A stretch of DNA of 64,000 nt from a virus: the IMG/VR virus record IMGVR_UViG_3300046459_000548, positions 28,200-92,199 of that record; one strand, 5' to 3'. Below are positions 1 to 64,000 of this stretch, in pieces. Positions within the stretch are counted from its first letter, which is position 1. Each line of letters begins with the position of its first letter. The translations under genes and the position numbers were made by a program. The notes beneath the pieces were generated by a model that saw only the letters and a program-made list of their open reading frames with translations, did not search any database and was not told the DNA's origin.

Positions 1-634
1 TCTCGAGGTGTACGTACTCCTCGGTGGTGGCCGGTCGCGCGCCAAGCACGTCATCCTGTGAGCGGGTCGGGTATCCCATCTCCTCCAGTAGGAGCGGCGA
101 TCCGCCCGGGATGAGCCTCCGGTCCTCGAGCCGCGTCCCGCGCGCCAGCTCGATCGGGTAGTACGAATGCACCAGTTCGGCTGGCTTGCCATCGAGGTAG
201 CCGATGCGGGACCGGCGCATCGCCGTCCCGTCCTCGTCTAGGCCGAGAGCGAGGCGGACTTGTTTCGGCGGTTTCACCTCGCCGACCTCGAGCATCTTGT
301 ACTTGCCGTGCTGCTGGTTCTTCGTGGCCTCGGTCAGCCACCGGTACGGCTGCCCCGGCTCGGAGGGGCGCAGGCTGTGTGCGGGGCTGATTGCCTGGGA
401 GCCTTCGTTGCGCACGAAGACGCCGACTCCAGTCTGGCCCTCGAGGAACCTTTCGTCTTTGAGGATCTGGAGGGCGCGCTGAATGGTCACGTTCGACGTT
501 TCGAACTGTTCCCTCAGCTTCTCGTTTGTGGGGACCCGGGCTCCAGGTTCCCAGTCGCCCGACATGATCAGCTTTCTGATCTCGGCGGCGATGCGCTCAC
601 CGAGGGGGCGCTTGTCCTCGTGCGGCTCGGGCAT
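1..634 (-). CDS. GntR-family (HutC/UTRA) transcriptional repressor, KorSA/TraR-like; 3' end runs off the window
   Basis: Not in the ORF track. Manual translation from CAT at 632-634: MPEPHEDKRPLGERIAAEIRKLIMSGDWEPGARVPTNEKLREQFETSNVTIQRALQILKDERFLEGQTGVGVFV (GntR wHTH), then ...ELVHSYYPIELARGTRLEDRRLIPGGSPLLLEEMGY (UTRA). Confidence 0.9.
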   Translation of the reverse strand, partial: MPEPHEDKRPLGERIAAEIRKLIMSGDWEPGARVPTNEKLREQFETSNVTIQRALQILKDERFLEGQTGVGVFVRNEGSQAISPAHSLRPSEPGQPYRWLTEATKNQQHGKYKMLEVGEVKPPKQVRLALGLDEDGTAMRRSRIGYLDGKPAELVHSYYPIELARGTRLEDRRLIPGGSPLLLEEMGYPTRSQDDVLGARPATTEEYVHLE

Positions 635-635
635 G

Positions 636-1166
636 TCAGTCGACCTCGATCTCGTAGTGGAGGCGGCGAGGCGCCTTCATGACCATGAACTGCACTTCGA
701 TGGGGCTCCCGTCTTCGGCGGTGGTCGTGCGTAGCAGCGTCAGGACACTCGAGCCCTCAGGGAGGGAGAGCGCGGTGCGCTCGAAGTCGTCCGCCTCCCG
801 GAACTCCAGATCCTCGGAGACGTGCCGGGCGTGGTAGCCGAGTTCGGCCAGCAGTGTGGGTGCGCCGCCTTTGATCTTCTTCTTCTCGAGGAGCGCTGTA
901 CCGCGCGCGATCTCGAGCGGGTAATACGAGTCGGCGAGTTCGATCGCTTCATCGTCGAGCAGGATGACCCGGCGGCGAACAGCGACCTTCTCGCCGGCTC
1001 CGAGAGAGAGGGTGGCGGCCACCTCTCGCGGCGGCACGACCTCGGCGACCTCGGTGAGTTGCTGACCGCCTCGTTGCCGCATCTCCTCACTCCAGGCGTC
1101 CGCTTGCCCCTGTTCGCGAGGCGTGACGTAGGCGAGTGAGTCATTCCGTCGCTGATTCTCGGCCAT
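636..1166 (-). CDS. Stand-alone UTRA domain protein (no HTH)
   Basis: ELADSYYPLEIARGTALLEKKKIKGGAPTLLAELGY aligns with the UTRA of the downstream GntR. RBS GGAGG upstream; ends 1 nt before the GntR start. Confidence 0.88.
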   Translation of the reverse strand: MAENQRRNDSLAYVTPREQGQADAWSEEMRQRGGQQLTEVAEVVPPREVAATLSLGAGEKVAVRRRVILLDDEAIELADSYYPLEIARGTALLEKKKIKGGAPTLLAELGYHARHVSEDLEFREADDFERTALSLPEGSSVLTLLRTTTAEDGSPIEVQFMVMKAPRRLHYEIEVD

Positions 1167-1211
1167 CTCTTGAGCCTCCCCTCCACTGATGATGCTCGTT
1201 CTGACCTCCCA

Positions 1212-1303
1212 ACCTTAAGCCCTTGATGATTACAGATGCCTGCACCCGCTTGGCCGAATCTGCGTCGCGAGGCTTGCTACGTTATGCATCAAGGCTTTAA
1301 GGT
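1212..1303. promoter_or_regulatory. Divergent promoters with an inverted 17-bp operator pair
   Basis: ACCTTAAGCCCTTGATG (1212-1228) and CATCAAGGCTTTAAGGT (1287-1303) are inverted copies (15/17), each containing TAAGGT. Rightward promoter TTGCTA(1274)-18 nt-TAAGGT(1298). Confidence 0.7.
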
Positions 1304-1338
1304 CGTTGACAGATGCGAAACCCGCGATCGGAGGCGCA

Positions 1339-1539
1339 ATGCTGCGAGTTCGGGACGTCGCGACGCACTTCCGAGTGCACCCCGCGACCGTCTATCGATG
1401 GATCCACCAGGGCTTTGTTCCTGCCTACAGGAACGGCCAGCCCTACCAGCCCGGAGACGGTGCCACCGGCACGCTCCGCATTCCCGAGTCCGTCCTGAAT
1501 TCGACGGACACCCCTCAGCCGTCCACGGAGGTGGCCTGA
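1339..1539 (+). CDS. Excisionase/Cro-like HTH (HTH_17/MerR-type) protein
   Basis: MLRVRDVATHFRVHPATVYRWIHQG; RBS GGAGG at 1330. Confidence 0.85.
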   Translation: MLRVRDVATHFRVHPATVYRWIHQGFVPAYRNGQPYQPGDGATGTLRIPESVLNSTDTPQPSTEVA

Positions 1540-1979
1540 TGTCCAGCATCACCACAACCCCCACCCAGGCCACCTCGATGTCGCCGGCCGACCGCATGGC
1601 CCACGACGACTCCTCCCACGTGACGTGGCGGGCCCGCGAGAAGTATCTGCGCGGCCTGAACGTCAACGGTCGTATCCGCACCGCAGGCGACCAGCTGCTC
1701 GCCGACATGGCCGGCCGGTGGGCGCTCATCGAGGTCACCGTCGAATACGTGTCCCCGGTCTCCCCGGACGGCAGCATCGTCCTCGTGGTCGCCGGACGCG
1801 ACCGGCAGGGTGAGGCCCTCGTTCAGATGGACGCCCAGGACCGGGCCGAAGCGCTCGACTGGATGGACCGGGACTACGCCTCCCTCCTCGGCAAGGCGAC
1901 CGTCCTGTACGGGCAGCCCGCACTCGACCTGCGGCGCGTCACCCTCGCCCAGCCGCAGAGCGTGAAGGCGGCGGCGTGA
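1539..1979 (+). CDS. Hypothetical protein
   Basis: TGATG coupling to the previous gene, GGAGG RBS, high GC3 frame. Confidence 0.75.
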   Translation: MSSITTTPTQATSMSPADRMAHDDSSHVTWRAREKYLRGLNVNGRIRTAGDQLLADMAGRWALIEVTVEYVSPVSPDGSIVLVVAGRDRQGEALVQMDAQDRAEALDWMDRDYASLLGKATVLYGQPALDLRRVTLAQPQSVKAAA

Positions 1980-2149
1980 TGGCCACGGCGACCCGTCCGG
2001 CGATGCCCGCCGAGTTCTCCGACTCGCTGGATCTCGCGATCTACCGCGAGACCAAGAACCAGGTGCCGGCCGACGAGCGCTCCACCTGCCCGCTGCACCT
2101 GAACTGGCGGGACCGTTGCTCCCAGCTGCACGTGGCGGGTGGTCGCTGA
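1979..2149 (+). CDS. Small hypothetical protein (CPLH...C...H motif)
   Basis: Manual translation MATATRPAMPAEFSDSLDLAIYRETKNQVPADERSTCPLHLNWRDRCSQLHVAGGR; TGATG-coupled at both ends. Confidence 0.65.
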   Translation: MATATRPAMPAEFSDSLDLAIYRETKNQVPADERSTCPLHLNWRDRCSQLHVAGGR

Positions 2150-2379
2150 TGGACCCCGCTCTGATCCGGGCCGTCGCCGCGCAGCTGACCCGCCTGTCAC
2201 TGCGTGAGCCGGGCGAGGCGACCTGCCGCATCATGCTGGGCGGTCTGCCGCTGGCCAGTGCTTTCGACTGCTGGCACAGCGTGGACTTGTCGGCTGCGGG
2301 ACTCCACCGGGCAGCCGTGCTCCTCGAAGTTCCGGGCGTGACACCCCGACTGGCGCCGGTCCTGCAGCTCCGGCGCTAG
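2149..2379 (+). CDS. Hypothetical protein
   Basis: TGATG-coupled start MDPALIRAV. Confidence 0.55.
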   Translation: MDPALIRAVAAQLTRLSLREPGEATCRIMLGGLPLASAFDCWHSVDLSAAGLHRAAVLLEVPGVTPRLAPVLQLRR

Positions 2380-2488
2380 ACCCCCAAGACCGCCGCGGCA
2401 GCGGTCCGACAATCCCCCCGTCCCGCTGCCGCGGCTTTCCACCCCGCACCACCCCTCATCCCGGCATGACCAACCGAGGAGATCAGCC

Positions 2489-2881
2489 ATGCCTTCTACC
2501 GACCAGGCCGTCCGCTCCAGCATCGAGGACGTCGACGATGCCGTGGGCAAACTGCGGATCGACTACCGTCGCGCAGGCTTCCAGGGCATCCACACCGGAG
2601 CCGTCCCGTTCGGCCGATTCGGCAACCTCGTCGGCTCCGAGGTCACGGCAGAGCAGCGCATCGACGTCGGCAACACCGGCGAGTACGTGTCCGTCCGCCA
2701 CACCTTCGTCGTCACCTGCACTGGCTTCGGCTGCACCGACCCCGTCGCCGAAGTCGCGACACGCAACCTGATCTTCGACTGTGACCACGGCGACATCACC
2801 GAAGAGGGTCGGCTCGCCGCCCGCAAGCAGGCCCAAGCCCACGCCGAGACGTGCCGCGCCCTGCCCCGCACCACCGCCTGA
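2489..2881 (+). CDS. Hypothetical protein with C-terminal Cys/His (CTGFGC...HAETC) motif
   Basis: RBS GAGGAG; high GC3 frame. Confidence 0.75.
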   Translation: MPSTDQAVRSSIEDVDDAVGKLRIDYRRAGFQGIHTGAVPFGRFGNLVGSEVTAEQRIDVGNTGEYVSVRHTFVVTCTGFGCTDPVAEVATRNLIFDCDHGDITEEGRLAARKQAQAHAETCRALPRTTA

Positions 2882-2929
2882 CCCCACCCCCCATCCCATT
2901 CCTGATTGACCACCTTGAAGGGCACCCCC

Positions 2930-3130
2930 ATGTCTCTGACTCTGATCACCTCCGCCCCGTCGTCGGATGCCGAGTACCGCACCGGCCTGATCTCCCGCTA
3001 CCTGACCGCCCGCAGCTCGCGGACACGGAAGGCGCTGCGGGCCGAGGCCGCGGCCTACGACCGGGCCAACAAGGACGCCCCGTCTCTGACGGATGAGCTG
3101 TTCGGCGCGAGCCTCGGCGACGTCGCCTGA
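2930..3130 (+). CDS. Small hypothetical protein
   Basis: GAAGGG RBS; high GC3 frame. Confidence 0.65.
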   Translation: MSLTLITSAPSSDAEYRTGLISRYLTARSSRTRKALRAEAAAYDRANKDAPSLTDELFGASLGDVA

Positions 3131-3234
3131 GCCCCTAGACCGCCGTGGCGGCGAGGAACCCAATCCCCCGCGGACTCGCCGCCACGGTCTACGACCCCGC
3201 CCCCACCCCAGCCCCAACCCGAGAGGAACCCGCG

Positions 3235-3447
3235 ATGAGCAGCACCGAGTCCGACTACTTCGAGATCGCCACCGACAAGGCCCTGTTCAAGAAGGACGGA
3301 GCTGCCCCCTTCGGCGCCCCGGCCGGCACCCGCGTCGAGTCGTTCAAGGAGACCGGCGACTGGGTCGACATCCACCTGTCCAGCGGCTACCAGATCAGCC
3401 TGCACGAGTCGCGGATCGCCTACATCCTCACCCGCAACGCCGCCTGA
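3235..3447 (+). CDS. Small hypothetical protein
   Basis: RBS GAGAGG; coupled to the next gene. Confidence 0.7.
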   Translation: MSSTESDYFEIATDKALFKKDGAAPFGAPAGTRVESFKETGDWVDIHLSSGYQISLHESRIAYILTRNAA

Positions 3448-3860
3448 TGGCCGACGTGGTGATCGTGTCGTTCGGCTTCCTGCACGATTCCGCCCCGGAT
3501 GCGGACGTGGTTCTGGATTTGCGGCGTGCGTTCCGTGACCCGCACGTCGACCCGCGCATGCGGGAGTTGACCGGCCGCGACCGGCTCGTCCAGCGGACCG
3601 TGCTCGGAACGCTCGGGGTTCGCCCCCTGCTGCGGGCCACCGTCCGGCAGGTCGCCGCCTACAGCCAGGGCCCGTCCGTCGACCGGATCGTCATCGGCTC
3701 CGGATGTGCGGGCGGCAGGCACCGGTCGGTGGTTGTCGCCGAACGGCTCGCCCGACGGCTCCGGCGCCGTGGCCACCGCGTCACCGTCACCCACCGCGAC
3801 CTGCACCAGCCCGTCGTGCAGCGCCCCAACACCACCACACCTCCCGAGAGGAGCGCCTGA
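3447..3860 (+). CDS. RapZ/YvcJ C-terminal domain protein
   Basis: VSFGFLH...ADVVLDLR...DP...LTGRD and GCAGGRHRSV...HRDL motifs typical of the RapZ CTD; no P-loop domain. Confidence 0.85.
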   Translation: MADVVIVSFGFLHDSAPDADVVLDLRRAFRDPHVDPRMRELTGRDRLVQRTVLGTLGVRPLLRATVRQVAAYSQGPSVDRIVIGSGCAGGRHRSVVVAERLARRLRRRGHRVTVTHRDLHQPVVQRPNTTTPPERSA

Positions 3861-4093
3861 TGAGCGCGTCGACCACGAGCTACTGCTTGATCATGACGGT
3901 CCAGCCTGCGCAGCGGGACCGCGGCGTTACGGCTCTCGCCACGATCAGCAGGGTCATTGACGTCCCCGCAGGCACGACCCGCGATCAGCTCTTCAACGAC
4001 GCCTGCGAGTACGTAGCCGGCCAGTTGCGGGACAAGGGCCTGCCGGGCGGCCACAACGTCCTCTTCTACTCCCTTGAACCCAACGATCTTTAA
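3860..4093 (+). CDS. Small hypothetical protein of the transfer region
   Basis: TGATG-coupled; ends VLFYSLEPNDL. Confidence 0.7.
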   Translation: MSASTTSYCLIMTVQPAQRDRGVTALATISRVIDVPAGTTRDQLFNDACEYVAGQLRDKGLPGGHNVLFYSLEPNDL

Positions 4094-4102
4094 GGAGGAA
4101 TC

Positions 4103-5218
4103 ATGAGCTTCACCGACAAGTTCAAGGCCCCGGGCCGCCGCCTGGACGTGTTCGCCGTCGTCGAGAAGCTACTGACGCTCGCCTCGCTCACCCTGGTCGC
4201 CATCACGGTCGGCGGGCAGCTGGGCGAGATGATCGGCCTGCACGGCAGGGTCGGCATGCTCGTCGGCTGGTCGATCGCCGTCGTGTACGACGCCCTGTGG
4301 ATCGGGGCGCTGCGCATGTCGGAGATCGCGATCCGGCAGCGCTCGAAGGTCGGCATGGCCGTCATGCTCGGCCTGTCCGCCGTCGCGGTCGGCGTCTCGG
4401 CAACGATCCTGCTGATCCTCGGCCACGCCAAGGTATTCGCCTTCGTACCGGTCGCCGCCGCCCTGTTCATGGGGCTGCGCCTGTTCGCCAGCAACGTCCT
4501 TGCCGACCCGGCGACGGCCGCCCGCATCGCCGAGCAGTCCGCGGCGGACCGCAACGCCCGAGCCCTGGCCGCGGCCGGCGCCCGGCATCTGCGGTCCGAG
4601 GCGACGACGGATGTGCTGACGGAGACCGCCGGCCATCTCGCGGAGATGCAGCGGCAGATCGCCCGAGCCGATGTTCTGACGAAGGCGCAGGCTGAAATCA
4701 ACGAGGCCCGCGCCAACGCCGAGAAGCGCCTGCAGGACTCCGAGAAGAAGCACGGTGTGGCGGCGCTGGCCTTCGCCGAACGCGACCTGATTCTGACCGT
4801 CTCCCGGCCCGCGGTCACGGCAGGCGGAGACACCCCGCCCGAGCTGGAGGGTCACACGGTGGTCACACAGGCCACCCCGGAAATCGCGACCGTGACCACA
4901 CCCCCCGTGACCGAGCCCGAAACCGAGGTCCCGGTTGCGGGGGAGACGCTGCCCCGGCAGGCGCCAGTAGCCAACCCGATGGAGCTCTCCGAGCTGGCCG
5001 TGGCGGCGGGCGTACCGCTGCCGAAGCCGGGGGCGAAGCTCACCGACGAGCAGCTGTCCGTGGTGCTGCGCTGGCTGCGGTACGCCATGGAGCCGCCGCG
5101 CTCTTACCGCCAGGCGCAGAAGGACTTCCGTGACGCCGGGTTCACCGCCCGAGAGGAGCGCATCCGCCACGCCTGGGCGGAGATCGAGGAGCGCGAGACC
5201 GGCGCCCTCACTAGCTAG
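4103..5218 (+). CDS. SpdB-like spread protein
   Basis: Four N-terminal TM segments, a coiled coil, a Thr/Pro-rich linker and a small C-terminal domain; RBS AAGGAGG; lies upstream of traB. Confidence 0.7.
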   Translation: MSFTDKFKAPGRRLDVFAVVEKLLTLASLTLVAITVGGQLGEMIGLHGRVGMLVGWSIAVVYDALWIGALRMSEIAIRQRSKVGMAVMLGLSAVAVGVSATILLILGHAKVFAFVPVAAALFMGLRLFASNVLADPATAARIAEQSAADRNARALAAAGARHLRSEATTDVLTETAGHLAEMQRQIARADVLTKAQAEINEARANAEKRLQDSEKKHGVAALAFAERDLILTVSRPAVTAGGDTPPELEGHTVVTQATPEIATVTTPPVTEPETEVPVAGETLPRQAPVANPMELSELAVAAGVPLPKPGAKLTDEQLSVVLRWLRYAMEPPRSYRQAQKDFRDAGFTAREERIRHAWAEIEERETGALTS

Positions 5219-5407
5219 CCGGCATGCCCAGTGAGGCCCAGCCCCCACGGTCTGGTCCTTGCTGAGACTGCCGGAAGCAGTCGACATAGCAAAACCGCAG
5301 GTCAAGCCCGGTGAGTGAACCGGTGAGCGGAACCCTCGCAGACCCGGCAAGCAGACCCGGACAGGGTCGCGCCCGACACCACCACCCATGAGAGGAGATC
5401 AGCAGAC

Positions 5408-5596
5408 GTGAGCGGATCAACGTACTGGCCCACAGAGATCAAGCGGGCGGACAGGCGCTCACCCAAGGCGGGCGCGACCCGCCGGCTGGACCGGCTGCGC
5501 AGCACCTTGCGCGACCTCGACCCAGTCATCGCCAACCGGGCATGGGGCGAGATCGGTGAAGCCCTCCAGCGCATCACCGACCGCTACACGCAGTAA
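5408..5596 (+). CDS. Small hypothetical protein
   Basis: GAGGAG RBS, GTG start. Confidence 0.6.
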   Translation: MSGSTYWPTEIKRADRRSPKAGATRRLDRLRSTLRDLDPVIANRAWGEIGEALQRITDRYTQ

Positions 5597-5712
5597 ACGT
5601 TCACTCGTTCATTCACCCCAGGGACAGATGAACATTCCCTGTGCTACGCGCGCACGTGCGCGCACAAAGCAGACGTTCACCCGCCCCAGTCACGGACCGT
5701 GAAAGGAAAACG

Positions 5713-6960
5713 ATGGAGATCCTGCTCATCGCGGCATGCGCGTGGCTCGTCCACACGGCAGGCGCGCAGAGCGAGCAGTCGAAAATGGGGCTGTCCCCGG
5801 CACAGCGCGACATCCTGCGCGAGACGACCCGGCACGAGAAAGCCGTCCAGAAGATCGCCGACAGGCACGGCGTCGCCCCGCCAGCCGGCAACAAGCCTGG
5901 CGTCTCGCCGTGGAAGGAACCGCCGTCCACGGAGAACGGGCCGGCGCTCACCCTCCCGGAGGCGTTCCGGTCCGGCTACCGGAACCGCACCGCCGTCGAA
6001 CGGGTGGCCACCCCGATAGGGCGTCGGGCCGGCGGATGGACCGCGCAGGGCGTGGCCTGGGTCCAGGACACAGGCAAGGGTGCGCTGCGCGAATACCGCA
6101 AGCGCCGACGTGCCGGCGGCCACGAAGATCCGGCGCCGGTGCTCGTGCCGATGCCGCCCGCCCAACCGCCGATCGTTCCGCCGATGCCGACGGAGCCGCC
6201 GATAGCGGGCACCGACGACGGCGTGACGGTCAAGAAGCCCGAGGTCACAGACGAAACCGACCCATCCAGCATCCCGAAGGCGGCAACGGCTCCCGAAGCC
6301 GCCGCAGATGGGGCCGAGCCGGAACCGAAGGCTCTCGGGCCGGAGGAGTTCGACGAGTGGGTCAAGGGCCCCCTCGAGGTTCCAGTCGACCGTGACACCT
6401 CCGGGGATACGAAGCCCGCCGCTACGGCCCCCGCTGCCGACCCCGCGCCGACGGCGCCGGAGTCCCAGCCGGCCGTAACCGAACCCGCGAACGACAAGGA
6501 GCCGGCTGCCGCCGGTGAAGGAGTAGGACGCATGGCAGCAGAAGTCACCTACGAGTCCGTCATGGACGAGAGCGACGAGCTCTCCCTGATGTGCGACGAC
6601 GACGTCAGGGTCTACGGCCGGATCCGTATCCGGTCGGAGCGTGAGATCGGACGCGGCGACGCGCTGATCGCCGCCCTGGAAAACGCCGGATTCGGCCCGT
6701 CCGTCATCGGCTGGGTCGCCCGCTGCAAGGAGCAGTACCAGGTGATCCACGGCCAGCTCGACGAGCTGGAGACCAACACGATCGCCCAAGGCGAGCAGGT
6801 CGTGAAGGCCAAGGCCTTGTTGGAGGCCGGGCAGGGGGTCTACGCCGACATCGCCAAGGACATGGAGTCGGTCGCCGAGCGGGGCTCCTACGTCTCCGAT
6901 GCCGTCGACGCCGAGGACACCTCCGCCCACACCGAGGTCTACGAGACGAAGGCGGCCTGA
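5713..6960 (+). CDS. TraA-like transfer-associated protein (N-terminal hydrophobic segment, Pro/Ala/Glu linker, helical C-terminal domain)
   Basis: RBS AAAGGA before ATG 5713; second strong RBS (GAAGGAG) before in-frame ATG 6532. Assignment is positional. Confidence 0.65.
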   Translation: MEILLIAACAWLVHTAGAQSEQSKMGLSPAQRDILRETTRHEKAVQKIADRHGVAPPAGNKPGVSPWKEPPSTENGPALTLPEAFRSGYRNRTAVERVATPIGRRAGGWTAQGVAWVQDTGKGALREYRKRRRAGGHEDPAPVLVPMPPAQPPIVPPMPTEPPIAGTDDGVTVKKPEVTDETDPSSIPKAATAPEAAADGAEPEPKALGPEEFDEWVKGPLEVPVDRDTSGDTKPAATAPAADPAPTAPESQPAVTEPANDKEPAAAGEGVGRMAAEVTYESVMDESDELSLMCDDDVRVYGRIRIRSEREIGRGDALIAALENAGFGPSVIGWVARCKEQYQVIHGQLDELETNTIAQGEQVVKAKALLEAGQGVYADIAKDMESVAERGSYVSDAVDAEDTSAHTEVYETKAA

Positions 6961-6962
6961 CC

Positions 6963-7355
6963 ATGAGCGAAACGAGCACCGCACGATCGGTCGTCACTTA
7001 CGCCGCCGTGCTCGCCAGGGCTGCGGCCTACGGCATCCGGGCCAGCACCACCAGGCGGGCCGTGGAGCGGCTCCAGTCGCGCTTCCAGGAGCGCGCCGAC
7101 TCGGCCCGGTATCTGTCCGAGGCGATGACCGTCCTGCATGTCGACGAGCCCACCACCACCGCCTACATGGAGATCGCGACCCTGTCGAACGCGATGGCCG
7201 GGAACGTCGGCCAGATCGTCTCCGCCTCCGACTCGCTGGCCACCTCAGCCCAAGGCCTGGACTCGGAGACGAAGGCCCAGCACGGGCGGATGGCCGACGC
7301 CAACCGCACCCACAGCGTGCAGATGGCCGACCGCGAGTTCATCAAGCGCCAGTAG
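6963..7355 (+). CDS. Helical transfer-associated protein
   Basis: All-helical 130 aa ending HGRMADANRTHSVQMADREFIKRQ; directly before traB. Confidence 0.7.
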   Translation: MSETSTARSVVTYAAVLARAAAYGIRASTTRRAVERLQSRFQERADSARYLSEAMTVLHVDEPTTTAYMEIATLSNAMAGNVGQIVSASDSLATSAQGLDSETKAQHGRMADANRTHSVQMADREFIKRQ

Positions 7356-7374
7356 AGGCCAGACACGCCCCACG

Positions 7375-7404
7375 AAGGGCGGGGCCAGCCCTGACCCCGC
7401 CCTT
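7375..7404 (+). terminator. GC hairpin immediately upstream of traB (possible attenuator)
   Basis: AAGGGCGGGGCCAG-CC-CTGACCCCGCCCTT. Confidence 0.55.
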
Positions 7405-7431
7405 CACCACCGCAGACTCGGAGAGAACCGG

Positions 7432-9993
7432 ATGGCAACGCCGACCCTAACCAAGCCCGAAGCTAAGACCGAAGAGCCGCAGCAGGAACTCACTGGACTG
7501 CGCGCCCGCATGGAGCAGTCGATCAACCCCGGCCTGTACGTCGGCGCCGGGCTGGGCGTCGCCTCGGCGTACCTCACCGGCGACCCGCTGCTGCTGACCA
7601 CCGTCGGCGCCACCGGTGTCGCTGCCGGCTGGGCCGCGTTGGGCATGAACCCCGGCCCGTGGCGGTGGCTGCCCGGCCAGGGAGAGCCGTGGGAATGGAT
7701 GTGCCGCCGCAGCAACCGCAGCTACCGGCGCAAGGTCCGTCGGATGCGTATTCGGCTCGACTCCGACGCGCAGGCCGTCGCGGTCGGCCCGGGCAAGACG
7801 AAGCCGATCATCATCGGCGTCACCGACGGCTGGCGCACCCGCGACGACCGGCCGGAACTGGTCCGCGAGGCCACCGCCGAAGCCCACCGGGTCCGCTGCG
7901 CTCTCCTCCGCAAGGTGTGGGCGCAGGCGCTGCCGAACTGGAACTCCGGCTGGTGGCGCAAGTACACGGCCGCCGAGATGGCGCTCCGGGCCGGACCGCT
8001 TGCCGCAATCCCCGCCAGCGGATTCGTCGAGATGCCCTGGTGGGCACACCTCACGGTCGTCAGCATCGGAGCCGGCTGGGGATCCCGCACCTGGCACCGC
8101 CCCGCCCCCGCGGCCATCGACACGGCCGGCCCGAAGGGCGCCGACTGGTATGTGGCCCGCTGGGCGGAGTGGATCGCCTGCGAGCGAGGCCCGCTGCCCG
8201 ACTCCAAGCTGGCCAGTGTCGCCGTCGACGCCGACAAGCTCACCGCGATCATCGTGTCCACCACGGCGAAGCCGGCACTGTCCGTCGACCAGGACTCGAT
8301 CAGCATCGCGTTCGGGGTGCCGCCCCGGGCAGTGAACGTGTACCGGCCCGACGACATGGCCGCCTCCCGGGCCAAGCTGACGGTGCGGCTGCGCACCAAG
8401 GCCGCCGAGCTGGACATGGGCGATCTCGTGGCCGTCTGGGACGAGTACAGCCCCTACACGGGCAGCGAGCTGCACGAGCCGGAGAAGACCGAGTTCGGGC
8501 GCCGCTTCCAGCTGCTCATGCCGCGGAAGGGCTCTTCCGTCGCCGACGTGCAGCCGCGCGCCATTGCCCAGGCCCTAGACCTCAAAGGCGAAGACGCCGT
8601 ATCCCGCCTTCACCTGCGGGTCATCGACGCCCGCCGCATCGAGGTCAACGAGATGAGCACCAACCCGCTTCAGGGCGGCGTGGCGCTCGACCTGGATGCC
8701 CTGACCATGGACGACCAGGGCTACATCACGGTCGGCAAGGACATCTACGGCCGCCCGGCCAAGTGGCGGCTGCTGAAATTCGACCGCAAGCGCCGCGGCC
8801 TGTCCGGGCAGCCGTCCGCGTCCGCCGTGCACTCCTTCGGCTCCGGCACCACCGGCTCCGGTAAGACCAGCCTCGAAGAAGACCTCCAGGTCGCACAGCG
8901 AAAGAACGGCTTCATCTCCTGGCTCGCCGACGGCAAGGGCGGCGCCGGGTATGCCTCCTGGCTGACCGAACTCGACTGGCTCCTCAAGTCGCCCTACGGG
9001 GCGATGCTCATGGGGCAGGCAGCCAACTCGGTCAGCGAGTACCGGTTCGCCGAGCAGATGAAACTGCAGTGGCTCGACGACGAAGGCTTCACCGAGAACG
9101 GGCGCAGTTTCTTCGTCATGAACGACCCGTTCAAGCCCATGGTCTGCACGTGGGACGAGTTCAACGAGATGATCCTCAAGGACCCGACCGCGTTCCACGT
9201 CAAGCCGCTCCTGCGGTCCGTGTCCAGCATCGGACGCCTCTCCCGCGCCGCCGGGATGGCCGCCCGCGTGCTGCTCCAGATCCCCAACCTGGACTCGATC
9301 GGCTCAGACGCGTCCGCCAACGCCATCCGCGACATGCTGCAGTCCGGCAACATCGCGCTGTTCCGCACCGCCCGCTCCGACGTGGACCTCATGTCGCTCG
9401 GATCCCGGACCCCCGAGTTCCGGCTCGCCCCGCTGCTCGAGCGTTTCCCGGACGGCTCCGAGACCGGCGGCCTGTTCTACATCGCCGACGGCAAAGCCCA
9501 GTACACCGCCTCCCGGGCCATGTTCCACAGCAACCCCGCCCGCATCGCCCGCCAGTTCCCCCTGCATGCCATCAGCTGGCAGGAAGCCGACGCCGCCTGC
9601 AAGGCCGGGCCCGCCGGGCTCGCCTACCTGCGGCGCGACGAATACCGCAACCTCGACGCCGGCGACGAGGAGGCGTTCCTCCGCGAGCTCGTCGCCAAAG
9701 AGCAGGAGGGCAGCAAGAAGGGCAAGACCGTCATCGACGTCAAGCCCGCAGTGGCCGCCGAGGTTGATGACGACGACCTCGACGACCTTGTCCCGCCCAC
9801 CCGCTCGCAGCTCGTCTGGCACGCGGTCGACGGCGGCGCCCGCCGCAACAAGCAGATCGCCGAGGTCACCGACCTGACCCGCACCAACGTCGCCGGCGCA
9901 ACAGCCCGCCTGGAGCGCCTCGGCAAGCTCGCCAAGAAGGAACGTGACTGGCACACCGCAGAACCGCTCGACACCGCATCCATCAGCGCCTAA
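7432..9993 (+). CDS. traB: TraB-type FtsK/SpoIIIE conjugative dsDNA translocase
   Basis: N-terminal TM segments, Walker A GTTGSGKT, Walker B VCTWDEF, GRLSRAAG, C-terminal wHTH (RNKQIAEVTDLTRTNVAGATARLERLGKL); RBS GGAG before ATG 7432. Confidence 0.85.
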   Translation: MATPTLTKPEAKTEEPQQELTGLRARMEQSINPGLYVGAGLGVASAYLTGDPLLLTTVGATGVAAGWAALGMNPGPWRWLPGQGEPWEWMCRRSNRSYRRKVRRMRIRLDSDAQAVAVGPGKTKPIIIGVTDGWRTRDDRPELVREATAEAHRVRCALLRKVWAQALPNWNSGWWRKYTAAEMALRAGPLAAIPASGFVEMPWWAHLTVVSIGAGWGSRTWHRPAPAAIDTAGPKGADWYVARWAEWIACERGPLPDSKLASVAVDADKLTAIIVSTTAKPALSVDQDSISIAFGVPPRAVNVYRPDDMAASRAKLTVRLRTKAAELDMGDLVAVWDEYSPYTGSELHEPEKTEFGRRFQLLMPRKGSSVADVQPRAIAQALDLKGEDAVSRLHLRVIDARRIEVNEMSTNPLQGGVALDLDALTMDDQGYITVGKDIYGRPAKWRLLKFDRKRRGLSGQPSASAVHSFGSGTTGSGKTSLEEDLQVAQRKNGFISWLADGKGGAGYASWLTELDWLLKSPYGAMLMGQAANSVSEYRFAEQMKLQWLDDEGFTENGRSFFVMNDPFKPMVCTWDEFNEMILKDPTAFHVKPLLRSVSSIGRLSRAAGMAARVLLQIPNLDSIGSDASANAIRDMLQSGNIALFRTARSDVDLMSLGSRTPEFRLAPLLERFPDGSETGGLFYIADGKAQYTASRAMFHSNPARIARQFPLHAISWQEADAACKAGPAGLAYLRRDEYRNLDAGDEEAFLRELVAKEQEGSKKGKTVIDVKPAVAAEVDDDDLDDLVPPTRSQLVWHAVDGGARRNKQIAEVTDLTRTNVAGATARLERLGKLAKKERDWHTAEPLDTASISA

Positions 9994-10006
9994 AGGAGAT
10001 CAACTC

Positions 10007-10234
10007 ATGACCATCGCTATCAGCACCCTGTTCTTCCTCGCCTGCGTCGGCATGGCCTGGTGGTTCAAGAAGGACTCCTCGTTCCGCCCCCGCGAGTTCA
10101 TCGCCGTCTCCGTGTTCTGGATCCTCCTCGTCGCCACCCCCTTCGGCGGCGGCCTCGTCGACAAGATGCAGACCGTGATCGGGAACAGCGCCCGGGCGGG
10201 CGTCGACAGCGTCAGCTCCGTCTCCAGCAAGTAG
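10007..10234 (+). CDS. Small 2-TM Spd-like membrane protein
   Basis: RBS AAGGAG; two hydrophobic segments; follows traB. Confidence 0.75.
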   Translation: MTIAISTLFFLACVGMAWWFKKDSSFRPREFIAVSVFWILLVATPFGGGLVDKMQTVIGNSARAGVDSVSSVSSK

Positions 10235-10315
10235 CCCAAGCCTGGCGGCCCGCAACCGGCGGGCCGCCTGCATCAACCAGACCCCGCGCCGCCTGGCCCG
10301 GAAGGAGCCCAGCCC

Positions 10316-10807
10316 ATGCCCGCACAGCCTGAGCCCACCGACCGGGCCGAAATCCAGAAGCTCGCCAACGCCGTCGAGGAGGCGCTCGCGGGGGAGATGC
10401 GGACCTCGTACCGCGACGACAGCTCCGACGTGCCGTCATGGCGGGACGGATCCCGCATCGGCACCACCCCGCCCGTTCAGCAGCCCGACAGCCGGATCGC
10501 ACCCCAGTGGGCCGTCGGCATCGCCGTCGCGTCCGTCGGCGTCGGAGCCGGCTCGACCGGCCTCGGCTGCGCGGCGTGGCTCCTCTTCAAGGGGCTGTCG
10601 CTCGTCAGCGTCCCGGGCCTCGAGCGATTCGCGCTCATCGTCATCGCCCCGTTCGCCGGTGCGGCCATGGTGGTCACCGCCATCGGCGCCGCAATCGGCA
10701 AAGCCCGGACCACGATCACCACCATCCACAACCACGGCCCGGTGGACCAGCGGGAGATCCACACTAAGACCACCGGCGTGTGGGCCAAAACCAACAACCA
10801 GCAGTGA
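10316..10807 (+). CDS. SpdD-like 2-TM membrane protein
   Basis: Pro-rich N-terminus, two TM segments, C-terminal HNHGPVDQ; RBS AAGGAG. Confidence 0.7.
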   Translation: MPAQPEPTDRAEIQKLANAVEEALAGEMRTSYRDDSSDVPSWRDGSRIGTTPPVQQPDSRIAPQWAVGIAVASVGVGAGSTGLGCAAWLLFKGLSLVSVPGLERFALIVIAPFAGAAMVVTAIGAAIGKARTTITTIHNHGPVDQREIHTKTTGVWAKTNNQQ

Positions 10808-10860
10808 AGCGACCGCACCCGCCGATAGCCTGCCGACTCCAACATCCCTGGGGGGAATGT

Positions 10861-11112
10861 ATGACCAGCTACAGCGACGTACAGAAGGCCGTGAGAGTCG
10901 AGAAGTTCAGGATCTGGTTCGCGTGGGCGTGCGGCGGCTGGGTCGGCCTGGGCGTAGCCTTCGCCACTCAGCGCATCCACATCGTCAGCGTCGTCACGCA
11001 GGTTCTGTTCGTCGGACTGGGGGCCCTGTCCACCATCGCCGCAGTGCGGATGAGCAACGCCCTCAATCGCAAGGCCGAAGCCGCACGCAAGGAAGTGCTG
11101 GGCGACCTGTAA
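10861..11112 (+). CDS. Small 2-TM membrane protein
   Basis: GGGGGA RBS; two hydrophobic helices. Confidence 0.65.
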   Translation: MTSYSDVQKAVRVEKFRIWFAWACGGWVGLGVAFATQRIHIVSVVTQVLFVGLGALSTIAAVRMSNALNRKAEAARKEVLGDL

Positions 11113-11125
11113 GCGCGGCTGGCCG

Positions 11126-11329
11126 TCAGCCGGAAACGCCAGGGCCCCGATCCTCACGGACCGGGGCCTTCGTCGTGCGGGCGGGGACGGCGCGGGCGAC
11201 CCAGTCGCGGCCGGCCGCGTCCGTCGGGCTCGTCACCGGTACCGCCCCCATGCGCTCGCAGATCAGGTCCAGTTCCCGCTGGCAGGAGGCCTCGCTCTTC
11301 GCGCGCACCATGTAGACGACGTCGCTCAT
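11126..11329 (-). CDS. Small hypothetical protein
   Basis: MSDVVYMVRAKSEASCQRELDLICERMGAVPV; its 3' end overlaps a hairpin at about 11141-11170. Confidence 0.55.
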   Translation of the reverse strand: MSDVVYMVRAKSEASCQRELDLICERMGAVPVTSPTDAAGRDWVARAVPARTTKAPVREDRGPGVSG

Positions 11330-11381
11330 ACCGGCAGTGTGCCCGGGGTGGCGGGGGAGACGGGGCGGAATGCGGGAAGCG

Positions 11382-11732
11382 CTACGGGCGCCACGCCTCG
11401 TCGTAGCCGGGACGGTCGGCGTAGGGCAGCGCCATGATCTGGATCTGCATGGCAACAGCCCCAGCCGCGAGACGGTATGCCCGCTCGCCGCCGGTCGCGA
11501 GTCTACGGAACTCGGCGTAGTGGTCGAGGGCCTGCCGCTTGGCGTCGATCTCCCGCAGCAGTCGAGCCGGAACGCCGCAGTCGCAGGTCCCGGTCTCCCG
11601 GTCGGGGTAGAGCACCTCCGGTAGCGACTCGCAGTCGCGGGCATGCCAGGCCTTTTCCGTGCGTGGGTCGGCGATCTTTGCCGCATCCTCGTCGAGTTGG
11701 GCGCGCAGCCACTCGGGCAGGCCGTCGGTCAT
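11382..11732 (-). CDS. DUF6221-like protein
   Basis: WLRAQLDED...PARLLREIDAKR...ALPYADRPGYDEAWRP signature. Confidence 0.8.
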   Translation of the reverse strand: MTDGLPEWLRAQLDEDAAKIADPRTEKAWHARDCESLPEVLYPDRETGTCDCGVPARLLREIDAKRQALDHYAEFRRLATGGERAYRLAAGAVAMQIQIMALPYADRPGYDEAWRP

Positions 11733-11791
11733 GGCGTCCATCCTTCCTGATAGTCGCGCGCCCCGGCGTGTTCCCAGGCGAGGAGCCGGAG

Positions 11792-12232
11792 TTGCTGATC
11801 GTTCACCCCGCCGAGACCCGCAGTCTCGCGATCCCCTTCGCACTGTACATAGTGGGCCTCTCGTACATCCGGTCCGTCCGGTACCTGGTGGTGCGGCGCC
11901 CCGACCAGTCGTACCGGTCGCAGCTCATCACCTTCGCCCTCGCCCCGCTGTCGAGCCTGCTCAACGTGTACCTGTGCAGCATCCTGCAGTACGCGGGCCT
12001 CGCCACGTTCCTCAAGACGGGCTGGTCGACGCGGGCGCACGTCGAGGTGTCCATCGGCGAAGCACCCGACCTGGCGCCGGCCACTGTCATCGGCGTCGAA
12101 GGAACCGACCCGGACGACACGACCCCCATGCCGCGCGCCGAGGCGCCCACTGTGCAGCTGGCGAAGCTCCTTGACCCGCTGACGGACGCGACGCTGGAGA
12201 TGCGGCTCCCCGGGCGGGAGGGCGCCGCTTGA
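11792..12232 (+). pseudogene. C-terminal fragment of a hyaluronan-synthase/NodC-like GT2 membrane glycosyltransferase
   Basis: Two TM segments followed by ...LATFLKTGWSTR (GWGTR-like C-terminal motif). Catalytic domain absent; upstream sequence belongs to the opposite-strand DUF6221 gene. Confidence 0.55.
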
Positions 12233-12256
12233 CGCCGCGGCGATGACCCGCACCGC

Positions 12257-12290
12257 GCAGGGCCCGCCTCCAGTCCGGGGCGGGCCCTGC
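12257..12290 (+). terminator. Intrinsic terminator-like hairpin
   Basis: GCAGGGCCCGCC...GGCGGGCCCTGC. Confidence 0.65.
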
Positions 12291-12379
12291 TACGCAACTT
12301 GCACACCTTGTCAGCGCGATGATGCACCATTGGTATAACGCATCACTCGCTTCCCGTACCACCGTCGAGGAGCACCGTC

Positions 12380-13078
12380 ATGCACGACCCCACACCTCTC
12401 CCGCCCGCCAAGCTCTGCGAGTGCGGATGCGGTAAGCCCACACCCCTTGCCAAGCAGAACCAGTCGTGGTCCGGGAGGAAGAAGGGTGAGCCAGCCCGCT
12501 TTATTGCGGGCCATAACGCCCGACTTGGAAAGCCTGAAGTGTGTGAAGCGCCGGACTGCGCAAGTAAGCCCTTCGGGGGCGGCCTCTGTTCGAAGCACTA
12601 TCAACGCCAGCGGCGGCACGGAAACCTGACCGGCAAGGTTCCGCAGGGGCCCGCCGAAGAGCGCTTCTGGCGATACGTCGATAAGACGGACGAGTGCTGG
12701 ACCTGGACGGGAGGGCGGGCCAACGACGGTTACGGCCGCTTCTTCATCAGCGAAGGCGACGGTAACGTCGCGGCGCACCGCTTCTCGTACCAACTGCACA
12801 ACGGCGAAATACCGGCCGGCCTCATCATCTGCCACCGATGCGACAACCCTCCGTGCGTGAGGCCAGACCATCTGTTCCTAGGCACTCACCTCGACAACGT
12901 GCAGGACATGTTCAGTAAGGGCCGCAACGTCAACGGTTACGCCAGAAGGACCCACTGTAAGAACGGCCATCCATTCGACGAGGAAAACACTCTGGTTCAG
13001 CCCGGTGGGTGGCGTCGCTGCCGAGCATGCCGCCACCTCGGCTACGTCAAACGGGTCGCAAAGAAGCGAGGTGCCTGA
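12380..13078 (+). CDS. HNH homing-type endonuclease
   Basis: CECGCG...GHN, CWTWTG...YG, AHRFSY, CHRCDNPPCVRPDHL...DN, THCKNGHPF...CRAC. Confidence 0.92.
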   Translation: MHDPTPLPPAKLCECGCGKPTPLAKQNQSWSGRKKGEPARFIAGHNARLGKPEVCEAPDCASKPFGGGLCSKHYQRQRRHGNLTGKVPQGPAEERFWRYVDKTDECWTWTGGRANDGYGRFFISEGDGNVAAHRFSYQLHNGEIPAGLIICHRCDNPPCVRPDHLFLGTHLDNVQDMFSKGRNVNGYARRTHCKNGHPFDEENTLVQPGGWRRCRACRHLGYVKRVAKKRGA

Positions 13079-13728
13079 TGACTGAGGCCATCCACGACGA
13101 CGGCTACATCTGGCCGACCTGCGACCCCTGCGGACGGCAGCTCCGCCACGACGAACTCGGCCGCCGGGCTTGCCGCCTCTGCCAGGACCGTGTCGACCAA
13201 GCGCTCCGCCAACTGCCCGGACCCGACGGCCTATACGCCCAACTCGCCACCCGGCTCGCCCCAGGCCGAGGAGGCGACGGCCAGGTCGTGTCCGTCTCCC
13301 GCACCGCGCCGCTCCCACTCCGTCTCGAACCCCTCAGCCTCATGGCCCGCGGTGGCGTCGTCACCGTCCTCCAGGCCTGGCAGGTCGACTGGCACGAGCT
13401 CCTCGGCTGGCCCCATCCGCGCTGGCAGGGTGGCCTTCAGCAGCAACTCGACAACGCGGTCAAAGCATTGCGCGCCAACCTCGACTGGGCGGCCACTGAA
13501 CACCCGGCCTTCGGCGACTTCACGCACGAGACTCACAGCCTGGTCCGCCAGTGCGAGCGGCAGATAACCGGCGAGCGGCCCGAACGCCCAATCGCCGTCG
13601 CCTGCCCGTGCGGGACAGTTCTGCGGGTCACCGTCTCCACCCCGGGCTCACGCTGCCGCGGCTGCGGAACGCAGTACGCGCGCACCGAAGTTCTCGACCT
13701 GCCGCTGGCCGAACGATCTGCTGCGTAA
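13078..13728 (+). CDS. Zn-finger phage protein (putative late regulator)
   Basis: CDPC...CRLC and CPC...CRGC motifs; positioned before the late genes. Confidence 0.7.
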   Translation: MTEAIHDDGYIWPTCDPCGRQLRHDELGRRACRLCQDRVDQALRQLPGPDGLYAQLATRLAPGRGGDGQVVSVSRTAPLPLRLEPLSLMARGGVVTVLQAWQVDWHELLGWPHPRWQGGLQQQLDNAVKALRANLDWAATEHPAFGDFTHETHSLVRQCERQITGERPERPIAVACPCGTVLRVTVSTPGSRCRGCGTQYARTEVLDLPLAERSAA

Positions 13729-13822
13729 TCACCCAATCACCCAACGAATCTGCGCTTGCGCAGGTCACCGGCCGTATGTCACAGTGCCCACATCCGGATA
13801 CTCGTGTGTCCGCAGCTACAAC

Positions 13823-13850
13823 AGCCCCCAGCTTCCGGCCGGGGGCTTTC
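13823..13850 (+). terminator. Hairpin with T-tract in the late leader
   Basis: AGCCCCCAGC-TTCCG-GCCGGGGGCTTT. Confidence 0.55.
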
Positions 13851-13868
13851 TGCATGTCGGGGGTGAGC

Positions 13869-14114
13869 GTGAACGTCACCGAGCTGTACCCCGAAGATCT
13901 CGTCTTCGAGCATGAGGCAACCGCAGTAACCGGCGTGCCTGGCACGGTGATTCGGCAGTGGGCCCGGCGCGGGAAGATTCGCCGCTTCACCGGTCGGCCC
14001 GGCGAGTACTCGGGTCAGGGACACGAGTTCAAGACCATGTACGCCCTCCCCGAAGTGCAGGCTCTTGCCTCCGCCTACCGGCCGATGCCCCAACGGGCAC
14101 CCCGCGCCGCCTAG
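13869..14114 (+). CDS. MerR-type HTH DNA-binding protein
   Basis: EATAVTGVPGTVIRQWARRGKI...MYALPEV; alternative ATG at 13854. Confidence 0.75.
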   Translation: MNVTELYPEDLVFEHEATAVTGVPGTVIRQWARRGKIRRFTGRPGEYSGQGHEFKTMYALPEVQALASAYRPMPQRAPRAA

Positions 14115-14233
14115 AACCCCTGCGTCGGTGGTGACGCAGGCCGGGCCTTGAAGCGCTACGCGCTCGGCCCACCTCGTCCGCCCGGTCCTGTGGGGGGCCG
14201 GGCGGACGCAAACTTCCCGGGAAGGCGGTGCGT

Positions 14234-14437
14234 ATGGCGGCAGTCGGCACGAGCACTCTTCGCTGCCCCATCTGCGCCATCGACCTCGACGCGCCAGTCT
14301 CGGCGATCCCCTACGAGCGTCGCTCCGGCCCGACGATGTACCTGTCGTTCGACCTGGCCCAGGTCCGCGACCACATTGCCGAGCACGACCTCGGATCGGC
14401 TGTCGCCACAGACCTGCCGCTCCCAAGCACCCCCTAG
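14234..14437 (+). CDS. Small CxxC...HxxxH protein
   Basis: CPIC and HIAEH motifs. Confidence 0.55.
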   Translation: MAAVGTSTLRCPICAIDLDAPVSAIPYERRSGPTMYLSFDLAQVRDHIAEHDLGSAVATDLPLPSTP

Positions 14438-14530
14438 ACCCGGGTCCTGCCGCTCATCAGGCCCCGACGTCCCGCCGCCCCACATTCCCCCCGTCGGGCG
14501 GCGGGACGGCCCGACACCCAGAGGAGCTCC

Positions 14531-14749
14531 GTGCGCCGCCCCCTCGTTACCGCCCTGTTCGTCGCCGCATTCCTAGTCGGGCCGGTCGCCTGCACCCACG
14601 ACAGTCCCATCCCGGCGCCCAGCACCACGCGGCCGACACCGAGCAAGACGCCCAGCACGGCGCCGTCCCCGACGCTCGCACCGACTTCACCCGTACCGAG
14701 CCCGAGCGGACCGCCGGTCAGCAGCCAGGCCTCATCCGACGGACCCTGA
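14531..14749 (+). CDS. Small Pro/Ser/Thr-rich lipoprotein-like protein
   Basis: Signal peptide with PVAC lipobox; RBS GAGGAG. Confidence 0.55.
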   Translation: MRRPLVTALFVAAFLVGPVACTHDSPIPAPSTTRPTPSKTPSTAPSPTLAPTSPVPSPSGPPVSSQASSDGP

Positions 14750-14759
14750 GGAGACTGCC

Positions 14760-15206
14760 GTGGCCGGCATCGTTTTCAACATCGCCCTCGGGCGGCTCGC
14801 CTACTACACGTCCCTGCCCGCCGCGAACGACGGCCTCGTCCTGATCGCCCTGGAAAGCAGCGGGCTGGAGACCGACGCCGTCCTGCGCGACAAGGACGAC
14901 TTCGCCGCAGTGGTCGCCGGTAGCACCAACGAGCAGGCCACCGTCGGACGCAAGCCGCTCACCGGCGTCACCGTCACCGTCGACGACACCAACGACCGCG
15001 TCGCGCTCGATGCCTCCGACGTCACCTGGTCATCGCCGACGGGCAACGCCATCGGTGCGGTGGTGATCTGCTACGACCCCGACACCACCGGCGGGACAGA
15101 CGCCGACCTGATCCCGCTCACCAAGCACGACCTGGCCTGGACCCCGGACGGCAACACCTTCAACCTGACCATCACGGACTTCGCCCGGGTCACCTCCGCC
15201 GCGTAA
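14760..15206 (+). CDS. Putative virion structural protein (small beta-rich)
   Basis: RBS GAGGAG; Thr/Asp/Gly-rich; first gene of the fibre module. Confidence 0.7.
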   Translation: MAGIVFNIALGRLAYYTSLPAANDGLVLIALESSGLETDAVLRDKDDFAAVVAGSTNEQATVGRKPLTGVTVTVDDTNDRVALDASDVTWSSPTGNAIGAVVICYDPDTTGGTDADLIPLTKHDLAWTPDGNTFNLTITDFARVTSAA

Positions 15207-15236
15207 GCAGTCCGGCGAAGGGAGCGGGAGGTCGCC

Positions 15237-16307
15237 GTGGCGAGCTTCACCGACGACTTTAATCGCGCCAACAGCACCGACCTGGGCGCCGGGTGGGTCG
15301 AGGTCTCAGGCGACTGGTCGATCGTCTCCAACCAGCTCTCGCCGGGCGCAGCGGGCGGCACGATCATTCTGCGCGCCGCCGGTGCGATGGCGGGCAACGA
15401 CAACTACGCGCAAGCCACGATCGCCGCCACCACCACAGCGAGCCAAGGCGTGTGGTGCCGCGGCAACAGCAACATCACCCAGGGCTACCTGTGGCGCAAC
15501 AACGGCACGACCTGGGACCTTTTCCAGGTCTTCGGAGGCTCTTTCACCAACATCGGCACCTATGCGGCAGCAGCCGTCGCAGGTGACGTCGCGAAAGTCC
15601 AGGCCGTCGGCACGACGATCAAAGGGTTCGTCAACGGTGTCCAGCGGGTCAGCGTCACGGACACCGCCGTCACGACGGGCACCAGCGTCGGTATCCGCTC
15701 GGACTCGGCTGGCGCGGTCCGCTACGACGATTTCGCCGCCGCGGACGTGACCGCCGGTGCGACCCTCGCCACCGCAGCCGCCACCGAGACCGCACAGCCG
15801 TTGACCGGCGCCAAGACGACAACGCTCAACCCCGCAGCCGCCACCCACACAGCGCAGCCCCTTACAGGCGCGAAGACCGGGACCCTCACCGCAGCCGCCA
15901 CGCCGGAGTCAGCGCAGCCACTTGCCGGCAGCAAGACGGTCACGCTCGGCACCGCACTTGAAACCGCCGCTACGCAAGCCCTCGCCGGAGCCAAGACGGC
16001 ACCGCTGTCTGCCGTGGCACAAACCGAGACCGCCCAGCCCCTCGCGGTCGTGACCAGCCGAAGTCTCGGCACAGCCATCGTCGTTGAGGCAGCCTGGCCG
16101 CTGTCGGGCGCCAAGAGCGCCGCCCTCGGCCCAGCGTTGGAGACCAGCATCGCGAGGCCACTCGTTACAGCCGGCGGACCCGACGTGGACATCGACGTCA
16201 CCGTCGGCAGTCCGTACAGCCCGTGGACGGCAGGCCAGCCCTACGCGTCCGCCTGGACTGTGCATGCGGGCCGGGCCAGCGACTGGGAGGTGGGCGCACC
16301 GTGCTGA
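15237..16307 (+). CDS. Putative fibre protein: lectin-like head plus 20-aa repeat shaft
   Basis: FTDDFNRANSTDLGAGW...YDDF beta-sandwich-like N-terminus, then about 7 repeats of AxxETAQPLxGAKTxTL. Confidence 0.75.
   Translation: MASFTDDFNRANSTDLGAGWVEVSGDWSIVSNQLSPGAAGGTIILRAAGAMAGNDNYAQATIAATTTASQGVWCRGNSNITQGYLWRNNGTTWDLFQVFGGSFTNIGTYAAAAVAGDVAKVQAVGTTIKGFVNGVQRVSVTDTAVTTGTSVGIRSDSAGAVRYDDFAAADVTAGATLATAAATETAQPLTGAKTTTLNPAAATHTAQPLTGAKTGTLTAAATPESAQPLAGSKTVTLGTALETAATQALAGAKTAPLSAVAQTETAQPLAVVTSRSLGTAIVVEAAWPLSGAKSAALGPALETSIARPLVTAGGPDVDIDVTVGSPYSPWTAGQPYASAWTVHAGRASDWEVGAPC
15762..16165 (+). repeat. About 7 degenerate 60-bp tandem repeats (coding)
   Basis: GCACAGCCG..GGCGCCAAGAC motif recurs every 60 nt. 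Confidence 0.8.
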
Positions 16308-16588
16308 TCCCCGCCACCTCCACTGAATACCTGCACGTGCCGGTCACCGCCCCATCCGGGACCGACCTCACCGGCGTCCCGGTACGGATCGCGGTGGTCG
16401 CCCACCGCGCTGACCCCGCCGACAGCGAGTGGCAGGCCGCGGACTGGGTGGACGGGGCGGCCCGGCTCCTCGTCGGCCCCGACAGCGGCCTGGTCCTCGC
16501 CACAGGCGACTACCGGGTGTGGATCAACATCGACCCGCCCGGAGCCGAGAACGTCGTCCGCAAAGCCGGAATCCTCAGCGTCACCTAG
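16301..16588 (+). CDS. Small Ig-like/BppU-like adaptor protein
   Basis: GGAGGT RBS, GTG start; GDYRVWINID...GILSVT. Confidence 0.7.
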   Translation: MLIPATSTEYLHVPVTAPSGTDLTGVPVRIAVVAHRADPADSEWQAADWVDGAARLLVGPDSGLVLATGDYRVWINIDPPGAENVVRKAGILSVT

Positions 16589-16603
16589 AAGGGGGCGAGT
16601 CCG

Positions 16604-16987
16604 ATCGCGGACAACCTGAGCAACACCGCCGAGAACCGCACGATGGACTGGATGATGGGCTCGACCACCACGGCACCCACCACCCCCCTCAAGGTCGCGC
16701 TCGTCACCGCAGCAGGCGACGATGCAACCGCGGGCACCGAAGTCACCGGCGGCTCCTACACCCGCAAGACCCTCACCGTCGCCGCTGCGTCAGGCGGCAG
16801 CGTTGCCAACAGTGCGGACCTCGACTGGACCGGCATGCCCGCGTGCACCATCGTCGGCTGGGAGATCTGGGACTCCGCAGGCACGCCCATCCGCTGGTGG
16901 TACGGGCCGCTCGACGCGAGCAAGACCCTCGCCGCCGGTGACGAGTTCAAGCTGACCGCCGGATCGCTCACGCTGTCGCTGAGCTGA
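16604..16987 (+). CDS. Phage fibre-associated structural protein; probable ATC start
   Basis: LKVALVTAAGDD...EVTGGSYTR...GWEIWDSAG...GPLDASKTLAAGDEF. RBS AGGGGG precedes in-frame ATC-GCG-GAC-AAC; first ATG is at 16643. Confidence 0.75.
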   Translation: MADNLSNTAENRTMDWMMGSTTTAPTTPLKVALVTAAGDDATAGTEVTGGSYTRKTLTVAAASGGSVANSADLDWTGMPACTIVGWEIWDSAGTPIRWWYGPLDASKTLAAGDEFKLTAGSLTLSLS

Positions 16988-16999
16988 CAGGAGGCGCGC

Positions 17000-18121
17000 G
17001 TGCCGTCCTTCAGTAGCCTCTCCGACAACTTCAACGACGGCGTGATCGGCCCGAACTGGGGAAACTCCTACGGCGGTGCCAACGAGACCGGCGGGCAGGC
17101 GCGCGTCCCCTGCGTGGCAGGCTCCTACGGCGGCTATCAGACCGCCTACTCGTGGACGCTCGCCGGCGCCACCATCTTCATGAAAGTCGTCACCGTGCCT
17201 GCCGCATCGACAGCGACGGACGCGTACTGCGGGGTCCTCGTCAACGCCCCCGATATCGCCACGAGCGGCGTCCGTATCGGGTTCACGATCAACGCCGTGA
17301 CGGGGATGCTGCGGATGCAGTCCGACACCGGCTACTACGACCCCACCGGCGTCGAGATCACCTACGATCCGGTGGCACACGCCTTCCTGAGGCTGTCCGA
17401 AGACGGCACCAACGTGCACTGGGACACCAGCCCCGACGGCACCACATGGACCAACCGGCGCACCCTCGCGACCCCGGCCTGGATTCCCGCCAGCATCGAC
17501 ACGTGCGCCCTCGACATGTCCGCACACCGCGACGCCGGAACCACCGACTATGCGGCCTACGACCTGTTCAACACCCTGTCCGACGGCGCCGTATACACCG
17601 GCAGCGGCAGCGGGACGGCCCAGTCGACGGTCACCGCCGCAGGTATCCACATCGGCGTCGGCAGCGGCAGCGGCAGCGCGCAGACCGCGTCCGCCGCCAG
17701 CGGACTCGCCGTCTATCACGGCTCGGCTATCGGCAGCGCCCAGACCGACGCGGTGGCCTCCGCCTCAGCCGGACCCGAATACCCGGAGGTGGCCGGATTG
17801 AGCGCGGGCGACTGGGACCTCTACATCGAGCAGGGCAGCACGTTCGTTCAGACGTACACGGTCACCGACCCCGGTTTCACCTGGGATGGCTGGGCTGCGC
17901 GTGCGCAGATCAGGGCGACAGCCGCGACGGACGCCGAACTCCTCCTCGATCTCACCTCGCACCTCACCGTCACCGGCCCTGCTATCCGCCTGGCGATCCC
18001 CGCATCCGTGACCGAGACCCTGACCCGTAACGGCCGCTGGGACCTGGAAGTTTTCCAGGGCGCCACGGTGGTGCGCCTCCTCAACGGGAAGGCGACCGTC
18101 TCCCCGGAGGTGACCCAGTGA
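17000..18121 (+). CDS. Putative fibre protein: lectin-like domain, Gly/Ser/Ala 20-aa repeats, C-terminal BppU-like domain
   Basis: DNFNDG...TSPDGTTW; GSGSGTAQS repeats; DLYIEQGSTF...ARAQIR...WDLEV...LLNGKATVSPEVT. Confidence 0.75.
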   Translation: MPSFSSLSDNFNDGVIGPNWGNSYGGANETGGQARVPCVAGSYGGYQTAYSWTLAGATIFMKVVTVPAASTATDAYCGVLVNAPDIATSGVRIGFTINAVTGMLRMQSDTGYYDPTGVEITYDPVAHAFLRLSEDGTNVHWDTSPDGTTWTNRRTLATPAWIPASIDTCALDMSAHRDAGTTDYAAYDLFNTLSDGAVYTGSGSGTAQSTVTAAGIHIGVGSGSGSAQTASAASGLAVYHGSAIGSAQTDAVASASAGPEYPEVAGLSAGDWDLYIEQGSTFVQTYTVTDPGFTWDGWAARAQIRATAATDAELLLDLTSHLTVTGPAIRLAIPASVTETLTRNGRWDLEVFQGATVVRLLNGKATVSPEVTQ

Positions 18122-21100
18122 AACTCGAGGTCACAGGCGAGCGGCCCGTCGACGCCATCAACGTCACCAGCGGCCAGCAGTCCACCGTCATCGACGTCAC
18201 TGCAGGAACCGTCACCTCCGTCAACGGCCGCACCGGCGCCGTCACCATCAGCTCCAGCGACGTCGGCGCCCCCGACTGGATCAACGTCGTGCAGCGGGGG
18301 GCAGTAGGCGACGGCATCGCCGACGACACGGCAGCCCTCCAGGCCGCCATCGACGCCTGCCAGCCCGGCGGAACTGTGTACCTGCCGCGCGGCGTCTACA
18401 AGACGACCGCCACGCTGGACCTGAAGAACGGCGTCACCCTGCGCGGCTCCCACGCCAACCTGATGGTCGGGCCCGGCATGGGCGATGCCGACTACCCGTG
18501 CTACATCCAGGCAGCCGGCCCGTTCACCGGCACCTCGGTGATCCAGATCATCGGTGACGCCGACGGCATCCATCCGGCCATCTCCGGTGAGCAGCGCATC
18601 CTCAACCTGATGATCGACGGCTCCCAGCTCGGCGGATCGTCGGTCGACGGTCTGTTCGCCCGCGGTAACGTACAGAACGTCGTCCTCGACAACGTGACGA
18701 TCCGGCAGATGCCGAACAACGGGATCGTCACCGCGAGCCGCGGCGACGGCACGTTCCCGTACTCGTGGCGCCTCCACCATGTCATGGTCGACAACTGCCA
18801 CGCCAACGGCATTCTCTTCACCGGCAATACGGATATCACGCTCGACGACGTGCAGGTCATCGGCTGCTGGGCGCAAGGCTTCGTCCTCACCAACTGCACG
18901 AACGCCCAGCTCATTGCCTGCCGGGCCGAATGGATGGGCAGCCACGGCTACCACCTGACCGGCGCTTGGGGAGACTGGGCCGGATCCGGCGGCATGCAGA
19001 TGACCGGCTGCTCCACCGACCGCAACGGCCAGCACGGCGTCCTCGTCGACGCCACCGGCAACACTCCGATCCTCATCTCCAGCCTCCAGACCCGCCGCGA
19101 CGGCCGCAACGGCGGCGCCGGCGGCGGTGGATACGCCGGCCTGGCCGTCATTGGCGCCACCGTGCCCGTCACCATCGACGGCATCAACTGCTACCCCGGC
19201 GTCGACGACGGAGGCGCTTCCATCAACTCGCCGCAGTACGGGGCGCGCCTGTCCGGTTCCTCCACGGTCACGCTCGACAACGCGCTCCTGCACGCCGACA
19301 CCGCGGGCCTCCTCGATGACGGCACCAACACCCTGATCTCCCTCGGCTCCAACATCGTCACCGCTGCGGGTGCCACCACCTCCACGGCCCGCACCCTACG
19401 GCCGCGCATCCTCGACTGGGTCAACGTCAAGCAGCGAGGCGCCAAAGGCGACGGCACCACCGACGACACTGCCGTCATCCAGGCGGCCCTCACCGCGGCG
19501 CAGCCCGGCGACACGATCTACCTGCCGGCCGGTACCTACCGGACGAGCGCGCCCCTCACGGTGCCGCCCGGCGTCACGCTCCGCGGCTCGCATGGCGATC
19601 ACTTCGACAACCTCACCGGCTGGACGCAGGTCAACGCCCGCATCAAGCCGCTCGCGACGTTCTCCGGGGTGGCCTGCATCCTCATCCTGGACGCGCCCCT
19701 CGGCGGGTATGCGGCCAAGTCGTGCGAGCAGCGACTCCTGGACCTCACCCTCGACGGCACCGCCCTGCCCGGCGGCAACACGGTCGACGGCATTCAGGCG
19801 CAGGGCACCATCCGGGGGATGATCTACGAGAACCTGTCGATCAAGAAGTTCGGCGGGCACGCGATCTACTTCACCTACAACTTCTCGGCCCCGCCAGGCC
19901 TCCCGCAAGCCCCGTATTCGAACCGGCTGCGCCGCATCGTCGCCTCCGACTGCGGCGGCAACACGTACTCCTTCAACAACATGACCGACTCGACGCTCAT
20001 GGACGTCGAGTCGATCGGCAGTGCGGGCTACGGCTTCTTCTTGTCCGGCTGCGGCAACAGCACCCTCATCGCCTGCCGTGCCGAATGGAATCTCCGCGGC
20101 TTCCACATCGTGCCCGGCAACGCGCAGCTGTCCCTGATCGGCTGCTCGACGGACCGCAACACCCAGAACGGCATGCTGATCACCGGTGGCAGCGCGGGTG
20201 CCACGGTGGCCATCACCAACGCACGGTTGAACCGGGATGGCCGCAACGGCAACAGCGGCGGCGGAGGCTACGCAGGCCTCACCGTCGACACCTGCCCCGC
20301 CATGGTCGTCGCCACCGACATCAACGTCCTCACCGGCGTCGACGACGACGGCAGCGGAACCCGCAGCCCCCAGTACGGCGTCAACGTCCTCGGCTCCGCC
20401 TACGTTGCTGTTACCAGCGGCATCCTCAACGCGGCCACCACCGGATTCCGGGACGGCGGCACCAACACCACACTGCTGCGCGGCCCCAACGTTGGCGAAC
20501 TCGTCGGCAACCCCGCGTCGCCCAGCTCGACCACGTCCTACGGGCTGCGCTCCACCCCGACCGCAGCCCAGTTCATCGACAGCTCGGCCGTCGCGCACAA
20601 CCTCATCCGGCCCTCCGCGCCGCTGCCCGTGGACCACGGCTTCCTCGCCTGGGCATACGACCCTTCACCCGCCGGAACCTTCACGGTCTTCACTGGCGGC
20701 GTCATCCAGCTCGTCCGCATCCCCATCCGGGCGACCCGCACCATCACCAACATCTGCCTATACATCGGTACCGCAGGCAACACCCTCACCGCAGGCGCCA
20801 GCTGGGCAGGCCTCTATGACTCCACTGGAGCCCGCCTCGGCCAAACCGCTGACCAGGCCGCCGCGTGGATCAGCACCGGCCTCAAGACCATGGCCATCGC
20901 GGGCGGCCCGGTCACCTTGAACGAGGGCTACTACTGGGTTGCCTGCGTGTCCACCGGCACCACCATCCCCGCCCTCCTGCGGGCATCCGGTGTCGGCGGA
21001 GGCCCTATCAACGTCGGGCTCAGCGCGTCGAACACCAGGTTCGGAACGTTCGGCACCAGCCAGACGACGCTGCCGACGACGATCACGCCCGGCTCCATCG

Positions 21101-21138
21101 GACAGGCCAACAACGCCTACTGGGCGGCCCTGAGCTAA
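18118..21138 (+). CDS. Tailspike/depolymerase with two tandem pectate-lyase-like beta-helix domains
   Basis: VTSVNGRTGAV; WINVVQRGAVGDGIADDTAALQAAI (18277) and WVNVKQRGAKGDGTTDDTAVIQAAL (19417). Confidence 0.88.
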   Translation: MKLEVTGERPVDAINVTSGQQSTVIDVTAGTVTSVNGRTGAVTISSSDVGAPDWINVVQRGAVGDGIADDTAALQAAIDACQPGGTVYLPRGVYKTTATLDLKNGVTLRGSHANLMVGPGMGDADYPCYIQAAGPFTGTSVIQIIGDADGIHPAISGEQRILNLMIDGSQLGGSSVDGLFARGNVQNVVLDNVTIRQMPNNGIVTASRGDGTFPYSWRLHHVMVDNCHANGILFTGNTDITLDDVQVIGCWAQGFVLTNCTNAQLIACRAEWMGSHGYHLTGAWGDWAGSGGMQMTGCSTDRNGQHGVLVDATGNTPILISSLQTRRDGRNGGAGGGGYAGLAVIGATVPVTIDGINCYPGVDDGGASINSPQYGARLSGSSTVTLDNALLHADTAGLLDDGTNTLISLGSNIVTAAGATTSTARTLRPRILDWVNVKQRGAKGDGTTDDTAVIQAALTAAQPGDTIYLPAGTYRTSAPLTVPPGVTLRGSHGDHFDNLTGWTQVNARIKPLATFSGVACILILDAPLGGYAAKSCEQRLLDLTLDGTALPGGNTVDGIQAQGTIRGMIYENLSIKKFGGHAIYFTYNFSAPPGLPQAPYSNRLRRIVASDCGGNTYSFNNMTDSTLMDVESIGSAGYGFFLSGCGNSTLIACRAEWNLRGFHIVPGNAQLSLIGCSTDRNTQNGMLITGGSAGATVAITNARLNRDGRNGNSGGGGYAGLTVDTCPAMVVATDINVLTGVDDDGSGTRSPQYGVNVLGSAYVAVTSGILNAATTGFRDGGTNTTLLRGPNVGELVGNPASPSSTTSYGLRSTPTAAQFIDSSAVAHNLIRPSAPLPVDHGFLAWAYDPSPAGTFTVFTGGVIQLVRIPIRATRTITNICLYIGTAGNTLTAGASWAGLYDSTGARLGQTADQAAAWISTGLKTMAIAGGPVTLNEGYYWVACVSTGTTIPALLRASGVGGGPINVGLSASNTRFGTFGTSQTTLPTTITPGSIGQANNAYWAALS

Positions 21139-21146
21139 GGAGCGCC

Positions 21147-21854
21147 ATGGCCGACGACCTTCTCGTCATCATCCCGACCCGCGGCAGGCCCGGCGCCGTG
21201 CCGGAGATCGTGCAGACGTGGGACGACACCGGGGCCACGGCCGACCTGCTGTTCGCGGTCGACACCGACGATCCGGAGCTCGCCGCGTACAAGAAGCACG
21301 CCGCCGCGCTCAAGGGTGACAGGCGGGTGCGGTTCACGTTCGGCAAGCGGCGCCGCATGGTCGGCACGCTCAACACGCAGGCAGTGAAGGCGGCGAAGAG
21401 CTATCGGTTCCTCGCCTTCCTCGGAGACGACCATCGGCCCCGGCCAGCCGACCGTCCGTGGGACGCCCGCTTCCGCGAGTGCCTGTCGGGCGGGCCCGGC
21501 ATCGTCTACGGCAACGACCTGCTGCAGGGCGAGAACATGCCGACGGCCGTCGCGATGACGTCGGACATCGTGGCCACACTGGACTACATGGCGCCGCCCG
21601 CGATGGTGCATCTCTGCGTCGACCTGGTCTGGAAGGACTGGGGGACCGGCATGCAGCGGATCACCTACCTCGACGACGTAATCATCGAGCACCTGCACCC
21701 GGCGAACGGCAAGGCCGAGGTCGACGCGGGCTACGAAGAGGTCAACAGCCCCGAGCAGGTGTCCAGCGACTCAGCCGCCTACTACGACTACCGCGACAAC
21801 GGCGGCCTCGAAGCCGACCTGGAGAAGCTGCGAGCGCTCGTCGCGTCCGCCTGA
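21147..21854 (+). CDS. GT-A fold (GT2-like) glycosyltransferase
   Basis: VIIPTRGRP...VDTDD...FLGDDH...IEHLHP; RBS AAGGAG. Confidence 0.8.
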   Translation: MADDLLVIIPTRGRPGAVPEIVQTWDDTGATADLLFAVDTDDPELAAYKKHAAALKGDRRVRFTFGKRRRMVGTLNTQAVKAAKSYRFLAFLGDDHRPRPADRPWDARFRECLSGGPGIVYGNDLLQGENMPTAVAMTSDIVATLDYMAPPAMVHLCVDLVWKDWGTGMQRITYLDDVIIEHLHPANGKAEVDAGYEEVNSPEQVSSDSAAYYDYRDNGGLEADLEKLRALVASA

Positions 21855-21894
21855 CCCACAACACCCATACGCCTGCGGCTGATCCCCGCAGGAA

Positions 21895-21928
21895 GGAAGC
21901 CCCGGCGGCCCCGAGCTCCGGGGCTTCC
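21895..21928 (+). terminator. Hairpin
   Basis: GGAAGCCCCGG...CCGGGGCTTCC. Confidence 0.6.
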
Positions 21929-21947
21929 GCATATCTCGGGAGCCCCA

Positions 21948-22394
21948 ATGGACGTGCAGTTCACCGACCGATATGAGGCGCTCGGCATCGAGCCCCCCAG
22001 CCTGCTCACCGTCTGTCGAGGGCAGTGCGAGGGAACGGGTGTCGTGCCCGTGTTCATGGACACGCCCACGGCGGCCCAGCGACGAGGGCGCAACGGAATC
22101 GTGGGCCCGGACGAAACGGACCCAGAACTGATCAGGCAGTGGCGCATTGCCGAGGCGCTGGACCCCAGCGACGACGGATGGCACTTCGTTACCTGCCCAC
22201 GGTGCATCGGGACGGGGAAGCGCAGAGGCCGCTTCCCGCGCCTTCACAACCTGCCGAATCTCGTCCACTGCCAGTGGCGATTCTTCAGAAGTTGCATTCT
22301 CAACATGGACTGCCGAGTCGACCCGGATGCTCGCTGGTCGAGGGTCAAGCACCTGAAGCTCGCGGTGCCCATCCTCTTCGGTAGGCGTCCGTGA
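21948..22394 (+). CDS. Hypothetical protein with split DnaJ-type Zn-finger motifs
   Basis: CRGQCEGTG and CPRCIGTG. Confidence 0.6.
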   Translation: MDVQFTDRYEALGIEPPSLLTVCRGQCEGTGVVPVFMDTPTAAQRRGRNGIVGPDETDPELIRQWRIAEALDPSDDGWHFVTCPRCIGTGKRRGRFPRLHNLPNLVHCQWRFFRSCILNMDCRVDPDARWSRVKHLKLAVPILFGRRP

Positions 22395-23263
22395 TGCGCG
22401 TCCTCCTCACCGGCCACAAGGGGTTCGTAGGTCGTCACCTGCACGCCGCACTCGAAGCTCAAGGCGACGACGTGACCGGCATCGACCTCGCCGACGGCAG
22501 TGGTGACGCCCTCGACTTCTTCCGGACCGACGACACCCGCTACGACCTCGCGGTCCACGCTGCGGCGATCGTCGGCGGCCGGGCCAGCATCGACGGATCG
22601 CCCCTCAGTGTCGGCACGAACCTGGCCCTCGACGCCTGGTACATGCGCTGGCTCATCCGCACCGGAACGCCGAGGGCCGTGTACTTCAGCTCGTCTGCCG
22701 CGTATCCGGTCGCGCTTCAGCAGCCCGGCGACGTGCGGCGTCTGTACGAAGAGGACATCAATCTCTCGTACATGGAAGAGCCCGACGCCACCTATGGCTG
22801 GGCGAAGCTGACGGGGGAGAAGCTCGCCTCCTACGCCGAAGCCGAAGGTTGCCGCATCCTCATCCCGCGCCCGTTCAGCGGCTACGGCGAAGACCAGGAC
22901 CAGGCGTACCCGTTCCCGGCCTTCATCCAGCGGGCCAAGCGGCGCGACGACCCGTTCGAGATCTGGGGATCCGGCGACTCCACACGCGACTGGATCCACA
23001 TCGACGACCTGATCGGCGCCACCCTTGCACTCCTCGACGCCGACGTCACTGGGCCCGTCAACCTCGGCTGGGGCAGGGCGACCAGCTTCGACGAGCTCGC
23101 CCGCATCGTGTGCTCGGCCGCCGGCTACCGGCCGCATCTGAAGCACCGGGCAAACGCACCCCGAGGCGTCCACCACCGCGTCAGCGACCCGGCACGGATG
23201 CTCGACCACTACGTACCCACCGTGACCCTCGAAGAGGGTGTGCGGCGGGCGCTCGAAGCCTGA
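22391..23263 (+). CDS. NAD-dependent nucleotide-sugar epimerase/dehydratase (extended SDR)
   Basis: TGHKGFVG, SSSAAY, YGWAK, WGSGDSTRDWIHIDD. Confidence 0.93.
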   Translation: MMRVLLTGHKGFVGRHLHAALEAQGDDVTGIDLADGSGDALDFFRTDDTRYDLAVHAAAIVGGRASIDGSPLSVGTNLALDAWYMRWLIRTGTPRAVYFSSSAAYPVALQQPGDVRRLYEEDINLSYMEEPDATYGWAKLTGEKLASYAEAEGCRILIPRPFSGYGEDQDQAYPFPAFIQRAKRRDDPFEIWGSGDSTRDWIHIDDLIGATLALLDADVTGPVNLGWGRATSFDELARIVCSAAGYRPHLKHRANAPRGVHHRVSDPARMLDHYVPTVTLEEGVRRALEA

Positions 23264-23276
23264 CGGGAGGCACCGC

Positions 23277-23480
23277 ATGAATGCCGCGCAGCAGTTCGGC
23301 TACCGCCACATCCCCAGCTTCAAGCGCGAGGAAGGCGGCCTCTACAACCTGTACGTGGGCGTCTACTCGCGGGTCTACGCCGCCCGCATGCGCTACCTCC
23401 ACAAGCGTGGACGCCACGGACGCGGCGCCCCACACAGCATCGCTCCGCGCTGCCAGTGGTGCGGCGACCCCATCACCTGA
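23277..23480 (+). CDS. Small hypothetical protein
   Basis: GGAGG RBS; C-terminal CQWC. Confidence 0.55.
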   Translation: MNAAQQFGYRHIPSFKREEGGLYNLYVGVYSRVYAARMRYLHKRGRHGRGAPHSIAPRCQWCGDPIT

Positions 23481-23498
23481 ACCCACGGAGCCCGCGCC

Positions 23499-23711
23499 AT
23501 GGCCAGGTATCTGATCTGCCATCCGATCGGGCAACAGCGCGAGGACATGCTCCTCGAAGACGACGCGCTCACCCTCGAATTCATCGGCGATTGGGCAATC
23601 TTCAGCGACGCCAGCGGCATCTGCCTCGCCATCCCGGCAGCGCAAGGCGCCCACATACAGCGGGTCGACGAGGACCAGGAGCCGCAGGTGCAGAGGAGTG
23701 ATGTCGCATGA
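23499..23711 (+). CDS. Small hypothetical protein
   Basis: GGAG RBS; coupled to the next gene. Confidence 0.6.
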   Translation: MARYLICHPIGQQREDMLLEDDALTLEFIGDWAIFSDASGICLAIPAAQGAHIQRVDEDQEPQVQRSDVA

Positions 23712-23971
23712 CCGCAGGACGCGAAGCCACCCCCAAGGATGCGGCGGCAACCGAGCGACTCATGCGCTACTGGGCGGAAGGGGCCGGCGCAGCGAAGATC
23801 CAATGGGGCGTGCCGGGAGACTTCGATCGCTGCGTGGTCGAACTCGGGAAGTACGTCAGCCCCAGTGTCGTGAAGGGCCTATGCAGCAGCCTCCACGTGC
23901 GGGCCACAGGTGCGCGGCCGGGCCACGCTCCTGGCGAAGAGGCCGCGGGTAAGACGAAGGACGGCGGCTGA
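23708..23971 (+). CDS. Conserved-looking actinophage hypothetical protein
   Basis: YWAEGAGAAKIQWGVPGDFDRC...GLC..LH motif. Confidence 0.7.
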   Translation: MTAGREATPKDAAATERLMRYWAEGAGAAKIQWGVPGDFDRCVVELGKYVSPSVVKGLCSSLHVRATGARPGHAPGEEAAGKTKDGG

Positions 23972-24282
23972 TGGGCAGCCAGGGCCGGCGCTCAGCACCG
24001 CTTCCCAAGGGCTGGCACCGCATCCGTGCCCGCGTCCTCAGGCGTGACCGCTGGGTGTGCCAGTGGCCCATCATCACGGGCGGCATCTGCGGCGAACCCG
24101 CCAACCAGGTCGACCACAAGGTCGGCGCGGCACAAGGCGTCGACGACCATAGCGATGCGAACCTTTGGGCGTTGTGCGAGTGGCACCACAACCAGAAGAC
24201 CGGGCGCGAGGCATCGGCCGTGGCTCACGCGCTACAGCCGAGAGCAAGGCCACAAGAGAAGCACCCAGGGTTCATCAACTGA
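23971..24282 (+). CDS. Packaging-associated HNH endonuclease (HK97 gp74-like)
   Basis: VLRRDRWVC...VDH...NLWALCEWHHNQKT...HPG; lies upstream of the terminase. Confidence 0.88.
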   Translation: MGSQGRRSAPLPKGWHRIRARVLRRDRWVCQWPIITGGICGEPANQVDHKVGAAQGVDDHSDANLWALCEWHHNQKTGREASAVAHALQPRARPQEKHPGFIN

Positions 24283-24299
24283 CCTGGGACAATGGGGAG

Positions 24300-24992
24300 A
24301 TGAAGCCCTGTCTTGTCTGCGCCACGCCCATTGAACGAGGCAGACGCAAGGGCGGGCCGCTTCCCACCTATTGCTCAACGGCATGCAAGAACAGGTCACG
24401 CCAAGAGCGCGACCGCGAGAACGGCGTCACGGAGACGCGCAAGCTTCAGGCCCGCGAGAAGGCCGAGCGGCACCGTGCTCAACGTCCCGTCCGTCCCTGC
24501 CCGTACTGCAGCGACCCCATGGCCGGCAACCGTCGGAAGCAGTGCGGCAAGACTGAGTGCGTGAAGCGGGCCAAGGCGGATCGCATGCGGGAGTACATGC
24601 GCACGCGTAGGGCTGACCCCGAGATTGCTGCCAAGCATCTTGAGTACGACCGCAAGGCGCAGCAAAAGCGCCTTGAGACAGTGGGCCATTGGCGCACGGT
24701 CTACCCCGAGCATGCGGCCCGCCTGGATGCCCAGCGCCGCATGCTTATACAGGTCGCCACAGTCGAGGAGTTCGCACCTCGCGATGTCTATGAGCGCGAC
24801 GGGTGGGCGTGCCGGCTCTGCTCTCTACCCATCGACCCGACTGTTGCCTGGCCCGACTCCATGAGCGCATCGGTCGACCACGTCGTGCCCCTGTCTAAGG
24901 GCGGCGAGCACTCCATGGCCAACACGCAGGCCGCCCACCTCGGGTGCAACAGCCGCAAGGGTGATCGACTGGCCGGCCGGGATCTCGCGTGA
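24300..24992 (+). CDS. HNH endonuclease with N-terminal Zn motifs
   Basis: YERDGWACRLC...VDHVVPLSKGGEHSMANTQAAHLGCNSRKG. Confidence 0.88.
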   Translation: MKPCLVCATPIERGRRKGGPLPTYCSTACKNRSRQERDRENGVTETRKLQAREKAERHRAQRPVRPCPYCSDPMAGNRRKQCGKTECVKRAKADRMREYMRTRRADPEIAAKHLEYDRKAQQKRLETVGHWRTVYPEHAARLDAQRRMLIQVATVEEFAPRDVYERDGWACRLCSLPIDPTVAWPDSMSASVDHVVPLSKGGEHSMANTQAAHLGCNSRKGDRLAGRDLA

Positions 24993-25230
24993 TCACGATT
25001 CCAAGATCACCTGGGGGGTCCCCCCAAGATCATCAAAATTTACGGATCGGCCACGTTAGCAAGGCTGGGCGTGAGCAACACTGGGACTTGTTGATCATGG
25101 GCTGACCTGCGGTGATGCGAAAGGCGTCATGGTGATCTATCGCACGGCTCGAAAGGCCGGCGACTTGACCTGACATCATTTCCGCACGTCAGAGGCTTGT
25201 AGCCGTTACGCATAGCCGCTACGCTGGTGC
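24993..25230. other. Candidate cos/packaging initiation region
   Basis: Non-coding, lower GC, between the HNH genes and the terminase. Contains TGGGGGG-T-CCCCCCA, two CCAAGATCA copies and candidate overhang CGGCCACGTTA (25048-25058). Confidence 0.5.
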
Positions 25231-25231
25231 C

Positions 25232-25834
25232 ATGACGACGAAGCGCTGCGAGCACTGCGGGGGACCACTTCCGGTCCTGGCTCGCGGTGACGCGCGCTTC
25301 TGTTCGGGTCGTTGCCGCACCGCGGCCTGTCGCCGGCGACAGCGGGCGACAGATCCGGTTCCTTCGGCGATGACTCGGCGCCGACAGTGGGTGCGACACA
25401 CGGACCGGAAGGTGCCACTGGCTGTTGGCCGGCGGCACGTCGGGCCTGCATCATCGACTGATTCGTCGACGTGGGCCACGTACCGCACCGCAGACCGGTC
25501 ACCGGCAGGGCAAGGCCTGGGGTTCGTCCTCACCGCCGAGGACCGCATCGTGTGCATCGACTTGGACCACGCCATGCGCGACGGTGAACTGCTGCCGTGG
25601 GCGCGGAACATCGTGGACCGTCTGCCAGCCTCGTACATCGAGGTGTCGCCCTCCGGGACCGGGCTGCATATCTGGGGGACTGGCGAGGTTGGCCGGGGCC
25701 GGAAGGTTCGCCGCGGCGAGGTCGCGATCGAGGTGTATGACCGGGCCCGGTACATCACGGTGACCCGTCAGCCGTTTGAAGATGCTCCGTCGAAGCTCGC
25801 CGACCTGTCGAAGGTAATTGCCGACTTGCTGTGA
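25232..25834 (+). CDS. Solo primase-polymerase (AEP, NrS-1-like) domain with N-terminal Zn finger
   Basis: CEHC...FCSGRCR; GLGFVL...CIDLDH, EVSPSGTGLHIW, EVYDRARYITVT; no helicase domain. Confidence 0.82.
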   Translation: MTTKRCEHCGGPLPVLARGDARFCSGRCRTAACRRRQRATDPVPSAMTRRRQWVRHTDRKVPLAVGRRHVGPASSTDSSTWATYRTADRSPAGQGLGFVLTAEDRIVCIDLDHAMRDGELLPWARNIVDRLPASYIEVSPSGTGLHIWGTGEVGRGRKVRRGEVAIEVYDRARYITVTRQPFEDAPSKLADLSKVIADLL

Positions 25835-25847
25835 GGGGGTGGCCCTG

Positions 25848-26306
25848 ATGGCTGGTCGCGGCATGGCACCGAAGGCGACGCGCTCGCGTTCGACGGACGC
25901 CAAGGCCCGGGATGCGGAGATGCGGCGCATCGAGGACGACGGCGAGTTGCGCGGACCTCCCCTGCCTGAGGGAGTCCTCCCGGATGGTGAGGACTGGCAC
26001 CCTCGAACTCGGCAGTGGTGGGACACCTGGCGAAGGTCTCCGCAAGCTCAGACGTTTATCGACACCGACTGGGACTTCCTTCTCGACACGGCACTTCTCC
26101 ACGCGATCATGTGGAGCCGCGGTAGATGGGAATTCGCCTCCGAGGTCCGTCTGCGGGCCGCGAAGTACGGGGCGACGCCGGAGGACCCGATGCGCCTGAA
26201 GTTGAAGATCGAGACTCCGGCGGACAGGCAGCCTCCTGCCGAGACGCCGCGGACGACGTCGGATCGTCGTAAGAACCTGCGGATCGTTGACGACGCCGCC
26301 GGGTAG
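25848..26306 (+). CDS. Terminase small subunit
   Basis: WHPRTRQWWDTWRRSPQA...TDWDFLLDTALLH...EVRLRAAKYGATPED; precedes TerL. Confidence 0.85.
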   Translation: MAGRGMAPKATRSRSTDAKARDAEMRRIEDDGELRGPPLPEGVLPDGEDWHPRTRQWWDTWRRSPQAQTFIDTDWDFLLDTALLHAIMWSRGRWEFASEVRLRAAKYGATPEDPMRLKLKIETPADRQPPAETPRTTSDRRKNLRIVDDAAG

Positions 26307-26314
26307 GGGGTGCC

Positions 26315-28978
26315 GTGCCTTGGAATGGCGGTACGCCCGAGCAGCCCTTTCCATCGCTGGGCCCGCAGATCGTCGAGCACATCGAGGAGTTCCTCTGCCA
26401 CGGCCCTGGCGACGTTGTCGGCGAGCCGATCGAACTGGACGATGAGTTCTACGCGTTCATCGTCAAGGCCTACCGTCTCGACCCGGAGACGGGCCGCCGT
26501 ATGTACCGGCGGGCGTTCCTGTCACGCGCGAAAGGGCGGGCCAAGTCGGAGATCGCCGGGATGCTCGTGTGCGCGGAGGCCCTGTTCCCGGTCCGCTTCG
26601 ACGGATGGGATGCGAACGGGGAGCCGGTCGGACGGCCGGTGAAGTCGCCGTTCATCCGCTGCCTGGCCACGGAAGAAGGCCAGTCGGGAAACACCTACGA
26701 CAACGTCTCGACGATGCTCGAGTATCTGGTCGAGAACCACGGTGACGACTTCCCGGGGATCGACATCGGCAAGTCGGCGCAGTCGTCGAGCCGGATCATC
26801 CTGCATCACCAGCGCGGCGAAATCACCCCGTCGACGGCGTCGTCTGCGGCGAAGGACGGCGGCAAGGAGACCTTCGCGGTGTTTGATGAGCCCATGGCTC
26901 TCGACACCCCCATACCAACCCCCGACGGCTGGAAGCAGATTGGCGACCTGAAAACCGGCGACTACGTCTACGGCGTGGACGGCCGCCCGATCCTCGTCTG
27001 GGGCGTAGCGCCGATCAAGCGCGATCGCCCCTGCTTCCGCGTGACCTTCGATGACGGCGCATCGGTGGTTACCGACGCCACTCACCGCTGGCACGTCTTC
27101 GACCGCAAGTCCACTAAAAAGTGGGCCGAGTGGACGACGCAGCAGATGGCGGACGCCAACTGGTACGGCGGCAAGCGGTTCGCCGTGGCGCAGGCTGCAG
27201 CGCTGGAAGCCGACGAAACGACGCTCCCGCTGGACCCGTATGTCCTGGGATTGTGGCTCGGCGACGGAGACGAGCGCGCTGCAACGCTCGCCGTGGGTCG
27301 CGACGACCTCGACGGCATGCTCGCAGAGCTTCACCGCGTCGGGTTCACGACCTCCGTCTACGACTACTCGGAAGATCGGGGCGCCGTCGCGGTCCGGTTC
27401 AACCACGGCCAGCGGTACGGCAAGAGCGGCACCTCGCAAGGCGCGCTGCGGGCGCTGGGAGTGCTGGAGAACAAGCATGCTCCGGACTCCTACCTATGGG
27501 CGTCCCGCGAGCAGCGCTTGGCGCTCCTGCAGGGCCTGATGGACAGCGACGGCTACGTCAACGAGCGCGGGAACTGCATCTTCACGAGCTCCTCGCGCGC
27601 CCTGGCGGACGCTGTTGTCCAGCTGGTGCGCTCGCTGGGCTGGCGCACGAGCGCAGGCCACTGGAGTTCGGACGAGCGCTGGAAGTCGCGGGTCACGGGA
27701 ACGTGGCGGGTCTCTTTCACGCCGTCAGGGATGGTTCCGTTCCGCATGAAGCGCAAGGCGGAGCGCTGCCGCCCGGTGGTCGCCGAGAAGACTCGGGCGA
27801 TCACGTCCATTGAGCCGGTGGAGTCGGTACCTGTCCGCTGCATCGCGGTGGACTCCGAAGATCACCTGTTCCTGGCTGGCGAGTCGATGCTTCCGACGCA
27901 CAACACGCACCTGTACGTGCTTCCGGAGCTGCGGCGCATGCACGGCACGGTCCGCCGCAACCTGCGGAAGCGCAAGGAAGCTGAACCGTGGTGCCTTGAG
28001 ACGTCGACGATGTACGAGCCGGGCCAGGACTCGGTGGCCGAAGCGACGCACACGTACTACAAGGCGATCAAGGAGGGGCGAGTTCGGGACGCGGACGCTG
28101 CCGGTCTCCTCTTCGATCATCGTCAGGCGAAGGACGGTACGGACCTCGCGGATCGTGACGCGCTCCTTGCTGGGCTCCGCGAGGCTTACGGGCCGGCCGC
28201 GGCCTGGATGGATCTGGACGGCATCGTTGCGGAGATTTGGGATCCGCAGTCGGCGCCTTCGGATTCGCGCCGGTACTGGTTGAACCAGCCGGTTGCGGCG
28301 GAGGATGCGCTGCTGGATCCGGCGGAGTGGGCGAAGTGTGCGTCGGAGCTTCGGCTCGAGGACGGCGACGACATCGTTCTCGGCTTCGATGGCGGCAAGT
28401 CGGATGACGCGACCGCGCTGGTCGCAATGCGGGTGTCGGACCGTCTCGTGCAGCCGCTGGGAATCTGGGAGCGCCCGGATGGTCCGCTGGCGAAGGGCTG
28501 GGAGGTCGACCGTAAGCAGGTCTCTGATCTGGTGGCGCATGCCTTCGGCCGCTACGGGGTGCGGGCGTTTTTCGCCGACGTGAAGCTGTGGGAGTCGTAC
28601 ATCGACGAGTGGACGGACACCTACCGGGATGAACTGTTGGCGAAGGCGTCTGCGAAGTCGCTGATCGGCTACGACATGCGGGGGCATCAGCAGGAGTTGA
28701 CGAAGGCGACTGAGGCGCTGGTGCAGGCGATCGCAGACGGCAAGCTCCCGCACACGAACCATCCGATCTTGAACCGGCATGTCGGCAACGCGCGGCGCCG
28801 GCCGAACCGTTTCGGCGTCAGCTTCGGCAAGGAGTCGCGTGAGTCGCCAAAGAAAGTGGACGGGTTCGCGGCGATGCAGCTGGCGGATATGGCGAGGCGG
28901 GCGCTGCTCGCGTCGTCTGAGTGGACGAAGCGGCAGAAGAAGCGGCAGCGGACGGGGCGGGTTCATGGCTTTGGGTGA
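26315..28978 (+). CDS. Terminase large subunit with intein
   Basis: RAKGRAKS (Walker A), FAVFDE (Walker B), LGFDGGKSDDATAL nuclease motif, KKVDG. Confidence 0.95.
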   Translation: MPWNGGTPEQPFPSLGPQIVEHIEEFLCHGPGDVVGEPIELDDEFYAFIVKAYRLDPETGRRMYRRAFLSRAKGRAKSEIAGMLVCAEALFPVRFDGWDANGEPVGRPVKSPFIRCLATEEGQSGNTYDNVSTMLEYLVENHGDDFPGIDIGKSAQSSSRIILHHQRGEITPSTASSAAKDGGKETFAVFDEPMALDTPIPTPDGWKQIGDLKTGDYVYGVDGRPILVWGVAPIKRDRPCFRVTFDDGASVVTDATHRWHVFDRKSTKKWAEWTTQQMADANWYGGKRFAVAQAAALEADETTLPLDPYVLGLWLGDGDERAATLAVGRDDLDGMLAELHRVGFTTSVYDYSEDRGAVAVRFNHGQRYGKSGTSQGALRALGVLENKHAPDSYLWASREQRLALLQGLMDSDGYVNERGNCIFTSSSRALADAVVQLVRSLGWRTSAGHWSSDERWKSRVTGTWRVSFTPSGMVPFRMKRKAERCRPVVAEKTRAITSIEPVESVPVRCIAVDSEDHLFLAGESMLPTHNTHLYVLPELRRMHGTVRRNLRKRKEAEPWCLETSTMYEPGQDSVAEATHTYYKAIKEGRVRDADAAGLLFDHRQAKDGTDLADRDALLAGLREAYGPAAAWMDLDGIVAEIWDPQSAPSDSRRYWLNQPVAAEDALLDPAEWAKCASELRLEDGDDIVLGFDGGKSDDATALVAMRVSDRLVQPLGIWERPDGPLAKGWEVDRKQVSDLVAHAFGRYGVRAFFADVKLWESYIDEWTDTYRDELLAKASAKSLIGYDMRGHQQELTKATEALVQAIADGKLPHTNHPILNRHVGNARRRPNRFGVSFGKESRESPKKVDGFAAMQLADMARRALLASSEWTKRQKKRQRTGRVHGFG
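26891..27904 (+). mobile_element. Class 3 intein with LAGLIDADG homing endonuclease (338 aa)
   Basis: Starts PMALDTPIPTPDGW after DE and ends LPTHN/T. WCT triad present (HRW, VRCIAV, THN). VLGLWLGDG and LLQGLMDSDG motifs. Confidence 0.92.
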
Positions 28979-28993
28979 GGGGGTGGGCGGCGC

Positions 28994-30409
28994 GTGGTGA
29001 TGGGCACGAATGAGACGGTGTCGACGGCGCAGCGCCTGCTAAAGCTGCGGGCCGATGAGCAGGTCCGGCTGAAGAAGATCGCCGACTATATGGCTGGCCG
29101 GCATGCGAGCGTGTATGTGCCGCGGGGTGCGCGGGCGGAGTACCGGTGGCTGCTGGAGCGGGCCAAGGTCAAGATCCTGCCGCTGATCGTGACGGTCGTC
29201 GCGCAGAACATGTACGTCGACGGGTACCGGCCGGCAGGCAAGGACGAGAACGCAGCGCCGTGGGCGACGTGGCAGGCGAACCGTCTGGATGCCCGTCAGC
29301 ATGGCGTCCACCGGGCGGCGCTGACGTATGGGGCCGCGTATACGGTGGTGATGCCGGGCACTCCGACGCCGGTGGTCACCCCGTTTTCGCCGCGTCGGTT
29401 GACGGCCTTGTATGCGGATCCGGTGAATGACGAGTGGCCGCTGTATGCGGTCGAGGACCGGGTGGAGAACACGCCGGACGGTCAGCAGCGTGTGGTCCGC
29501 GTCTATGACGATCAGGCCAGGTATTCGCTGGTGTCGAAGGTCGACGGCTCGGACTTGCGGGCGGCGAAGGATACGCCGGTTCAGGAGCATGGTCTGGGCG
29601 TGTGTCCGGTGGTCCGGTTCGTCAACACCGACGATCTGGACGGCGACGGGGTGATGGGCGAGGTCGAGCCACTGATCGACGCCCAGGATCAGCTGAACAT
29701 GACCACCTTCAATCTGATGATGGCGCAGCAGTATGCGGCGTTCCGGCAGCGCTGGGTGACGGGCATGGTGCCTCCGGAGGACGAGTCAGGGAATCCGGTG
29801 GAGCCGTTCCGGTCCCGGGTGGATGGCCTGTTCGTCGCCGAGGACGCCGACACGAAGTTCGGCGAGTTCGGCGCTACGGACCTGAAGGGCTACCTGGACT
29901 CGACGGAGGCGACGATCCGGCACATTGCGACGCTGTCGCAGGTGCCTCCGTATCACCTGCTCGGGCACATGACGAACCTGTCGGCGGAAGCGCTGGCTGC
30001 GGCCCGGGACGGCCTGGACCGCAAGTGCGGTGAGCGCGAGTCGTCGTTCGGTGAGGCGTGGGAGCAGACGCTGCGTCTGGCGGGTCTCGCCGCTGGCGAT
30101 CGGGAGGCGTGGGCGGACACTTCAGCGCAGGTCGTGTGGCGGGATACGTCGGCGCGGTCGCTGGCTCAGACAGTCGATGCGCTCGGCAAGCTGGTGACGA
30201 TGCTGGGTGTGCCGCCGCAGGAGCTTTGGGAGCGGGTACCGGGTGTGACGCAGACGGATGTGGAGCGCTGGAAGACGGCTGCCCACGAGACGGATGCGAT
30301 GGCCCGCATGAACGACATCATCGCCAAGCAGATGGCTCCGCAGGTGCAGCAGCTCAATGGGGCGACTCCGGCTTCTCCGCCGCCTGCTGATCCGAAGGTA
30401 GCGGCGTGA
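28994..30409 (+). CDS. Portal protein (SPP1 gp6-like)
   Basis: WQANRLDARQ, GEVEPLIDAQDQLN, NLSAEAL; follows TerL. Confidence 0.92.
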   Translation: MVMGTNETVSTAQRLLKLRADEQVRLKKIADYMAGRHASVYVPRGARAEYRWLLERAKVKILPLIVTVVAQNMYVDGYRPAGKDENAAPWATWQANRLDARQHGVHRAALTYGAAYTVVMPGTPTPVVTPFSPRRLTALYADPVNDEWPLYAVEDRVENTPDGQQRVVRVYDDQARYSLVSKVDGSDLRAAKDTPVQEHGLGVCPVVRFVNTDDLDGDGVMGEVEPLIDAQDQLNMTTFNLMMAQQYAAFRQRWVTGMVPPEDESGNPVEPFRSRVDGLFVAEDADTKFGEFGATDLKGYLDSTEATIRHIATLSQVPPYHLLGHMTNLSAEALAAARDGLDRKCGERESSFGEAWEQTLRLAGLAAGDREAWADTSAQVVWRDTSARSLAQTVDALGKLVTMLGVPPQELWERVPGVTQTDVERWKTAAHETDAMARMNDIIAKQMAPQVQQLNGATPASPPPADPKVAA

Positions 30410-31185
30410 CGGCGAGTTCGCAGTTGGCGTCGGGATATCGGCGGACGCAGGCGCTGCTGGCGGCCCGACTGGTGCAGCAGATCGCCAGGACGTGGCGGCA
30501 GCTGGTGAACCCGGCGAACGTCGATGCGTCGTGGCCTGCTCTGCGGGCGCTGCTGGTTCCGCTGGTGCAGCAGACCCGGGCGCAGTCGGCGACGCTGGCT
30601 GCCTCGGCATATATGCAGGCGCGGCATGCGGCTGGGGTTGAGGATGGGCTGTTCCATCCGCCCGTGCCGAGCGCCTTGGAGTTGCCGCGGCTGGAGGCCA
30701 TGTTGGATGTGACCGGCCCGGTGGAGTTCAAGCGTGCCATCGCCGCAGGCAAGACCGAGCAGCAGGCGGTGGACGCCGCGGCGGTGCGGATGGCGGGGTC
30801 GACGCAGTATCTGGCGTTGGAGGGCGGCCGGTCGGTCATGCAGGAGGCGATCCGGCATGACGAGCGGGCGACGGGCTGGTCGCGGGTCACGGACAACGAT
30901 CCGTGTGCATGGTGCGCGATGCTCGCCTCCCGCGGCCCGGTGTACAAGTCGGCGAAGACTGCGGGAGATCCACGGAAGGGCGGCACCTCGTACCACGACC
31001 ACTGCGGGTGCCAGGCGTGGCCTGCGTTCACGATGGACGAGCCGTTCGTCGGCCTCGCCGAGAAGCTGTATGAGGACTGGCGGCGTGAGACGCGGGGCAC
31101 TGGCGGCCAGGATGCGGTGAACGCATTCCGTCGGTGGTGGGAAGCCGAAGGCCGGGCCGGGTACACGGCTCCGGCTCGACCGTAG
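30406..31185 (+). CDS. Minor capsid/head morphogenesis protein (MuF-like)
   Basis: WSRV...CAWCAMLASRGPVY...YHDHCGC. Confidence 0.85.
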   Translation: MTASSQLASGYRRTQALLAARLVQQIARTWRQLVNPANVDASWPALRALLVPLVQQTRAQSATLAASAYMQARHAAGVEDGLFHPPVPSALELPRLEAMLDVTGPVEFKRAIAAGKTEQQAVDAAAVRMAGSTQYLALEGGRSVMQEAIRHDERATGWSRVTDNDPCAWCAMLASRGPVYKSAKTAGDPRKGGTSYHDHCGCQAWPAFTMDEPFVGLAEKLYEDWRRETRGTGGQDAVNAFRRWWEAEGRAGYTAPARP

Positions 31186-31200
31186 CGAGGGGAGGTGATC

Positions 31201-31464
31201 ATGGCGCAGCAGTCAGACCAGGAGATGCAGGATCTGGTGAAGGCCGGCAAGGCGATGCCCGCACCCGGGAAGTCGCCGGGCCGTTTCCCGATCGAGAACC
31301 GTCAGGACCTGGAGAACGCGATCCGCGCGGTGGGCCGGGTTCAGCCCAACACCGATGCGGCACGGGCTTCCGTGCGCCGCTTCATCCAGAAGCGGGCCGG
31401 CGAGCTCAAGCTGGAGAGCCTCATCCCGTCCAACTGGGCGGCGGACGGTTCACTGAAGCCCTGA
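31201..31464 (+). CDS. Small head-module protein
   Basis: FPIENRQDLENAIRAVGR...IQKRA...LIPSNW; RBS GGAGGT. Confidence 0.75.
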   Translation: MAQQSDQEMQDLVKAGKAMPAPGKSPGRFPIENRQDLENAIRAVGRVQPNTDAARASVRRFIQKRAGELKLESLIPSNWAADGSLKP

Positions 31465-31617
31465 CCGCCCTCGGGGTGCCGGGTCGCCGCCGACAGGCAG
31501 CGGCTACCGGCAGCCCCCTATTTTGTGCGCTTGCCGACACGGCGGGCGCCTTTTTCATGCCCGAACGCCGTCTGCCCGGCAGGGCGAGGCGGCCATCCCG
31601 ACACGGGAGTCTCCATC

Positions 31618-32259
31618 ATGTCCGAATCCACTCCTGAGGCGGCCGTGGAGCCGTCCGGTGATGCGCAGGCGCAGCAAATGATTGCCGACGCTGTCACCGC
31701 AGGCCAGTTCCTCAACAAGCCCCAGGCTCCCCAGCCTGCGGCCACCCCCGTTACCCCGGCGGGCACCGAACCGGAGCCGAAGGACTGGGAGTCCGAGGCG
31801 ACGAAATGGAAGGCCCTGGCCAGGCAGCACGAGAACAAGCACCTGGCCGCTCTCGGCTTCAAGTCGAAGGACGAGATCGAAGCGCTGCGGCAGGCCGCCC
31901 AGAAGCACCAGGAAGCCGAGGACGCCCAGAAGACGGAGATCCAGCGGGCGACCGAGCGGGCGCAGACCTTCGAACAGCAGCTCGCCGACATGAAGGCGAC
32001 GAACGCCCGGCTACTGGCCGCCGCGACACACAACATCCCCCCGGAGCTCATCGACCTCCTCGGATCGGGCACGGACGAAGAGATCAGCTCGCGGGCCGAA
32101 CTCCTCGCCGAACGTCTCAAGGCGTCGGCGCCGACCCCTGCAGTACCCAGCACGCAGCGCCCTGTTGAGGCGCTGACCGCCGGAGCGGCCCCGGCTTCCA
32201 GTTCGGCCGCCGCGACCCCGGACCAGTGGATTCGCAGCATGGCCGGCCGCACCCCCTGA
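31618..32259 (+). CDS. Capsid scaffolding protein
   Basis: DWESEATKWKALARQHE, coiled coil, KTEIQRATERA; precedes the capsid gene. Confidence 0.85.
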   Translation: MSESTPEAAVEPSGDAQAQQMIADAVTAGQFLNKPQAPQPAATPVTPAGTEPEPKDWESEATKWKALARQHENKHLAALGFKSKDEIEALRQAAQKHQEAEDAQKTEIQRATERAQTFEQQLADMKATNARLLAAATHNIPPELIDLLGSGTDEEISSRAELLAERLKASAPTPAVPSTQRPVEALTAGAAPASSSAAATPDQWIRSMAGRTP

Positions 32260-32333
32260 CCTGACCTGATCGCAGCTACCGGAGTTCCCACGCTACGGGG
32301 CCGGGGCCGCTGCATGCTCGGAAGGAGCACCCC

Positions 32334-33287
32334 GTGGCAACGACGTACAACTCTCTCATCAGCCGGGACGCCAGCAATGACCCGCTGGTGCCCACCCCTG
32401 TCAGCGCCGAGATCATCCAGGAGCTGCCGTCGATGTCGGCGCTGCTCACGCGGGCCAAGCAGGTCCCGATGAGCACGAAGACGCAGCGCCAGCCCGTCCT
32501 CGACGTGATGCCGCTCGCCTACTTCGTGGGCGGCGACACGGGTCTGAAGCAAACCACGGCGCAGGACTGGAAGAACGTCGACCTGATCGTCGAGGAGATC
32601 GCGGCGATCGTCCCGATCCCCGAGGCGTACCTCGACGACGCGCAGATGCCGATCTGGGACCAGGTCCGGCCGCGCCTCGTGGAGGCCATCGGCTCGAAGA
32701 TCGACGGCGCGGGTCTGTTCGGCACGGACAAGCCGTCGACGTGGCCGACCGCGATCTACCAGTCGGCGGTGGCCGCCGGAAACGTGGTCGTGTCCGGTGC
32801 GGGCGCCGACTTCGCGGTGGACGTCGCGTCCGCGGCGGGCAAGGTGTCCGAGGACGGGTTCGCCGTCAACGGCTTCGTGTCCCGCCCGGGTCTGACGTGG
32901 AAGCTGAACGGCATCCGGTCCGCCCAGGGCGTGCCGATCTACCAGCCGAACCTGCAGGGAACGCCGGGCGGCACGCTGTACGGCTACCCCATGTCGGAGC
33001 TCGCCAACGGCGCCTGGGTCTCCTCTGAGGCCGAGGTCATCATGGGCGACTGGTCGAAGGCCATCATCGGCCTGCGGCAGGACATCAGCTTCAAGATGTT
33101 CACCGAGGGTGTCATCTCGGACGACAACGGCAAGGTCATCCTCAACCTGATGCAGCAGGACTCGGTGGCGATGCGCGTCGTCATGCGGGTGGCGTTCGCC
33201 ACGGCCAACCCGGCGACCCGGATCAACACGAACTCGGCGACCCGGTCCCCGTTTGCGGTCGTCCAGGCGACGACGCACCAGTCCTGA
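32334..33287 (+). CDS. Major capsid protein (HK97 fold)
   Basis: LVPTPVSAEIIQ, EIAAIVPIPE, GTLYGYP, GDWS, NLMQQDSVAMR; C-terminus ...QATTHQS. Confidence 0.93.
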   Translation: MATTYNSLISRDASNDPLVPTPVSAEIIQELPSMSALLTRAKQVPMSTKTQRQPVLDVMPLAYFVGGDTGLKQTTAQDWKNVDLIVEEIAAIVPIPEAYLDDAQMPIWDQVRPRLVEAIGSKIDGAGLFGTDKPSTWPTAIYQSAVAAGNVVVSGAGADFAVDVASAAGKVSEDGFAVNGFVSRPGLTWKLNGIRSAQGVPIYQPNLQGTPGGTLYGYPMSELANGAWVSSEAEVIMGDWSKAIIGLRQDISFKMFTEGVISDDNGKVILNLMQQDSVAMRVVMRVAFATANPATRINTNSATRSPFAVVQATTHQS

Positions 33288-33354
33288 TTCCGCCCCGGCG
33301 GCCGGCTTCTCCCGCGCCGAGCCGGCCGCCGCCCGGTGGAGATCGGAGACCCTG

Positions 33355-34368
33355 GTGCGTGTTCTGGCAATGCTTCACGCCTACCCCCCGGCGCACAATG
33401 CGGGGGCCGAATGGGCAGCTCACGGGCTGCTGAGAGATTTGGCGGCCCGCGGCCATCAGGTCGATGTGCTGTTGTCCCAGTCAGCCGGCGTGACTGTCGG
33501 CTACGAACTCGACGGGGTCAGGGTTCATCCGTACCGCGGCAAGGGCGATCCGATGCCCTGGATGCGCGGCGACGGCCGGGCGCACGTGGTGGTGACTCAC
33601 CTGGAGAACACGCCGCGCGCGTCGATCCTCGCCGACTTGAACGCGATTCCGGTCGTGCACCTGCTGCACAACACGTTCTCCTTCACCAAGGCGTGGCTGG
33701 TCAAGGGCCTTCCGTCGCTGGTGGTGTACAACACGGCGTGGATGCGTGCCGACGTGGAGGCGTGGTGGGAGGCGGACCGGGGCGACCGGCCGATGCCTCC
33801 CGGCATGGTGGTCCGGCCCCCGGTGTACGTCGACGATTACCGGGCCACGCCGGGAAGCTGCGTCACCCTGATCAACCTGACGGAAGAGAAGGGCGCCAAG
33901 GTCTTCTACGGACTCGCCGAGCGGATGCCGCGCCGCAAATTTCTGGGCGTGGTCGGCGGCTATGGGCAGCAGATCGTCCGCGACGACCTCCCGAACGTGG
34001 AAATAGTCGAGCACACTCCTGGCCACGACATGGCCAAGCAGGTGTACGGGCGAACGAAAGTGCTGCTGGTGCCGTCGGTGTACGAGTCCTACGGGCGCGT
34101 CGCCGTGGAGGCCATGTGCTCGGGCATCCCCGTTGTCGCGCACCCCACGCCGGGGCTACTGGAGTCGTGCAGCGACGCCGGGGTCTTCTGTGACCGGGAC
34201 GACCTGGACGCGTGGGAGGCCGCAGTGAAGCGCCTCAACTCGCCGAAAATCTATCCGGAGGCATCGAAGGCCGCAGCGGCGCGAGCTGCTGAACTCGACC
34301 CGCGGACCCAACTCGATGCCTGGTGCACGGCGGTGGAGGGGGTGGCTGCACGTGGACGCCCTCGCTGA
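33355..34368 (+). CDS. GT4 (GT-B) glycosyltransferase 1
   Basis: HAYPPAHNAGAE, KG, PSVYESYGRVAVEAMCSGIPV (EX7E). Confidence 0.92.
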   Translation: MRVLAMLHAYPPAHNAGAEWAAHGLLRDLAARGHQVDVLLSQSAGVTVGYELDGVRVHPYRGKGDPMPWMRGDGRAHVVVTHLENTPRASILADLNAIPVVHLLHNTFSFTKAWLVKGLPSLVVYNTAWMRADVEAWWEADRGDRPMPPGMVVRPPVYVDDYRATPGSCVTLINLTEEKGAKVFYGLAERMPRRKFLGVVGGYGQQIVRDDLPNVEIVEHTPGHDMAKQVYGRTKVLLVPSVYESYGRVAVEAMCSGIPVVAHPTPGLLESCSDAGVFCDRDDLDAWEAAVKRLNSPKIYPEASKAAAARAAELDPRTQLDAWCTAVEGVAARGRPR

Positions 34369-34981
34369 CCTGACCGCCCTGGCGGCCCGTCTCGGACGGC
34401 CACTCCTGTCTGCGGAAGCCGACCGGGCCAGCGTCCTGCTGGACGACGCATCCGCGATGGTGCGCTCCTATACCGGGCAGACGTTCGCCCGGACCGACAA
34501 CGACACGATTGTGGTCCGCGCCCAGCAGGGCGAGATCCGGCTTCCCCAGCGCCCCGTCCGCGACGTGACGGTCGTGATCGCTGTCGGCGCGGGCGGCGCC
34601 CCGGACCTTCCGGTCGTCGGCTGGCAGTGGGACGGCCTGGACATCATCCGTACCTGCCAGGAATCGCCGGTGATCAACCTGCCGGAACGCTGGCACGAGG
34701 AAGACATTGCGGCCTATCCGGGCACCTATCGGGTGACCTACAGCCACGGCGGCACTGTCCCGCCCGACGTGGTGGCCGTTGTGGCGCGCATGGTGCTGCG
34801 GACGCTGACCGCGCCGACGATGGCGGGCGGCGTGACGGGCGAGACCCTCGGCCCGTACAGCTACCGCACGGACGGGTCCGGCGTGGGCACGGGCGTGGTC
34901 ATGACGGACGACGACCGCAAGACGCTGGCCCTGGCCGGCTACCGGCGTAAGGCGGCCATGTCGATGGTGAGGTTCCGGTGA
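34352..34981 (+). CDS. Head-to-tail adaptor
   Basis: LAARLGR...LLDDASAMVRSY...YSHG...ETLGPYSY. Confidence 0.85.
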   Translation: MDALADLTALAARLGRPLLSAEADRASVLLDDASAMVRSYTGQTFARTDNDTIVVRAQQGEIRLPQRPVRDVTVVIAVGAGGAPDLPVVGWQWDGLDIIRTCQESPVINLPERWHEEDIAAYPGTYRVTYSHGGTVPPDVVAVVARMVLRTLTAPTMAGGVTGETLGPYSYRTDGSGVGTGVVMTDDDRKTLALAGYRRKAAMSMVRFR

Positions 34982-35985
34982 CCGGGCTGAATGTGGTGGC
35001 GCGGCTGCACGCCTATCCGCCGGACCACAATGCGGGCGCTGAGTGGATGGTCCACGAGATGCTGCGCGCCCTCGTGCAGCGCGGACACCGGGCGACGGTG
35101 TGGCTGTCGCAGTGGGCGGAAACCCGCGAGCCGTATGACGTGGACGGTGTTCACGTGATGCCGGACGGGTCCGGCGGGAATTTCGCTCTGGCGGCGGCCA
35201 GGGCGGATGCGCTGGTCAGTCATCTGGAGAGCGTGCCGTATGCGGCAGCCTTGGCTCGCGGCCACGGCGTCCCCTTGATCGTGGTGTGCCACAACACGTT
35301 CGACCTGACATGGCAGCCGATGAGGGAGGGGTCGACGGCGCTCGCGGTCGCCAACTCGCAGTGGATGCTCACCGAGGCCGAGGCTTTCTTCGAGGGCCGC
35401 ACGTGCGGGCCGGACCGGTGGCTGACGGTACGGCCGCCCGTACACGCTGCCGAGTACCAGACACGCCCCGGCGACTGCATCACGCTGATCAACTGCACGA
35501 TGACCAAGGGGGCGGGGGTTCTGGCCGAGCTCGCGGAACGCATGCCGGACCGCAAGTTCCTGGCGGTGCGCGGCGGATACGGTGAGCAGCAGCCGCCCGA
35601 CCTGCCGAACGTCGCCGTCCTGGACCACGTCCCGGGCCGTGCCATGCGGGATGAGGTGTATGCCCGCACCCGGATCCTGCTGATGCCGTCGGACTACGAA
35701 TCGTGGGGCCGTGTAGGCGTGGAGGCCGTGGCCTCCGGTATCCCCGTCATCGCACACCCCACCGAAGGCCTCACGGAATCCCTCGGCCCAGCGGGCACCT
35801 TCTGTGATCGCGACAACGTGGACGTGTGGCAGAAGGCAATCGAGATGCTCGACGACCCGGCCGTATACCGTGCCGCATCCCGCCGGGCCAAGGCCCGCTC
35901 CAAAGCCCTGGATCCGGGCGCAGACCTTGCGGCGTGGTGCACGGCCGTCGAGGAGGTGTGCAGTGAGGAACCTGCCGAACGGTGA
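34978..35985 (+). CDS. GT4 (GT-B) glycosyltransferase 2, paralogue of 33355
   Basis: HAYPPDHNAGAE, PSDYESWGRVGVEAVASGIPV. Confidence 0.92.
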   Translation: MTGLNVVARLHAYPPDHNAGAEWMVHEMLRALVQRGHRATVWLSQWAETREPYDVDGVHVMPDGSGGNFALAAARADALVSHLESVPYAAALARGHGVPLIVVCHNTFDLTWQPMREGSTALAVANSQWMLTEAEAFFEGRTCGPDRWLTVRPPVHAAEYQTRPGDCITLINCTMTKGAGVLAELAERMPDRKFLAVRGGYGEQQPPDLPNVAVLDHVPGRAMRDEVYARTRILLMPSDYESWGRVGVEAVASGIPVIAHPTEGLTESLGPAGTFCDRDNVDVWQKAIEMLDDPAVYRAASRRAKARSKALDPGADLAAWCTAVEEVCSEEPAER

Positions 35986-36322
35986 GACCGTCACCGTCAT
36001 CCGGCCCGGCCCGGCCACGCGGGACCAGTACGGCAACGACGTGCCCGGGACGCCGACGGAGACCGACATCCCCGGGTGCGGCATCGCCCCGAGAGAAGGT
36101 GCGGGCGGCGGCAGCGAGATCCTCCAGGCACAGCAGGTCCGCGACACTGTCATCACAGGCCTGACTCTGTATGCGCCCTACGGAACCGACCTGCGGGCAA
36201 CAGACAAGGTCAGGATTGCCGGGGCAACCTACGAGGTGCAGGGCCAGCCCGGATCGTTTGCGTCACCGTTCACCGCTTCGACGGGCCCGGTCATGGCAGC
36301 CCTTCAGCTGATCACTGGCTGA
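35963..36322 (+). CDS. Head-to-tail stopper
   Basis: GETVTVIR...DQYGND...LYAPYGTDLRATDKV...YEVQGQP. Confidence 0.85.
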   Translation: MRNLPNGETVTVIRPGPATRDQYGNDVPGTPTETDIPGCGIAPREGAGGGSEILQAQQVRDTVITGLTLYAPYGTDLRATDKVRIAGATYEVQGQPGSFASPFTASTGPVMAALQLITG

Positions 36323-36629
36323 GGGCGTCCCGCACGAGGTCGCGGAGCTTCTCGAATGAGGGCTGATCCTTGCGGCTGAACAGCACAGCATTCTCGTCGC
36401 GGTTGACGGGGGTGGCCACGGCGGATGCCTGGCTGCCCGGCACGGCGAACCGCAGGTGCCCGGAGCTGAAGAGGCTTGCAGGTTTCCAGTCGACCGAGCT
36501 GATCCGCCCGACGGGAATGGTGTGCTCACCGCGCCCGAACACGGACACGGCGAGGCGCCCCCCACGACGGATCGTCACAGTCGTGCCGTCGAAGTGCACA
36601 GTCCCCCCGACGGACGTCGCTTCCGTCAC
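36312..36629 (-). CDS. DUF4429-like (PH-like) protein, antisense within the structural operon
   Basis: GTVHFDGTTVTIRR...IPVGRISSVDWKPA...GHLRF...DENAVLF; fills the gap between two neck genes. Confidence 0.75.
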   Translation of the reverse strand: MTEATSVGGTVHFDGTTVTIRRGGRLAVSVFGRGEHTIPVGRISSVDWKPASLFSSGHLRFAVPGSQASAVATPVNRDENAVLFSRKDQPSFEKLRDLVRDALSQ

Positions 36630-36657
36630 TGCTGCCCCCTATCTGCCTGAGGAGGCG

Positions 36658-36993
36658 ATGGTAGTGGCTGCACGCTTCAAGGCGTCCTACAGCGGCGTCG
36701 GACAGTTGCTGCGCTCAGACATGATGGAACGGGAGATGCTCCGCCGCGCCAACCTGATCAGGAACGTCGCGGAGGGTATTGCGCCGGTCGGCACCCCTCC
36801 GGGTGATCCTCACCCGGGTGTCTACAAGGCGGCGATCGTGGTTGCGTCGACGAAGCGCGGCGGGCGGCGCCGGGACCGGGCCGCGGCCACGGTCACGAAC
36901 ACCGCCTACTACGCCCGGTGGGTCGAGTACGGCACCGAACGCGTCCCCGCCCATCACGTGATGCTGCGCGCCGCCCAAGCAGGGGGTCGCTGA
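36658..36993 (+). CDS. HK97 gp10-like neck/tail-completion protein
   Basis: APV...HPGVYK...YARWVEYGT; RBS GAGGAGG. Confidence 0.82.
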   Translation: MVVAARFKASYSGVGQLLRSDMMEREMLRRANLIRNVAEGIAPVGTPPGDPHPGVYKAAIVVASTKRGGRRRDRAAATVTNTAYYARWVEYGTERVPAHHVMLRAAQAGGR

Positions 36994-37385
36994 TGGCCGA
37001 TGTCGGCAGCGTGGACATCGAAGTCGAGCTGGTGGCCTGGCTGGGCGGCGAACTGGATGTGCGCGTCCTCACCGAACTCCCCCCGACTCTCACCGACATC
37101 CTTCCCGTGCTCCTCGTGCAGCGCGTGGGAGGTGACGACGACACGTTCCGCCTGGACAGGGCACTGGTCGATGTGGACGCCTACGCTGCAACGCGGGCCG
37201 AAGCCGCCGCGCTGGCGGGGAGCGCCCGAAGCCACCTGGTGGCCGCGTTGCGTGGCGTCCGCACGACGAACGCGGTGTTCGGGCGCGTGAGCACGGTGCA
37301 GGCGCCCGCGTGGCGCCCCTACGAGAACACGAACCTGCGCCGTATCGGCGCCACCTACGAGATCTTCTTCCATCCGGTCTCCTGA
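36993..37385 (+). CDS. Tail terminator
   Basis: VQRVGG...DRALVDVDAYA; position before the tail tube gene. Confidence 0.82.
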   Translation: MADVGSVDIEVELVAWLGGELDVRVLTELPPTLTDILPVLLVQRVGGDDDTFRLDRALVDVDAYAATRAEAAALAGSARSHLVAALRGVRTTNAVFGRVSTVQAPAWRPYENTNLRRIGATYEIFFHPVS

Positions 37386-37466
37386 CCGCCTGATTGGGCC
37401 CGCGCCGGACCCCTTTCCCCTCGACCCCGCCGATGTGCGGGGTTTACGCATGTTGGGAGACCCTTC

Positions 37467-38051
37467 ATGGTCAACATCACACGGTCGTCGGATCTGACCG
37501 TCATCGGAAGCAATGGCGCCGGCTGGGTGGCGGACGTCGGCACGACCGCACCCGCGAGCCCGCTGGTGCAGCCCGTCTCCCCGTGGGAGCCGCTCGGCGC
37601 CATCAGCGACAACGGCCTCGTGTACGGCTTCAACGAGTCCTCGCAGGAGTTCACGCCGTGGGGTCTGACCTCCCCGTTCCGGCGCACGATCACCAAGAGC
37701 GAGCGCACGTTCAAGATGAACCTGTGGGAGACGGCCCGCACCACCGTCCAGTCGATCATGTACCGGATTCCGGAGGGCGACCTCGCACCGTCCGCCGGCA
37801 AGACCACCTACGCCGAAACCGCCAGCCCGAGCGTCGACCGCCGCGCCTGGTGGTTCGTCGTCCTCGACGGATCGTCCGCCCGCGGGTTCTACGTCCCGCA
37901 GGGAGAAGTCTCCGACCGCTCCGACGTGACGTTCAAGCAGGACGAGCTCAGCGGCTACGAGATCACCATCACCGCGTACCCGGACACCGCCGGGAACACC
38001 GTCTACCACACCGACATCATCCCAGCGACGCCCGTCTACACCGGCTCCTGA
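37467..38051 (+). CDS. Major tail (tube) protein
   Basis: LGAISDNGL...PWG...GYEITITAYPD; C-terminus ...PVYTGS. Confidence 0.9.
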   Translation: MVNITRSSDLTVIGSNGAGWVADVGTTAPASPLVQPVSPWEPLGAISDNGLVYGFNESSQEFTPWGLTSPFRRTITKSERTFKMNLWETARTTVQSIMYRIPEGDLAPSAGKTTYAETASPSVDRRAWWFVVLDGSSARGFYVPQGEVSDRSDVTFKQDELSGYEITITAYPDTAGNTVYHTDIIPATPVYTGS

Positions 38052-38145
38052 CCGGGCCCTTCAACTGGTGGGTGGGTCGCCCTGGCGCGGGCCCGACCCA
38101 CCCACCATCAACCCTGCCCGCGCCAGATGAAGGAGGCCCGCGCCG

Positions 38146-38577
38146 ATGACCACAACGTCCCGCCCCGCCCGCCCGGGGCGCGCCATGCCGCACAACTCCG
38201 CGCCGCGTCCCACCGCGGTACGCGTGACGGAGGAACAAGAGGACGACTTCGAGGAGGAGACCAGCGCCGCCGAGGCGCAGGAACTCGAAGCCGACACCGA
38301 CGGCCACTACGTGACGGCTACGCTCGCCGGGGAGCCGATCCGCATCATCCCGCCCGGCGCATGGCGCCAGTCCTGGCAGACGAAGCTCGCCCGAGGCCAG
38401 TTCAACGCTTTCGCGGAGGAAGTCGTCCACCCCGACGACCTCGACCTCTACTTCGACATCGACCCGACCAACGACGAGTTCGAGCAGTTCGTGACGGACG
38501 CGGCGAACATGTCGGGTGAGAGCCTGGGGAAATCGCGTGGACCCTCTCGGTCCTCCAGGCGCACGCGGAAGCGGTAG
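38146..38577 (+). CDS. Tail assembly chaperone (G)
   Basis: Lies between tube and tape measure; ends GESLGKS... Confidence 0.85.
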   Translation: MTTTSRPARPGRAMPHNSAPRPTAVRVTEEQEDDFEEETSAAEAQELEADTDGHYVTATLAGEPIRIIPPGAWRQSWQTKLARGQFNAFAEEVVHPDDLDLYFDIDPTNDEFEQFVTDAANMSGESLGKSRGPSRSSRRTRKR

Positions 38578-38987
38578 AGGCAGACCTGGCCCGCTACTAC
38601 CCGGGCATGGACGTCCTCGACGTGCACCGGGGCCGGATGTCATGGCGGCGCCTGCGTGTACTGATCCAGCACCTGCCGCCGGAATCCGCCACCATGACAG
38701 CGCTGCGGAACTCCCTACCGGAAGAGGAACTGGCGGAACAGGCAGACAAGGGCGAGCCGGAGAAGAGCCGCTGGTCGCAGCTGGAACAGCTGGTGGCTGG
38801 ACTGCTGGATGCCACGCGACGAGTCGAGTACGTGCTGATCCTCGCGAATTCAGAAGGCAACTCGAGGAAGCCTGATCCACCGGAGCCGGTACGCCGTCCC
38901 GGCGCCAAGCCCCGCAGGCCGAAGATCGCGATCACTGACGAGGGCGCGGAGTTCCTCTTCCAACTGATCAACGGAGGCGCCGCGTAG
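38146..38987 (+). CDS. Tail assembly chaperone GT via -1 frameshift at GGGGAAA (38526-38532)
   Basis: The -1 frame reads EIAWTLSVLQAHAEAVEADLARYYPGMDVL...SWRRLRVLIQHLPPES to 38987. Confidence 0.82.
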
Positions 38988-39008
38988 CGCCACGGGAGGG
39001 GGCCTTCC

Positions 39009-42000
39009 GTGGCGATCACAGTCGGTTCGGTTGAAGTCGATGTCATCCCCAACACGCAGGGCATCTATCAGCGCCTGCGTGCGGGAATCGTTCCGGCGGC
39101 CACCCGGGCTGGCGAAGACGCGGGCAGTGCAGCAGGCCGGGCGTTCGGCCCGGCGATGCAGGGCCAGGTCAACAGTGTCGGGCTCCGGATCGGCGAGGAG
39201 ATCGGGCAGCAGATCGCTTCCCGGATCACCGCATCCTTGCGGGATGCGATCCGCAGCGGCGTCACGACGGGCGGACAGACGGCGCGCCCGGCGGCGACCC
39301 GGCAGGGTGACGAGACCGGGGGCGCGTTCTCCCGGGCACTGAAGGCCCGCCTGGAGGCGGCCTTCCGGTCGCTGCCGCGCGCAGATATACGGATCGGCGA
39401 CGCCGGATTCGACACGGACATGGCCCGGCTGCGGGCCCGCATCGAAACGCTGTCCGGCAAGCGCATCGGGATCGACGTGACCGCCGAGGCGGCCAAGGCC
39501 GAGATCACCGCCATTGAGGAACGGCTGCGGCGTCTTGGCGCGGAGCACCCGAATGTTCAGGTCCGGGCGGACACGGCCGCCGCCCTGGCGCAACTGGCGG
39601 CAGTGCGGGCGCAGATCGACGGCGTCGACGGCGATACCGCCCATGCCCGGGTGGACATTGACACCTCGGGCGCCATGTCGGCGATCTTCCAGCTGACGGT
39701 TGCATTGGCTGGCGTCGCTGCGATTCCAGCGATTCCCGTGCTCGGCGCCGGCCTTGGCGCTCTGGCGTCGTCGGCGGTCGCCGCAGGAGCGGGTGTCGGC
39801 GCGCTGGCGGCGGTGGCGATCCCTGCGATCTCGGGGATTCGGGCAGCGTTGACGGCACAGACTGCGGCTCAGCAGGCCGCATCGACGGCCAACGCCAGTG
39901 CCGGTCAGTCGAGTTCTCAGGCCGCCAGCAAGGCCCTTCAGCTCGCCGGTGCACAACAGTCCCTGGCGACCGCCGAACGCAACGGTGCGAACCAGATCGC
40001 CCAGGCCCAGCAGCAGGTGAAGCAGGCCAGGCAGGGCGTCTCGGATGCCATCGCGCAGGCCGCACAGCGGACCCAGCAGGCCGAACGGCAGGTCCAGGAC
40101 GCCGAGAGGGCTCTCACGCAGGCGCAGAAGGATGCGACGCAGGCGCAGTTGGACCTGACGGCGGCCCGCAAGCAGGCCGTCCGTGACCTGCAGGACATGA
40201 ACAACAACCTCGCGGACGCCCAGCTGTCACAGCGCGACGCGATGCTTCAGGTTCAGGAAGCGAAGACCAGCCTCGATGCGACCCTGGCGAACCCGAAGGC
40301 CACCGAACTGCAGCGGCAGCAAGCCCAGCTGCAGTACGACCAGGCCGTCCAGCACCTTAAGGAGCAGCAGCTCCAGACGAAGCGCCTCCAGTCGGACACG
40401 GCAGCCGCCAACAAGGCGGGCGTCAACGGCTCGGCGTCAGTGAAGACGGCGCAGGACAAGGTGGCCGCGGCGCAGCAGACCGTTGCGGACCGCACGCGGG
40501 CCCTTCGTGATGCGCAGGTCAACCAGGCGCAGGTGGCGACGCAGAACGCCCGCGCCATCGCCGACGCCCAGCAGAAGGTGGCGACGGCGGAGAAGAACGT
40601 GGCGACCGCCCAGCAGAACGCCGCCGACTCGATCGCCTCCGCACAGCGCCAGATCCAGCAGGCTCAGCTGTCGACCGCGTCGACGGCGAGCAAGGCGGAG
40701 ACGGCGCAGTCCAAGTATCAGGCAGCGCTGGCGAAGCTGACGCCGGCGGCCCGCGGCACGTTCGACGCGTTCCTTGCTTTGCGGGCCGCGTTCAAGAGCT
40801 GGTCGGAATCCTTGCAGCCGCAGGTGATGCCGCTGTTTACGCGTGCTCTGGTGAGTCTGCGGAACACGTTGCCGACCCTGACATTGTTCGTGAAGGGTGC
40901 AGTCGACGCCATCAAGGAGCTTCAGGATCGGGTGTCGGCTTCGGTGAAGTCCCCGTTCTGGCAGGGCTTCAAGAAGGATCTGCAGGGCTCGGTGAAGCCG
41001 GCCATCGTCGGCCTCGGGGTGGCGTTCGGGAACGTCATCACGGGCATGGCGGGCATTATCGACGCCTTCCTGCCGCACATGGACGGGATCTCGGGCGGCC
41101 TGCAGCGGATTACCGGCAAGTTCGCCGACTGGGGCACCTCCCTGAAGGGGTCTCCTGCGTTCGAGCGGTTCTTGCAGTACGCGGCACAAGAGGCACCGAA
41201 ACTCGGGGCGGCCCTGGGGCAGATCGCCACGGCGTTCCTTGCGGTGGGCACGGCGATCGCACCCTTGTCCGGACCAGCATTGGCGATCATTACGGCGCTG
41301 GCGTCGGGCATCGCTTCACTGGCCACGACCATGCCGGGCCTGGTGCAGCTGATGTACGCCACGTATGTGGCGACTCGGCTGGTGACGATCGCGCAGTTCG
41401 CCTACAACACGGCGCTGGGGGTCTACCGAGCCGGGGTGGTGCTGGCAACGCTTCTGACGGAGGGCTGGGCCGCCGCGATCGTAGCGGCCAACTTGGCATT
41501 CGATGCAAACCCGATCGTTGTGGTCGTCGGCATTATCGTCGCCGTGCTGGCGGCGCTGGTGCTCGCGGTCATCTACGCCTGGAATCACTTCACATGGTTC
41601 CGTGACGCGGTCAAGGCCGTTTGGACGGCAATCCAGATCGCCGCCCTGTGGGCGTGGCAGAACGTCCTCCAGCCCGTGTTCAACGCGATCTGGGGCGCCC
41701 TGAAGTCGGTTGGCGACAAGGCCGTCTGGCTGTGGCGAAACGTCCTCGTACCGGCGTTTTCGGCGATCGCCCTAGCCGCCAGGATCCTCATCACGGCGAT
41801 CCTGGTGATCCTCATCCTCCCCTGGGTGCTGGCGTTCAAGCTGGTTGCGACCGTTGCAACGTGGCTGTGGGCACACGCCATCAAGCCTGCCTTCGACGCT
41901 ATCGGCGCTGCAGCCGGCTGGCTGTGGAGGAATGCGATCTCACCTTCTCTCCACGGGATCGCCGACTTGGCGCACTGGCTGTACAACACGGCGATCAGGC

Positions 42001-43607
42001 CGGTGGGGAGCGTGATCCAAACCGCCCTGCATGCCGTGGGCAACGCTGGGACATGGCTGTGGAGGAATGCGATCTCGCCCGCGGTTCACGGCATCTCGGA
42101 TGCTGCGCACTGGCTGTACGACAAGGCAATCAAGCCCGTCTTCGGTGCGATCAGCACAGTCATCGACGGCACTTGGCGGAACGGGATCAAGCCGGTCTTC
42201 GACCTGCTGAAGACGGCGGTCGGGAAGGTCGCCGATTCCTTCGAGACCGCCCGCAAGACCATCAAGACGGCCTGGGACAAGCTCGAAGACATCGCGAAGA
42301 AGCCCGTCAACTTCATCATCGACGTCGTCTACAACAAAGGCATCGTCGGAGTCTGGAACAAGATCGCTGGAGCGTTTGGTGCCCCCACGCTGAAGACGTT
42401 CCAGTTCGCCACGGGCGGCATCATGCCTGGCTACACGCCCGGGCGGGACGTGCATCAATTCGTCTCGCCCACGGGTGGGGCGCTGGAACTGTCCGGCGGC
42501 GAGGCCATCATGCGGCCCGAGTTCACCCGGGCCGTCGGCTCCGGCTTCGTCGGTGCGATGAACTCGATCGCCAAGTCCCGGGGCGAGCAGGGTGTTAAGG
42601 CGGCGCTCGCCCCCGTGTTCGGGGGGAACCCGAGCACCCCGACCGACCGGTCGCTGAAGTACGCGGATGGCGGCCTGGTGCAGCGTTTCGGGGACGGTGG
42701 CATCTTCGGCTGGATCAGCTCCGCCGCGTCTGCCGTGAAGGGCGTCGGGAGCGCTGCCTGGAACGGCATCAAGAAGGGCGCAAGCTGGCTCGCGGACACC
42801 CTGGAGGCGTCGGCGCGAGCCGGGGTCAAGCACGTCGTCGACCCGCTACTCTCCCAGTTCCCCGGCATGGACACCGGGTTCGGCAAGATGATCCGCCACA
42901 TCCCGACACACATGATCGACGCCCTGTTCGGCTACTCGAAGGAGTCCGACAAGAAGGGCGGCGGCGGGCTCGGCGGCCCGAAGATCCAGAGCGCTCTGAA
43001 CTGGGCCAAAACCCAAGCCGGCCTGCCCTACCAGTGGGCCGGTAACGGCAACCCGTCGTGGGACTGCAGCGGGTTCATGTCGGCGATCGAGTCCGTAATC
43101 CGCGGCCAGAAGCCGCACCGCCGTTGGGCCACGGGCGCATTCTCCGGCGAGACGGCACCGCCCGGGTGGGTCCTGCACGGCAACAGCCCGTTCCGCATCG
43201 GCATCACGAATGCGGGCGTCGGGCACACCGCAGGCACGCTCGGCAAAACGAACGTGGAGTCCAGGGGCGGTGCGGGCGTCATCGTCGGCAGCCGAGCCCG
43301 CGGATACAAGGACAGCCTGTTCACAGACTGGTACGGATTCCAGCCGGGCAAGTACGACTCGGGCGGCTACCTGCAGCCGGGGATGAATCTGGCGTTCAAC
43401 GGGACCGGGCGGCCCGAGCCCGTGTTCACGTCCGCGCAGGCAAAGGCGCTCACATCGATGGCCGCCCATGGCACATCCGGGCCGGCGAGCTTCGAAGGCG
43501 ACCTGTATCTCGACAGCGGCGAATTCCTCGGGAAGGTCCGCGGTGAAGCCCAGCAGGTCATGCAGCAGGGGCAGCGGGACCTGATGTCCGTCATCAACGC
43601 GAGCTGA
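39009..43607 (+). CDS. Tape measure protein with C-terminal NlpC/P60 peptidase
   Basis: 1532 aa; Gln/Ala coiled coil, Trp-periodic repeats, PYQWAG...WDCSGF...GHT. Confidence 0.93.
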   Translation: MAITVGSVEVDVIPNTQGIYQRLRAGIVPAATRAGEDAGSAAGRAFGPAMQGQVNSVGLRIGEEIGQQIASRITASLRDAIRSGVTTGGQTARPAATRQGDETGGAFSRALKARLEAAFRSLPRADIRIGDAGFDTDMARLRARIETLSGKRIGIDVTAEAAKAEITAIEERLRRLGAEHPNVQVRADTAAALAQLAAVRAQIDGVDGDTAHARVDIDTSGAMSAIFQLTVALAGVAAIPAIPVLGAGLGALASSAVAAGAGVGALAAVAIPAISGIRAALTAQTAAQQAASTANASAGQSSSQAASKALQLAGAQQSLATAERNGANQIAQAQQQVKQARQGVSDAIAQAAQRTQQAERQVQDAERALTQAQKDATQAQLDLTAARKQAVRDLQDMNNNLADAQLSQRDAMLQVQEAKTSLDATLANPKATELQRQQAQLQYDQAVQHLKEQQLQTKRLQSDTAAANKAGVNGSASVKTAQDKVAAAQQTVADRTRALRDAQVNQAQVATQNARAIADAQQKVATAEKNVATAQQNAADSIASAQRQIQQAQLSTASTASKAETAQSKYQAALAKLTPAARGTFDAFLALRAAFKSWSESLQPQVMPLFTRALVSLRNTLPTLTLFVKGAVDAIKELQDRVSASVKSPFWQGFKKDLQGSVKPAIVGLGVAFGNVITGMAGIIDAFLPHMDGISGGLQRITGKFADWGTSLKGSPAFERFLQYAAQEAPKLGAALGQIATAFLAVGTAIAPLSGPALAIITALASGIASLATTMPGLVQLMYATYVATRLVTIAQFAYNTALGVYRAGVVLATLLTEGWAAAIVAANLAFDANPIVVVVGIIVAVLAALVLAVIYAWNHFTWFRDAVKAVWTAIQIAALWAWQNVLQPVFNAIWGALKSVGDKAVWLWRNVLVPAFSAIALAARILITAILVILILPWVLAFKLVATVATWLWAHAIKPAFDAIGAAAGWLWRNAISPSLHGIADLAHWLYNTAIRPVGSVIQTALHAVGNAGTWLWRNAISPAVHGISDAAHWLYDKAIKPVFGAISTVIDGTWRNGIKPVFDLLKTAVGKVADSFETARKTIKTAWDKLEDIAKKPVNFIIDVVYNKGIVGVWNKIAGAFGAPTLKTFQFATGGIMPGYTPGRDVHQFVSPTGGALELSGGEAIMRPEFTRAVGSGFVGAMNSIAKSRGEQGVKAALAPVFGGNPSTPTDRSLKYADGGLVQRFGDGGIFGWISSAASAVKGVGSAAWNGIKKGASWLADTLEASARAGVKHVVDPLLSQFPGMDTGFGKMIRHIPTHMIDALFGYSKESDKKGGGGLGGPKIQSALNWAKTQAGLPYQWAGNGNPSWDCSGFMSAIESVIRGQKPHRRWATGAFSGETAPPGWVLHGNSPFRIGITNAGVGHTAGTLGKTNVESRGGAGVIVGSRARGYKDSLFTDWYGFQPGKYDSGGYLQPGMNLAFNGTGRPEPVFTSAQAKALTSMAAHGTSGPASFEGDLYLDSGEFLGKVRGEAQQVMQQGQRDLMSVINAS

Positions 43608-43620
43608 GGAGGTTTCTGTC

Positions 43621-45861
43621 TTGGCGATCCCCGGGAACCTCCTCTCCGCGACGACGGAGTCCATCGACCCGAACACCAGCGGCTGGACAGCGAAGCTCAA
43701 CTGCACGATCACCCAGGGCGTCGGAGGCCGTAACGGCAACGGCTGCCTCGCCGTGAAGTCGACAGCGGCCGGGGAGATGCAGGCCCGCACCGTCTCCGCG
43801 TACCCCGTCACCACGAGCACCGTCTACTACGCGTTCTCCGACACCGCCGGGGTCGTGTCGGAGCGGATCGGGATCCGCTGGCTGAACTCCTCCGGCACCG
43901 AGGTCGGCATCACCTGGTCGGTCGCCACGACGGGATCCTCCTCGGGCTGGCACCGCGTCAGCGTCGCCGGGGCCGCCCCGAACGGCGCCACGCAAGCGCA
44001 GGTGCTGCTGTCGTCGACCGAGACGGCGGCAAACGTCTACCACTACTGGGAGAACGTCTACCTCGGCCAACCGATCAGCACGACCGGCAACCTGCTGCCG
44101 TTCAACACCGAGTCCGCCGAGGTCGACACCACCTCGTGGGCGGCGGTCGTCAACGCGACCATCTCCCGCCAGGTGCCCGTGGTGCAGTGGGCCGTCGACA
44201 ACTACCTGGCCGGCGGTCACACGCTGGCGATGACGGCGATGGCCGCAGGAAACGCGTCGATCCTCGCCGTCGACCGGCCGACCGTGACGCCGGGCGTCGA
44301 CTACCTCGCCTACGCCTACCTGCAGCCGCCCGTCCTCACGGCCACAGCGTGGATCGAACTGCGCTACTACGACGCCAACGGCAACCAGATCAGCGCAACC
44401 CGCGGCACCCTCGCACCACCCGCCACCGGCATGTACCGGCAGCGCGCCTCCGCCGTAGCCCCAGCGAACGCGGCGACCTGCTCGATCGCGGCCGGCCTGG
44501 ACGGTGCGTCGGCGGGGCAGGTGCTACGCCTGGAGACCGTAGTCGTCACGGCGGCACCCAAGTTCGCCGCCGGCTCGGTCCTCACCTACAGCGCCGCCAG
44601 CTTCGAGCAGGCCGGAACATCCGGCTGGACGACCGCATCCGGGGTGGCCAGCCTGGCGCGGACCACGCCGTGGGGTGCGAGCTTTTTCGAGGGCGCCTAC
44701 GCACTCGCCATCACCTCGACGACAGCGACGATCTCCACGGTCCGCTCCGGCAGATTCCCTCTCGGTAGCGGCGCCGACGGGCTGAACTTCCGGGTACAGG
44801 TCATCGATCATCCGGCGGCCGGGTCGTGGGGGAGCGCGACGGTCAAGGTCCGGTGGTATGACGCGGCTGACACGGATCTCGGCGCGAGCACAGGCACCTC
44901 GTATGCGGTAGCGGGGTCGGGCTGGTATGTACTCTCATCCGACGCCGTCGCGCCGACGGGCGCCACGCAGGCCGCCGTTGAGATGGTTGTCGCCGCATCG
45001 GCCACGAACTCGGTGCTGCACATCGACCAGGTCGCCCTGTGGCAGGTGATGCCGCAGACCGCCGTCGAAGCGGTCGACGACGGCGGCTACATCGCGGTGA
45101 CGCTGCGGGAACTTCCGCTCGACTTCCTGATCAGCGTGTTCCGGGTTGCCCCCGACGGGTCACGCACCCTCGTGCGCGGCGCCTCGGGACTCATCGACCA
45201 CCAGGTCATCACCTCCGACCTGATGGTCCTTGAAGACCATGAGGCCCCGATCGGTGTGCCCCTCAACTACCGCATCGAAATCCACAATTCTGACGGCTCC
45301 CTCGCCTCGACGCGCGCGTCGGACGCAGTGACCCTGATCCTCGCCGACGTCAACGAGGCGTGGCTGAAAGATCCCGGGAACCCGCAGCGGGCCTGCCGCG
45401 TGGTGGTGCAGCACGCACCGGACTGGCAGCGACCCATCGAACAGACCGTTCACCGGGTGCGCGGCCGACGCAACGCCATCGTTCTCAGCAGCGTGCGCGG
45501 CGGCCTCGAAGGCGACCTCGCCATCTGGACCAGGTCCGACGAGGAACGCGACGCCCTCCACCTGCTGCTCGACTCCGGCAACGTCCTGCTGTGGCAGGCC
45601 AATCCCGGCATGGGCGTCGACGACATGTACGTCAACGTCGCCGCCGCAACCGAAGCCCGCACTGCTGGCGTTCTGGCGCAGGACCCGTTCCGGGCGTGGA
45701 CGCTGCCCCTCACGCAGGCCGCCATGCCCGTCACCACGGCCGTCAACGGCGCGGCAGGCAGAACGTGGCAGGACATACTCACCCAGTTCGACACGTGGGC
45801 CGACGTCCGCACCACGTATGGGACGTGGGAGGACGCGTTCCTCGACCACCGGACGGGGTGA
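43621..45861 (+). CDS. Minor tail protein (distal-tail-like, with three carbohydrate-binding-like repeats)
   Basis: Three repeats of NLL...SxE..TSGW...RWY...APxGATQA, then WLKDPGNP...WTLPL; TTG start with GAGGAGG RBS. Confidence 0.82.
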   Translation: MAIPGNLLSATTESIDPNTSGWTAKLNCTITQGVGGRNGNGCLAVKSTAAGEMQARTVSAYPVTTSTVYYAFSDTAGVVSERIGIRWLNSSGTEVGITWSVATTGSSSGWHRVSVAGAAPNGATQAQVLLSSTETAANVYHYWENVYLGQPISTTGNLLPFNTESAEVDTTSWAAVVNATISRQVPVVQWAVDNYLAGGHTLAMTAMAAGNASILAVDRPTVTPGVDYLAYAYLQPPVLTATAWIELRYYDANGNQISATRGTLAPPATGMYRQRASAVAPANAATCSIAAGLDGASAGQVLRLETVVVTAAPKFAAGSVLTYSAASFEQAGTSGWTTASGVASLARTTPWGASFFEGAYALAITSTTATISTVRSGRFPLGSGADGLNFRVQVIDHPAAGSWGSATVKVRWYDAADTDLGASTGTSYAVAGSGWYVLSSDAVAPTGATQAAVEMVVAASATNSVLHIDQVALWQVMPQTAVEAVDDGGYIAVTLRELPLDFLISVFRVAPDGSRTLVRGASGLIDHQVITSDLMVLEDHEAPIGVPLNYRIEIHNSDGSLASTRASDAVTLILADVNEAWLKDPGNPQRACRVVVQHAPDWQRPIEQTVHRVRGRRNAIVLSSVRGGLEGDLAIWTRSDEERDALHLLLDSGNVLLWQANPGMGVDDMYVNVAAATEARTAGVLAQDPFRAWTLPLTQAAMPVTTAVNGAAGRTWQDILTQFDTWADVRTTYGTWEDAFLDHRTG

Positions 45862-45864
45862 TCG

Positions 45865-46956
45865 ATGTACCCGGTCACGGACCGCTTCCTGAAGCGGCTC
45901 GCCGAGTCCCACACACCGATAACCCGCGTGCAACTGTTCCTGACAACCGGCCAGGTCGTAGACCTGGAGCACACCGGCGGATCGGTATCCGTGGACCGTG
46001 CGCAGGCAATCCGCCGCACCTGTACCGTCACCAGCGCCGATGTCGCCCTGATTCCCCGCACGCCAAGCGACGAGCTCGCCACCTACGGGTCCAGGCTGCG
46101 GATAGCGCGCGGCGTCTCCTATGGCGACGGATCCTCGGAGCTGGTGCCGCTCGGCGTGTTCCGCCTCGACTCGGTCGACGGCGACGTCTCCGCCGGCCCG
46201 GTCACGTTGCAAGGAAAATCCCTCGAGTGCATTGTCGCCGACGACAAGTTCACAGAGCCGTACACCGCCACGGGCACCGCGGTCGGCGCAGTGACCGCGC
46301 TGATCAAACGCAGTATTCCGGACGCCGACGTCATCAGTCTCATCACCGACGCACCCATCGGCAGCAGAACGTTCGACCGGCAAGCCGACCCTTGGGCGGG
46401 CGCCCAGGAGATCGCATCCGCCGCGGGCGCCGAGGTGTACGCCAACGCGGACGGCGTGTTCGTCATCGCCACCCTCCCAGACCTGCTGACCACGACGCCC
46501 GTATGGGCGGTCGAAGCGGCCGAGGGTGGCGTCTACATCTCCGGAAACCGGGCCATGGCCTCCGACAGGGTCAACAACGGCATCCTCGCCATCGGCGAAA
46601 ACACCGCCGACAACGTCCTGCCCGTGAGCTACCTGGCCGTCGACAACGACCCCAGCTCGCCCACGTACTGGTACGGGCCGTTCGGCAGGAGGCCAGGCTT
46701 CTACAGCTCCTCCACGCTGATCAGCCTGGCGGCGTGCACTCAGGCCGCGAACCTGCAGCTCGCCAAAGCGAAGGCCCCCAACGCGTCCGGCGACATCTCC
46801 AGCCTCCCGAACCCGGCGCTCGAACCTGGCGACGTCGTCCGCGTCACTCACCCCGACGGCACACGCGAACTCCACCAGATCGCCAGCTTCAGCGTGCCGC
46901 TCGACCCAGGCGGCGACTTCCCCATCACGACGATCTCGGCAAAGGAGGGCACGTGA
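45865..46956 (+). CDS. Minor tail/baseplate hub protein (DUF5047-like)
   Basis: GGSVSVDR...RRT, VPLGVF, GPFGRRP, PNPALEPGDVV. Confidence 0.82.
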   Translation: MYPVTDRFLKRLAESHTPITRVQLFLTTGQVVDLEHTGGSVSVDRAQAIRRTCTVTSADVALIPRTPSDELATYGSRLRIARGVSYGDGSSELVPLGVFRLDSVDGDVSAGPVTLQGKSLECIVADDKFTEPYTATGTAVGAVTALIKRSIPDADVISLITDAPIGSRTFDRQADPWAGAQEIASAAGAEVYANADGVFVIATLPDLLTTTPVWAVEAAEGGVYISGNRAMASDRVNNGILAIGENTADNVLPVSYLAVDNDPSSPTYWYGPFGRRPGFYSSSTLISLAACTQAANLQLAKAKAPNASGDISSLPNPALEPGDVVRVTHPDGTRELHQIASFSVPLDPGGDFPITTISAKEGT

Positions 46957-47219
46957 CACAGTCCGCCCACGGCACACGCCGCGACCTCGCCGACGCCCTC
47001 AAGCGCCAGTCCGTGCGAGCGGGCGCCGAGGCCCCCGCGGTACGGGGTGCGGACTGGCGGCTCGCCACCGTCACCACCGTCGGCACGGACGGCACAGTCA
47101 CCGCGGGCGGCATCAAAGCCCGCCGCCTGAAGTCGTACACCACGCCCGCCGTCGGCGACGTCATCGTCATCAGCCAGTCCAGTAGCGGCAACTGGATCGC
47201 CCTCGGCCCGCTCGCATGA
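46953..47219 (+). CDS. Small tail-tip protein
   Basis: ATVTTV...RRLKSYTTPAVGDVIVI...WIALG; GTGA overlap with the previous gene. Confidence 0.75.
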   Translation: MTQSAHGTRRDLADALKRQSVRAGAEAPAVRGADWRLATVTTVGTDGTVTAGGIKARRLKSYTTPAVGDVIVISQSSSGNWIALGPLA

Positions 47220-47234
47220 CCTGAAAGGGGCAGC

Positions 47235-47846
47235 ATGCCCACCACGGACAACTACGGGCAAGGCATCAACATCGCCTCCCTCACCGATGCCCCAGACCTG
47301 CCGAAAGCCATCAGCGATCTCGCGAACGGCGTCATCCCGCGCGGCGTACTGCGGTTCCCGTCGGCATCAACCCGAGGCGCCACCATCACCTCGCCGACCG
47401 AAGGCATGATGGCCTGGCTGCAGGATGTCGACCTGCTGACCCTCTACGACGGATCGGCGTGGGTTGTGGTCGCCGCCGGAACACGGTCGTGGACAACGAT
47501 CTCGCTGGCGTCGGGCTGGACCCAGAACGGCAACTCGCAGGGGACGTTCCAGTACCGGATCGTCAATATGTTCGGCGAGGACACGATCATGTTCCGGGGT
47601 GGCATCTCCCGCACCTCCTACCCGGGCACCCTGCCAGCCTTCTTCACCCTCAACGCCAACGCCCTGCCCACCTCTGCACGCCCCAGCACGCTACGCACGA
47701 TCGTCGTGCCCTGCTCCGACGTCTCCTCGGACCGGATCACGCTCAAACTCGACGTGACGACAGACGGCTGGCTGAGCCTCTATGGCGTGGACAGCGTCAA
47801 CAAGCCCCCATGGGTCGGTTTCAACGGCTGCTGGGCCAGCCTCTAA
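47235..47846 (+). CDS. Minor tail/receptor-binding protein
   Basis: [23 protein letters not shown]...YDGSAW, LPTSARP. Confidence 0.78.
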
Positions 47847-47908
47847 CCACTGCACCACCCCGCCCGCGCCCCGGATCCTGGGCGCCCTTTTCCATGCCCT
47901 GGAGTCCA

Positions 47909-48742
47909 ATGAACACTCACGAATACCGGCCGATCGATCCCAGACTCGGTCGCCACGTCGAACACGACCCCCGAAGCCTCGCCTACGCACACGGCGTGCT
48001 GCCCGCGTCGGCGATCAAGTCCGTCGAGTGGACGCGCCGTACCCCGATTCTCGACCAGGGCCAGTTGGGTTCGTGCACGGGCAACGCTGGCACCGGCCTG
48101 CTCGGCACCGACTCTGCTGGGCGCACGGGCTGGACCTCGGTTGCCATCACCGACACCGCGGCGAAGGCCTCGCATGGCGTGTTCGAGGCCGGGATCCACC
48201 CACTCGACGAGCAGTTCGCGGTCGCCCTGTACTCCCTGGCCACGATCCTGGACGGGGTCTCCGGGCAGTACCCGCCGACCGACACCGGCTCGACCGGGCT
48301 CGGCGTCGCGAAGGCCCTCAAGACGCTCGGGCTCGCGACCGGCTACACCCACGCGTTCGCGATGAGCGCGCTCGACTCTGCGCTGCAGCAGGGGCCCGTG
48401 ATGATCGGTATCCCGTGGCTGAACAGCATGTTCGACACGGCCACCGACGGACGGATCCTCGTCGACCACGCCTCTGGCGTCGCCGGCGGCCACGAGCTCG
48501 AGCTCAACCGCTACGACGCCACCACCGGCCAGTACTGGATCACCAACTCGTGGGGTCGCGGCTGGGGAGTCCAGGGCTCCGGCTACTTCACCGCCGTCGA
48601 CCTCGGCTGGCTGCTGTCGCAGCAGGGCGACGTCACCGTGCCCGCCTGGGCGACCGCCCCCACCCCAACTCCGATGTCCGTGGTCACGGTCGCTCAACTC
48701 GGCGCCGACATCCGCGCCCTGCTCGACAAGAACGGAGCCTGA
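47909..48742 (+). CDS. Papain-like (C1 family) cysteine peptidase
   Basis: [22 protein letters not shown] (Q/C/H/N catalytic set). Confidence 0.88.
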
Positions 48743-48744
48743 CC

Positions 48745-49521
48745 ATGGCACTCATGCCCGGGACCACCTACATAGGCCCGACACCGAACAAGGTCGTCGA
48801 CGGCATGGTCGAGGTCCGCGGCCTCGTCCTCCACATCCAACAAGGAACCGAAGCCGGTTCCGAGGCCTGGTTCAAGAACCCGACCGCGCAGGCCTCCGCA
48901 CATTTCCTCAACCCCAAGACCGGCGGCCTGCGGCAGCTCGTCGACACCAAGGACCGCGCCTGGGCGGAAGCGGCGGGAAACTCCCACTGGGTGAGCGTCG
49001 AGAACGAGGGCTTCGTCCCCACCGCGCTGACCGCGTCGCAGGTCGAGAACTGCGCGCAGCTCCTGGCGTGGCTGCACAAGACGTACAGCGTGCCGCTGCA
49101 GTCGACCGACGACCCCAACGGCAAGGGCCTCGGCTGGCACGGCATGGGCGGCGCCGCCTGGGGCGGCCACACGGGTTGCCCGGGCGACGCGATCAAGGCA
49201 CAGCGGCCCGCGATCATCGCGCGGGCGAAGGCGATCCTCGGGCTCACCCCGCCGCCGGCCCCGAAGCCCACCTACGAGCCGTTCCCCGGCGCCTCGTTCT
49301 TCACGTCCGGCCGCCGCTCGCCGATCATCGCGGCGATGCACAAGCGGCTCGTCGCCGAGGGCTGCAACAAGTACGCGTCTTCGGCGAACGCCGACGTCTG
49401 GGGCAGCGGCGACGAGCGCTCCTACGCGGCCTGGCAGCGGAAGCTCGGCTACGCCGGGACCTCCGCCGACGGCATCCCCGGACCTACCTCGTGGGGCAAG
49501 CTCCACGTCCCCAACGTCTGA
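48745..49521 (+). CDS. Endolysin: N-acetylmuramoyl-L-alanine amidase plus peptidoglycan-binding domain
   Basis: LVLH, SAHF, RAWA, SVENEG, GWH...HTGCPG; AWQRKLGY...ADGIPGPTSW. Confidence 0.92.
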   Translation: MALMPGTTYIGPTPNKVVDGMVEVRGLVLHIQQGTEAGSEAWFKNPTAQASAHFLNPKTGGLRQLVDTKDRAWAEAAGNSHWVSVENEGFVPTALTASQVENCAQLLAWLHKTYSVPLQSTDDPNGKGLGWHGMGGAAWGGHTGCPGDAIKAQRPAIIARAKAILGLTPPPAPKPTYEPFPGASFFTSGRRSPIIAAMHKRLVAEGCNKYASSANADVWGSGDERSYAAWQRKLGYAGTSADGIPGPTSWGKLHVPNV

Positions 49522-49540
49522 GCCCAGAAACGAGACTCCC

Positions 49541-49906
49541 ATGAAGATCTTCGGTAGAGACCCCGTGCTGTTCCTGAACAGCCTGTCCGCCATCCTCGGC
49601 CTCGTCGTCACCTTCAACGTCGGCCTCACCGAGGACCAGGCCGGCTGGGTCGTCGCGGGCGTGTCCGCGGTTCTCGGCGCGATCGCCGCGGCGCTGACCC
49701 GGCCGATCGCCGTGCAGGCGTTCACCACGCTCGTCGCCACCGTCGCCTCCGCCGTGGCCGCGTTCGGCTACAACGTGGCGCCAACTACCACGGCCGCCAT
49801 CAACGGCCTCGTTCTCGCCGTCATCATGTTCATCACCCGCGGCCAGGTCTCCCCGGCCAGCCCGACCGCGCCCGCCTCGCAGCCCGCGAAGCCGAGCAGC
49901 GTCTGA
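49541..49906 (+). CDS. Holin
   Basis: IFGRDP, 4 TM segments, RGQVSP; follows the endolysin. Confidence 0.8.
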   Translation: MKIFGRDPVLFLNSLSAILGLVVTFNVGLTEDQAGWVVAGVSAVLGAIAAALTRPIAVQAFTTLVATVASAVAAFGYNVAPTTTAAINGLVLAVIMFITRGQVSPASPTAPASQPAKPSSV

Positions 49907-49919
49907 TCGGAGCACCACC

Positions 49920-50270
49920 GTGGCCGACGAGCCGATGACCCTCGGCGAGGTCGCCAGACGCCTCGAGGCCATTCATGCCGACCTCAAAGAGGATCTCCGG
50001 GAGTACGGGGCCCGGCTCGACAAAAAGGTCAGCGTCGAGCGGTACGAGCTCGAGCGGCGTGCCGCCGACGAGGTGCACCGGCAAGTGATCGAGCGGGTCG
50101 CAGCCATCGAAGCAGGCCGCCAGCAGGAGCAGCGGGAAGCCGAAGCGGACCGGCGGAAACGGCAGGACGAACGACGCTCCGACAGGAGGCTCGTGTTCTC
50201 TTGTCTGGCAGCGCCGATCCTCCTCCTGCTCCTGCAGGCGTATTTGGCGGCGAGAGGAGCAGGTTCGTGA
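49920..50270 (+). CDS. Lysis-cassette coiled-coil membrane protein
   Basis: [10 protein letters not shown]..., C-terminal TM. Confidence 0.75.
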
Positions 50271-50935
50271 AGGGCCACCGGAGTCGAGAGCAGATACAGC
50301 ACCGACGGGACATCACCTACGGCGTGCTGGTCCTGTTCGGCGTCGTCCTGTTCACGCTGCTCGTTCTCTGGCTGCAGGAACTCACACACGACTTGCGGAC
50401 CGCCAACGACGCCCGCGACGCGCTGTCTCGACAGGTCCAGCAACTCGGAGAGAAGCCCGTCGCGGGACCGCCCGGATCCCGCGGCGACCCCGGACAGTCC
50501 GTCACCGGGCCCCAAGGCCCGCAGGGTATTCAGGGCGAGCCCGGCCCGACCGGGCCCCTCGGTCCAGTCGGACCCTCGGGCAGCCCCGGCAAGAATGGCA
50601 TCAACGGATCCAACGGCAGCCCAGGCGTGGGCGTCATCGGCCCAACTGGCGTCGCTGGCAGCAACGGTGCAGCGGGGCAGCAAGGCCCCCAAGGCGAACC
50701 CGGGCCGGTCGGCCCCACCGGACCGCAGGGTCCAGCCGGCGCCGACGGCAAGGACGGAACCGACGGCAAGAACGGGACGGACGGCCAGACCTGCCCGGAC
50801 GGGTACAGTCTCCAGGCCCCCGCCTACGACCCGGACGCTCTCGTCTGCCGTAGAGACGGAGCCCCGCAACCCTCGCAGCAGAAGAGCGGGTTGCTCGGCA
50901 TGGGCCTCGACCCGAACCGCCGCCAGTACATGTAG
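50267..50935 (+). CDS. Membrane-anchored collagen-like protein
   Basis: [14 protein letters not shown], Gly-X-Y repeats, CPDGY...LVC. Confidence 0.82.
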
Positions 50936-50943
50936 GAGCACGC

Positions 50944-51105
50944 ATGCCCGACCCGATCCCGCGGACCCCTCGCCGCGACGACACCGCGGCCGACACCCGG
51001 TCGCTCGAGCAGCTCGGCCGCATCGACCCGCAGCCAATACCGGCTCCGTCGATCCGGCCGTTCCTCGAACCCGACCTGCCGCCGGCGCCGGTCGACGACG
51101 AATGA
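50944..51105 (+). CDS. Small Pro-rich hypothetical protein
   Basis: AGGAG RBS; MPDPIPRTPRRDDTAADTRSLEQLG; ends before the terminator. Confidence 0.55.
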   Translation: MPDPIPRTPRRDDTAADTRSLEQLGRIDPQPIPAPSIRPFLEPDLPPAPVDDE

Positions 51106-51115
51106 CCGCACGATA

Positions 51116-51160
51116 GCGCCCCCGCCGCTGCCCTTTACGGGCGGCGGCGGGGGCGCTTTG
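51116..51160 (+). terminator. Terminator ending the late operon
   Basis: GCGCCCCCGCCGCTGCCC-TTTAC-GGGCGGCGGCGGGGGCGC-TTTG. Confidence 0.8.
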
Positions 51161-51173
51161 TCGTGCGGGGGTT

Positions 51174-51782
51174 CTAGTTCCAGCCGCCGAAGATGCCGCC
51201 GCTGAGCTGCGCGTTGCAGATGTTGTACCCACCCGAGGCGTGCCCGGACTTCGTCTTGCCGTCCACGGTCACCGAGCAGTGGATGTCGCCGCCGCCCTGC
51301 AGCTGGGCGGTGACGTTGTAGTACATGGCGTCGTCCTTCAAGGTCAGCGTCTTCGTCATCGGCAGGCCGTGACCCTGGATGCTGTCGGAGTCGCTGCCGT
51401 AGGTGATATCCACACCGGCCGACGCGCTGCCCCACACCTTGAACACCACCTTGTCCTTGGGCGCTTCGGCCTTCTTCGGCGTGGCCTTCACGGCGGCTGG
51501 CTTCGCAGTCTGCGTCACGGTGACCGTCGGGGCGGGCTTGGCGTTGCCTGCTGCGGCCGTTTCGGTGACGGTGACGCGCGGTGCGGGCTTCGCGTCGGCG
51601 GTCGTCTTCTGGTCGCCACCGGAGGAGCCGATGCCGACTCCGATGAACAGGATGACCAGGGCGGCGGGGATGGCGATCCGCTTGCGCGCCCACTTCGGGC
51701 GGCCGACGGGCTGCGGCGGCATCGGAGGCGGCGGCACCTGGCCCCAAGCGGGCCCGGACGGCGGCTGCTGGTTGTACGACAT
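51174..51782 (-). CDS. Membrane-anchored surface protein with MmpS-like C-terminal domain
   Basis: Pro-rich N-terminus, RPKWARKR+TM, Thr-rich linker, ITYG...LP...TAQ...CSVTVDGK...C. Confidence 0.78.
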   Translation of the reverse strand: MSYNQQPPSGPAWGQVPPPPMPPQPVGRPKWARKRIAIPAALVILFIGVGIGSSGGDQKTTADAKPAPRVTVTETAAAGNAKPAPTVTVTQTAKPAAVKATPKKAEAPKDKVVFKVWGSASAGVDITYGSDSDSIQGHGLPMTKTLTLKDDAMYYNVTAQLQGGGDIHCSVTVDGKTKSGHASGGYNICNAQLSGGIFGGWN

Positions 51783-51995
51783 GTGTCCCCCCAGGGATGG
51801 TTCGTGGAGGGATGACCGTAACGGCGCAGGTGAGAAAAATGTAAGAGCCACGGAGATACGGTGATGAAACCGTAACGAAATGTGAACCTTCAATGAATGT
51901 GCCCGCCCCCAGTACGAGAGCGGGGTGCTTGTGAGCTCGCGCGCGGGTGCCCAGCCCGCTTCTCTGCCAACCGGCAGGGAAGCGGGGGCGTTTTG

Positions 51996-52604
51996 TCATG
52001 CCTGCGGGTCAAAGGGCGGGTTTTCTAGGTGCCGGGCGATGACCCATTCCTCGTCGCCGCGCCGGCAGGTCAGCACAAGCCGAATCAGGTTGCCAGCGTT
52101 CTCGCCCTGCCACACGCCCTGACTCTTGCCCTCCATCCAAAGGGCGGGCCTGGTGCGCTGCATCGCCCGGGATGTCCCAGCGCCCACGTCGAGCGGGAAG
52201 GCTCTTGGCCCACGCCCATGCTCGTCCGTGCCGTTGACGCTCGGGGTGAACCGGAAAGGCCCCCAGACGAAGGCGTCGGCATCGTCCTGCGTCAAGTTAT
52301 CGGTGGGGTGGACAACGGTGTGGTCCATGTCGTCATTGCCGACGGCTATAGCCACTTCGTCGAGTTGGCGGAGCGCATCGGGCCCGCTGAGGTGCACACT
52401 CAGCAGGGCCTGGCCGTTGCCGGTCTCCGTCAAGGCGAGGTCGAACTGTGGCGTCAGCTCGGCGTGCCAACGCTCACGCTCGATGCGGGTCAGGACCTCT
52501 GCGGTCTTCGCGGACCGATGCGCGGCAAGCCACGCGCCGGCTGTCGCGACCGCACTCAGGGCGGCCGTGGAGAAGGTGGCGATGTCGCCCCAGGGGATGC
52601 TCAT
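51996..52604 (-). CDS. Hypothetical protein with N-terminal TM
   Basis: MSIPWGDIATFSTAALSAVATAGAWLAA...RWHAELTPQF. Confidence 0.7.
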   Translation of the reverse strand: MSIPWGDIATFSTAALSAVATAGAWLAAHRSAKTAEVLTRIERERWHAELTPQFDLALTETGNGQALLSVHLSGPDALRQLDEVAIAVGNDDMDHTVVHPTDNLTQDDADAFVWGPFRFTPSVNGTDEHGRGPRAFPLDVGAGTSRAMQRTRPALWMEGKSQGVWQGENAGNLIRLVLTCRRGDEEWVIARHLENPPFDPQA

Positions 52605-52727
52605 GCGGCCGGAGCGTAGCGGGAGTTGAAGCCCGCGGCGCCCCAGCCCCGAAGGCTCCTGCGCCCTGGCCTCGAACGAGAGCGGGGCGCAGTCGTTCTC
52701 TGTGGCCGTTCGGCTCGTTCTCCTTGC

Positions 52728-52952
52728 ATGACCGAACTCTTCTGCTACGCCTGCGCCGAGCTGCGACTCGGGCCGGCTGCCGTTGCTGCTGCGCGACGGA
52801 ACGCGGCTAGTGCACCGCCCCTTACCGCAGAGCAGAAGGTCCACCTTCGCGCGCTGTTCCAATCGGCTCAACCCCTCCCCGGCGAGCAGGTCGAGCCGCG
52901 ACGTATGGCCTGCGGACATCAGCCGGGGGAGCGGGTTTACGACGTTTCCTGA
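52728..52952 (+). CDS. Small hypothetical protein
   Basis: APPLTAEQKVHLRALF motif, similar in pattern to 53380. Confidence 0.4.
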   Translation: MTELFCYACAELRLGPAAVAAARRNAASAPPLTAEQKVHLRALFQSAQPLPGEQVEPRRMACGHQPGERVYDVS

Positions 52953-52974
52953 GGGGCGACCCGCTGGAGGTGCG

Positions 52975-53262
52975 TCAGAACGGCGCATCACCGTTGCCCT
53001 CGATGCGCATCCGGAACTGCCCGGCGGGGGAGTCGAGCCAGTCGGAGATGTCGGGGCGCACGAACTTGCCCTCACCGCGTTCTGTTCGCAGGGCACCTTG
53101 CTGCAGATTCGTCAGCTCGATCGGTTGGCTCTGCGCGGGAACGCTGAGCGTCCCGCCCCAGTCCGTGCGTCCAGCGAGCGTCGTCTTCGTCAGGTTCGCA
53201 GTGACGGCCAATTCGCGGCCATTGTCGAGGATCAGAGAGGCCTCGCCTCTGTAGGTGCTCAT
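52975..53262 (-). CDS. DUF4873-like small beta protein
   Basis: MSTYRGEASL...WGGTL...IEGNGDAPF. Confidence 0.7.
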   Translation of the reverse strand: MSTYRGEASLILDNGRELAVTANLTKTTLAGRTDWGGTLSVPAQSQPIELTNLQQGALRTERGEGKFVRPDISDWLDSPAGQFRMRIEGNGDAPF

Positions 53263-53379
53263 GGTCGGAGGCTAGCGAGAACGTCAAGTCGAAGGGCTCG
53301 CGGAGTGGCATCACCCCGGATGCACTCTTCGTTCCCGGGGTGAGGCGCATCCTTCTGGCCGGCGGCTCGGTTGCAGGGC

Positions 53380-53556
53380 ATGCACGCAGAAGAACGCCGA
53401 CGGATTCTCGGTGACGCCGTCATCGCCGAGATCCACGCCCGAGTGGCAGCCGCCCCGGAGCCCAGCCCGGAGGTCATCGACAAGGTCCGGCGGATCCTCA
53501 CCCGCCCCGCGGGGCGGACCGCCGAAGCGCGGGCCCAGGACAGAGGTAGCGCATAA
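53380..53556 (+). CDS. Small hypothetical protein
   Basis: ERRRILGDAVIAEIHARVAAAPEPSPEV. Confidence 0.55.
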   Translation: MHAEERRRILGDAVIAEIHARVAAAPEPSPEVIDKVRRILTRPAGRTAEARAQDRGSA

Positions 53557-53582
53557 CGTCGGCTTGCGTGCTCCGTCGCGAG

Positions 53583-53705
53583 CGTCCGGAAACGATCGTC
53601 TGTGTGACAGGACTCAGTCCGGGCACTCATCCTGGGGAAGCGCTGTAACGTAACTCGTGTACGCATCTATGTAACGCGCAACCCCCTTGCCGATACACTA
53701 AGTTC
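53583..53705 (+). promoter_or_regulatory. Probable res site/promoter of the resolvase
   Basis: AT-richer segment with two TGTAACG copies (53644, 53669) directly upstream of the resolvase; no RBS, so likely leaderless. Confidence 0.5.
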
Positions 53706-54275
53706 ATGAGGATCGGCGTAGCGCGAGTCTCGACCCGAGACCAAAACCCCGAAGCCCAGCAGGACGCACTCATCGCAGCTGGCTGCGAACGCGTCTTCAC
53801 CGACAAGGCGTCCGGCAAGCTCGCCCGGCGCCCCGAACTCGACAAGGCCCTCATGGTCGCCCGCGAAGGCGACCAGCTCGTCATCACCAAACTCGACCGA
53901 CTCGGCCGCTCCCTGAAGAACCTCATCGAGCTGTCCGAAGAGCTCCGCTCGCGCGGGATCGGCCTAGTTGTCCTCGACCAGGGCATCGACACGGCGACTC
54001 CGGCCGGCCGCCTCTTCTTCCAGATCATCGGCGCTATTGCCGAGTTCGAGCACGCACTGATGTCGGACCGCACCCTGGATGGCCTTGAAGCGGCGCGAGC
54101 GCGCGGCCGGACGGGAGGCCAGAAGCCCAAGCTCGGCAAGCGTCAGATCAAGCTCGCGCAGCAGATGTACGACGAGACCGGCATCGACGGCAAGCGTAAG
54201 TACACCGTGCAGCAGATCGCCGACGAGTTCGGCGTTAGCCGGCCCACCATCTATCGCCACTTGGAGCGCGCATGA
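53706..54275 (+). CDS. Small serine recombinase (resolvase/invertase)
   Basis: ARVSTRDQ, DKASG, RPEL, KLDRLGRS, GLEAARARGRTGG, C-terminal HTH. Confidence 0.95.
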   Translation: MRIGVARVSTRDQNPEAQQDALIAAGCERVFTDKASGKLARRPELDKALMVAREGDQLVITKLDRLGRSLKNLIELSEELRSRGIGLVVLDQGIDTATPAGRLFFQIIGAIAEFEHALMSDRTLDGLEAARARGRTGGQKPKLGKRQIKLAQQMYDETGIDGKRKYTVQQIADEFGVSRPTIYRHLERA

Positions 54276-55137
54276 CGAGCGGCCGGCCGGAACCATGGGA
54301 CGTGAGCACGGAAGCCGCCGTCCACATCAGCGCACTGATGGACCTGTTTCGCCAAGCATGCCGACGGCAGGGGTGGACGCTCGACGTGGAGCGCGGCCTG
54401 GTTGGCTGGACCGATGTCAGGTGCAGCGCCGGGCACGAATTCAGCGTCAGGGCGTGGGACCTCCTGTCCGTCCGCAAGCCCTTCGGGGGCGACCCGAGCG
54501 AGCCGTGGTGTAGGAAGTGCCGCAGCGTTGGCTGGGTCGCGGAGTGTTTGGCTGTTCTGAAGTCGGTCGCGGAGGCTCAAGGCGTAGAACTCACAGCCAC
54601 GGACGAGGACGACGAATCAAAGGAAGGCCACGTCGTGTTCGCGGCGGAGTGCTCGCAGGGACACCACTTCAGGACGACTGGGCCCAACGCGAGGGGCTGG
54701 CGCGGTGATCCGGTCGACGTCCTGTGCCCCGACTGTCGGCAGGCTGCTGCGTTCGCGGAAGGCTTCGCCAAAGCCGAGGCGGTAATCCGTGAGACTCGAT
54801 CCATGGTCGTGAAGGAGTACCGCAACGCCCTCGATATCAGGTGCCGCCGTGGCCACCCACACACGTTCCGCGTGGACGGCCGGATGGAACGTGAGGCGAT
54901 ACGGCCGGACTTCTGTGGCGCCTGCACCAAACTCGCCAAGTTCCAAGAGTTTTCCGAAAGAGCCAAGGATCTCGGCATCACCGTACTGGAGTCGCAGTGG
55001 ATAGCAGCGTCCCGTGCCCACCAGGCGGTCTGCTTCGCTGGGCACGAGTTCGGGCTCGTCCCGAACAAGATGAAGCGCGGGTGCCCCGAGTGCCCTCGGG
55101 GGATGTACGGCGGCGCCGTCCCACCTCACGACGTGTA

Positions 55138-56555
55138 GAGTAATTGTCAAGACCTGTGGATCAGTTGAGGTGGATCACGCTGCGAAGGTCTCGTCTCGTT
55201 CGACGAGGAGGCCGTTCTCGAAGCGGGCGCCGGCTCGGACGAGGGCGACGAGGTGCGGTGCGGTGACCGCTCGCCAGCGGGCCTGGGCGGACTCAACGAG
55301 TTTGAAGACCATCGCGAGGGCCGCGGCCGGGCTGCCGGCGCCGCGGGTGACCTTGGTCCGAAGCTTCACGGTGGAGAAGGTCGACTCGATCGGATTCGTC
55401 GTCCTGAGATGGACCCAGTGCTCGGCGGGGAAGTCGTAGAACGCCAGCAGCTCGTCGACCTCGCCGGTGATCTTCCTGACGGCCTTGGGGAACTTCGCCC
55501 CGTACGCCTTCTCGAACGCGGTGACCGCCTTCTCGGCGTGCGCACGGTCCTCGGCGTTGTAGATCTCCTGCAGAGCCTTCTTCGCGCCGGGCTGCGCGGA
55601 CTTCGGCAGCGCGTTCGAGACGTTCCTTGTTTTGTGAACCCAACACCTCTGGTGCCTGGCCTGCGGAAACACCTCCGCCAGCGCCCTCCACAGGCCCATC
55701 GCACCGTCGCCGACCACGAGCATCGGGTCGCGCATCCCGCGACGTCGGCAGTCGCGCAGCAGGTCCGCCCAGGACTCGGTGGACTCGCGCAGACCCTCGG
55801 TGATCGCGATGAGTTCCTTGGTGCCGTCGACGCGGACGCCCATCAGGACCAGGAGGCAGGAGTGCGTCTGGGACAAGCGGATCTTGGGATGGACGCCGTC
55901 GGCCCAGACGTAGACGTAGTCGGATCCGGCCAGGTCACGGCGCTGGAACTCGGCGTGGTCGGCGGTCCACTGCTGCGTCAGCCGGGTCACCGTGGCCGGC
56001 GACAGCCCGGCCGAGGAGCCCAGGAACTGTTCCATCGCGGGCACGAAGTCGCCCGACGACAGGCCGTGGAGATAGAGCAGCGGCAGCACCTCGCTGATCT
56101 TCGGGGACTTCCGGCACCACGGCGCCAGGATCTTCGAGGAGAACCGCTGACGTTCACCCGTCGTCTCGTCGACCCGCTTGTCGTTCACGCGCGGGGCGGC
56201 CACCTCGATGGGCCCGGCAGCCGTGGTCACGGTCCGCGGCCGGTGCCGGCCGTTGCGGACCACCAGTCGGCGACCGGCCTCGTCACGCTGCCCGGCGAGC
56301 TCGGCTATGTACTGGTCCACCTCCGCCTCCAGAGCGGCGGCCAGCATCCGCCGAGCACCCTCGCGGACGATCTCGTCGATCAGGGAACCGGCCTCGGTGG
56401 TGCCGTCTTCATTGACTACGCTGAGCACGGGCGTGCCTTCCCGACCCGCGTTCGCAGCGCGGGCCTACTCGGTGACTTGACGATCACTCACTCGGGAAGG
56501 TACGCCCTTCGCGCGTCCTCCAGAGGAGCTGATCCACAAGTCCTGAGCATTGCTC
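55138..56555 (-). mobile_element. IS256-family insertion sequence (1418 bp), 9-bp target-site duplication CGACGTGTA
   Basis: Inverted repeats GAGTAATTGTCAAGACCTGTGGATCAG / reverse complement GAGCAATGCTCAGGACTTGTGGATCAG; duplication at 55129-55137 and 56556-56564. Confidence 0.95.
55175..56428 (-). CDS. IS256-family DDE transposase
   Basis: RNG, YVWADG, VVGDGAMG, QRCWVHK, RTTNPIES. Confidence 0.96.
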   Translation of the reverse strand: MLSVVNEDGTTEAGSLIDEIVREGARRMLAAALEAEVDQYIAELAGQRDEAGRRLVVRNGRHRPRTVTTAAGPIEVAAPRVNDKRVDETTGERQRFSSKILAPWCRKSPKISEVLPLLYLHGLSSGDFVPAMEQFLGSSAGLSPATVTRLTQQWTADHAEFQRRDLAGSDYVYVWADGVHPKIRLSQTHSCLLVLMGVRVDGTKELIAITEGLRESTESWADLLRDCRRRGMRDPMLVVGDGAMGLWRALAEVFPQARHQRCWVHKTRNVSNALPKSAQPGAKKALQEIYNAEDRAHAEKAVTAFEKAYGAKFPKAVRKITGEVDELLAFYDFPAEHWVHLRTTNPIESTFSTVKLRTKVTRGAGSPAAALAMVFKLVESAQARWRAVTAPHLVALVRAGARFENGLLVERDETFAA

Positions 56556-57090
56556 CGACGTGTACTACATCGTGAGCGGCTTGGACGCGAAGACCGGCAG
56601 GGGGACCGTGAAGCCTGGCATCAGCTCCGGGAGCGGCTACAACCGGCTGCGGCAGCACGCCGAAGACGGGCTGACCGTGCAGCACCTGCGGGTCTCAGGG
56701 TTGCCCGTCGGCATGGCGAGAGCGCTGGAAAGGTTCGTCCTGGACGGACTCGACAGTGAAGGATGGCTGTCCATCCGAGGTGTTGAGTACTTCCCAGTGG
56801 CAGCTCTACAAGACGTCATGGACTTGGTGGGCGAATGGTTCACAGATCAGCCTGGGCTTTGTGCCCGACCGTTCGTCGTTGACGTCGGCGATGTGTGCGA
56901 CCCCGGCGAAGCCCCCGAGGTGCATGATGTTGTGGATGTCGACGTTGACACCGCCGTGGTATTCGACTCCGACGACATCAGGCCTTCGCTGGCCTCATGA
57001 ACCAGCGTCCAGCCTTGCGCCCGCCCCCGAGTTGGGGCGGGCGCTCGTGCGTCTCGCGTTGGGTGTCCATGAATGCCCGTGCGGCCTGGC

Positions 57091-57594
57091 CTACTTGTAG
57101 AAGACGGCCACGCCTCCATGGTGCGAGCAGGCGCCCTGGTGGTGCGCGGCGTAGGAGTAGGAGCCGTCATTACAGAGAGCGGTAGCGCCGTTTCCGGCAG
57201 CGCTGGAGCCGCCCGAGGAGCTTGAGCCGCCGCTCCCAGACGATCCGCCGGACGAACTGCTGCCGGAGCCGCTGACGGAGGCGGCTTTCGCGGTGACGGT
57301 CACCTTCACCTTGACCGTCTCCGTGGCGGTCACCGTCGGCGCGGGCTTCGGCGTCGCGGTCTCCGTCGCCGTGGCTGTCGCGGTGACGGTGGCGGCGGGC
57401 TGCACCTTGCTGGCTGCGGCCTTCGTGGTGTTGCTGTCCTGGCTGCTTCCGCCGGCGCCGATGCCGAGGATGAAGGCGAGGCCGATGGCGGGCAGCATGT
57501 AACGCTTCCGGCCCCACTTGGGTCTGGGCGGCTGCGGGGCAGGGGCGGCCGGGTACCCGTATCCGGGCGGTGGCGGCGGCTGGTTGTGCGACAT
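57091..57594 (-). CDS. Membrane-anchored surface protein with DUF3761-like C-terminal domain
   Basis: RPKWGRKR+TM, Thr and Ser/Gly linkers, GATALCNDGSYSYAAHHQGACSHHGGV. Confidence 0.82.
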   Translation of the reverse strand: MSHNQPPPPPGYGYPAAPAPQPPRPKWGRKRYMLPAIGLAFILGIGAGGSSQDSNTTKAAASKVQPAATVTATATATETATPKPAPTVTATETVKVKVTVTAKAASVSGSGSSSSGGSSGSGGSSSSGGSSAAGNGATALCNDGSYSYAAHHQGACSHHGGVAVFYK

Positions 57595-57746
57595 GGTCCC
57601 CCCAAGGGTGGTTCGTGTTGGGGTGACCGTAACGGGAAGTGTGAAGGCTGTGTGAGTGGGGTGCACTGCCGGTGACACAGTTGTGACCGCGCGCGGCCGG
57701 GCGGATGATTCGGCCGGGGCCTGGTCCCGCAAACCGCTTCTGTACG

Positions 57747-57968
57747 TCAGGGGCCTGGGTAGTCCGGGTCGTCTTCGGCTCGCGGAAGAGCGGTGGACCC
57801 CTGCGACCAGTGGTTGACCCAGCCGCAGAGCCCGCAGGCGTAGCGCCCGTTCAGGCCGTGCAACTCAACGCCGCACTCGCGGCACTCCGTCGTCGTGATC
57901 TCGGAGCCGCCATGCGCTGCGACCGTGTCAGTGTGCGGCACGGCTTCCGGTGACCATTCCTGCTCCAT
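57747..57968 (-). CDS. Small Zn-ribbon protein
   Basis: CRECG...YACGLCGWVNHW. Confidence 0.65.
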   Translation of the reverse strand: MEQEWSPEAVPHTDTVAAHGGSEITTTECRECGVELHGLNGRYACGLCGWVNHWSQGSTALPRAEDDPDYPGP

Positions 57969-58083
57969 GGGTCGAGACTACCCGCGGGGCGGGCGTGCAC
58001 CCGGACTGCCATCCGCAGTTGCCACACGACCAGCCTCCGCTGGGTCCCTGCGAGGTTGCTGCGCCACAGTTCGGACAGTTCAT
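57928..58083 (-). CDS. Zn-ribbon micro-protein (MNCPNCGA...)
   Basis: GGAGG RBS; MNCPNCGAATSQGPSGGWSCGNCGWQSG... Confidence 0.45.
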   Translation of the reverse strand: MNCPNCGAATSQGPSGGWSCGNCGWQSGCTPAPRVVSTHGAGMVTGSRAAH

Positions 58084-58495
58084 AGCTGCCTCCTAATCCC
58101 GGGCTCATCCCGGATTCCCGCCCGCAATGGTTGGAGCAGATCCATCGGCCTCGGTTGTCCTGGTAGGCCCCGGCCCCGCAGTTCGGACAGTTCATCGTCG
58201 CGCCTCCCGCACGAGCCGGTACAGGCCGCGGCTGGTCCCGCACTCGCTCGCCTCGTCGACGCACTGCTCACAGAAGGGTGCGTGGGTGTACAGGGCTCGG
58301 CGGGCGCGATCGGCAACGCAGTCCGGGCAGGCGCGGGGAACCCCCTTTCGGGCCCTGCCGTTCGCTGCGAGCCGTGGGGCCCGCCGCTCCTCCCAGCTCT
58401 CCACGGGAGGCCATGCGGCTGTCCGGCCGTGCGAGTGCCGGACGGTGTGGGCGCTCGTAGGCTGGCCTTCTCGGGGCTCGTCGCGGAGGTCTGCC

Positions 58496-59419
58496 ATGCC
58501 CCGAACCATCTGGTCAGGCGCCATCAGCTTTGGCCTGGTCACGGTGCCGATCCATGTCGTGAGTGCCACCGAGGATCACAGCATTCGCTTCCATCAGGTC
58601 CACCTCGACGACATGGCCCGCGTCCGCGTCCGGAAGTACTGCGAGCTCGAGGACCGCGAGGTCTCTCAGGGAGAGATCGGGAAGGGCTACGAGCTGTCCA
58701 AGGACACGATCATCCCGGTGCTCGACGAGGAACTGCAGCAGATGCCGCTGCCGACGGCGAAAGCGATCGAGCTAGTGGCGTTCATGCCGGCGGAGAGCAT
58801 CGACCCGATCCGGGTGGGCGACGGCTACTACCTGCAGCCGGACGGGCAGGTCGCGGCGAAACCGTACAAGCTGCTGGCGCAGGCGCTCGAGCGGTCATCG
58901 AAGGTGGCTGTCGCCAAGTTTGCCTGGTCAGGCCGTGAGCGCCTGGGTCTGCTCCGTGTCCGTGATGACGTGATCGTCCTGCATGCGATGCGCTGGGACG
59001 ACGAGATCCGCGACCCGTCCGAGCTGGCACCCGATGCGGTGGAGCTCACCGACGAGGAGCTCGCGGAGGCGGAGCGTCTCATCGACGGCTTTTCCCGCGA
59101 TGACCTGGAGGGCGAGGAGTTCATCGACCGGTACACGGAGGCGGTGGAACAGCTCATCGACGCGAAGCGGGAGCACAAGGAGCCGCCGCGGGCGGCCGAG
59201 GAGCCGGAGGCGCCGGGCCAGGTCGTCGACCTGATGGCCGCACTGCAGGAGTCTGTGGCGAAGGCGCGGGCGGGCCGCGGCGAAGACGCCACCGTGCACG
59301 AGATGCCGAAGAAGAAGACGGCGAAGAAGGCGGCAAAGAAGCGATCAGCCAAGACGATTCCGAGCAAGAATGCTGCACGCAAGAAGGCGGCCACGAAGAA
59401 GCCGCCGCGATCTGCTTGA
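58496..59419 (+). CDS. ku: Ku DNA end-binding protein
   Basis: RTIWSGAISFGLVTVPI...KGYE...YYLQP...VVDLMAALQESV, Lys-rich tail. Confidence 0.95.
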   Translation: MPRTIWSGAISFGLVTVPIHVVSATEDHSIRFHQVHLDDMARVRVRKYCELEDREVSQGEIGKGYELSKDTIIPVLDEELQQMPLPTAKAIELVAFMPAESIDPIRVGDGYYLQPDGQVAAKPYKLLAQALERSSKVAVAKFAWSGRERLGLLRVRDDVIVLHAMRWDDEIRDPSELAPDAVELTDEELAEAERLIDGFSRDDLEGEEFIDRYTEAVEQLIDAKREHKEPPRAAEEPEAPGQVVDLMAALQESVAKARAGRGEDATVHEMPKKKTAKKAAKKRSAKTIPSKNAARKKAATKKPPRSA

Positions 59420-59444
59420 CGTTGCGAAAGTGCAGGTGGGGGCG

Positions 59445-59876
59445 ATGGGCATTCGACCGACAGAGGTCAGCATCTTCGGCATCGGGGTGGGCTGGGAGTT
59501 CAAAAGATCTGATCGGCAGACGGCACAACAGATCATGGACTTCCTGTCGGACAAGCGGGTCTTGATCGTCAGTCCGAACCGGCCCTCTGAGGACGCTGCC
59601 GCATGCGTGGCCTCAGCCATGGAGTGCAGGAAGCGCCTGTCCGAACTCTTGGACGAGGTGCCGGTGAAGAGCGTAGATCTGCGGACGTGGCTTCGTGGCT
59701 TGCGTGAGGCTTTCACCTCGTTCGTGGAGGCGTCGGAGCGTCGCGGCTTCGTGGGTACGGACGGCGAGTCACGGTTCCGGCAAGCGCTCTACGACCTGCA
59801 GGTGGCGGTGCAGGCGCTGTCAGGCATCGTCTCGGAGAGATACAAGCTGACTGGCTTGAGGCCGCTGGATTCGTAG
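59445..59876 (+). CDS. Hypothetical protein (DUF6650-like)
   Basis: SIFGIGVGWE...FLSDKRVL...CVASAMECRKRL. Confidence 0.6.
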   Translation: MGIRPTEVSIFGIGVGWEFKRSDRQTAQQIMDFLSDKRVLIVSPNRPSEDAAACVASAMECRKRLSELLDEVPVKSVDLRTWLRGLREAFTSFVEASERRGFVGTDGESRFRQALYDLQVAVQALSGIVSERYKLTGLRPLDS

Positions 59877-59881
59877 GCCGC

Positions 59882-60217
59882 TCAGTCGAGGATCCCGAGC
59901 TCGGTGTCCGGCCGGCAGTGGGTGCAGGCGGCGACCCCGTCGGCGAGCGCCCGCAGCGCCTGGTCCCGCTGCACGCCGCGGCTGCGCTTGCCCGCCATGT
60001 GGCAGCCGCCGACGTGGACGTACACGGCTTGCCGCCCGTCGAGGCCTTGTTCGATGAGCCAGTCGGGTTCGGGCGGTCGGGCTTGTTCGCTGCGTCGCTG
60101 CTCGGCCTGCCGCCGTTCTTCGGCTGCGATCCACCTGCGGGTGCGCTCGAGGTCGGCCTCTTGGACGCGTTTGAGGAAGAGGAGCTGATCGAGGCGAGAT
60201 GGCGAGCTGTCGTTCAC
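59882..60217 (-). CDS. DUF6233-like protein
   Basis: VHVGGCHMAG...ACTHCRPDTELG; leaderless GTG 7 nt after TAGAAT. Confidence 0.78.
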   Translation of the reverse strand: MNDSSPSRLDQLLFLKRVQEADLERTRRWIAAEERRQAEQRRSEQARPPEPDWLIEQGLDGRQAVYVHVGGCHMAGKRSRGVQRDQALRALADGVAACTHCRPDTELGILD

Positions 60218-60230
60218 GTGTTCGATTCTA
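60210..60230 (-). promoter_or_regulatory. LexA (SOS) box overlapping -10 TAGAAT and the start codon
   Basis: Minus strand reads TAGAATCGAACACGTGAACGA, matching the actinobacterial TCGAAC-N4-GNNCGA consensus. Confidence 0.75.
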
Positions 60231-60273
60231 GGCGCTAGGCTTCCCTCCGCATCCCCGGGGGAGAGAGGACCGT

Positions 60274-60612
60274 ATGGACGCTGACCTGCTGCGCACCCTC
60301 GGCATCGACCCGACCGCGCTGGATCCCGCCCCGCCGTGGGCGCCCTACCGTGGCACGGGCACAGCGCGGCTCGACGGCGGACACCGGTGCGCACAGTGCG
60401 GACAGCCGGCGCGGGCCACCCGTGTCGTCGACGTTCCCGGTGTGGGGCGCCGCTGGCTGGACACCTGCCGGGATCACTTCCTCGCCAACGGCCGCCTGCT
60501 GCCGTCCCGGATGCCGTCGACGGTGGAGGGCATCGTCGCCGACCTGCGCGCAGCCGCCCGGGAGGCGGGCGCCCCGCTGGCGATCGTCACCGATGACGGA
60601 ATGGCAGGCTGA
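60274..60612 (+). CDS. Hypothetical Zn-binding protein
   Basis: CAQCG...RWLDTCRDH; GAGG RBS. Confidence 0.65.
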   Translation: MDADLLRTLGIDPTALDPAPPWAPYRGTGTARLDGGHRCAQCGQPARATRVVDVPGVGRRWLDTCRDHFLANGRLLPSRMPSTVEGIVADLRAAAREAGAPLAIVTDDGMAG

Positions 60613-60616
60613 CCGC

Positions 60617-60829
60617 GTGGACGACGAGCGCTACCACCTCACCCTGACCCTCGACGGCCGCCCCGCGATGCACGGCTGGTGGGGGAGCGAGGCGACGGCC
60701 CGCCGCCAGCTCTCCACCTGGATCGGCGAGCGCGGCAGCATGCCCGGCGTGCGCATCGCCCTCGTCGACGACGAGGAGCAGTTGGTCCTCGCGTCCTGGC
60801 CCGATGAGGCGGACGGCCTGGCAGACTGA
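60617..60829 (+). CDS. Small hypothetical protein
   Basis: RYHLTLTLDGRPAMHGWWGSEATARR...LASWP. Confidence 0.6.
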   Translation: MDDERYHLTLTLDGRPAMHGWWGSEATARRQLSTWIGERGSMPGVRIALVDDEEQLVLASWPDEADGLAD

Positions 60830-60982
60830 TACCGCCCCTCGGTCGTCATCCCCGTCGCCGAGGGGCGCCTCGTTGTCAGTGGCCGCAGATAGGCTGATCG
60901 CACGTATCCGCGTTGCATGGCTGCACGCGCTCGCCCCGCACTCCCGATGGACAGCGCCGACGGGGTGCGGGGCGCTCGACTG

Positions 60983-61183
60983 TCAGGCTGCCGTCTCGTA
61001 CCGCACGAGCGTCTTCAGCCCAAGCTCGACGTCCATCCGTCGCAGTCCGGCCTGCTCGGCGAACGCGCCGACCGCCTCGTGTACGGCGCGCGCCGTGTCC
61101 ACGGTCAGCCGCCCGGCCTGGATTTCAGCCCAGGCGGTGCGTTCCAGCGCGATCAGATCGTCGGGAAAGTCGATGAGTGCCAC
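60983..61183 (-). CDS. Small hypothetical protein
   Basis: IDFPDDLIALER...RMDVELGLK. Confidence 0.6.
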   Translation of the reverse strand: MALIDFPDDLIALERTAWAEIQAGRLTVDTARAVHEAVGAFAEQAGLRRMDVELGLKTLVRYETAA

Positions 61184-61266
61184 CGCAGGATCCTACGTCG
61201 CTGTCACGGCGTCCCCGTGCAGCCGCTCCGCCGTGACGGCAGCGTGCGTATCTTTCCTAGTCCATC

Positions 61267-61300
61267 TTGATTGCCAATCTAGATTGGCTATCTTGGTTGC
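61267..61300 (+). promoter_or_regulatory. Promoter with a perfect 16-bp palindromic operator
   Basis: TTGATT-[GCCAATCTAGATTGGC]-TATCTT, then ATG at 61301 (leaderless). Confidence 0.75.
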
Positions 61301-61468
61301 ATGATGAAAACCGAGGGCGAGACTCGCGCCGAGATCCTTCGCGAGGCCATCGAAGCCGCACGCGGCGAGTACCTGGAGGACGCGACCGGCACCCCGGAGG
61401 ACGAGGCGTACAACCAGGCCGTATCCGACGTCGTGGCCGCTATCGGCGCGCTCCTGGAGGGCAAGTGA
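61301..61468 (+). CDS. Small acidic protein
   Basis: MMKTEGETRAEILREAIEAARGEYLED...; coupled to the next gene. Confidence 0.65.
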   Translation: MMKTEGETRAEILREAIEAARGEYLEDATGTPEDEAYNQAVSDVVAAIGALLEGK

Positions 61469-61764
61469 GCGAGCGCCTCCTCCCCACCGGCTTCTGCTGG
61501 TGCGGCTGCGGCAAGGAGACCGCCCGTGGCAGCTTCTTCGTCCGCGGCCACGACAAAATCGCCGAAGCGGCCATCCTCGCCGCCCGCTACGACAACTCCG
61601 TCGCCCAACTCGTCCACGCCCACAACTTCACCCCAGACCCCGAAACCTCCGTCCGCGCCGCCGCGCTGGCTGCCGGATGGATCGTGTGCCCCCGCGGCTG
61701 CGGCTACGCCGGGGCCCCCGCCAGCGTCCGCAAGCACGAGACCAAACCCCACAAGGAGGCCTGA
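61465..61764 (+). CDS. CWCGCG Zn-binding protein
   Basis: CWCGCGK...FVRGHD, CPRGC...H; GGAGG RBS. Confidence 0.7.
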   Translation: MSERLLPTGFCWCGCGKETARGSFFVRGHDKIAEAAILAARYDNSVAQLVHAHNFTPDPETSVRAAALAAGWIVCPRGCGYAGAPASVRKHETKPHKEA

Positions 61765-61766
61765 CC

Positions 61767-61934
61767 ATGCAGGCTCTGACCATCCGTAAGGACGGCACGA
61801 CGACCATCGAGTTCACCGACGCCGACGCGCACGCCCTCCGCGACGACCTCGCCAAGCTGAAGGGCAGCGACGCCGCCTGGACCCTGTACCGCCTCCTCGC
61901 CCACGCCCACGGCGAACCCGGAGAGGGGAAGTGA
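61767..61934 (+). CDS. Small hypothetical protein
   Basis: AAGGAGG RBS. Confidence 0.65.
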   Translation: MQALTIRKDGTTTIEFTDADAHALRDDLAKLKGSDAAWTLYRLLAHAHGEPGEGK

Positions 61935-62320
61935 CCATGCTGAAGGAATGCAGCGCCGCCGAACTTGCGGACGCACTCGACAGCATGGAACGTCACCCTC
62001 ACAACACGGGCGGCCTGTCCATGCTCGACGAAGCCACGCTGGAGTTCGGCTGGCGCTACGACACCGTGGGCCCCCCGCAGCAGGCGTTCGCCAACGCCCG
62101 ACACCGTCACATGCGCTCGTACACCACCGAGCGCGGCAACTACACGGAGGAGTCCTGGCAGGCAGCCATGGACGCCGCCCGCCAACTGGCCGCAGCGCTG
62201 CGCACGCTCGGCGACACCCGCATCCCCCGCTGCAAGGAGGAATCCGAGTGGGGCACGTGCGGCATCGGTCTCAACGACGACGGCACCTGCCGCGCCGCCC
62301 GCAACCACGTCAAGAAGTGA
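61931..62320 (+). CDS. Hypothetical protein
   Basis: GTGA coupling; high GC3 frame. Confidence 0.65.
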   Translation: MTMLKECSAAELADALDSMERHPHNTGGLSMLDEATLEFGWRYDTVGPPQQAFANARHRHMRSYTTERGNYTEESWQAAMDAARQLAAALRTLGDTRIPRCKEESEWGTCGIGLNDDGTCRAARNHVKK

Positions 62321-62331
62321 GGATACCGACC

Positions 62332-62556
62332 ATGGCCCTTGTCGATGACATCGAGTACTACGGTCGCGCGGTCGACGAAGGAACCACGACGCGTGACGCC
62401 GCGGTCGGGGCGCTTGTTGAGGCCGGCGGCGGCGGCCTCACCCGGGTTGGCGCCGGGACCGCGATCGATCAGTGGAAGACCGTCCGCGCCTCCTATGAGC
62501 AGGAGTTCAAGCGGGCGGGAGTCGAGTGGGCTCGCTGCCACGGCATCGACGCCTAA
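62332..62556 (+). CDS. Small hypothetical protein
   Basis: GAGG RBS; MALVDDIEYYGRAVD. Confidence 0.6.
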   Translation: MALVDDIEYYGRAVDEGTTTRDAAVGALVEAGGGGLTRVGAGTAIDQWKTVRASYEQEFKRAGVEWARCHGIDA

Positions 62557-62577
62557 CCTCGCCCGCAGTGACACAGT

Positions 62578-62612
62578 GGAGCCCCGGCCTGAAGCAAGCA
62601 GGCCGGGGCTCC
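62578..62612. terminator. Bidirectional terminator hairpin
   Basis: GGAGCCCCGGCCTG...CAGGCCGGGGCTCC between convergent genes. Confidence 0.75.
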
Positions 62613-62623
62613 GTCACGTCACC

Positions 62624-62812
62624 CTACGCCGCCTCGACGATCTCGCCCCGCTCGGCGGCCGTAGCCACCGTCCACTCGTCCCGCAGCACCTCGTACCGCC
62701 GCCGCGTCTCCCCATACAGCCAGCCGCCCGCCCCCACGACCAGGGCGCGGATCTCCTCATTCACCACAGCAGACGGCCGCGTGGTACCCGGGTCTGGGGG
62801 AGGGGGAGGCAT
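62624..62812 (-). CDS. Small hypothetical protein
   Basis: RPSAVVNEEIRAL...RRRYEVLRDEW. Confidence 0.6.
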   Translation of the reverse strand: MPPPPPDPGTTRPSAVVNEEIRALVVGAGGWLYGETRRRYEVLRDEWTVATAAERGEIVEAA

Positions 62813-62845
62813 AGATCAAAGCGTAGCCGTCGGGTACGACAGCGG

Positions 62846-63040
62846 TCAGCCCTCGGTGGGCGGTTGGTCGGCAGTCCCACGCTCGCGTCGCCGACGGGTC
62901 ACATAGCGGTGGAGGTCGCCGACGATGACGTCGGTCAACGTGCGGCCTTCCGTCTTCGCCTCTTCCATCGCCGCGCTCCACAGTTCGTCGGGCACGCGGA
63001 TGTTGCGCAACTTCGTCTTCCCCGTTGCTGGCCTGGCCAT
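62846..63040 (-). CDS. Ribbon-helix-helix DNA-binding protein
   Basis: RNIRVPDELWSAA...EGRTLTDVI...L..YV. Confidence 0.85.
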   Translation of the reverse strand: MARPATGKTKLRNIRVPDELWSAAMEEAKTEGRTLTDVIVGDLHRYVTRRRRERGTADQPPTEG

Positions 63041-63054
63041 CTCTCCCCCTCGGG

Positions 63055-63141
63055 TCTGTAGGTACAGAAACTAGCATCCATCTGCCTGGACGGCTTGACA
63101 AGGGTTCGTGGTGAGCGCATTCTGTAGGTACAGAAACTAGC
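63055..63141. promoter_or_regulatory. Two perfect 21-bp operator repeats flanking a TTGACA promoter
   Basis: TCTGTAGGTACAGAAACTAGC at 63055-63075 and 63121-63141; TTGACA(63095)-17 nt-CATTCT(63118). Confidence 0.85.
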
Positions 63142-63161
63142 GCCAAACAGGGGAGACGGAA

Positions 63162-63350
63162 ATGAGTAAGGGTCCGCGGACCACCGGCCACAGCGCCAAC
63201 CCGGAGGCTGGCCCGGTCGAGTTCCGCGACGAGGCCGACCGCAGCGTCCGGCCCGTCATCGAGCACGCCCTCACCGTCTACTTCGACGGCAACTCCGAAC
63301 TCGCCCGAACTCTCATCGACCGCCTGCTCGACGAGGACCGGAGCCACTGA
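63162..63350 (+). CDS. Small hypothetical protein
   Basis: GGGGAG RBS; downstream of the promoter. Confidence 0.6.
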   Translation: MSKGPRTTGHSANPEAGPVEFRDEADRSVRPVIEHALTVYFDGNSELARTLIDRLLDEDRSH

Positions 63351-63418
63351 GGCCCGTCCATCCCAAGGGCCCGGCGCCAGCGAACGGTTCGCTCACCATC
63401 CATCAAGGAGGAATCCCT

Positions 63419-63700
63419 ATGCTCTCCACCGTCCTGCGCCCCAACCCGACCACTCCGGGCGACTACCACGAGGCCCTGGTCCACCACATTGGCCATGACC
63501 TGGCCGTGCGCTCCAACATGCAGCCGTTCCAAGTCGTCGTCGTGCAGTGCGTGTCCGGTGACGGCCGGGTATCCCTGACGACACGGCCGGACGAAGCTCC
63601 AGTCGCCGAAGCCCGGTGGCGGCCTCACCTGTACGCCCCGCTGTTCTTTGCGGACCGATCGGTGGGCTGTCGAACCTGCCAGATGCCGGTCGCTCGGTGA
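63419..63700 (+). CDS. Hypothetical protein
   Basis: AAGGAGG RBS. Confidence 0.6.
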   Translation: MLSTVLRPNPTTPGDYHEALVHHIGHDLAVRSNMQPFQVVVVQCVSGDGRVSLTTRPDEAPVAEARWRPHLYAPLFFADRSVGCRTCQMPVAR

Positions 63701-63744
63701 CGAAAACGTGGACCAGCCCCGCCACTGTGCGGGGCTTCGGCATG

Positions 63745-64000
63745 TCAGCCCTCTGCGGGCGGCTGTCCCACGTAGGTGCCGCGCCCCTGCACCGTCCACA
63801 CCGCGCCCTCTTCGGCCAGTACAGCGATCGCCCGCCGCACTGTGGACCGGGCCAGCCCGTACTCCTGTACCAGGCGCGTCTCCGACGCGATCGGCCGACC
63901 CTCCGTCCAGTCCCCGCGGGCGATCCGCGCTTTCAGGATCTCGGCGAGCTGCCGGTACGGGGTGATCGGACCCTCGTGGTCAATCTCAGCATCGGGATCT
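63745..64000 (-). CDS. GntR wHTH-only regulator; start just outside the window
   Basis: Manual translation DPDAEIDHEGPITPYRQLAEILKARIARGDW...SETRLVQEYGLARSTVRRAIAVLAEEG...VQGRGTYV. Confidence 0.88.
   Translation of the reverse strand, partial: DPDAEIDHEGPITPYRQLAEILKARIARGDWTEGRPIASETRLVQEYGLARSTVRRAIAVLAEEGAVWTVQGRGTYVGQPPAEG

Follow-up and report, generated by a model that had tools for sequence, protein, structure and literature searches.

A putative hypha-to-hypha transfer module in the genome of a probable temperate, chromosome-integrating Streptomyces siphovirus

The window analysed here covers the final 64 kb of a virus record 92,199 bp in length (G000), and coordinates are given as positions in this window (w) unless referred to the contig. 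An integrase gene with an attP, a lysogeny switch, genes for replication and recombination, a transfer module, and a complete operon for virion and lysis proteins are all carried by a single molecule of ~92 kb. The transfer module (~w1–11.1 kb) is placed between the early and late genes; outside the window, the record encodes a tyrosine integrase, a repressor, an antirepressor, DnaB, a loader, a beta clamp, and RecET. Completeness of the record was estimated at 100% (CheckV), and its ends overlap by 129 bp at 99.2% identity. A promoter and terminator consensus scan of this GC-rich DNA gave nothing informative.

The module opens with a KorA-like GntR/UTRA repressor gene on the minus strand (w2..634, cut by the window start; full gene at contig 28069-28833; Pfam GntR 5.7e-16, UTRA 6e-10), which is divergent from a plus-strand transfer operon. 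Its product is 27% identical to pIJ101 KorA (E 2e-11) and 25% identical to pZL12.80, and a UTRA-only paralogue without an HTH is encoded on the same strand (w636..1082; Pfam UTRA 1.4e-19). A repeat search of the divergent intergenic region identified a pair of 17-nt inverted repeats (w1212..1303; 88% complementary) that may serve as the GntR operator. The transfer operon begins with small leader ORFs (w1539..4093, plus strand; GC3 gene calls), one of which encodes a 137-aa RapZ_C-like protein (w3447-3860, plus strand; Pfam 8.8e-28; phrog_18111), followed by a gene for a 371-aa SpdB-family membrane protein with ~4 TM segments (w4103..5218, plus strand). The C-terminus of the latter aligns to the C-terminus of pIJ101 SpdB (BLASTP, E 3e-6) and the protein scores 0.95 to SpdB_N/HTH_SpdB_C clusters by language-model features (Atlas); together with the hydrophobic segments, these matches describe the SpdB architecture of an N-terminal multi-pass membrane domain and an HTH_SpdB_C domain. 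The SpdB-like protein is 44-75% conserved across 15 genomic loci.

Three further core genes (62, 415, and 115 aa; w5408..7355, plus strand) are kept in three other phages (G002-G004, below) as well as at 23-24 of 24 genomic loci, and have no family in Pfam, PHROG, or NCBIfam. An earlier note on this DNA labeled the product of w5713-6960 TraA-like, a label that could not be confirmed, as searches returned no family match in any library, these three included. Downstream of the ATPase gene discussed below, three small membrane proteins of 75, 163, and 83 aa (w10007..11112, plus strand; starts at w10007, w10316, and w10861), each with 1-2 hydrophobic segments, are Spd-like by position; the first is conserved in 23 loci and the second is 31% identical to pZL12.70c. 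The same note's description of a GntR-regulated transfer operon with SpdB-like and Spd-like membrane genes is borne out by the Pfam matches, the KorA and SpdB alignments, and the TM segments.

The module also encodes an 827-aa candidate TraB-like dsDNA translocase of the FtsK/TcpA fold (w7510..9993, plus strand), assigned from its Walker motifs, profile, and fold. It carries a Walker A motif (GTTGSGKT, aa 446-453) and a Walker B motif (DEF, aa 549-551), of which G446/K452 and D549/E550 are invariant in 17 homologues. Its best profile and fold matches are TcpA of Clostridium perfringens pCW3 (6o1w; profile match 8.9e-5) and the FtsK motor, to which the AF2 model, itself moderate only (mean pLDDT 56), was matched by Foldseek at 1e-7 and 4e-6, respectively, with a probability of 1.00 to both. 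The R...AG...Q.P motif region is shared with TcpA and the FtsK motor along with Walker A and B; however, TcpA is only ~14% identical to the ATPase and partners a T4SS-like apparatus that is absent from G000, and both the first 300 aa of the ATPase and its wHTH-like C-terminus are specific to the Streptomyces family. That C-terminal end is predicted to form a three-helix, wHTH-like structure (aa 765-803, pLDDT 71-78), and the protein aligns weakly to the C-terminus of pIJ101 Tra (E 0.049). No match to Pfam FtsK_SpoIIIE (PF01580) was found on the whole record even at E<=10, the ATPase had no Pfam match and none to plasmid_TraB (NF041214) or any other NCBIfam at E<=0.1, and its profile comparison with pZL12.71c and pIJ101 Tra was not significant. 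By sequence models, it is thus not a canonical TraB: the Walker motifs noted when the gene was first called traB are present, together with an FtsK/TcpA fold and a predicted wHTH-like end, but the canonical TraB and FtsK models do not recognise it. As with canonical Streptomyces TraB, the gene lies in an operon context that includes spd genes and a Kor repressor of the GntR type. No TRS/clt-like cluster emerged from exact 6-8-mer clusters over the record, from repeats near the 3' end of this gene, or from 8-mers common to 23 loci, these searches returning only generic GC-rich words.

Two small minus-strand genes, one of them DUF6221/phrog_6326, part the transfer operon from the late region (w11126..11741; gene calls, PHROG). 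They are followed on the plus strand by genes for an HNH endonuclease, a conserved phage protein (phrog_1467), a fibre-like module, and a 1006-aa beta-helix depolymerase (w12380..21138; PHROG and Pfam, with matches to HNH_3, Pect-lyase, Beta_helix, and End_N_terminal), and then by a glycosyltransferase, an NAD epimerase, small ORFs, a second HNH, and a 200-aa gene before TerL (w21147..25834, plus strand). The head module encodes TerL, portal, protease, scaffold, and major capsid protein (w26315..33287, plus strand; PHROGs 9, 104, 193, 1793, and 10), with a LAGLIDADG insert in TerL (LAGLIDADG_3, aa 399-445). Downstream lie a GT4, a head-tail adaptor, another GT4, neck genes, a tail terminator, and a major tail protein (w33439..38051, plus strand), then a 1483-aa tape measure and distal tail and tip proteins (w39156..47846, plus strand; phrog_4197, 16363, 1887, and 16452), and a lysis region with a peptidase, an Amidase_2 endolysin, small ORFs, and a collagen-repeat protein (w47909..50935, plus strand). 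The full head-tail-lysis operon described in the earlier note is confirmed, from TerL through the tip proteins to the lysin. With TerL, portal, protease, MCP, tail tube, TMP, lysin, integrase, and repressor all encoded, and no sheath gene seen in G000, the record has the features of a temperate HK97-fold siphovirus (Caudoviricetes). An accessory region beyond the lysis genes (w53706..59419) encodes a small serine resolvase, an IS256/Mutator transposase (minus strand), and a Ku homologue (Pfam Resolvase 6e-43, Transposase_mut 1e-65, and Ku 1.4e-41).

The earlier note had reported no integrase, att site, or rep gene between the two modules and had proposed extending the contig in search of integrase/att or rep/par genes. 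The former observation holds: in w11-26 kb, that is, between the transfer module and TerL, no integrase-, att-, or rep-like features were found, and the DUF6221, HNH, fibre/depolymerase, glycosyltransferase, epimerase, and second HNH genes are located there. The extension located the sole integrase and attP of the record outside the window, at contig 1590-3025, where they enclose both the transfer and late modules; no plasmid partition genes (ParA/ParB; AAA_31, ParB_N) were detected on the whole record. The attP core is 47 bp long, lies 64 bp beyond the int stop, and is present as an intact attP rather than as attL/attR. In at least five Streptomyces genomes, the 3' end of a HAD hydrolase gene bears a site with 94-98% identity to this core; in three further genomes, the identity is 87-88%. 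A tRNA-type att was considered and rejected, as no tRNA is encoded in the window or the remainder of the record and the attB locus has no Rfam match. The record ends were also considered as attL/attR and rejected, with an intact attP 1.5 kb inside and a small GntR-HTH ORF spanning the end junction.

Besides G000, three IMG/VR phages and four prophages in genomic sequence have the six-gene core upstream of the terminase, with position and orientation kept, such that the order GntR, tra, terminase occurs in at least eight independent phage or prophage genomes (G000 included) with at least three unrelated head modules. In G002, G003, and G004, the core is conserved at 50-75% identity while TerL, portal, MCP, and TMP are their own; CheckV completeness is 100% for G004 and 99% for G003. 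In the four genomic loci (L020, L026, L031, and L038), TerL and portal are encoded 5-9 kb downstream of the core on the same strand. Phage-linked TraBs are spread over at least three clades of the TraB tree (a quick IQ-TREE run). The linkage of traB homologues to the head module, which the earlier note had singled out as a check, is thus found repeatedly where phage late operons are concerned, but the heads are often not that of G000. Because the same core recurs in the same position and orientation with at least three unrelated heads, the joining of module and phage is not a matter of chance. The module evolves under purifying selection, with dN/dS between phage-linked copies of 0.09-0.37. 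The core and ATPase are absent from 50,697 records of cultured phages.

The module also has homology to the transfer regions found on large Streptomyces plasmids, with full-length homologues on eight plasmids of 150-290 kb and distant homologues on ~90 more, including pSLE1. The 288-kb plasmid of Streptomyces sp. CdTB01 and the 290-kb plasmid of S. violaceusniger Tu 4113 have the same core with GntR upstream, and ATPase homologues of this type are 65-71% identical in amino acid sequence to that of G000. Unlike G000, these uncharacterised plasmids, annotated as hypothetical, have no virion genes nearby, and just beyond the module they encode a second, canonical FtsK translocase. Since the module of the CdTB01 plasmid adjoins this second FtsK, the homologue of the 827-aa protein may not be the main pump there. 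Similarity extends to the kil-kor and tra-spd regions of pIJ101 and pSVH1, where a GntR repressor (KorA/TraR) is divergent from an operon encoding SpdB, small membrane proteins, and an FtsK-like translocase that carries an HTH at its C-terminus. In contrast to those plasmids, the ATPase of G000 is missed by the FtsK_SpoIIIE and plasmid_TraB models, three extra core genes without a known family are present, and no clt repeats were found.

Among the actinomycete elements studied so far, only pZL12, which lives as a plasmid, is known to combine virion and transfer genes. A 2010 paper reportedly describes virions and plaques formed by pZL12/phage ZL12, and the tra locus of pZL12 has been reported as needed for conjugal transfer. 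The precedent named in the earlier note is real: pZL12/phage ZL12 (GQ919031) has a ~90 kb genome with a virion operon and a tra locus on one replicon, a GntR gene divergent from the tra locus, an FtsK-like ATPase as its largest tra gene (likewise without a Pfam match), and the same GntR-tra-terminase order as G000. However, pZL12 has ParA/ParB and a plasmid life, whereas G000 lacks ParA/ParB and has int and attP. Moreover, only nine weak tblastn matches were found among ~125 genes, including GntR (25%) and one membrane protein (31%), and heads and ATPases are not detectably orthologous. Membership of G000 in a pZL12 family was rejected on these comparisons. The idea of a pZL12-type "conjugative phage" is thus already known; the integrative version in G000 is new.

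AICEs such as pSAM2 and SLP1 combine a tyrosine integrase and att with replication genes, an FtsK-like tra gene, spd, and a GntR kor (PMC2440964; PMC3218068). Like them, G000 joins an integrase with att, replication genes, and an FtsK-like tra gene in one excisable element; its replication genes are phage-type (DnaB, loader, clamp) as opposed to the RepSA/RepAM of AICEs. AICEs are ~9-24 kb in size, mostly target tRNA genes, and are without virion genes, whereas G000, at 92 kb, encodes a whole phage and has its target site at the end of a HAD hydrolase gene (3' side).

On balance, the evidence tilts toward a joint reading in which a temperate Streptomyces siphovirus that integrates into the chromosome stably includes a plasmid-type kil-kor/tra-spd module, and in which that module is a transfer route. 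In a lysogen, the operon would be held off by the KorA-like GntR repressor; derepression and excision to a circular form would activate it. The FtsK/TcpA-like hexameric pump would bind a putative clt-like site via its C-terminal wHTH and drive the phage genome, as double-stranded DNA, into an adjacent hypha, and SpdB and the small membrane proteins would take the genome across cross-walls. The proposed pump and Spd steps would therefore provide a contact-dependent, receptor-independent route besides virions, between mycelia, within a mycelium, or both. Several phages with different heads carry the intact module, so these phages may also spread from hypha to hypha without particles. A broader proposition, the chances of which fall just short of even, is that Streptomyces harbours integrative "conjugative prophages" as an unrecognised class, AICE-phage hybrids in which the kil-kor/TraB-SpdB genes form a stable core block flanked by early and late genes, heads are swapped, and a receptor-independent hyphal or cross-wall route bypasses adsorption-level resistance.

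It is also conceivable, if unlikely, that the module is functional but serves the phage otherwise than by moving the phage genome, for example by excluding incoming plasmids or phages or by reshaping envelope or cross-walls in the course of infection. Neither PHROG nor NCBIfam offers a family for the core proteins, no clt was found, and the ATPase is far from proven TraBs, all of which would suit such a role, as would the peptidoglycan binding and pore formation attributed to Spd proteins (PMC4447253). Against this, the full kil-kor/tra-spd architecture with a predicted DNA-binding C-terminal end matches transfer loci, and the same module is located within transfer regions of large plasmids. 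We regard as quite unlikely a conjugative plasmid or AICE holding a defective or domesticated prophage that yields no infectious virions. While Int, replication genes, and tra satisfy the three-module logic of AICEs (PMC3218068) and the ATPase occurs in no cultured phage, the late operon is complete, uninterrupted, and of strong coding signal, the completeness estimates noted above (G000, G003, and G004) point to whole phages, and G000 lacks ParA/ParB and far exceeds AICE size. It is improbable that the module is passenger DNA from plasmids with no phage role: Streptomyces phages and plasmids swap genes, the same core is found on plasmids, and G000 bears an IS and other accessory genes, but position and orientation are kept across at least eight phage or prophage genomes whose heads differ, the core is intact in all six genes with dN/dS in the range given, and 10 kb of useless DNA would be costly under capsid size limits. 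An assembly chimera of plasmid and phage, suggested by the record being a single contig, is effectively refuted, since seven assemblies made independently show the same junction order, isolate contigs of 63-383 kb among them.

Phages and conjugative elements are reviewed as alternative transfer strategies with differing costs and host ranges (PMC12282955). Here, the pairing of phage and transfer genes is extended to integrating prophages, with a different, uncharacterised translocase family that also occurs on large plasmids. If the module works as proposed, it could allow spread within a mycelium and from strain to strain that needs neither particles nor receptors, would bear on how Streptomyces phage resistance, lysogeny, and gene flow are viewed, and would make it tractable to test why a virus keeps a second transmission route; if a class of conjugative prophages exists, the line between phage and conjugative element would be blurred. 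The ATPase family itself forms 115 clusters at 90% identity, and this widespread group, whose members are named "hypothetical", can thereby be named as a likely DNA pump of plasmids and phages.

The joining of a transfer module to phage genes in this record is real and recurrent, and the evidence for this comes from several independent sources. Homologs of the 827-aa ATPase of the module were detected in four other IMG/VR contigs (71-84% identity), and the six-gene transfer core to which it belongs is present, at 50-75% identity, in the phage records G003 (61.8 kb, 99% complete) and G004 (54.4 kb, 100% complete) and in the provirus G002 (70 kb). These three each encode their own integrase, repressor, terminase, portal, capsid, and tape measure proteins, and each displays the order GntR, transfer core, fiber genes where present, and terminase on a single strand; in G002, phage genes border the module on both sides. 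The portals of G004 and G002 belong to PHROG families other than that of the record under study, and the G003 portal is only 27% identical to it. Among species-representative genomes, 24 carry the core, and in 4 of these (loci L020, L026, L031, and L038) TerL and portal genes follow the core on the same strand at a distance of 5-9 kb; they are of the G004 type in L020 and L026, of the G002 type in L038, and of another type in L031. Linkage of traB and terminase in related elements, put forward in the earlier note as a check, is therefore seen in G002, G003, G004, and these four loci, often with heads that differ from that of the present phage. The other core-bearing genomes among the 24 have no hallmark gene within 10 kb, and several of these cores come from plasmid records or from 110-200 kb contigs. 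Full-length homologs were also detected by tblastn on eight plasmids of 150-290 kb, along with distant homologs (24-27%) on about 90 more Streptomyces and Kitasatospora plasmids, including pSLE1. Strains of S. mirabilis encode a protein with 83-85% identity, and the homologs form 115 clusters in all. None of 50,697 cultured phage records yielded a match. In a quick maximum-likelihood tree, the phage-linked copies fall in at least three clades, separate from those of plasmid records, and four core genes show dN/dS ratios of 0.09-0.37 when phage-linked copies are compared. What is directly observed here is thus gene content, homology, linkage, and selection. Given the recurrence, gene order, tree, and selection evidence, it is unlikely that the module is an assembly chimera, a recent accident, or a passenger in decay.

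A small serine resolvase (189 aa; window positions 53706-54275) has conserved counterparts in G004 (75%) and G002 (46%), and may resolve dimers or act as an invertase.

The module itself (window positions 1 to 11.1 kb) opens with a GntR repressor with a UTRA domain (27% identity to KorA of plasmid pIJ101, E 2e-11) and a UTRA-only paralog, both on the minus strand, and a 17-nt inverted repeat pair (1212-1303) is located in the divergent intergenic region. The plus-strand operon encodes small proteins and then a 371-aa SpdB-like protein with about four membrane segments, the C-terminus of which aligns with pIJ101 SpdB (E 3e-6) and whose nearest Atlas clusters bear SpdB_N/HTH_SpdB_C (score 0.95). 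Three conserved proteins of 62, 415, and 115 aa that follow it matched no known family, and three small membrane proteins are encoded 3' of the ATPase gene. The leader of the operon (3447-3860) encodes a 137-aa protein whose match to RapZ is limited to the C-terminal domain (PapZ_C 8.8e-28; phrog_18111) and that is conserved at 57-59% in G004 and L026. The module has the kor/tra/spd layout typical of Streptomyces, as in pIJ101 and pSVH1, with a very divergent translocase at its center. The 827-aa ATPase had no match in Pfam, PHROG, or NCBIfam; a profile of 17 of its homologs matches the pCW3 FtsK-like coupling protein TcpA (8.9e-5) across the region of the Walker A, Walker B, and arginine/glutamine motifs. 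Its AlphaFold model has a mean pLDDT of 56 (70-88 in the motor region), and Foldseek pairs it best with TcpA (1e-7) and with FtsK motor domains (4e-6), at a probability of 1.00 throughout. Three helices make up the C-terminal 60 residues, which hardly vary across the family; no clt-like repeat was found.

The earlier note had described a full head-tail-lysis operon downstream of the module, and PHROG and Pfam scans of window positions 12-51 kb bear this out. TerL (26315-28978) is unusually long at 887 aa because of a LAGLIDADG homing-endonuclease domain (aa 399-447), the placement of which between the ATPase and nuclease parts suggests an intein. The scans further identified portal, protease, scaffold, and HK97-type capsid proteins, a tail terminator, a major tail protein, a 1483-aa tape measure, tip proteins, a peptidase and an Amidase_2 lysin, a collagen-repeat protein, and HNH endonucleases. 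No sheath gene was seen in these scans of the late region, and the tail is therefore of the siphovirus type; the late operon looks complete. Upstream of the terminase, away from the tail tip genes, are a fiber-like module and a 1006-aa depolymerase with a pectate-lyase (beta-helix) fold (14760-21138), followed by a glycosyltransferase and an NAD epimerase (21147-23263). These two enzymes, together with two GT4 glycosyltransferases on either side of the head-tail adaptor (33439-35985), suggest virion glycosylation. Part of the 14760-21138 stretch has 84% DNA identity to an 87.8-kb Streptomyces plasmid (NZ_CP109440.1).

The sequence is a single virus record of 92,199 bp, of which the window covers bases 28200-92199; genes were called by third-position GC, and GC content is 66-70% all along, with the modules joined without a compositional break. 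IMG/VR labels its ends 'linear' and CheckV completeness is 100%. The first and last 129 bp are 99.2% identical (the sole mismatch is base 3), and an 88-aa GntR-HTH open reading frame (window positions 63745-63999, continuing past the contig junction) crosses the joined ends intact. We take the genome to be about 92,070 bp long and either a circle or circularly permuted. The 88-aa winged-helix protein has no effector domain, and G002, G003, and five genomic loci encode relatives with 34-44% identity upstream of the module.

Extension of the analysis beyond the window, as the earlier note had proposed, located an integrase and att site in contig positions 1-28 kb. A 441-aa tyrosine recombinase is encoded on the minus strand (contig 1700-3025; Phage_integrase 23 bits, below the Pfam cut-off; NCBIfam tyrosine-recombinase subfamily 1.6e-9), and 64 bp past its stop codon is a 47-bp stretch (contig 1590-1636) that constitutes an attP/attB core. 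Five Streptomyces genomes contain a site 94-98% identical to this stretch and three others a site 87-88% identical, with identity beginning and ending abruptly at the borders of the 47 bp. In the hosts, the 3' end and hairpin of a gene for a HAD hydrolase, which has a TetR gene as its neighbor, extend into the site. Because attP is intact and far inside the record, the sequenced molecule was the excised or virion form rather than a prophage trimmed from a chromosome. Repeats of TGGGAGAT close to attP may be arm sites. The same 28 kb encode an XRE-type repressor and P22-type antirepressor, a beta clamp, a YqaJ exonuclease, RecT, an HNH endonuclease, a DnaA/DnaC-like loader, DnaB, and an ASCH protein. 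Partition genes, also sought by this extension, were not recovered, as a domain search found no ParA (AAA_31) or ParB_N domain on the contig. Short direct repeats (CTCCGGA and GAGCAGGG) are clustered at contig positions of about 18000-18500, within a gene adjoining the DnaC-like loader, and may constitute an iteron-type origin.

The closest precedent is the plasmid-phage pZL12 ('Streptomyces phage ZL12', GQ919031), which has the same gene order: GntR (pZL12.80), small genes,.73c,.72c, the FtsK-like.71c, and the membrane protein.70c, then terminase and portal. Unlike the present phage, pZL12 carries ParA/ParB, and homology between the two is marginal (25% for GntR, 31% for one membrane protein), with no significant similarity between their ATPases. 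Moreover, pZL12.71c also has no Pfam match and barely touches the plasmid_TraB model, and failure to match these models is therefore no argument against a role in transfer. Virions and plaques of pZL12 were reportedly obtained in the original study. No account of an integrating prophage bearing a module of this kind came up in full-text literature searches.

In the best-supported interpretation, this is a temperate phage that retains a second, AICE-like route of spread, for which we infer the regulation, the form of the substrate, the clt site, and transfer itself. Following excision of the phage genome and relief of repression by the KorA-like GntR protein, the FtsK-like ring would drive this genome, as circular dsDNA, into adjacent hyphae, and SpdB and the small membrane proteins would spread it across cross-walls. 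On the CdTB01 plasmid (NZ_CP013744.1, 189855-192251), a canonical 'DNA translocase FtsK' gene directly follows the module. The 827-aa protein may thus have only an accessory ATPase role on that plasmid, and large plasmids may pair two different translocases.

The accessory region of the window contains an IS256/Mutator-family transposase, inserted among its genes on the minus strand (55175-56428), and a homolog of the Ku70/80 beta-barrel (58127-59419); Ku genes also occur in mycobacteriophages Corndog and Omega.

Follow-up and report, generated by a model that had tools for sequence, protein, structure and literature searches.

The tailspike gene occupies positions 18118..21138 (+) of the window, the 64,000-nucleotide stretch of viral DNA that was analysed, which forms part of a 92-kb record of an uncultured Streptomyces siphovirus or prophage. 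It is an uninterrupted open reading frame of 1006 codons (product P0001, 1006 aa) and belongs to a module of tail-fibre genes situated upstream of that for the terminase. The same module contains a gene for a fibre or virion structural protein of 356 aa (15237..16307, +), a small fibre gene of 114 aa (16643..16987, +) matching Pfam PF23140, ‘Podophage GP4 fiber I protein gp80’, and a minor-tail-like gene of 373 aa (17000..18121, +), which is translationally coupled to the spike gene and whose product is a candidate adaptor for the spike. The GTG start of the spike gene shares letters with the upstream stop codon (GTGA), and the ribosome-binding site GGAGGTGA (18106..18113, +) lies 4 nt 5’ of it. 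When the spike gene was scanned for Shine-Dalgarno-like motifs with an in-frame start, the single match (1/1) was the annotated start; a short isoform made of the second beta-helix unit and the C-terminal domain was rejected, as no internal in-frame ATG, GTG or TTG has such a motif. Two antisense open reading frames (17848-19293 and 19396-20637) fail the filter of a GC3 of at least 0.80 and were set aside as shadows of a high-GC gene. All of the five genome-contig loci carrying relatives belong to Streptomyces.

The first 50 residues of P0001 (aa 1-50; 18118..18267, +) are a putative anchor, and an N-terminus of this type, 45-50 aa long, heads both the single-unit and the double-unit spikes of relatives. 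Two beta-helix units follow, unit 1 at aa 51-426 (18268..19395, +) and unit 2 at aa 431-805 (19408..20532, +), and they meet at a joint spanning aa 421-431 (TARTL / RPRILDW; 19378..19410, +). A preliminary description of this DNA had proposed two homologous, clearly diverged units of about 380 aa, 1140 nt apart, and the analysis agrees with it in each respect: when aa 1-430 were compared with aa 431-820 by BLASTP, 156 of 381 positions were identical (41%, 226 bits, E 2e-74), well above chance, and the copies, which also fall in separate, well-supported clades, lie 380 codons apart. At the DNA level, positions 18270-18452 (183 nt) recur at 19410-19592 with 72% identity and a spacing of exactly 1140 nt, and several shorter repeats within the gene are spaced by 1128-1140 nt. 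All six motifs listed in that description occur exactly twice in the protein, namely W.NV.QRGA.GDG..DDTA (aa 54 and 434), ACRAEW (aa 267 and 652), GCSTDRN (aa 297 and 675), RDGRNG (aa 327 and 706), GGGGYAGL (aa 335 and 714) and PQYG (aa 372 and 751). Each helix opens with GDGxxDDTxA (aa 64 and 444), which we take to be the N-terminal cap motif of the pectate-lyase-like beta-helix PF12708. This Pfam family matches the protein in two stretches with 112.1 bits (cut-off 27), and PF13229 likewise matches in two stretches; the only PF12708 matches in the 92-kb record are the two in this gene, both above the cut-off (60.6 and 60 bits). In PHROG, the top hit is ‘minor tail protein’ (E 2.2e-165) and the best families are all tail proteins, so that Pfam, PHROG and BLASTP agree on a tail protein with two homologous, diverged pectate-lyase-like units.

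The preliminary description overlooked a third domain of 186 aa at the C-terminus (aa 821-1006; 20578..21135, +); other spikes and fibres of Streptomyces phages end in this domain too. A Pfam search found no family for it at E <= 10, and searches against solved structures, with the single sequence or a profile of seven, found no relative (best E 0.93). In a protein atlas it matched unnamed viral clusters only, with a weak lead to DUF4082 at 0.77; the feature matches of P0013, a relative with a single unit, were PF12708 clusters only (0.82-0.84).

With regard to conservation, 63 of the 71 columns conserved at 80% or more are identical in both units, the eight exceptions being all Gly, Ala, Pro or aliphatic residues, and each unit keeps 28/28 conserved polar columns and 13/13 core motif residues, counted on columns that were derived from proteins retrieved with P0001 as the query and that lean towards it. 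The dN/dS of unit 1 is 0.22-0.25 relative to the related loci L003 and L010 and 0.42 relative to L014, and that of unit 2 is 0.18 relative to L014, all of them NG86 values that are rough at this divergence and GC3; the low ones point to purifying selection. Neither unit looks degenerate, because the 28 polar residues are kept in both and dN/dS is around 0.2; the decay of one domain, which the preliminary description had named as one outcome that would speak against its reading, is thus not what was found. Conserved acidic and basic residues are found in both units, and candidate ladders of conserved acidic residues are formed by D239 (18832-18834), E271 (18928-18930), D301 (19018-19020) and D328 (19099-19101) in unit 1, and by D624 (19987-19989), E656 (20083-20085), D679 (20152-20154) and D707 (20236-20238) in unit 2. 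Still, the name depolymerase, given to the protein in that description, is best taken as a prediction from sequence. A literature search on this helix family found no characterised member and no measured activity, substrate or solved structure, and among NCBIfam models no glycosidase was reached, the best being a rhamnogalacturonidase (46.7 bits, cut-off 500) and another the GH28-type polygalacturonase PglA (24 bits, cut-off 600), both matching the cap only.

The tandem appears to have arisen by the joining of two stand-alone modules and not by local duplication, a point absent from the preliminary description. In a tree of 286 units, the smallest clade holding both units of P0001 contains 266; unit 2 falls within a clade of 15 (support 1.0) and unit 1 within nested clades (support 0.997-0.998) that leave unit 2 outside. 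A recent internal duplication was rejected on the basis of these distant, well-supported positions. Furthermore, both types are used singly by relatives: P0029 (80% identity), P0047 (74%) and P0070 (68%) have a single helix of the unit-1 type, P0008, P0010, P0011, P0013 and P0022 (79-89%) a single one of the unit-2 type, and all of these spikes have the same kind of N-terminus as P0001. The unit-1 type ends in TARTL and continues either into the DW.NV start of a next unit or into a C-terminal domain.

The same joint marks the limit of similarity between related loci. Colinearity in blastn ends at 19380-19397 in four relatives (L004, L005, L007 and L012) and at 19577-19597 in two others, is unbroken in one, and resumes at 21051-21142. 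As colinearity with four relatives stops where unit 1 meets unit 2, unit 2 and the C-terminal domain form a cassette that is exchanged behind a unit 1 conserved in the lineage, a point that the preliminary description had likewise missed. Unit 1 is 64-89% identical in relatives with differing second modules, and elsewhere its partners include HylP-type, GDSL esterase and LamG modules and divergent helices. Multi-module spikes are common in this helix family, with two or three full units in 26 of 260 family proteins. The family comprises 399 representative clusters at E <= 1e-30, and a megablast search for near-identical DNA in cultured phages found none.

Phage receptor-binding enzymes are usually described with one catalytic beta-helix per chain, and wider phage specificity usually comes via several different spikes. 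Canonical tailspikes, such as those of Sf6 and phiAB6 and the Klebsiella capsule depolymerases, are homotrimers with one right-handed beta-helix in each chain, and the canonical tailspike depolymerase is described as having a three-domain plan of N-terminal anchor, beta-helix and C-terminal domain (PMC11652154). P0001 resembles them in its tail context, putative anchor, PF12708/PF13229 helix, C-terminal domain and distal exchange; the PF23140 fibre and minor tail neighbours and the shared N-terminus are consistent with the gene setting of a tailspike, and the spikes of Sf6 (2vbe) and phiAB6 (5js4) are among the hits of the family profile, the match lying in the cap region. Unlike them, it carries two full units (aa 51-426 and 431-805), that is, two helices of catalytic type in series, each type being single elsewhere. 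It appears therefore to be a variant of the tailspike depolymerase kind with two complete modules in one chain.

Among cultured Streptomyces phages, the spikes pSt2308 (986 aa) and Kela gp152 (1778 aa) and the single-unit minor tail proteins of Ibantik, Success and Stella belong to the same helix family, with 34-46% identity to P0001. pSt2308 has one full unit and the start of a divergent second helix (halves 25% identical, E 5e-6), Kela gp152 shows a weak match besides its one full unit, and none of the four that were inspected closely or judged from match length (pSt2308, Kela, Ibantik and Success) has two full units of the same family. The only report found in the literature, as far as its available text goes, of a phage tail fibre protein with two domains of pectate-lyase type concerns the phAss-1-like gut phages, for which AlphaFold models predict tail fibres with ‘two pectate lyase domains’ (PMC10607447). 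These are unrelated phages with unrelated hosts and are likened to P0001 by description; their two domains together span just 429-594 aa, and the accessible part of that report gives no analysis of the domains’ origin, autonomy or exchange (PMC10607447).

Taken together with the tail-protein matches, these features suggest that P0001 is a tailspike in the virion of a temperate siphovirus of Streptomyces, and its chain would run from a 50-aa anchor through module A (unit 1) and module B (unit 2) to the 186-aa C-terminal domain. Two enzyme modules would have been joined at a clean joint, with module A staying fixed in the lineage and module B being exchanged with the C-terminal domain. Each module may be an independent glycan-cleaving site, the candidate site being a groove lined by the acidic ladder and arginines on successive coils, and the targets of the two in the Streptomyces cell wall may be different glycopolymers or different linkages; the spike is probably homotrimeric, its active sites arranged in two storeys, and a single spike could thereby open two layers or serve two receptor types. 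What the comparisons show is the order of the parts, the distinct ancestry of the modules, the breakpoints of the cassette and the conserved family residues kept in both modules; the separate cleaving sites and their different targets are predictions. We place this account, of joined modules with two independent sites for different wall polymers, somewhat above even odds.

The idea of two polysaccharide specificities, one of two put forward in the preliminary description, gains indirect support because the units lie in separate clades, each type occurs alone elsewhere, 66 positions are conserved differently between the unit clades (as against 94 shared) and the pI of the central coils differs (6.0 vs 8.8). 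The differing positions, densest at aa 176-325, suggest different substrates, although separate clades and differing positions do not prove different ones. The arrangement probably lets one spike attack two different cell-surface sugars. In the literature, a search for the glycan receptors of Streptomyces phages found genome annotations only.

The strongest competitor, to which we would give perhaps one chance in a handful, is that only the distal cassette of unit 2 and C-terminal domain sets and cleaves the receptor, while unit 1, its fold retained, serves as a shaft, a spacer or a lectin-like binder and adds no second specificity. Spikes usually carry structural domains near the anchor, and unit 1 adjoins the anchor and is the lineage-conserved part, well preserved even where the second modules of relatives differ. 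A parallel exists in the two-domain PL6 alginate lyases, which likewise have two parallel beta-helix domains per chain and in which the second helix is described as non-catalytic and as shaping the site of the first (PMC12992946). In P0001, however, both helices hold the full conserved residue set, and none of the sequence matches to solved chains was named as PL6. Also counting against a mere shaft are the full core and polar residue sets of unit 1, its dN/dS of 0.22-0.25 and the presence of its type as the only helix in P0029, P0047 and P0070, and first units of multi-module proteins keep at least as many core residues as sole units do (12.7/13 vs 11.7/13).

Somewhat less probable still is a cooperation of both modules on one polymer, by endo and exo action or by processive hand-over, the latter close to the processive tandem enzyme that the preliminary description gave as its other option. 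The parallel here is AlgE1, a mannuronan C-5 epimerase with two beta-helix A-modules in an elongated chain, both active and with distinct roles (PMC12269086). The identical motif set of the two units of P0001 would fit such a scheme, as would the relation of the family profile to the AlgE A-modules: the closest solved relatives over a long stretch are AlgE4 (2pyg; E 6.6e-19, profile positions 33-240) and the chains 8xfq and 8ja4 (E 2.7e-17, positions 34-289), and alginate epimerases are the only solved chains matched beyond the N-terminal cap. The likeness does not extend to the residues that define the family, since the alignment with 8xfq matches the A of CRAEW and the N of TDRN alone and leaves the invariant R, E, D and R of CRAEW, TDRN and RDGRN unmatched. 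Additionally, P0001 has no R-modules between its units, and the AlgE1-type enzymes are secreted by bacteria whereas P0001 has a phage tail context. Module B is swapped independently of module A, and module A has many unrelated partners, a pattern easier to reconcile with independent modules than with a co-adapted pair; the 66 differently conserved positions also count against a common substrate.

That the helices lie side by side, with a single site at their interface or with one shaping the site of the other, seems improbable. The best solved matches are the GH55 chains 5m5z (CtLam55) and 3eqn (PcLam55A), each matching twice at about 350 residues apart, and GH55 enzymes, which are beta-1,3-glucanases and include SacteLam55A, are described as having two tandem beta-helical domains of ~350-380 aa, the active site being formed where the two meet (PMC10637969). 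Both GH55 and P0001 open each domain with a GDGxTDDT cap motif. The similarity is nevertheless confined to this N-terminal cap (~60-125 residues), the catalytic C-domain region lies outside the 5m5z and 3eqn matches, and, whereas the GH55 domains share one site, both unit types of P0001 occur alone and the second is freely swapped; this speaks indirectly against an obligate pair, which would not tolerate it. Equally improbable is that the protein stays outside the virion as a soluble enzyme of the phage or prophage, set free for instance at lysis: the gene does lie outside the tape-measure and distal-tail module at 39009-46956, but its best PHROG families are tail proteins throughout, it is coupled to a minor-tail-like gene, its short N-terminus is common to a whole set of spikes, and after the distal tail genes there is no further candidate for receptor binding.

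P0001 thus unites in one chain two complete modules that, as the comparisons show, stand alone elsewhere, and the distal one is exchanged as a cassette. Should both prove active, dual specificity would be reached by compact means, and engineers of chimeric depolymerases would have a natural model to follow. The protein also draws attention to an enzyme family whose members are specific to cell walls of the Streptomyces type. More tentatively, and with the odds somewhat against it, Streptomyces phages may line up self-sufficient enzyme modules in a single polypeptide, with a common anchor in front and clean recombination joints between them, giving multi-storey spikes of up to three beta-helices or of a helix with a GDSL esterase, HylP-type or lectin-like module. 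Where Klebsiella and Ackermannviridae phages have branched complexes of several spikes, such chains would achieve the like with one polypeptide, and one spike could then carry a lineage-constant activity on a common wall polymer together with an exchangeable, strain-specific one.

A link between the glycosyltransferase gene downstream and the specificity of the spike was also considered and found unsupported, because glycosyltransferase identity does not track cassette type (73% in L014, with the same cassette, vs 88% in L012, with a different one). Homologues in cultured phages carry no annotation beyond tailspike, minor tail or hypothetical protein, and NCBI calls homologues ‘glycosyl hydrolase family 28-related’. 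The gene order of fibre genes, spike, glycosyltransferase and epimerase is kept in six of the ten related loci (L003, L004, L007, L010, L012 and L014).

The spike gene (18118-21138, + strand) is open over 1006 codons, and its GTG start codon, which overlaps the stop codon of the preceding gene, sits 4 nt downstream of GGAGGTGA. The tandem of two pectate-lyase-like beta-helix units in its product is real and well defined. Each motif listed in a preliminary description has exactly two occurrences, separated by about 380 residues (aa 54/434, 267/652, 297/675, 327/706, 335/714 and 372/751), and the two units (unit 1, aa 51-426; unit 2, aa 431-805) are homologous and diverged, as had been proposed, with 156/381 identities (41%) when the first part of the protein is compared with the second by BLASTP (226 bits, E 2e-74). 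The reported spacing of 1140 nt was also recovered in the DNA, where a 183-nt stretch is repeated 1140 nt downstream with 72% identity. Two stretches of the protein are matched by PF12708, the pectate-lyase-like right-handed beta-helix family (112.1 bits, cut-off 27), which has no further match in the whole 92,199-base record, and likewise two by PF13229. Outside the units, the spike has an N-terminus of 50 aa and, at aa 821-1006, a C-terminal domain of 186 aa.

The same description had named a catalytically degenerate domain as one observation that would count against its reading of two polysaccharide specificities or a processive tandem enzyme. Judged by conserved residues, neither unit is degenerate. 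Among 71 columns in which one residue is found in at least 80% of 286 units, a set derived from proteins retrieved with this spike as the query, the conserved residue is present in both units at 63; the eight exceptions, seven of them in unit 2 and one in unit 1, concern only Gly, Ala, Pro or aliphatic columns. Each unit retains 28/28 conserved polar columns and 13/13 residues of the core motifs TD, CRAEW, TDRN, RDGRN and DD. Across the family, the first units of multi-module proteins retain the core no less well than sole units (12.7/13 vs 11.7/13). The core is lost in some later units of other proteins, such as P0137 (1/13) and P0176 (2/13), so that degeneration can occur in this family but is absent from this spike. 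With regard to selection, Nei-Gojobori dN/dS values, which are rough at such divergence, are 0.22-0.25 for unit 1 against the related loci L003 and L010; in the comparison with L014, unit 1 gives 0.42 and unit 2 gives 0.18.

The two units do not appear as sister copies in the tree of the 286 units. They are 2.2 substitutions per site apart, and the smallest clade that holds both comprises 266 of the 286. Unit 2 falls in a clade of 15 (support 1.0), and unit 1 in nested clades without unit 2 (0.997-0.998). Unit 2 is most closely related to helices that stand alone in five spikes of 613-672 aa (P0008, P0010, P0011, P0013 and P0022; 79-89% identity), four of which also carry the C-terminal domain of the spike (75-80%), while the unit-1 type is the only helix in P0029, P0047 and P0070 (80, 74 and 68%, respectively). 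Sole-helix spikes of either type have an N-terminus of the same kind as the tandem spike, and the combination of both types recurs in the related proteins P0002-P0005 and in L014, a locus from a Streptomyces MAG. The unit-1 type terminates in ...TARTL, which is followed either by the RP..DW.NV start of the next unit or by the C-terminal domain. At the DNA level, colinearity with L004, L005, L007 and L012 breaks off where unit 1 ends (19380-19397), and that with L003 and L010 at 19577-19597; it is unbroken in L014, and picks up again at 21051-21142, the end of the gene. These breakpoints indicate that unit 1 is conserved in the lineage and that unit 2 together with the C-terminal domain forms an exchangeable cassette. 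The protein is best read as a two-module tailspike built from autonomous modules, the distal one being exchangeable. In the Streptomyces prophage L012, a domain 39% identical to the C-terminal domain ends a second, upstream fibre gene (3219-3653), so that the C-terminal domain is a module common to fibre proteins. In L005 and L011, a pair of genes, one gp80-like small fibre and one minor-tail-like, is present twice in tandem (2886-3862 and 4531-5998), upstream of a single-unit spike.

In an exhaustive profile-free search, 14,970 representative proteins passed a threshold of E <= 0.001; of these, 399 also passed E <= 1e-30. A sample of 260 proteins, made up of the best 120 matches of a word-indexed search and the best 150 representatives, which overlap, was scanned with an HMM of the two units. 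One unit followed by less than 330 aa was found in 151 proteins, one unit with a further part of at least 330 aa in 55, one unit with the start of a second, divergent helix in 26, two full units in 24, three in two, and no unit in two. In 16 chosen members scanned against Pfam, the partners of the helix included a second or third PF12708 helix, a HylP-type hyaluronidase, a GDSL esterase, a Laminin-G-like domain and a K1-lyase C-terminal domain. Taken together, the census and these combinations place the tandem as one state of a widespread combinatorial system. Among cultured phages, the pSt2308 spike (986 aa) combines a full unit with the beginning of a second helix that is divergent, and in Kela gp152 (1778 aa) a full unit is accompanied by a weak second match; both records are annotated as tailspike only.

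The canonical depolymerase spike, as outlined in PMC11652154, has a single helix between anchor and C-terminal domain, whereas the spike of this Streptomyces virus has two. Among enzymes with paired helices, two helices flank a single interface site in GH55 (PMC10637969), one catalytic helix is paired with a helper in two-domain PL6 lyases (PMC12992946), and the single chain of AlgE1 holds two beta-helix modules that are both active (PMC12269086), the last being the closest functional analogue and a member of the nearest solved family. Against solved structures, sequence and profile searches gave matches confined to the N-terminal cap for GH55 glucanases, GH28-type enzymes and the Sf6 and phiAB6 spikes. 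Alginate C-5 epimerases were matched over 208-256 positions (E 6.6e-19 to 2.7e-17), but the invariant residues of the spike family, except for the A of CRAEW and the N of TDRN, have no counterpart in that alignment, and no NCBIfam model was reached. Conserved Asp/Glu residues (candidates are D239, E271, D301 and D328 in unit 1, and D624, E656, D679 and D707 in unit 2) lie 27-32 residues apart with arginines alongside, as a catalytic groove on successive coils would be expected to look. An anionic wall polymer is a reasonable guess for the candidate substrate.

With regard to specificity, the clades of unit 1 (65 units) and unit 2 (15 units) conserve the same residue at 94 positions and different residues at 66. 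Charge changes are frequent among these differences, which concentrate at aa 176-325, and the pI of the central coils is 6.0 in unit 1 vs 8.8 in unit 2. Both observations are consistent with substrate grooves that differ between the units while the catalytic core is shared. Dual specificity of the spike, as judged from its sequence, seems plausible, with the balance tilting slightly in its favour. In the literature searched for tailspikes with tandem or double beta-helix or depolymerase domains, one relevant case was found, the fibres of phAss-1-like gut phages, credited with 'two pectate lyase domains' in AlphaFold models (PMC10607447). The 'two depolymerase domains' of a Klebsiella phage protein are endosialidase-type and hyaluronidase-type annotations (PMC9294173), and for Streptomyces phages the searches turned up nothing beyond the annotation of single pfam12708 proteins (PMC5336643).

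The host of the virus is Streptomyces. All five related loci in bacterial genomes are from this genus, and they are taken as prophages since they sit on contigs of up to 396 kb; in a cultured-phage collection, Streptomyces phages account for 51/90 matching records, all below 60% identity, and no near-identical DNA was found there. The window covers bases 28200-92199 of the record, which is rated complete. The canonical siphovirus structural genes begin with terminase at 26315 and continue as far as endolysin and holin near 49900, in the order terminase, portal, protease, scaffold, capsid, adaptors, tail tube, tape measure (1532 aa) and distal tail proteins. Located 5 kb upstream of the terminase gene, the spike gene belongs to a separate fibre module, together with genes for a virion-structural-like protein (356 aa), a protein matching PF23140, fibre protein gp80 of podophage GP4 (114 aa), and a protein whose N-terminal half resembles minor tail proteins of 11 Streptomyces phage records (373 aa). 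The spike has 'minor tail protein' as its top PHROG (E 2.2e-165), and almost every other match is to a tail spike or fibre family.

Directly after the spike, three genes (21147-23263, +) encode a glycosyltransferase-like protein (235 aa; PHROG 14945, no Pfam family), a 148-aa protein without a match and an NAD-dependent epimerase/reductase (290 aa; PF01370), for which the nearest NCBIfam model, GDP-L-fucose synthase, scores 90 bits, far under its cut-off. In L003, L004, L007, L010, L012 and L014, the spike is likewise followed by the glycosyltransferase and the epimerase, whose identity does not track the type of spike cassette. Two GT4-type glycosyltransferases (Pfam) are also found among the head and neck genes (33253-34368 and 34978-35985, +).

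Around the fibre module and ahead of the terminase gene there are three HNH endonuclease-like ORFs (12380-13078, 23971-24282 and 24165-24992, +). The terminase large subunit (26315-28978, +) has an unusual length of 887 aa. In L005/L011, the counterparts of its residues 11-186 and 542-870 are separated by only 55 nt, and the roughly 355 middle residues without a counterpart there could be an insertion or mere divergence. Three large ORFs (4103-5218, 5641-6960 and 7138-9993, +; 371, 439 and 951 aa) have a coding-type GC3 of 0.85-0.91 but matched no PHROG or Pfam family at the thresholds applied. A weak tyrosine-integrase-like match (21.5 bits, below cut-off) is located at G000:C1:1919-2443 (-), near the left end of the record and outside the window. 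Within the window, genes for a transposase-like protein (PHROG 2331) and a Ku-like DNA-end-binding protein are found at 55175-56428 (-) and 58127-59419 (+), respectively.

Follow-up and report, generated by a model that had tools for sequence, protein, structure and literature searches.

The analysed stretch of DNA (the window, 64,000 nucleotides of the 92-kb record IMGVR_UViG_3300046459_000548) contains a block of head and neck genes in which two family GT4 glycosyltransferase genes, here called copies A and B, lie among structural genes. The block consists of the following features:

32334..33287, + strand: major capsid protein, HK97-type, 317 aa (PF05065, E 4.5e-27; phrog_10, E 5e-48)
33355..34368 (ORF start 33253), + strand: GT4 glycosyltransferase copy A, 337 aa from GTG 33355 (phrog_26352, E 3e-109 (2.8e-109); Glycos_transf_1, Glyco_trans_1_4, Glyco_transf_4)
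34352..34981 (ORF start 34316), + strand: head-tail adaptor (phrog_442, E 1e-23; PF09355)
34978..35985, + strand: GT4 glycosyltransferase copy B, 335 aa (phrog_26352, E 3e-133; Pfam GT4 families)
35963..36322, + strand: head closure protein (phrog_501, E 1e-18)
36658..36993, + strand: neck / tail completion protein (phrog_5, E 1.4e-08; weak PF04883, E 0.0023, 19.3 bits, under the 21.4-bit cut-off)
36993..37385, + strand: tail terminator with a C-terminal Ser (phrog_123, E 6.5e-21)
37467..38051, + strand: tail tube protein, 194 aa, ending Tyr-Thr-Gly-Ser (PF25681, E 4.5e-17; phrog_117)

The best start for copy A was the GTG at 33355, which has a ribosome-binding site (GGAGA) ahead of it and leaves a 67-nt gap after the capsid gene. 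Further downstream the genes overlap, by 17 nt between copy A and the adaptor, 4 nt (GTGA) between the adaptor and copy B, and 23 nt between copy B and the head closure gene. A preliminary description of this DNA had placed two paralogous GT4 genes after the capsid gene and between adaptor and head closure, which was borne out by the profile matches, a mutual identity of 49–51% and intact EX7E motifs. Its statement that these genes overlap their neighbours held for the adaptor and head closure genes (4–23 nt), but not for copy A and the capsid gene. The order capsid, glycosyltransferase, adaptor, glycosyltransferase, head closure and the overlaps of 4–23 nt suggest co-expression of the GT4 genes with the late genes; judging from this arrangement, both are translationally coupled to their adaptor and head closure neighbours.

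Copies A and B are firmly predicted, from profile matches and a structural model, to be soluble, retaining glycosyltransferases of the GT-B fold. For both, the match to phrog_26352, labelled "unknown function" in PHROG, spanned nearly the whole profile. Both exceeded the cut-offs of PF00534 and PF13692, and copy B also those of PF13439 and PF13579. The two glutamates of the E-x7-E motif (E241 and E249) do not vary in any of 70 family members, both window copies included, and belong, together with G20, H105, N106, K177 and G178, to 27 such columns in this set; the Lys-Gly phosphate-binding motif (K177, G178) is likewise kept in both. An AlphaFold2 model of copy B (pLDDT 95.7) gave MshA as the best Foldseek match (E 1.6e-15), and the top matches were all GT4 enzymes with the two-Rossmann-domain GT-B fold. 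The best structural matches were the retaining enzymes MshA, BshA, PimA and PglA (PDB 3c4q, 3mbo, 2gej and 8dqd; query-normalised TM-score 0.72–0.78), which share the EX7E and Lys-Gly motifs with the window enzymes. This likeness in fold and motifs implies retaining transfer from an NDP-sugar. However, these enzymes are only 12–20% identical to the window GT4s, and they glycosylate inositol phosphate, malate, lipids or lipid-linked sugars rather than the end of a protein. A precedent for a GT4 enzyme acting on protein is provided by GtfA/GtfB of the streptococcal serine-rich adhesins, a cytoplasmic O-GlcNAc transferase for Ser/Thr residues of proteins. It differs in needing a partner subunit and in modifying long Ser-rich repeats rather than a C-terminal residue, and it was absent among the best 50 Foldseek matches of the copy B model.

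Two further sugar genes lie upstream of the terminase, outside 32334–38051, bringing the set in the 92-kb record to two GT4 genes, one GT-A-like glycosyltransferase gene and one epimerase gene, the sole one of its kind:

21147..21854, + strand: third glycosyltransferase, GT-A-like, 235 aa (phrog_14945 'glycosyltransferase', E 5e-46)
22391..23263, + strand: NAD-dependent NDP-sugar epimerase/dehydratase, 290 aa (PF01370, E 9e-33; phrog_540, E 8e-45)

The GT-A-like gene was detected by PHROG only, and Pfam GT2 had no match anywhere in the 92-kb record. In two related loci, L136 and L142, a homologue of the GT-A-like gene lies between the GT4 gene and the adaptor gene. A third, L160, has one within its capsid-adaptor cassette, along with weak tblastn matches to the epimerase (23–27% identical).

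Some 25 viral contigs and 9 prophages of Streptomyces share the order capsid, glycosyltransferase, adaptor, glycosyltransferase, head closure. The hosts are Streptomyces, and the window phage is a prophage of the temperate siphophage type. In phage contigs of 33–45% GC, enzymes of the phrog_26352 type are found downstream of the capsid gene and directly upstream of the phrog_442 adaptor, frequently with a methyltransferase or another glycosyltransferase as partner. In the glycosyltransferase tree, the copies that follow the adaptor, including copy B, formed one supported clade, while copy A grouped with most of the single enzymes that follow the capsid gene; the duplication is old, and both copies have persisted. 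When the region was compared with isolated phages by megablast, nothing but a short match to phage JacoRen57, in the capsid gene, was returned. Among the isolated phages in the collection, Streptomyces phage TurkishDelight alone carries this enzyme family; its gp20, annotated as a glycosyltransferase, is 36–37% identical. This gp20 is encoded between the genes for the capsid and the major tail protein, and the last two both end in Ser. TurkishDelight differs in having two GT4 modules fused in one 678-aa protein, where the window has separate copies, in its other capsid family (575 aa) and in having no DNA similarity to the window genome.

The window capsid ends in Thr-His-Gln-Ser, and all C-termini quoted in the preliminary description (capsid, tube, terminator, tape measure, depolymerase and the 16604 protein) match the sequence. 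Ser ends 10 of the 71 predicted proteins of the window phage (14%), and a Ser end on both capsid and tube would arise by chance in about 2% of cases when this genome alone is considered. The additional Ser-ending proteins listed there are thus what chance would produce, and the terminal Ser of the depolymerase and of the protein at 16643–16987 means little. The evidential weight of the terminal Ser comes from the relatives, not from the window genome. Among non-redundant capsid tails, those from loci that have a phage glycosyltransferase close by ended in Ser in 46 of 52 cases, and those from loci without one in 1 of 32; for distinct tail tube tails, the counts were 21/23 and 2/15. The co-occurrence across related phages that had been proposed as a check was therefore found, although it represents few independent events. 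The raw Fisher p of 7e-16 is inflated by shared ancestry, since the capsid tree shows no more than about 3 changes of glycosyltransferase state; for the same reason the association was non-significant once phylogeny was taken into account (2–3 independent pairs, sign test).

Within the glycosyltransferase-bearing relatives, terminal Ser was found in 32 of 38 distinct capsid tails, while positions −2 to −10 varied. Entropy at the last position was 0.73 bit (capsid) and 0.43 bit (tube), compared to 1.9–2.8 bits at adjoining positions. Three Ser-ending loci that had seemed to lack a glycosyltransferase carry a divergent GT4 (L111), a Glyco_trans_1_2 enzyme with an FkbM methyltransferase (L164), or epimerase, GT2 and GT7C-like genes (L120); a further apparent exception (L102) has an insertion of IS605 TnpB and an integrase. 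Capsid families that are unrelated, or related only very remotely, show the signature as well (L028/L029 with 25% identity, TurkishDelight, L038 and a Saprospiraceae prophage), and the tail proteins of L038 and TurkishDelight had no detectable relatedness. In a few phages that carry a glycosyltransferase, the final residues are Thr, Thr-Pro or Asn instead. Some members of the enzyme family lack the signature and so count against the proposed acceptor: capsids end in Ile in low-GC L064 and L073 and in Ala in L050, and the candidate capsid of high-GC L036 ends in Val. The tail terminator and tape measure, whose ends (FHPVS and VINAS) had also been listed, keep their Ser in close relatives only (for the terminator, 9 of the 18 distinct tails from relatives with a glycosyltransferase); they were rejected as substrates because this residue is not conserved.

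To our knowledge, glycosylated phage particles had by 2023 been demonstrated for a few mycobacteriophages only. Freeman and colleagues reportedly described virion O-glycosylation in that year in mycobacteriophages Che8 (gp108–110), Corndog (gp35–38) and Myrna, with the glycans said to sit at the C terminus. According to their records, each of the four proven glycosylated proteins (gp6 and gp11 of Che8, gp41 and gp49 of Corndog) has a terminal Ser, as do the window capsid and tube, a likeness of sequence signature only. In Che8 and Corndog, too, the glycosyltransferases are phage-encoded and act on capsid and tail tube, the targets proposed here; the Corndog genes also lie within the head-gene block. 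Sugar-tailoring genes accompany the glycosyltransferases in each case, an O-methyltransferase in Che8 and Corndog and an epimerase in the window phage. The enzymes themselves differ: those of Che8 and Corndog are GT-A (GT2, GT25-like) with a TylF O-methyltransferase, and those of the window are GT-B enzymes of family GT4 plus the phrog_14945 GT-A enzyme. BLASTP and phmmer comparisons of the window glycosyltransferases with Che8 gp109/gp110 and Corndog gp37/gp38 found no similarity. In addition, the window genes are interleaved with adaptor and head closure genes, and the window phage is a Streptomyces prophage.

Together, these observations point to a phage-encoded virion glycosylation system in a temperate Streptomyces siphophage, a reading to which we assign a probability of roughly 0.7. 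The sugar coat that the window phage very probably places on its own virion would come from an enzyme family other than those of the known cases. The suggestion of a Streptomyces-phage version of O-glycosylation at the capsid and tube C-termini thereby gained support from synteny, the glycosyltransferase-linked Ser, the Ser ends in Che8 and Corndog, and the Streptomyces hosts. Both GT4 enzymes would be expressed with the late head-neck operon, and capsid and tail tube subunits would receive an O-linked glycan on their final Ser while in the cytoplasm, so that every exposed head and tail subunit would then bear a sugar chain. An AlphaFold2 model of the capsid reached a pLDDT of 77, with low confidence at the C-terminus, and was set aside as a guide to its exposure. 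The terminal position itself, a Ser hydroxyl beside a free carboxylate, may serve as the recognition tag. One enzyme would start the chain on both proteins, with copy A the likelier candidate because its type usually occurs alone; copy B and the GT-A enzyme would extend the chain, and the epimerase would supply a modified donor sugar.

It had also been suggested that each GT4 serves one substrate, copy A the capsid and copy B the tail tube, which we consider unlikely. Such a division of labour would fit the retention of both copies since their duplication and their identity of only 35–48% in the N-terminal acceptor domain compared to 53–65% in the donor domain, a trend found in all 13 phages compared; however, N-domains of GT-B enzymes diverge faster in general. 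Moreover, phages with a single glycosyltransferase of either type (L028/29, L031/32, L096, L098 and L114) have Ser at the end of both capsid and tube, and the 678-aa fusion in TurkishDelight fits consecutive steps on one product. Sequential sugar addition, the other option raised in the preliminary description, is favoured.

Glycosylation of virion proteins elsewhere than at the terminal Ser seems improbable. The sugars could be attached to internal Ser/Thr of the Thr-rich tails or to decoration, fibre or depolymerase proteins, with the terminal Ser conserved for another reason or as a mere docking element. The capsid tails are indeed Thr-rich at positions −4 and −5. Terminal Ser is lacking in some low-GC members (L064 and L073 among them). 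In high-GC L036 a head-decoration gene precedes that of the enzyme, and the Val-ending candidate capsid gave no HHalign match to the capsid profile. End residues are fixed in other structural proteins too, head closure always ending in Gly and the adaptor mostly in Arg. Against this stand the conservation of the last position alone in the variable tails of two unrelated proteins, the Ser ends of the four Che8 and Corndog substrates, and the C-terminal glycans reportedly described there.

It is less likely still that the enzymes act on something other than the virion, be it phage DNA, a molecule of host defence or the envelope of the host cell, where they might mask receptors or exclude superinfecting phages; the place in the head operon would then be an accident of the kind seen for morons. 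GT4 enzymes usually make glycolipids, glycans or small-molecule conjugates, PHROG puts related families under 'moron, auxiliary metabolic gene', and both copies, at 28.5 and 31.4 bits, scored just over the 26-bit cut-off for PF20706 'GT4 in conflict systems'; copy B matched this model more weakly than it did the general GT4 ones, whereas for copy A not all of the general models scored higher. PADLOC defence models, however, gave no family matches to the GT4 enzymes. Unlike a moron, these genes keep their capsid and adaptor adjacency from Streptomyces prophages to contigs of 33% GC; translational coupling to late genes would be the wrong timing for lysogenic conversion, and the terminal-Ser pattern would be left unexplained. 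Gtr-type envelope glycosylation is disfavoured by the placement of the GT4 genes within the late head-neck operon, overlapping structural genes, rather than in a lysogeny or early region, and the sole argument against phage DNA glycosylation is this same location.

Returning to glycosylation of the capsid and tube C-termini, the pay-off in soil can be guessed to lie in surface shielding or altered adhesion. If the reading is true, virion glycosylation would extend to Streptomyces prophages and more than 100 uncultured phage contigs, phrog_26352 would gain a role, and C-terminal tags of one kind would turn out to be served in the same way by a second enzyme family, unrelated to the first. It would also yield a simple sequence rule, a phage glycosyltransferase together with terminal Ser on capsid and tube, and a short, portable tag and enzyme pair for sugar decoration of phage particles. 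More tentatively, and with the odds somewhat against it, terminal Ser on capsid and tube may be a general, convergent 'glyco-tag' of actinobacteriophage virions that is read by unrelated enzyme sets: GT-A enzymes in Che8 and Corndog, the phrog_26352 GT4 enzymes in the window, and other cassettes in L120, L163 and L164. In that case glycosylated phages would be predictable from sequence alone, and the GT4-adaptor module would mark a widespread, unannotated virion-glycosylation system beyond Actinobacteria.

The late genes of this phage are best read as including a virion O-glycosylation system, to which we give odds of roughly two in three, and the terminal serines of its capsid and tail-tube proteins are likely the acceptor or tag. 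The window covers bases 28200-92199 of an IMG/VR record (92,199 bases) that was rated complete by CheckV. Close relatives, found in nine Streptomyces genomes (such as those of S. sparsogenes ATCC 25498 and S. synnematoformans JCM 15481, loci L170 and L176), were prophages inside large contigs, so the phage is a temperate Streptomyces siphophage.

Genes of the late operon
25818-26306, + strand, small terminase
26315-28978, + strand, large terminase with intein-like insert
28994-30409, + strand, portal
30406-31185, + strand, VG15/MuF-like protein
end at 32259, + strand, scaffold
32334-33287, + strand, major capsid protein
33355-34368, + strand, GT4 copy A
34352-34981, + strand, adaptor
34978-35985, + strand, GT4 copy B
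35963-36322, + strand, head closure
36658-36993, + strand, neck
36993-37385, + strand, tail terminator
37467-38051, + strand, tail tube
38146-38577 and 38607-38987, + strand, two chaperones
39009-43607, + strand, tape measure

Amino acids 193-522 of the large terminase (~330 residues) form an insert that has motifs like those of homing endonucleases; since residues 1-192 and 523-887 were contiguous in every relative, the insert is intein-like and peculiar to this phage. A gene for an HNH endonuclease (23971-24282; phrog_333, E 1e-27), the usual partner of cos-type packaging, lay 5' of the small terminase. Head closure and neck are separated by a gap of ~335 nt (36322-36658), which was present in some relatives and absent from others; a PHROG search with the ORF inside it gave no match.

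Both GT4 copies scored above the curated thresholds of Pfam GT4 families and matched phrog_26352, a family without assigned function (E 1e-109 and 1e-133). They shared ~50% identity, and the EX7E glutamates, one Lys-Gly pair and one N-terminal Gly were invariant across 70 aligned family members, in agreement with the paralogous pair with intact motifs noted in the preliminary description. By inspection of start codons and ribosome-binding sites, copy A, adaptor, copy B and head closure overlap in turn by 17, 4 and 23 nt, but copy A starts (33355) 67 nt past the capsid stop; the overlap noted with neighbouring genes fails at that junction. For the high-confidence predicted model of copy B (pLDDT 95.7), the closest superpositions were with MshA, BshA, PimA and PglA, all retaining GT4 enzymes. 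In copy B, the general GT4 models outscored a weak match to PF20706, which in copy A scored above PF13439, PF13579 and PF13524; no PADLOC defence-system model matched.

Re-reading of the proteins confirmed the C-termini quoted earlier. Terminal Ser occurred in 10 of the 71 predicted proteins of the window, so the longer list of Ser-ending proteins offered as further pointers is at chance level. Capsid and tube C-termini were read in all fetched loci and counted as non-redundant tails. Where a GT4 was detectable by tblastn in the locus, the capsid ended in Ser in 43/48 cases (the others being four Thr and one Asn) and the tube in 21/23; where a GT4 was not detected, the figures were 5/37 and 2/15. 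Four of the five capsid exceptions in the latter group were checked: L111 had a divergent GT4 3.7 kb downstream; in L120, genes for an epimerase, a GT2 and a GT7C-like protein were present; in L102, an integrase and a TnpB element had inserted 3' of the capsid gene, and in its sister L106 the enzyme gene follows this same TnpB element; for L108, the contig stops too early to judge the presence of a glycosyltransferase. Two further loci were reclassified, namely the previously unclassified L164, which encodes an FkbM methyltransferase besides a Glyco_trans_1_2 enzyme, and L163, with a four-gene sugar cassette and terminal Thr. After these corrections, capsids ended in Ser in 46/52 cases with a glycosyltransferase vs. 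1/32 without. The IS605-type TnpB genes between capsid and glycosyltransferase genes lay at 1807-2991 (-) in L102, followed by a tyrosine integrase, and at 6888-8072 (-) in L106.

In glycosyltransferase-bearing phages the last residue alone was fixed, with an entropy of 0.73 bit (capsid) and 0.43 bit (tube) vs. 1.9–2.8 bits at the positions before it; relatives lacking these enzymes varied at the last position as much as elsewhere. Terminal Ser also occurred where the capsid family was different or barely related: in L028/L029 (25% identity), in the isolated Streptomyces phage TurkishDelight and its L038 homologue, and in a Saprospiraceae prophage. The Fisher p of the association (7e-16) ignores ancestry: the capsid tree held only three glycosyltransferase state changes, giving 2–3 independent contrasts, with which a sign test cannot reach significance. 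Counter-examples were capsids ending in Ile (L064, L073) or Ala (L050), a candidate capsid ending in Val (L036), and one clade with capsids ending Ser-Leu-Thr and tubes ending Thr-Pro. Other structural proteins had fixed end residues too, though inside conserved motifs, and the terminal Ser of the terminator and tape measure was kept among close relatives only.

Other kinds of C-terminus were also seen. Capsid and tube of Mycobacterium phage FF47 (L085; 5992-6984 and 8876-9517) shared a nearly identical Gly5-(Glu-Gly)n tail, which would be another shared C-terminal tag; no glycosyltransferase was found in the 13-kb structural stretch examined, and L159 had a similar tail. In a large clade of capsid relatives without glycosyltransferases (L117-L162), a C-terminal extension of 60–120 residues, with a conserved Pro/Tyr-rich stretch and then a highly charged end, replaced the short Ser tail, and the matching tubes ended Tyr-Phe-Thr.

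The order capsid, GT, adaptor, GT, head closure was kept in ~25 viral contigs and Streptomyces prophages (capsid identity 66–100%). More distant phages had a single enzyme directly 3' of the capsid gene. Phage contigs of 33–45% GC also had phrog_26352 enzymes 3' of the capsid gene and immediately 5' of a phrog_442 adaptor, often preceded by a methyltransferase or small glycosyltransferase. A place kept across such distances argues that the gene is tied to head-neck morphogenesis, unlike a casual insertion. Among the isolated phages searched, only TurkishDelight has this enzyme family; its gp20, encoded between the capsid and major tail genes, consists of two fused GT4 modules.

Either one enzyme per substrate or sequential sugar addition had been suggested. 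In the enzyme tree the after-adaptor copies formed one supported clade and the after-capsid copies grouped with most single enzymes, which points to an old duplication with both copies maintained. One enzyme per protein would agree poorly with single-enzyme phages of either type, which still had Ser on both capsid and tube; together with the tree and the TurkishDelight fusion, this favours successive steps on one glycan. Between copies A and B in 13 phages, identity was 35–48% in the acceptor domain and 53–65% in the donor domain, a difference that may hint at different acceptors, protein and then sugar, under such successive addition.

Upstream of the terminase lay a GT-A-like enzyme (21147-21854; phrog_14945 "glycosyltransferase", E 5e-46) and an epimerase (22391-23263; PF01370, E 9e-33); no further GT1/GT4 or epimerase genes were found in the record. 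In L136 and L142, homologues of the GT-A-like gene stood between the GT4 gene and the adaptor gene; in L160 a homologue stood, along with weak epimerase matches, in the capsid-adaptor cassette. This suggests that both enzymes belong to the pathway of the GT4 pair. Just 5' of the GT-A-like gene, a 1006-aa protein (18118-21138) is likely a depolymerase: two of its regions resemble the beta-helices of pectate lyases, and it also matched an endosialidase N-terminal extension.

According to their GenBank records, capsid and tube of the mycobacteriophages Che8 (gp6, gp11) and Corndog (gp41, gp49) end in Ser, three of the four in Gly-Ser, and the Che8 terminator does not. O-glycans are reportedly attached to precisely these subunits, at their C termini. 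The gist of this result (Freeman et al., 2023) is confirmed by papers citing it. Che8 and Corndog use GT2 and GT25-like enzymes plus methyltransferases of the TylF type, and no similarity of these to any enzyme of the window was found. Our phage would thus resemble them in targets and tag, not in enzymes. Their O-methyltransferases are echoed in several unrelated phages, in which SAM-dependent or FkbM-type methyltransferases adjoin structural-module glycosyltransferases (L064, 9495-10004; L164, 7353-8084; L163, 8290-9048). The principle is already known, and what this variant would add is its enzymes and its gene layout.
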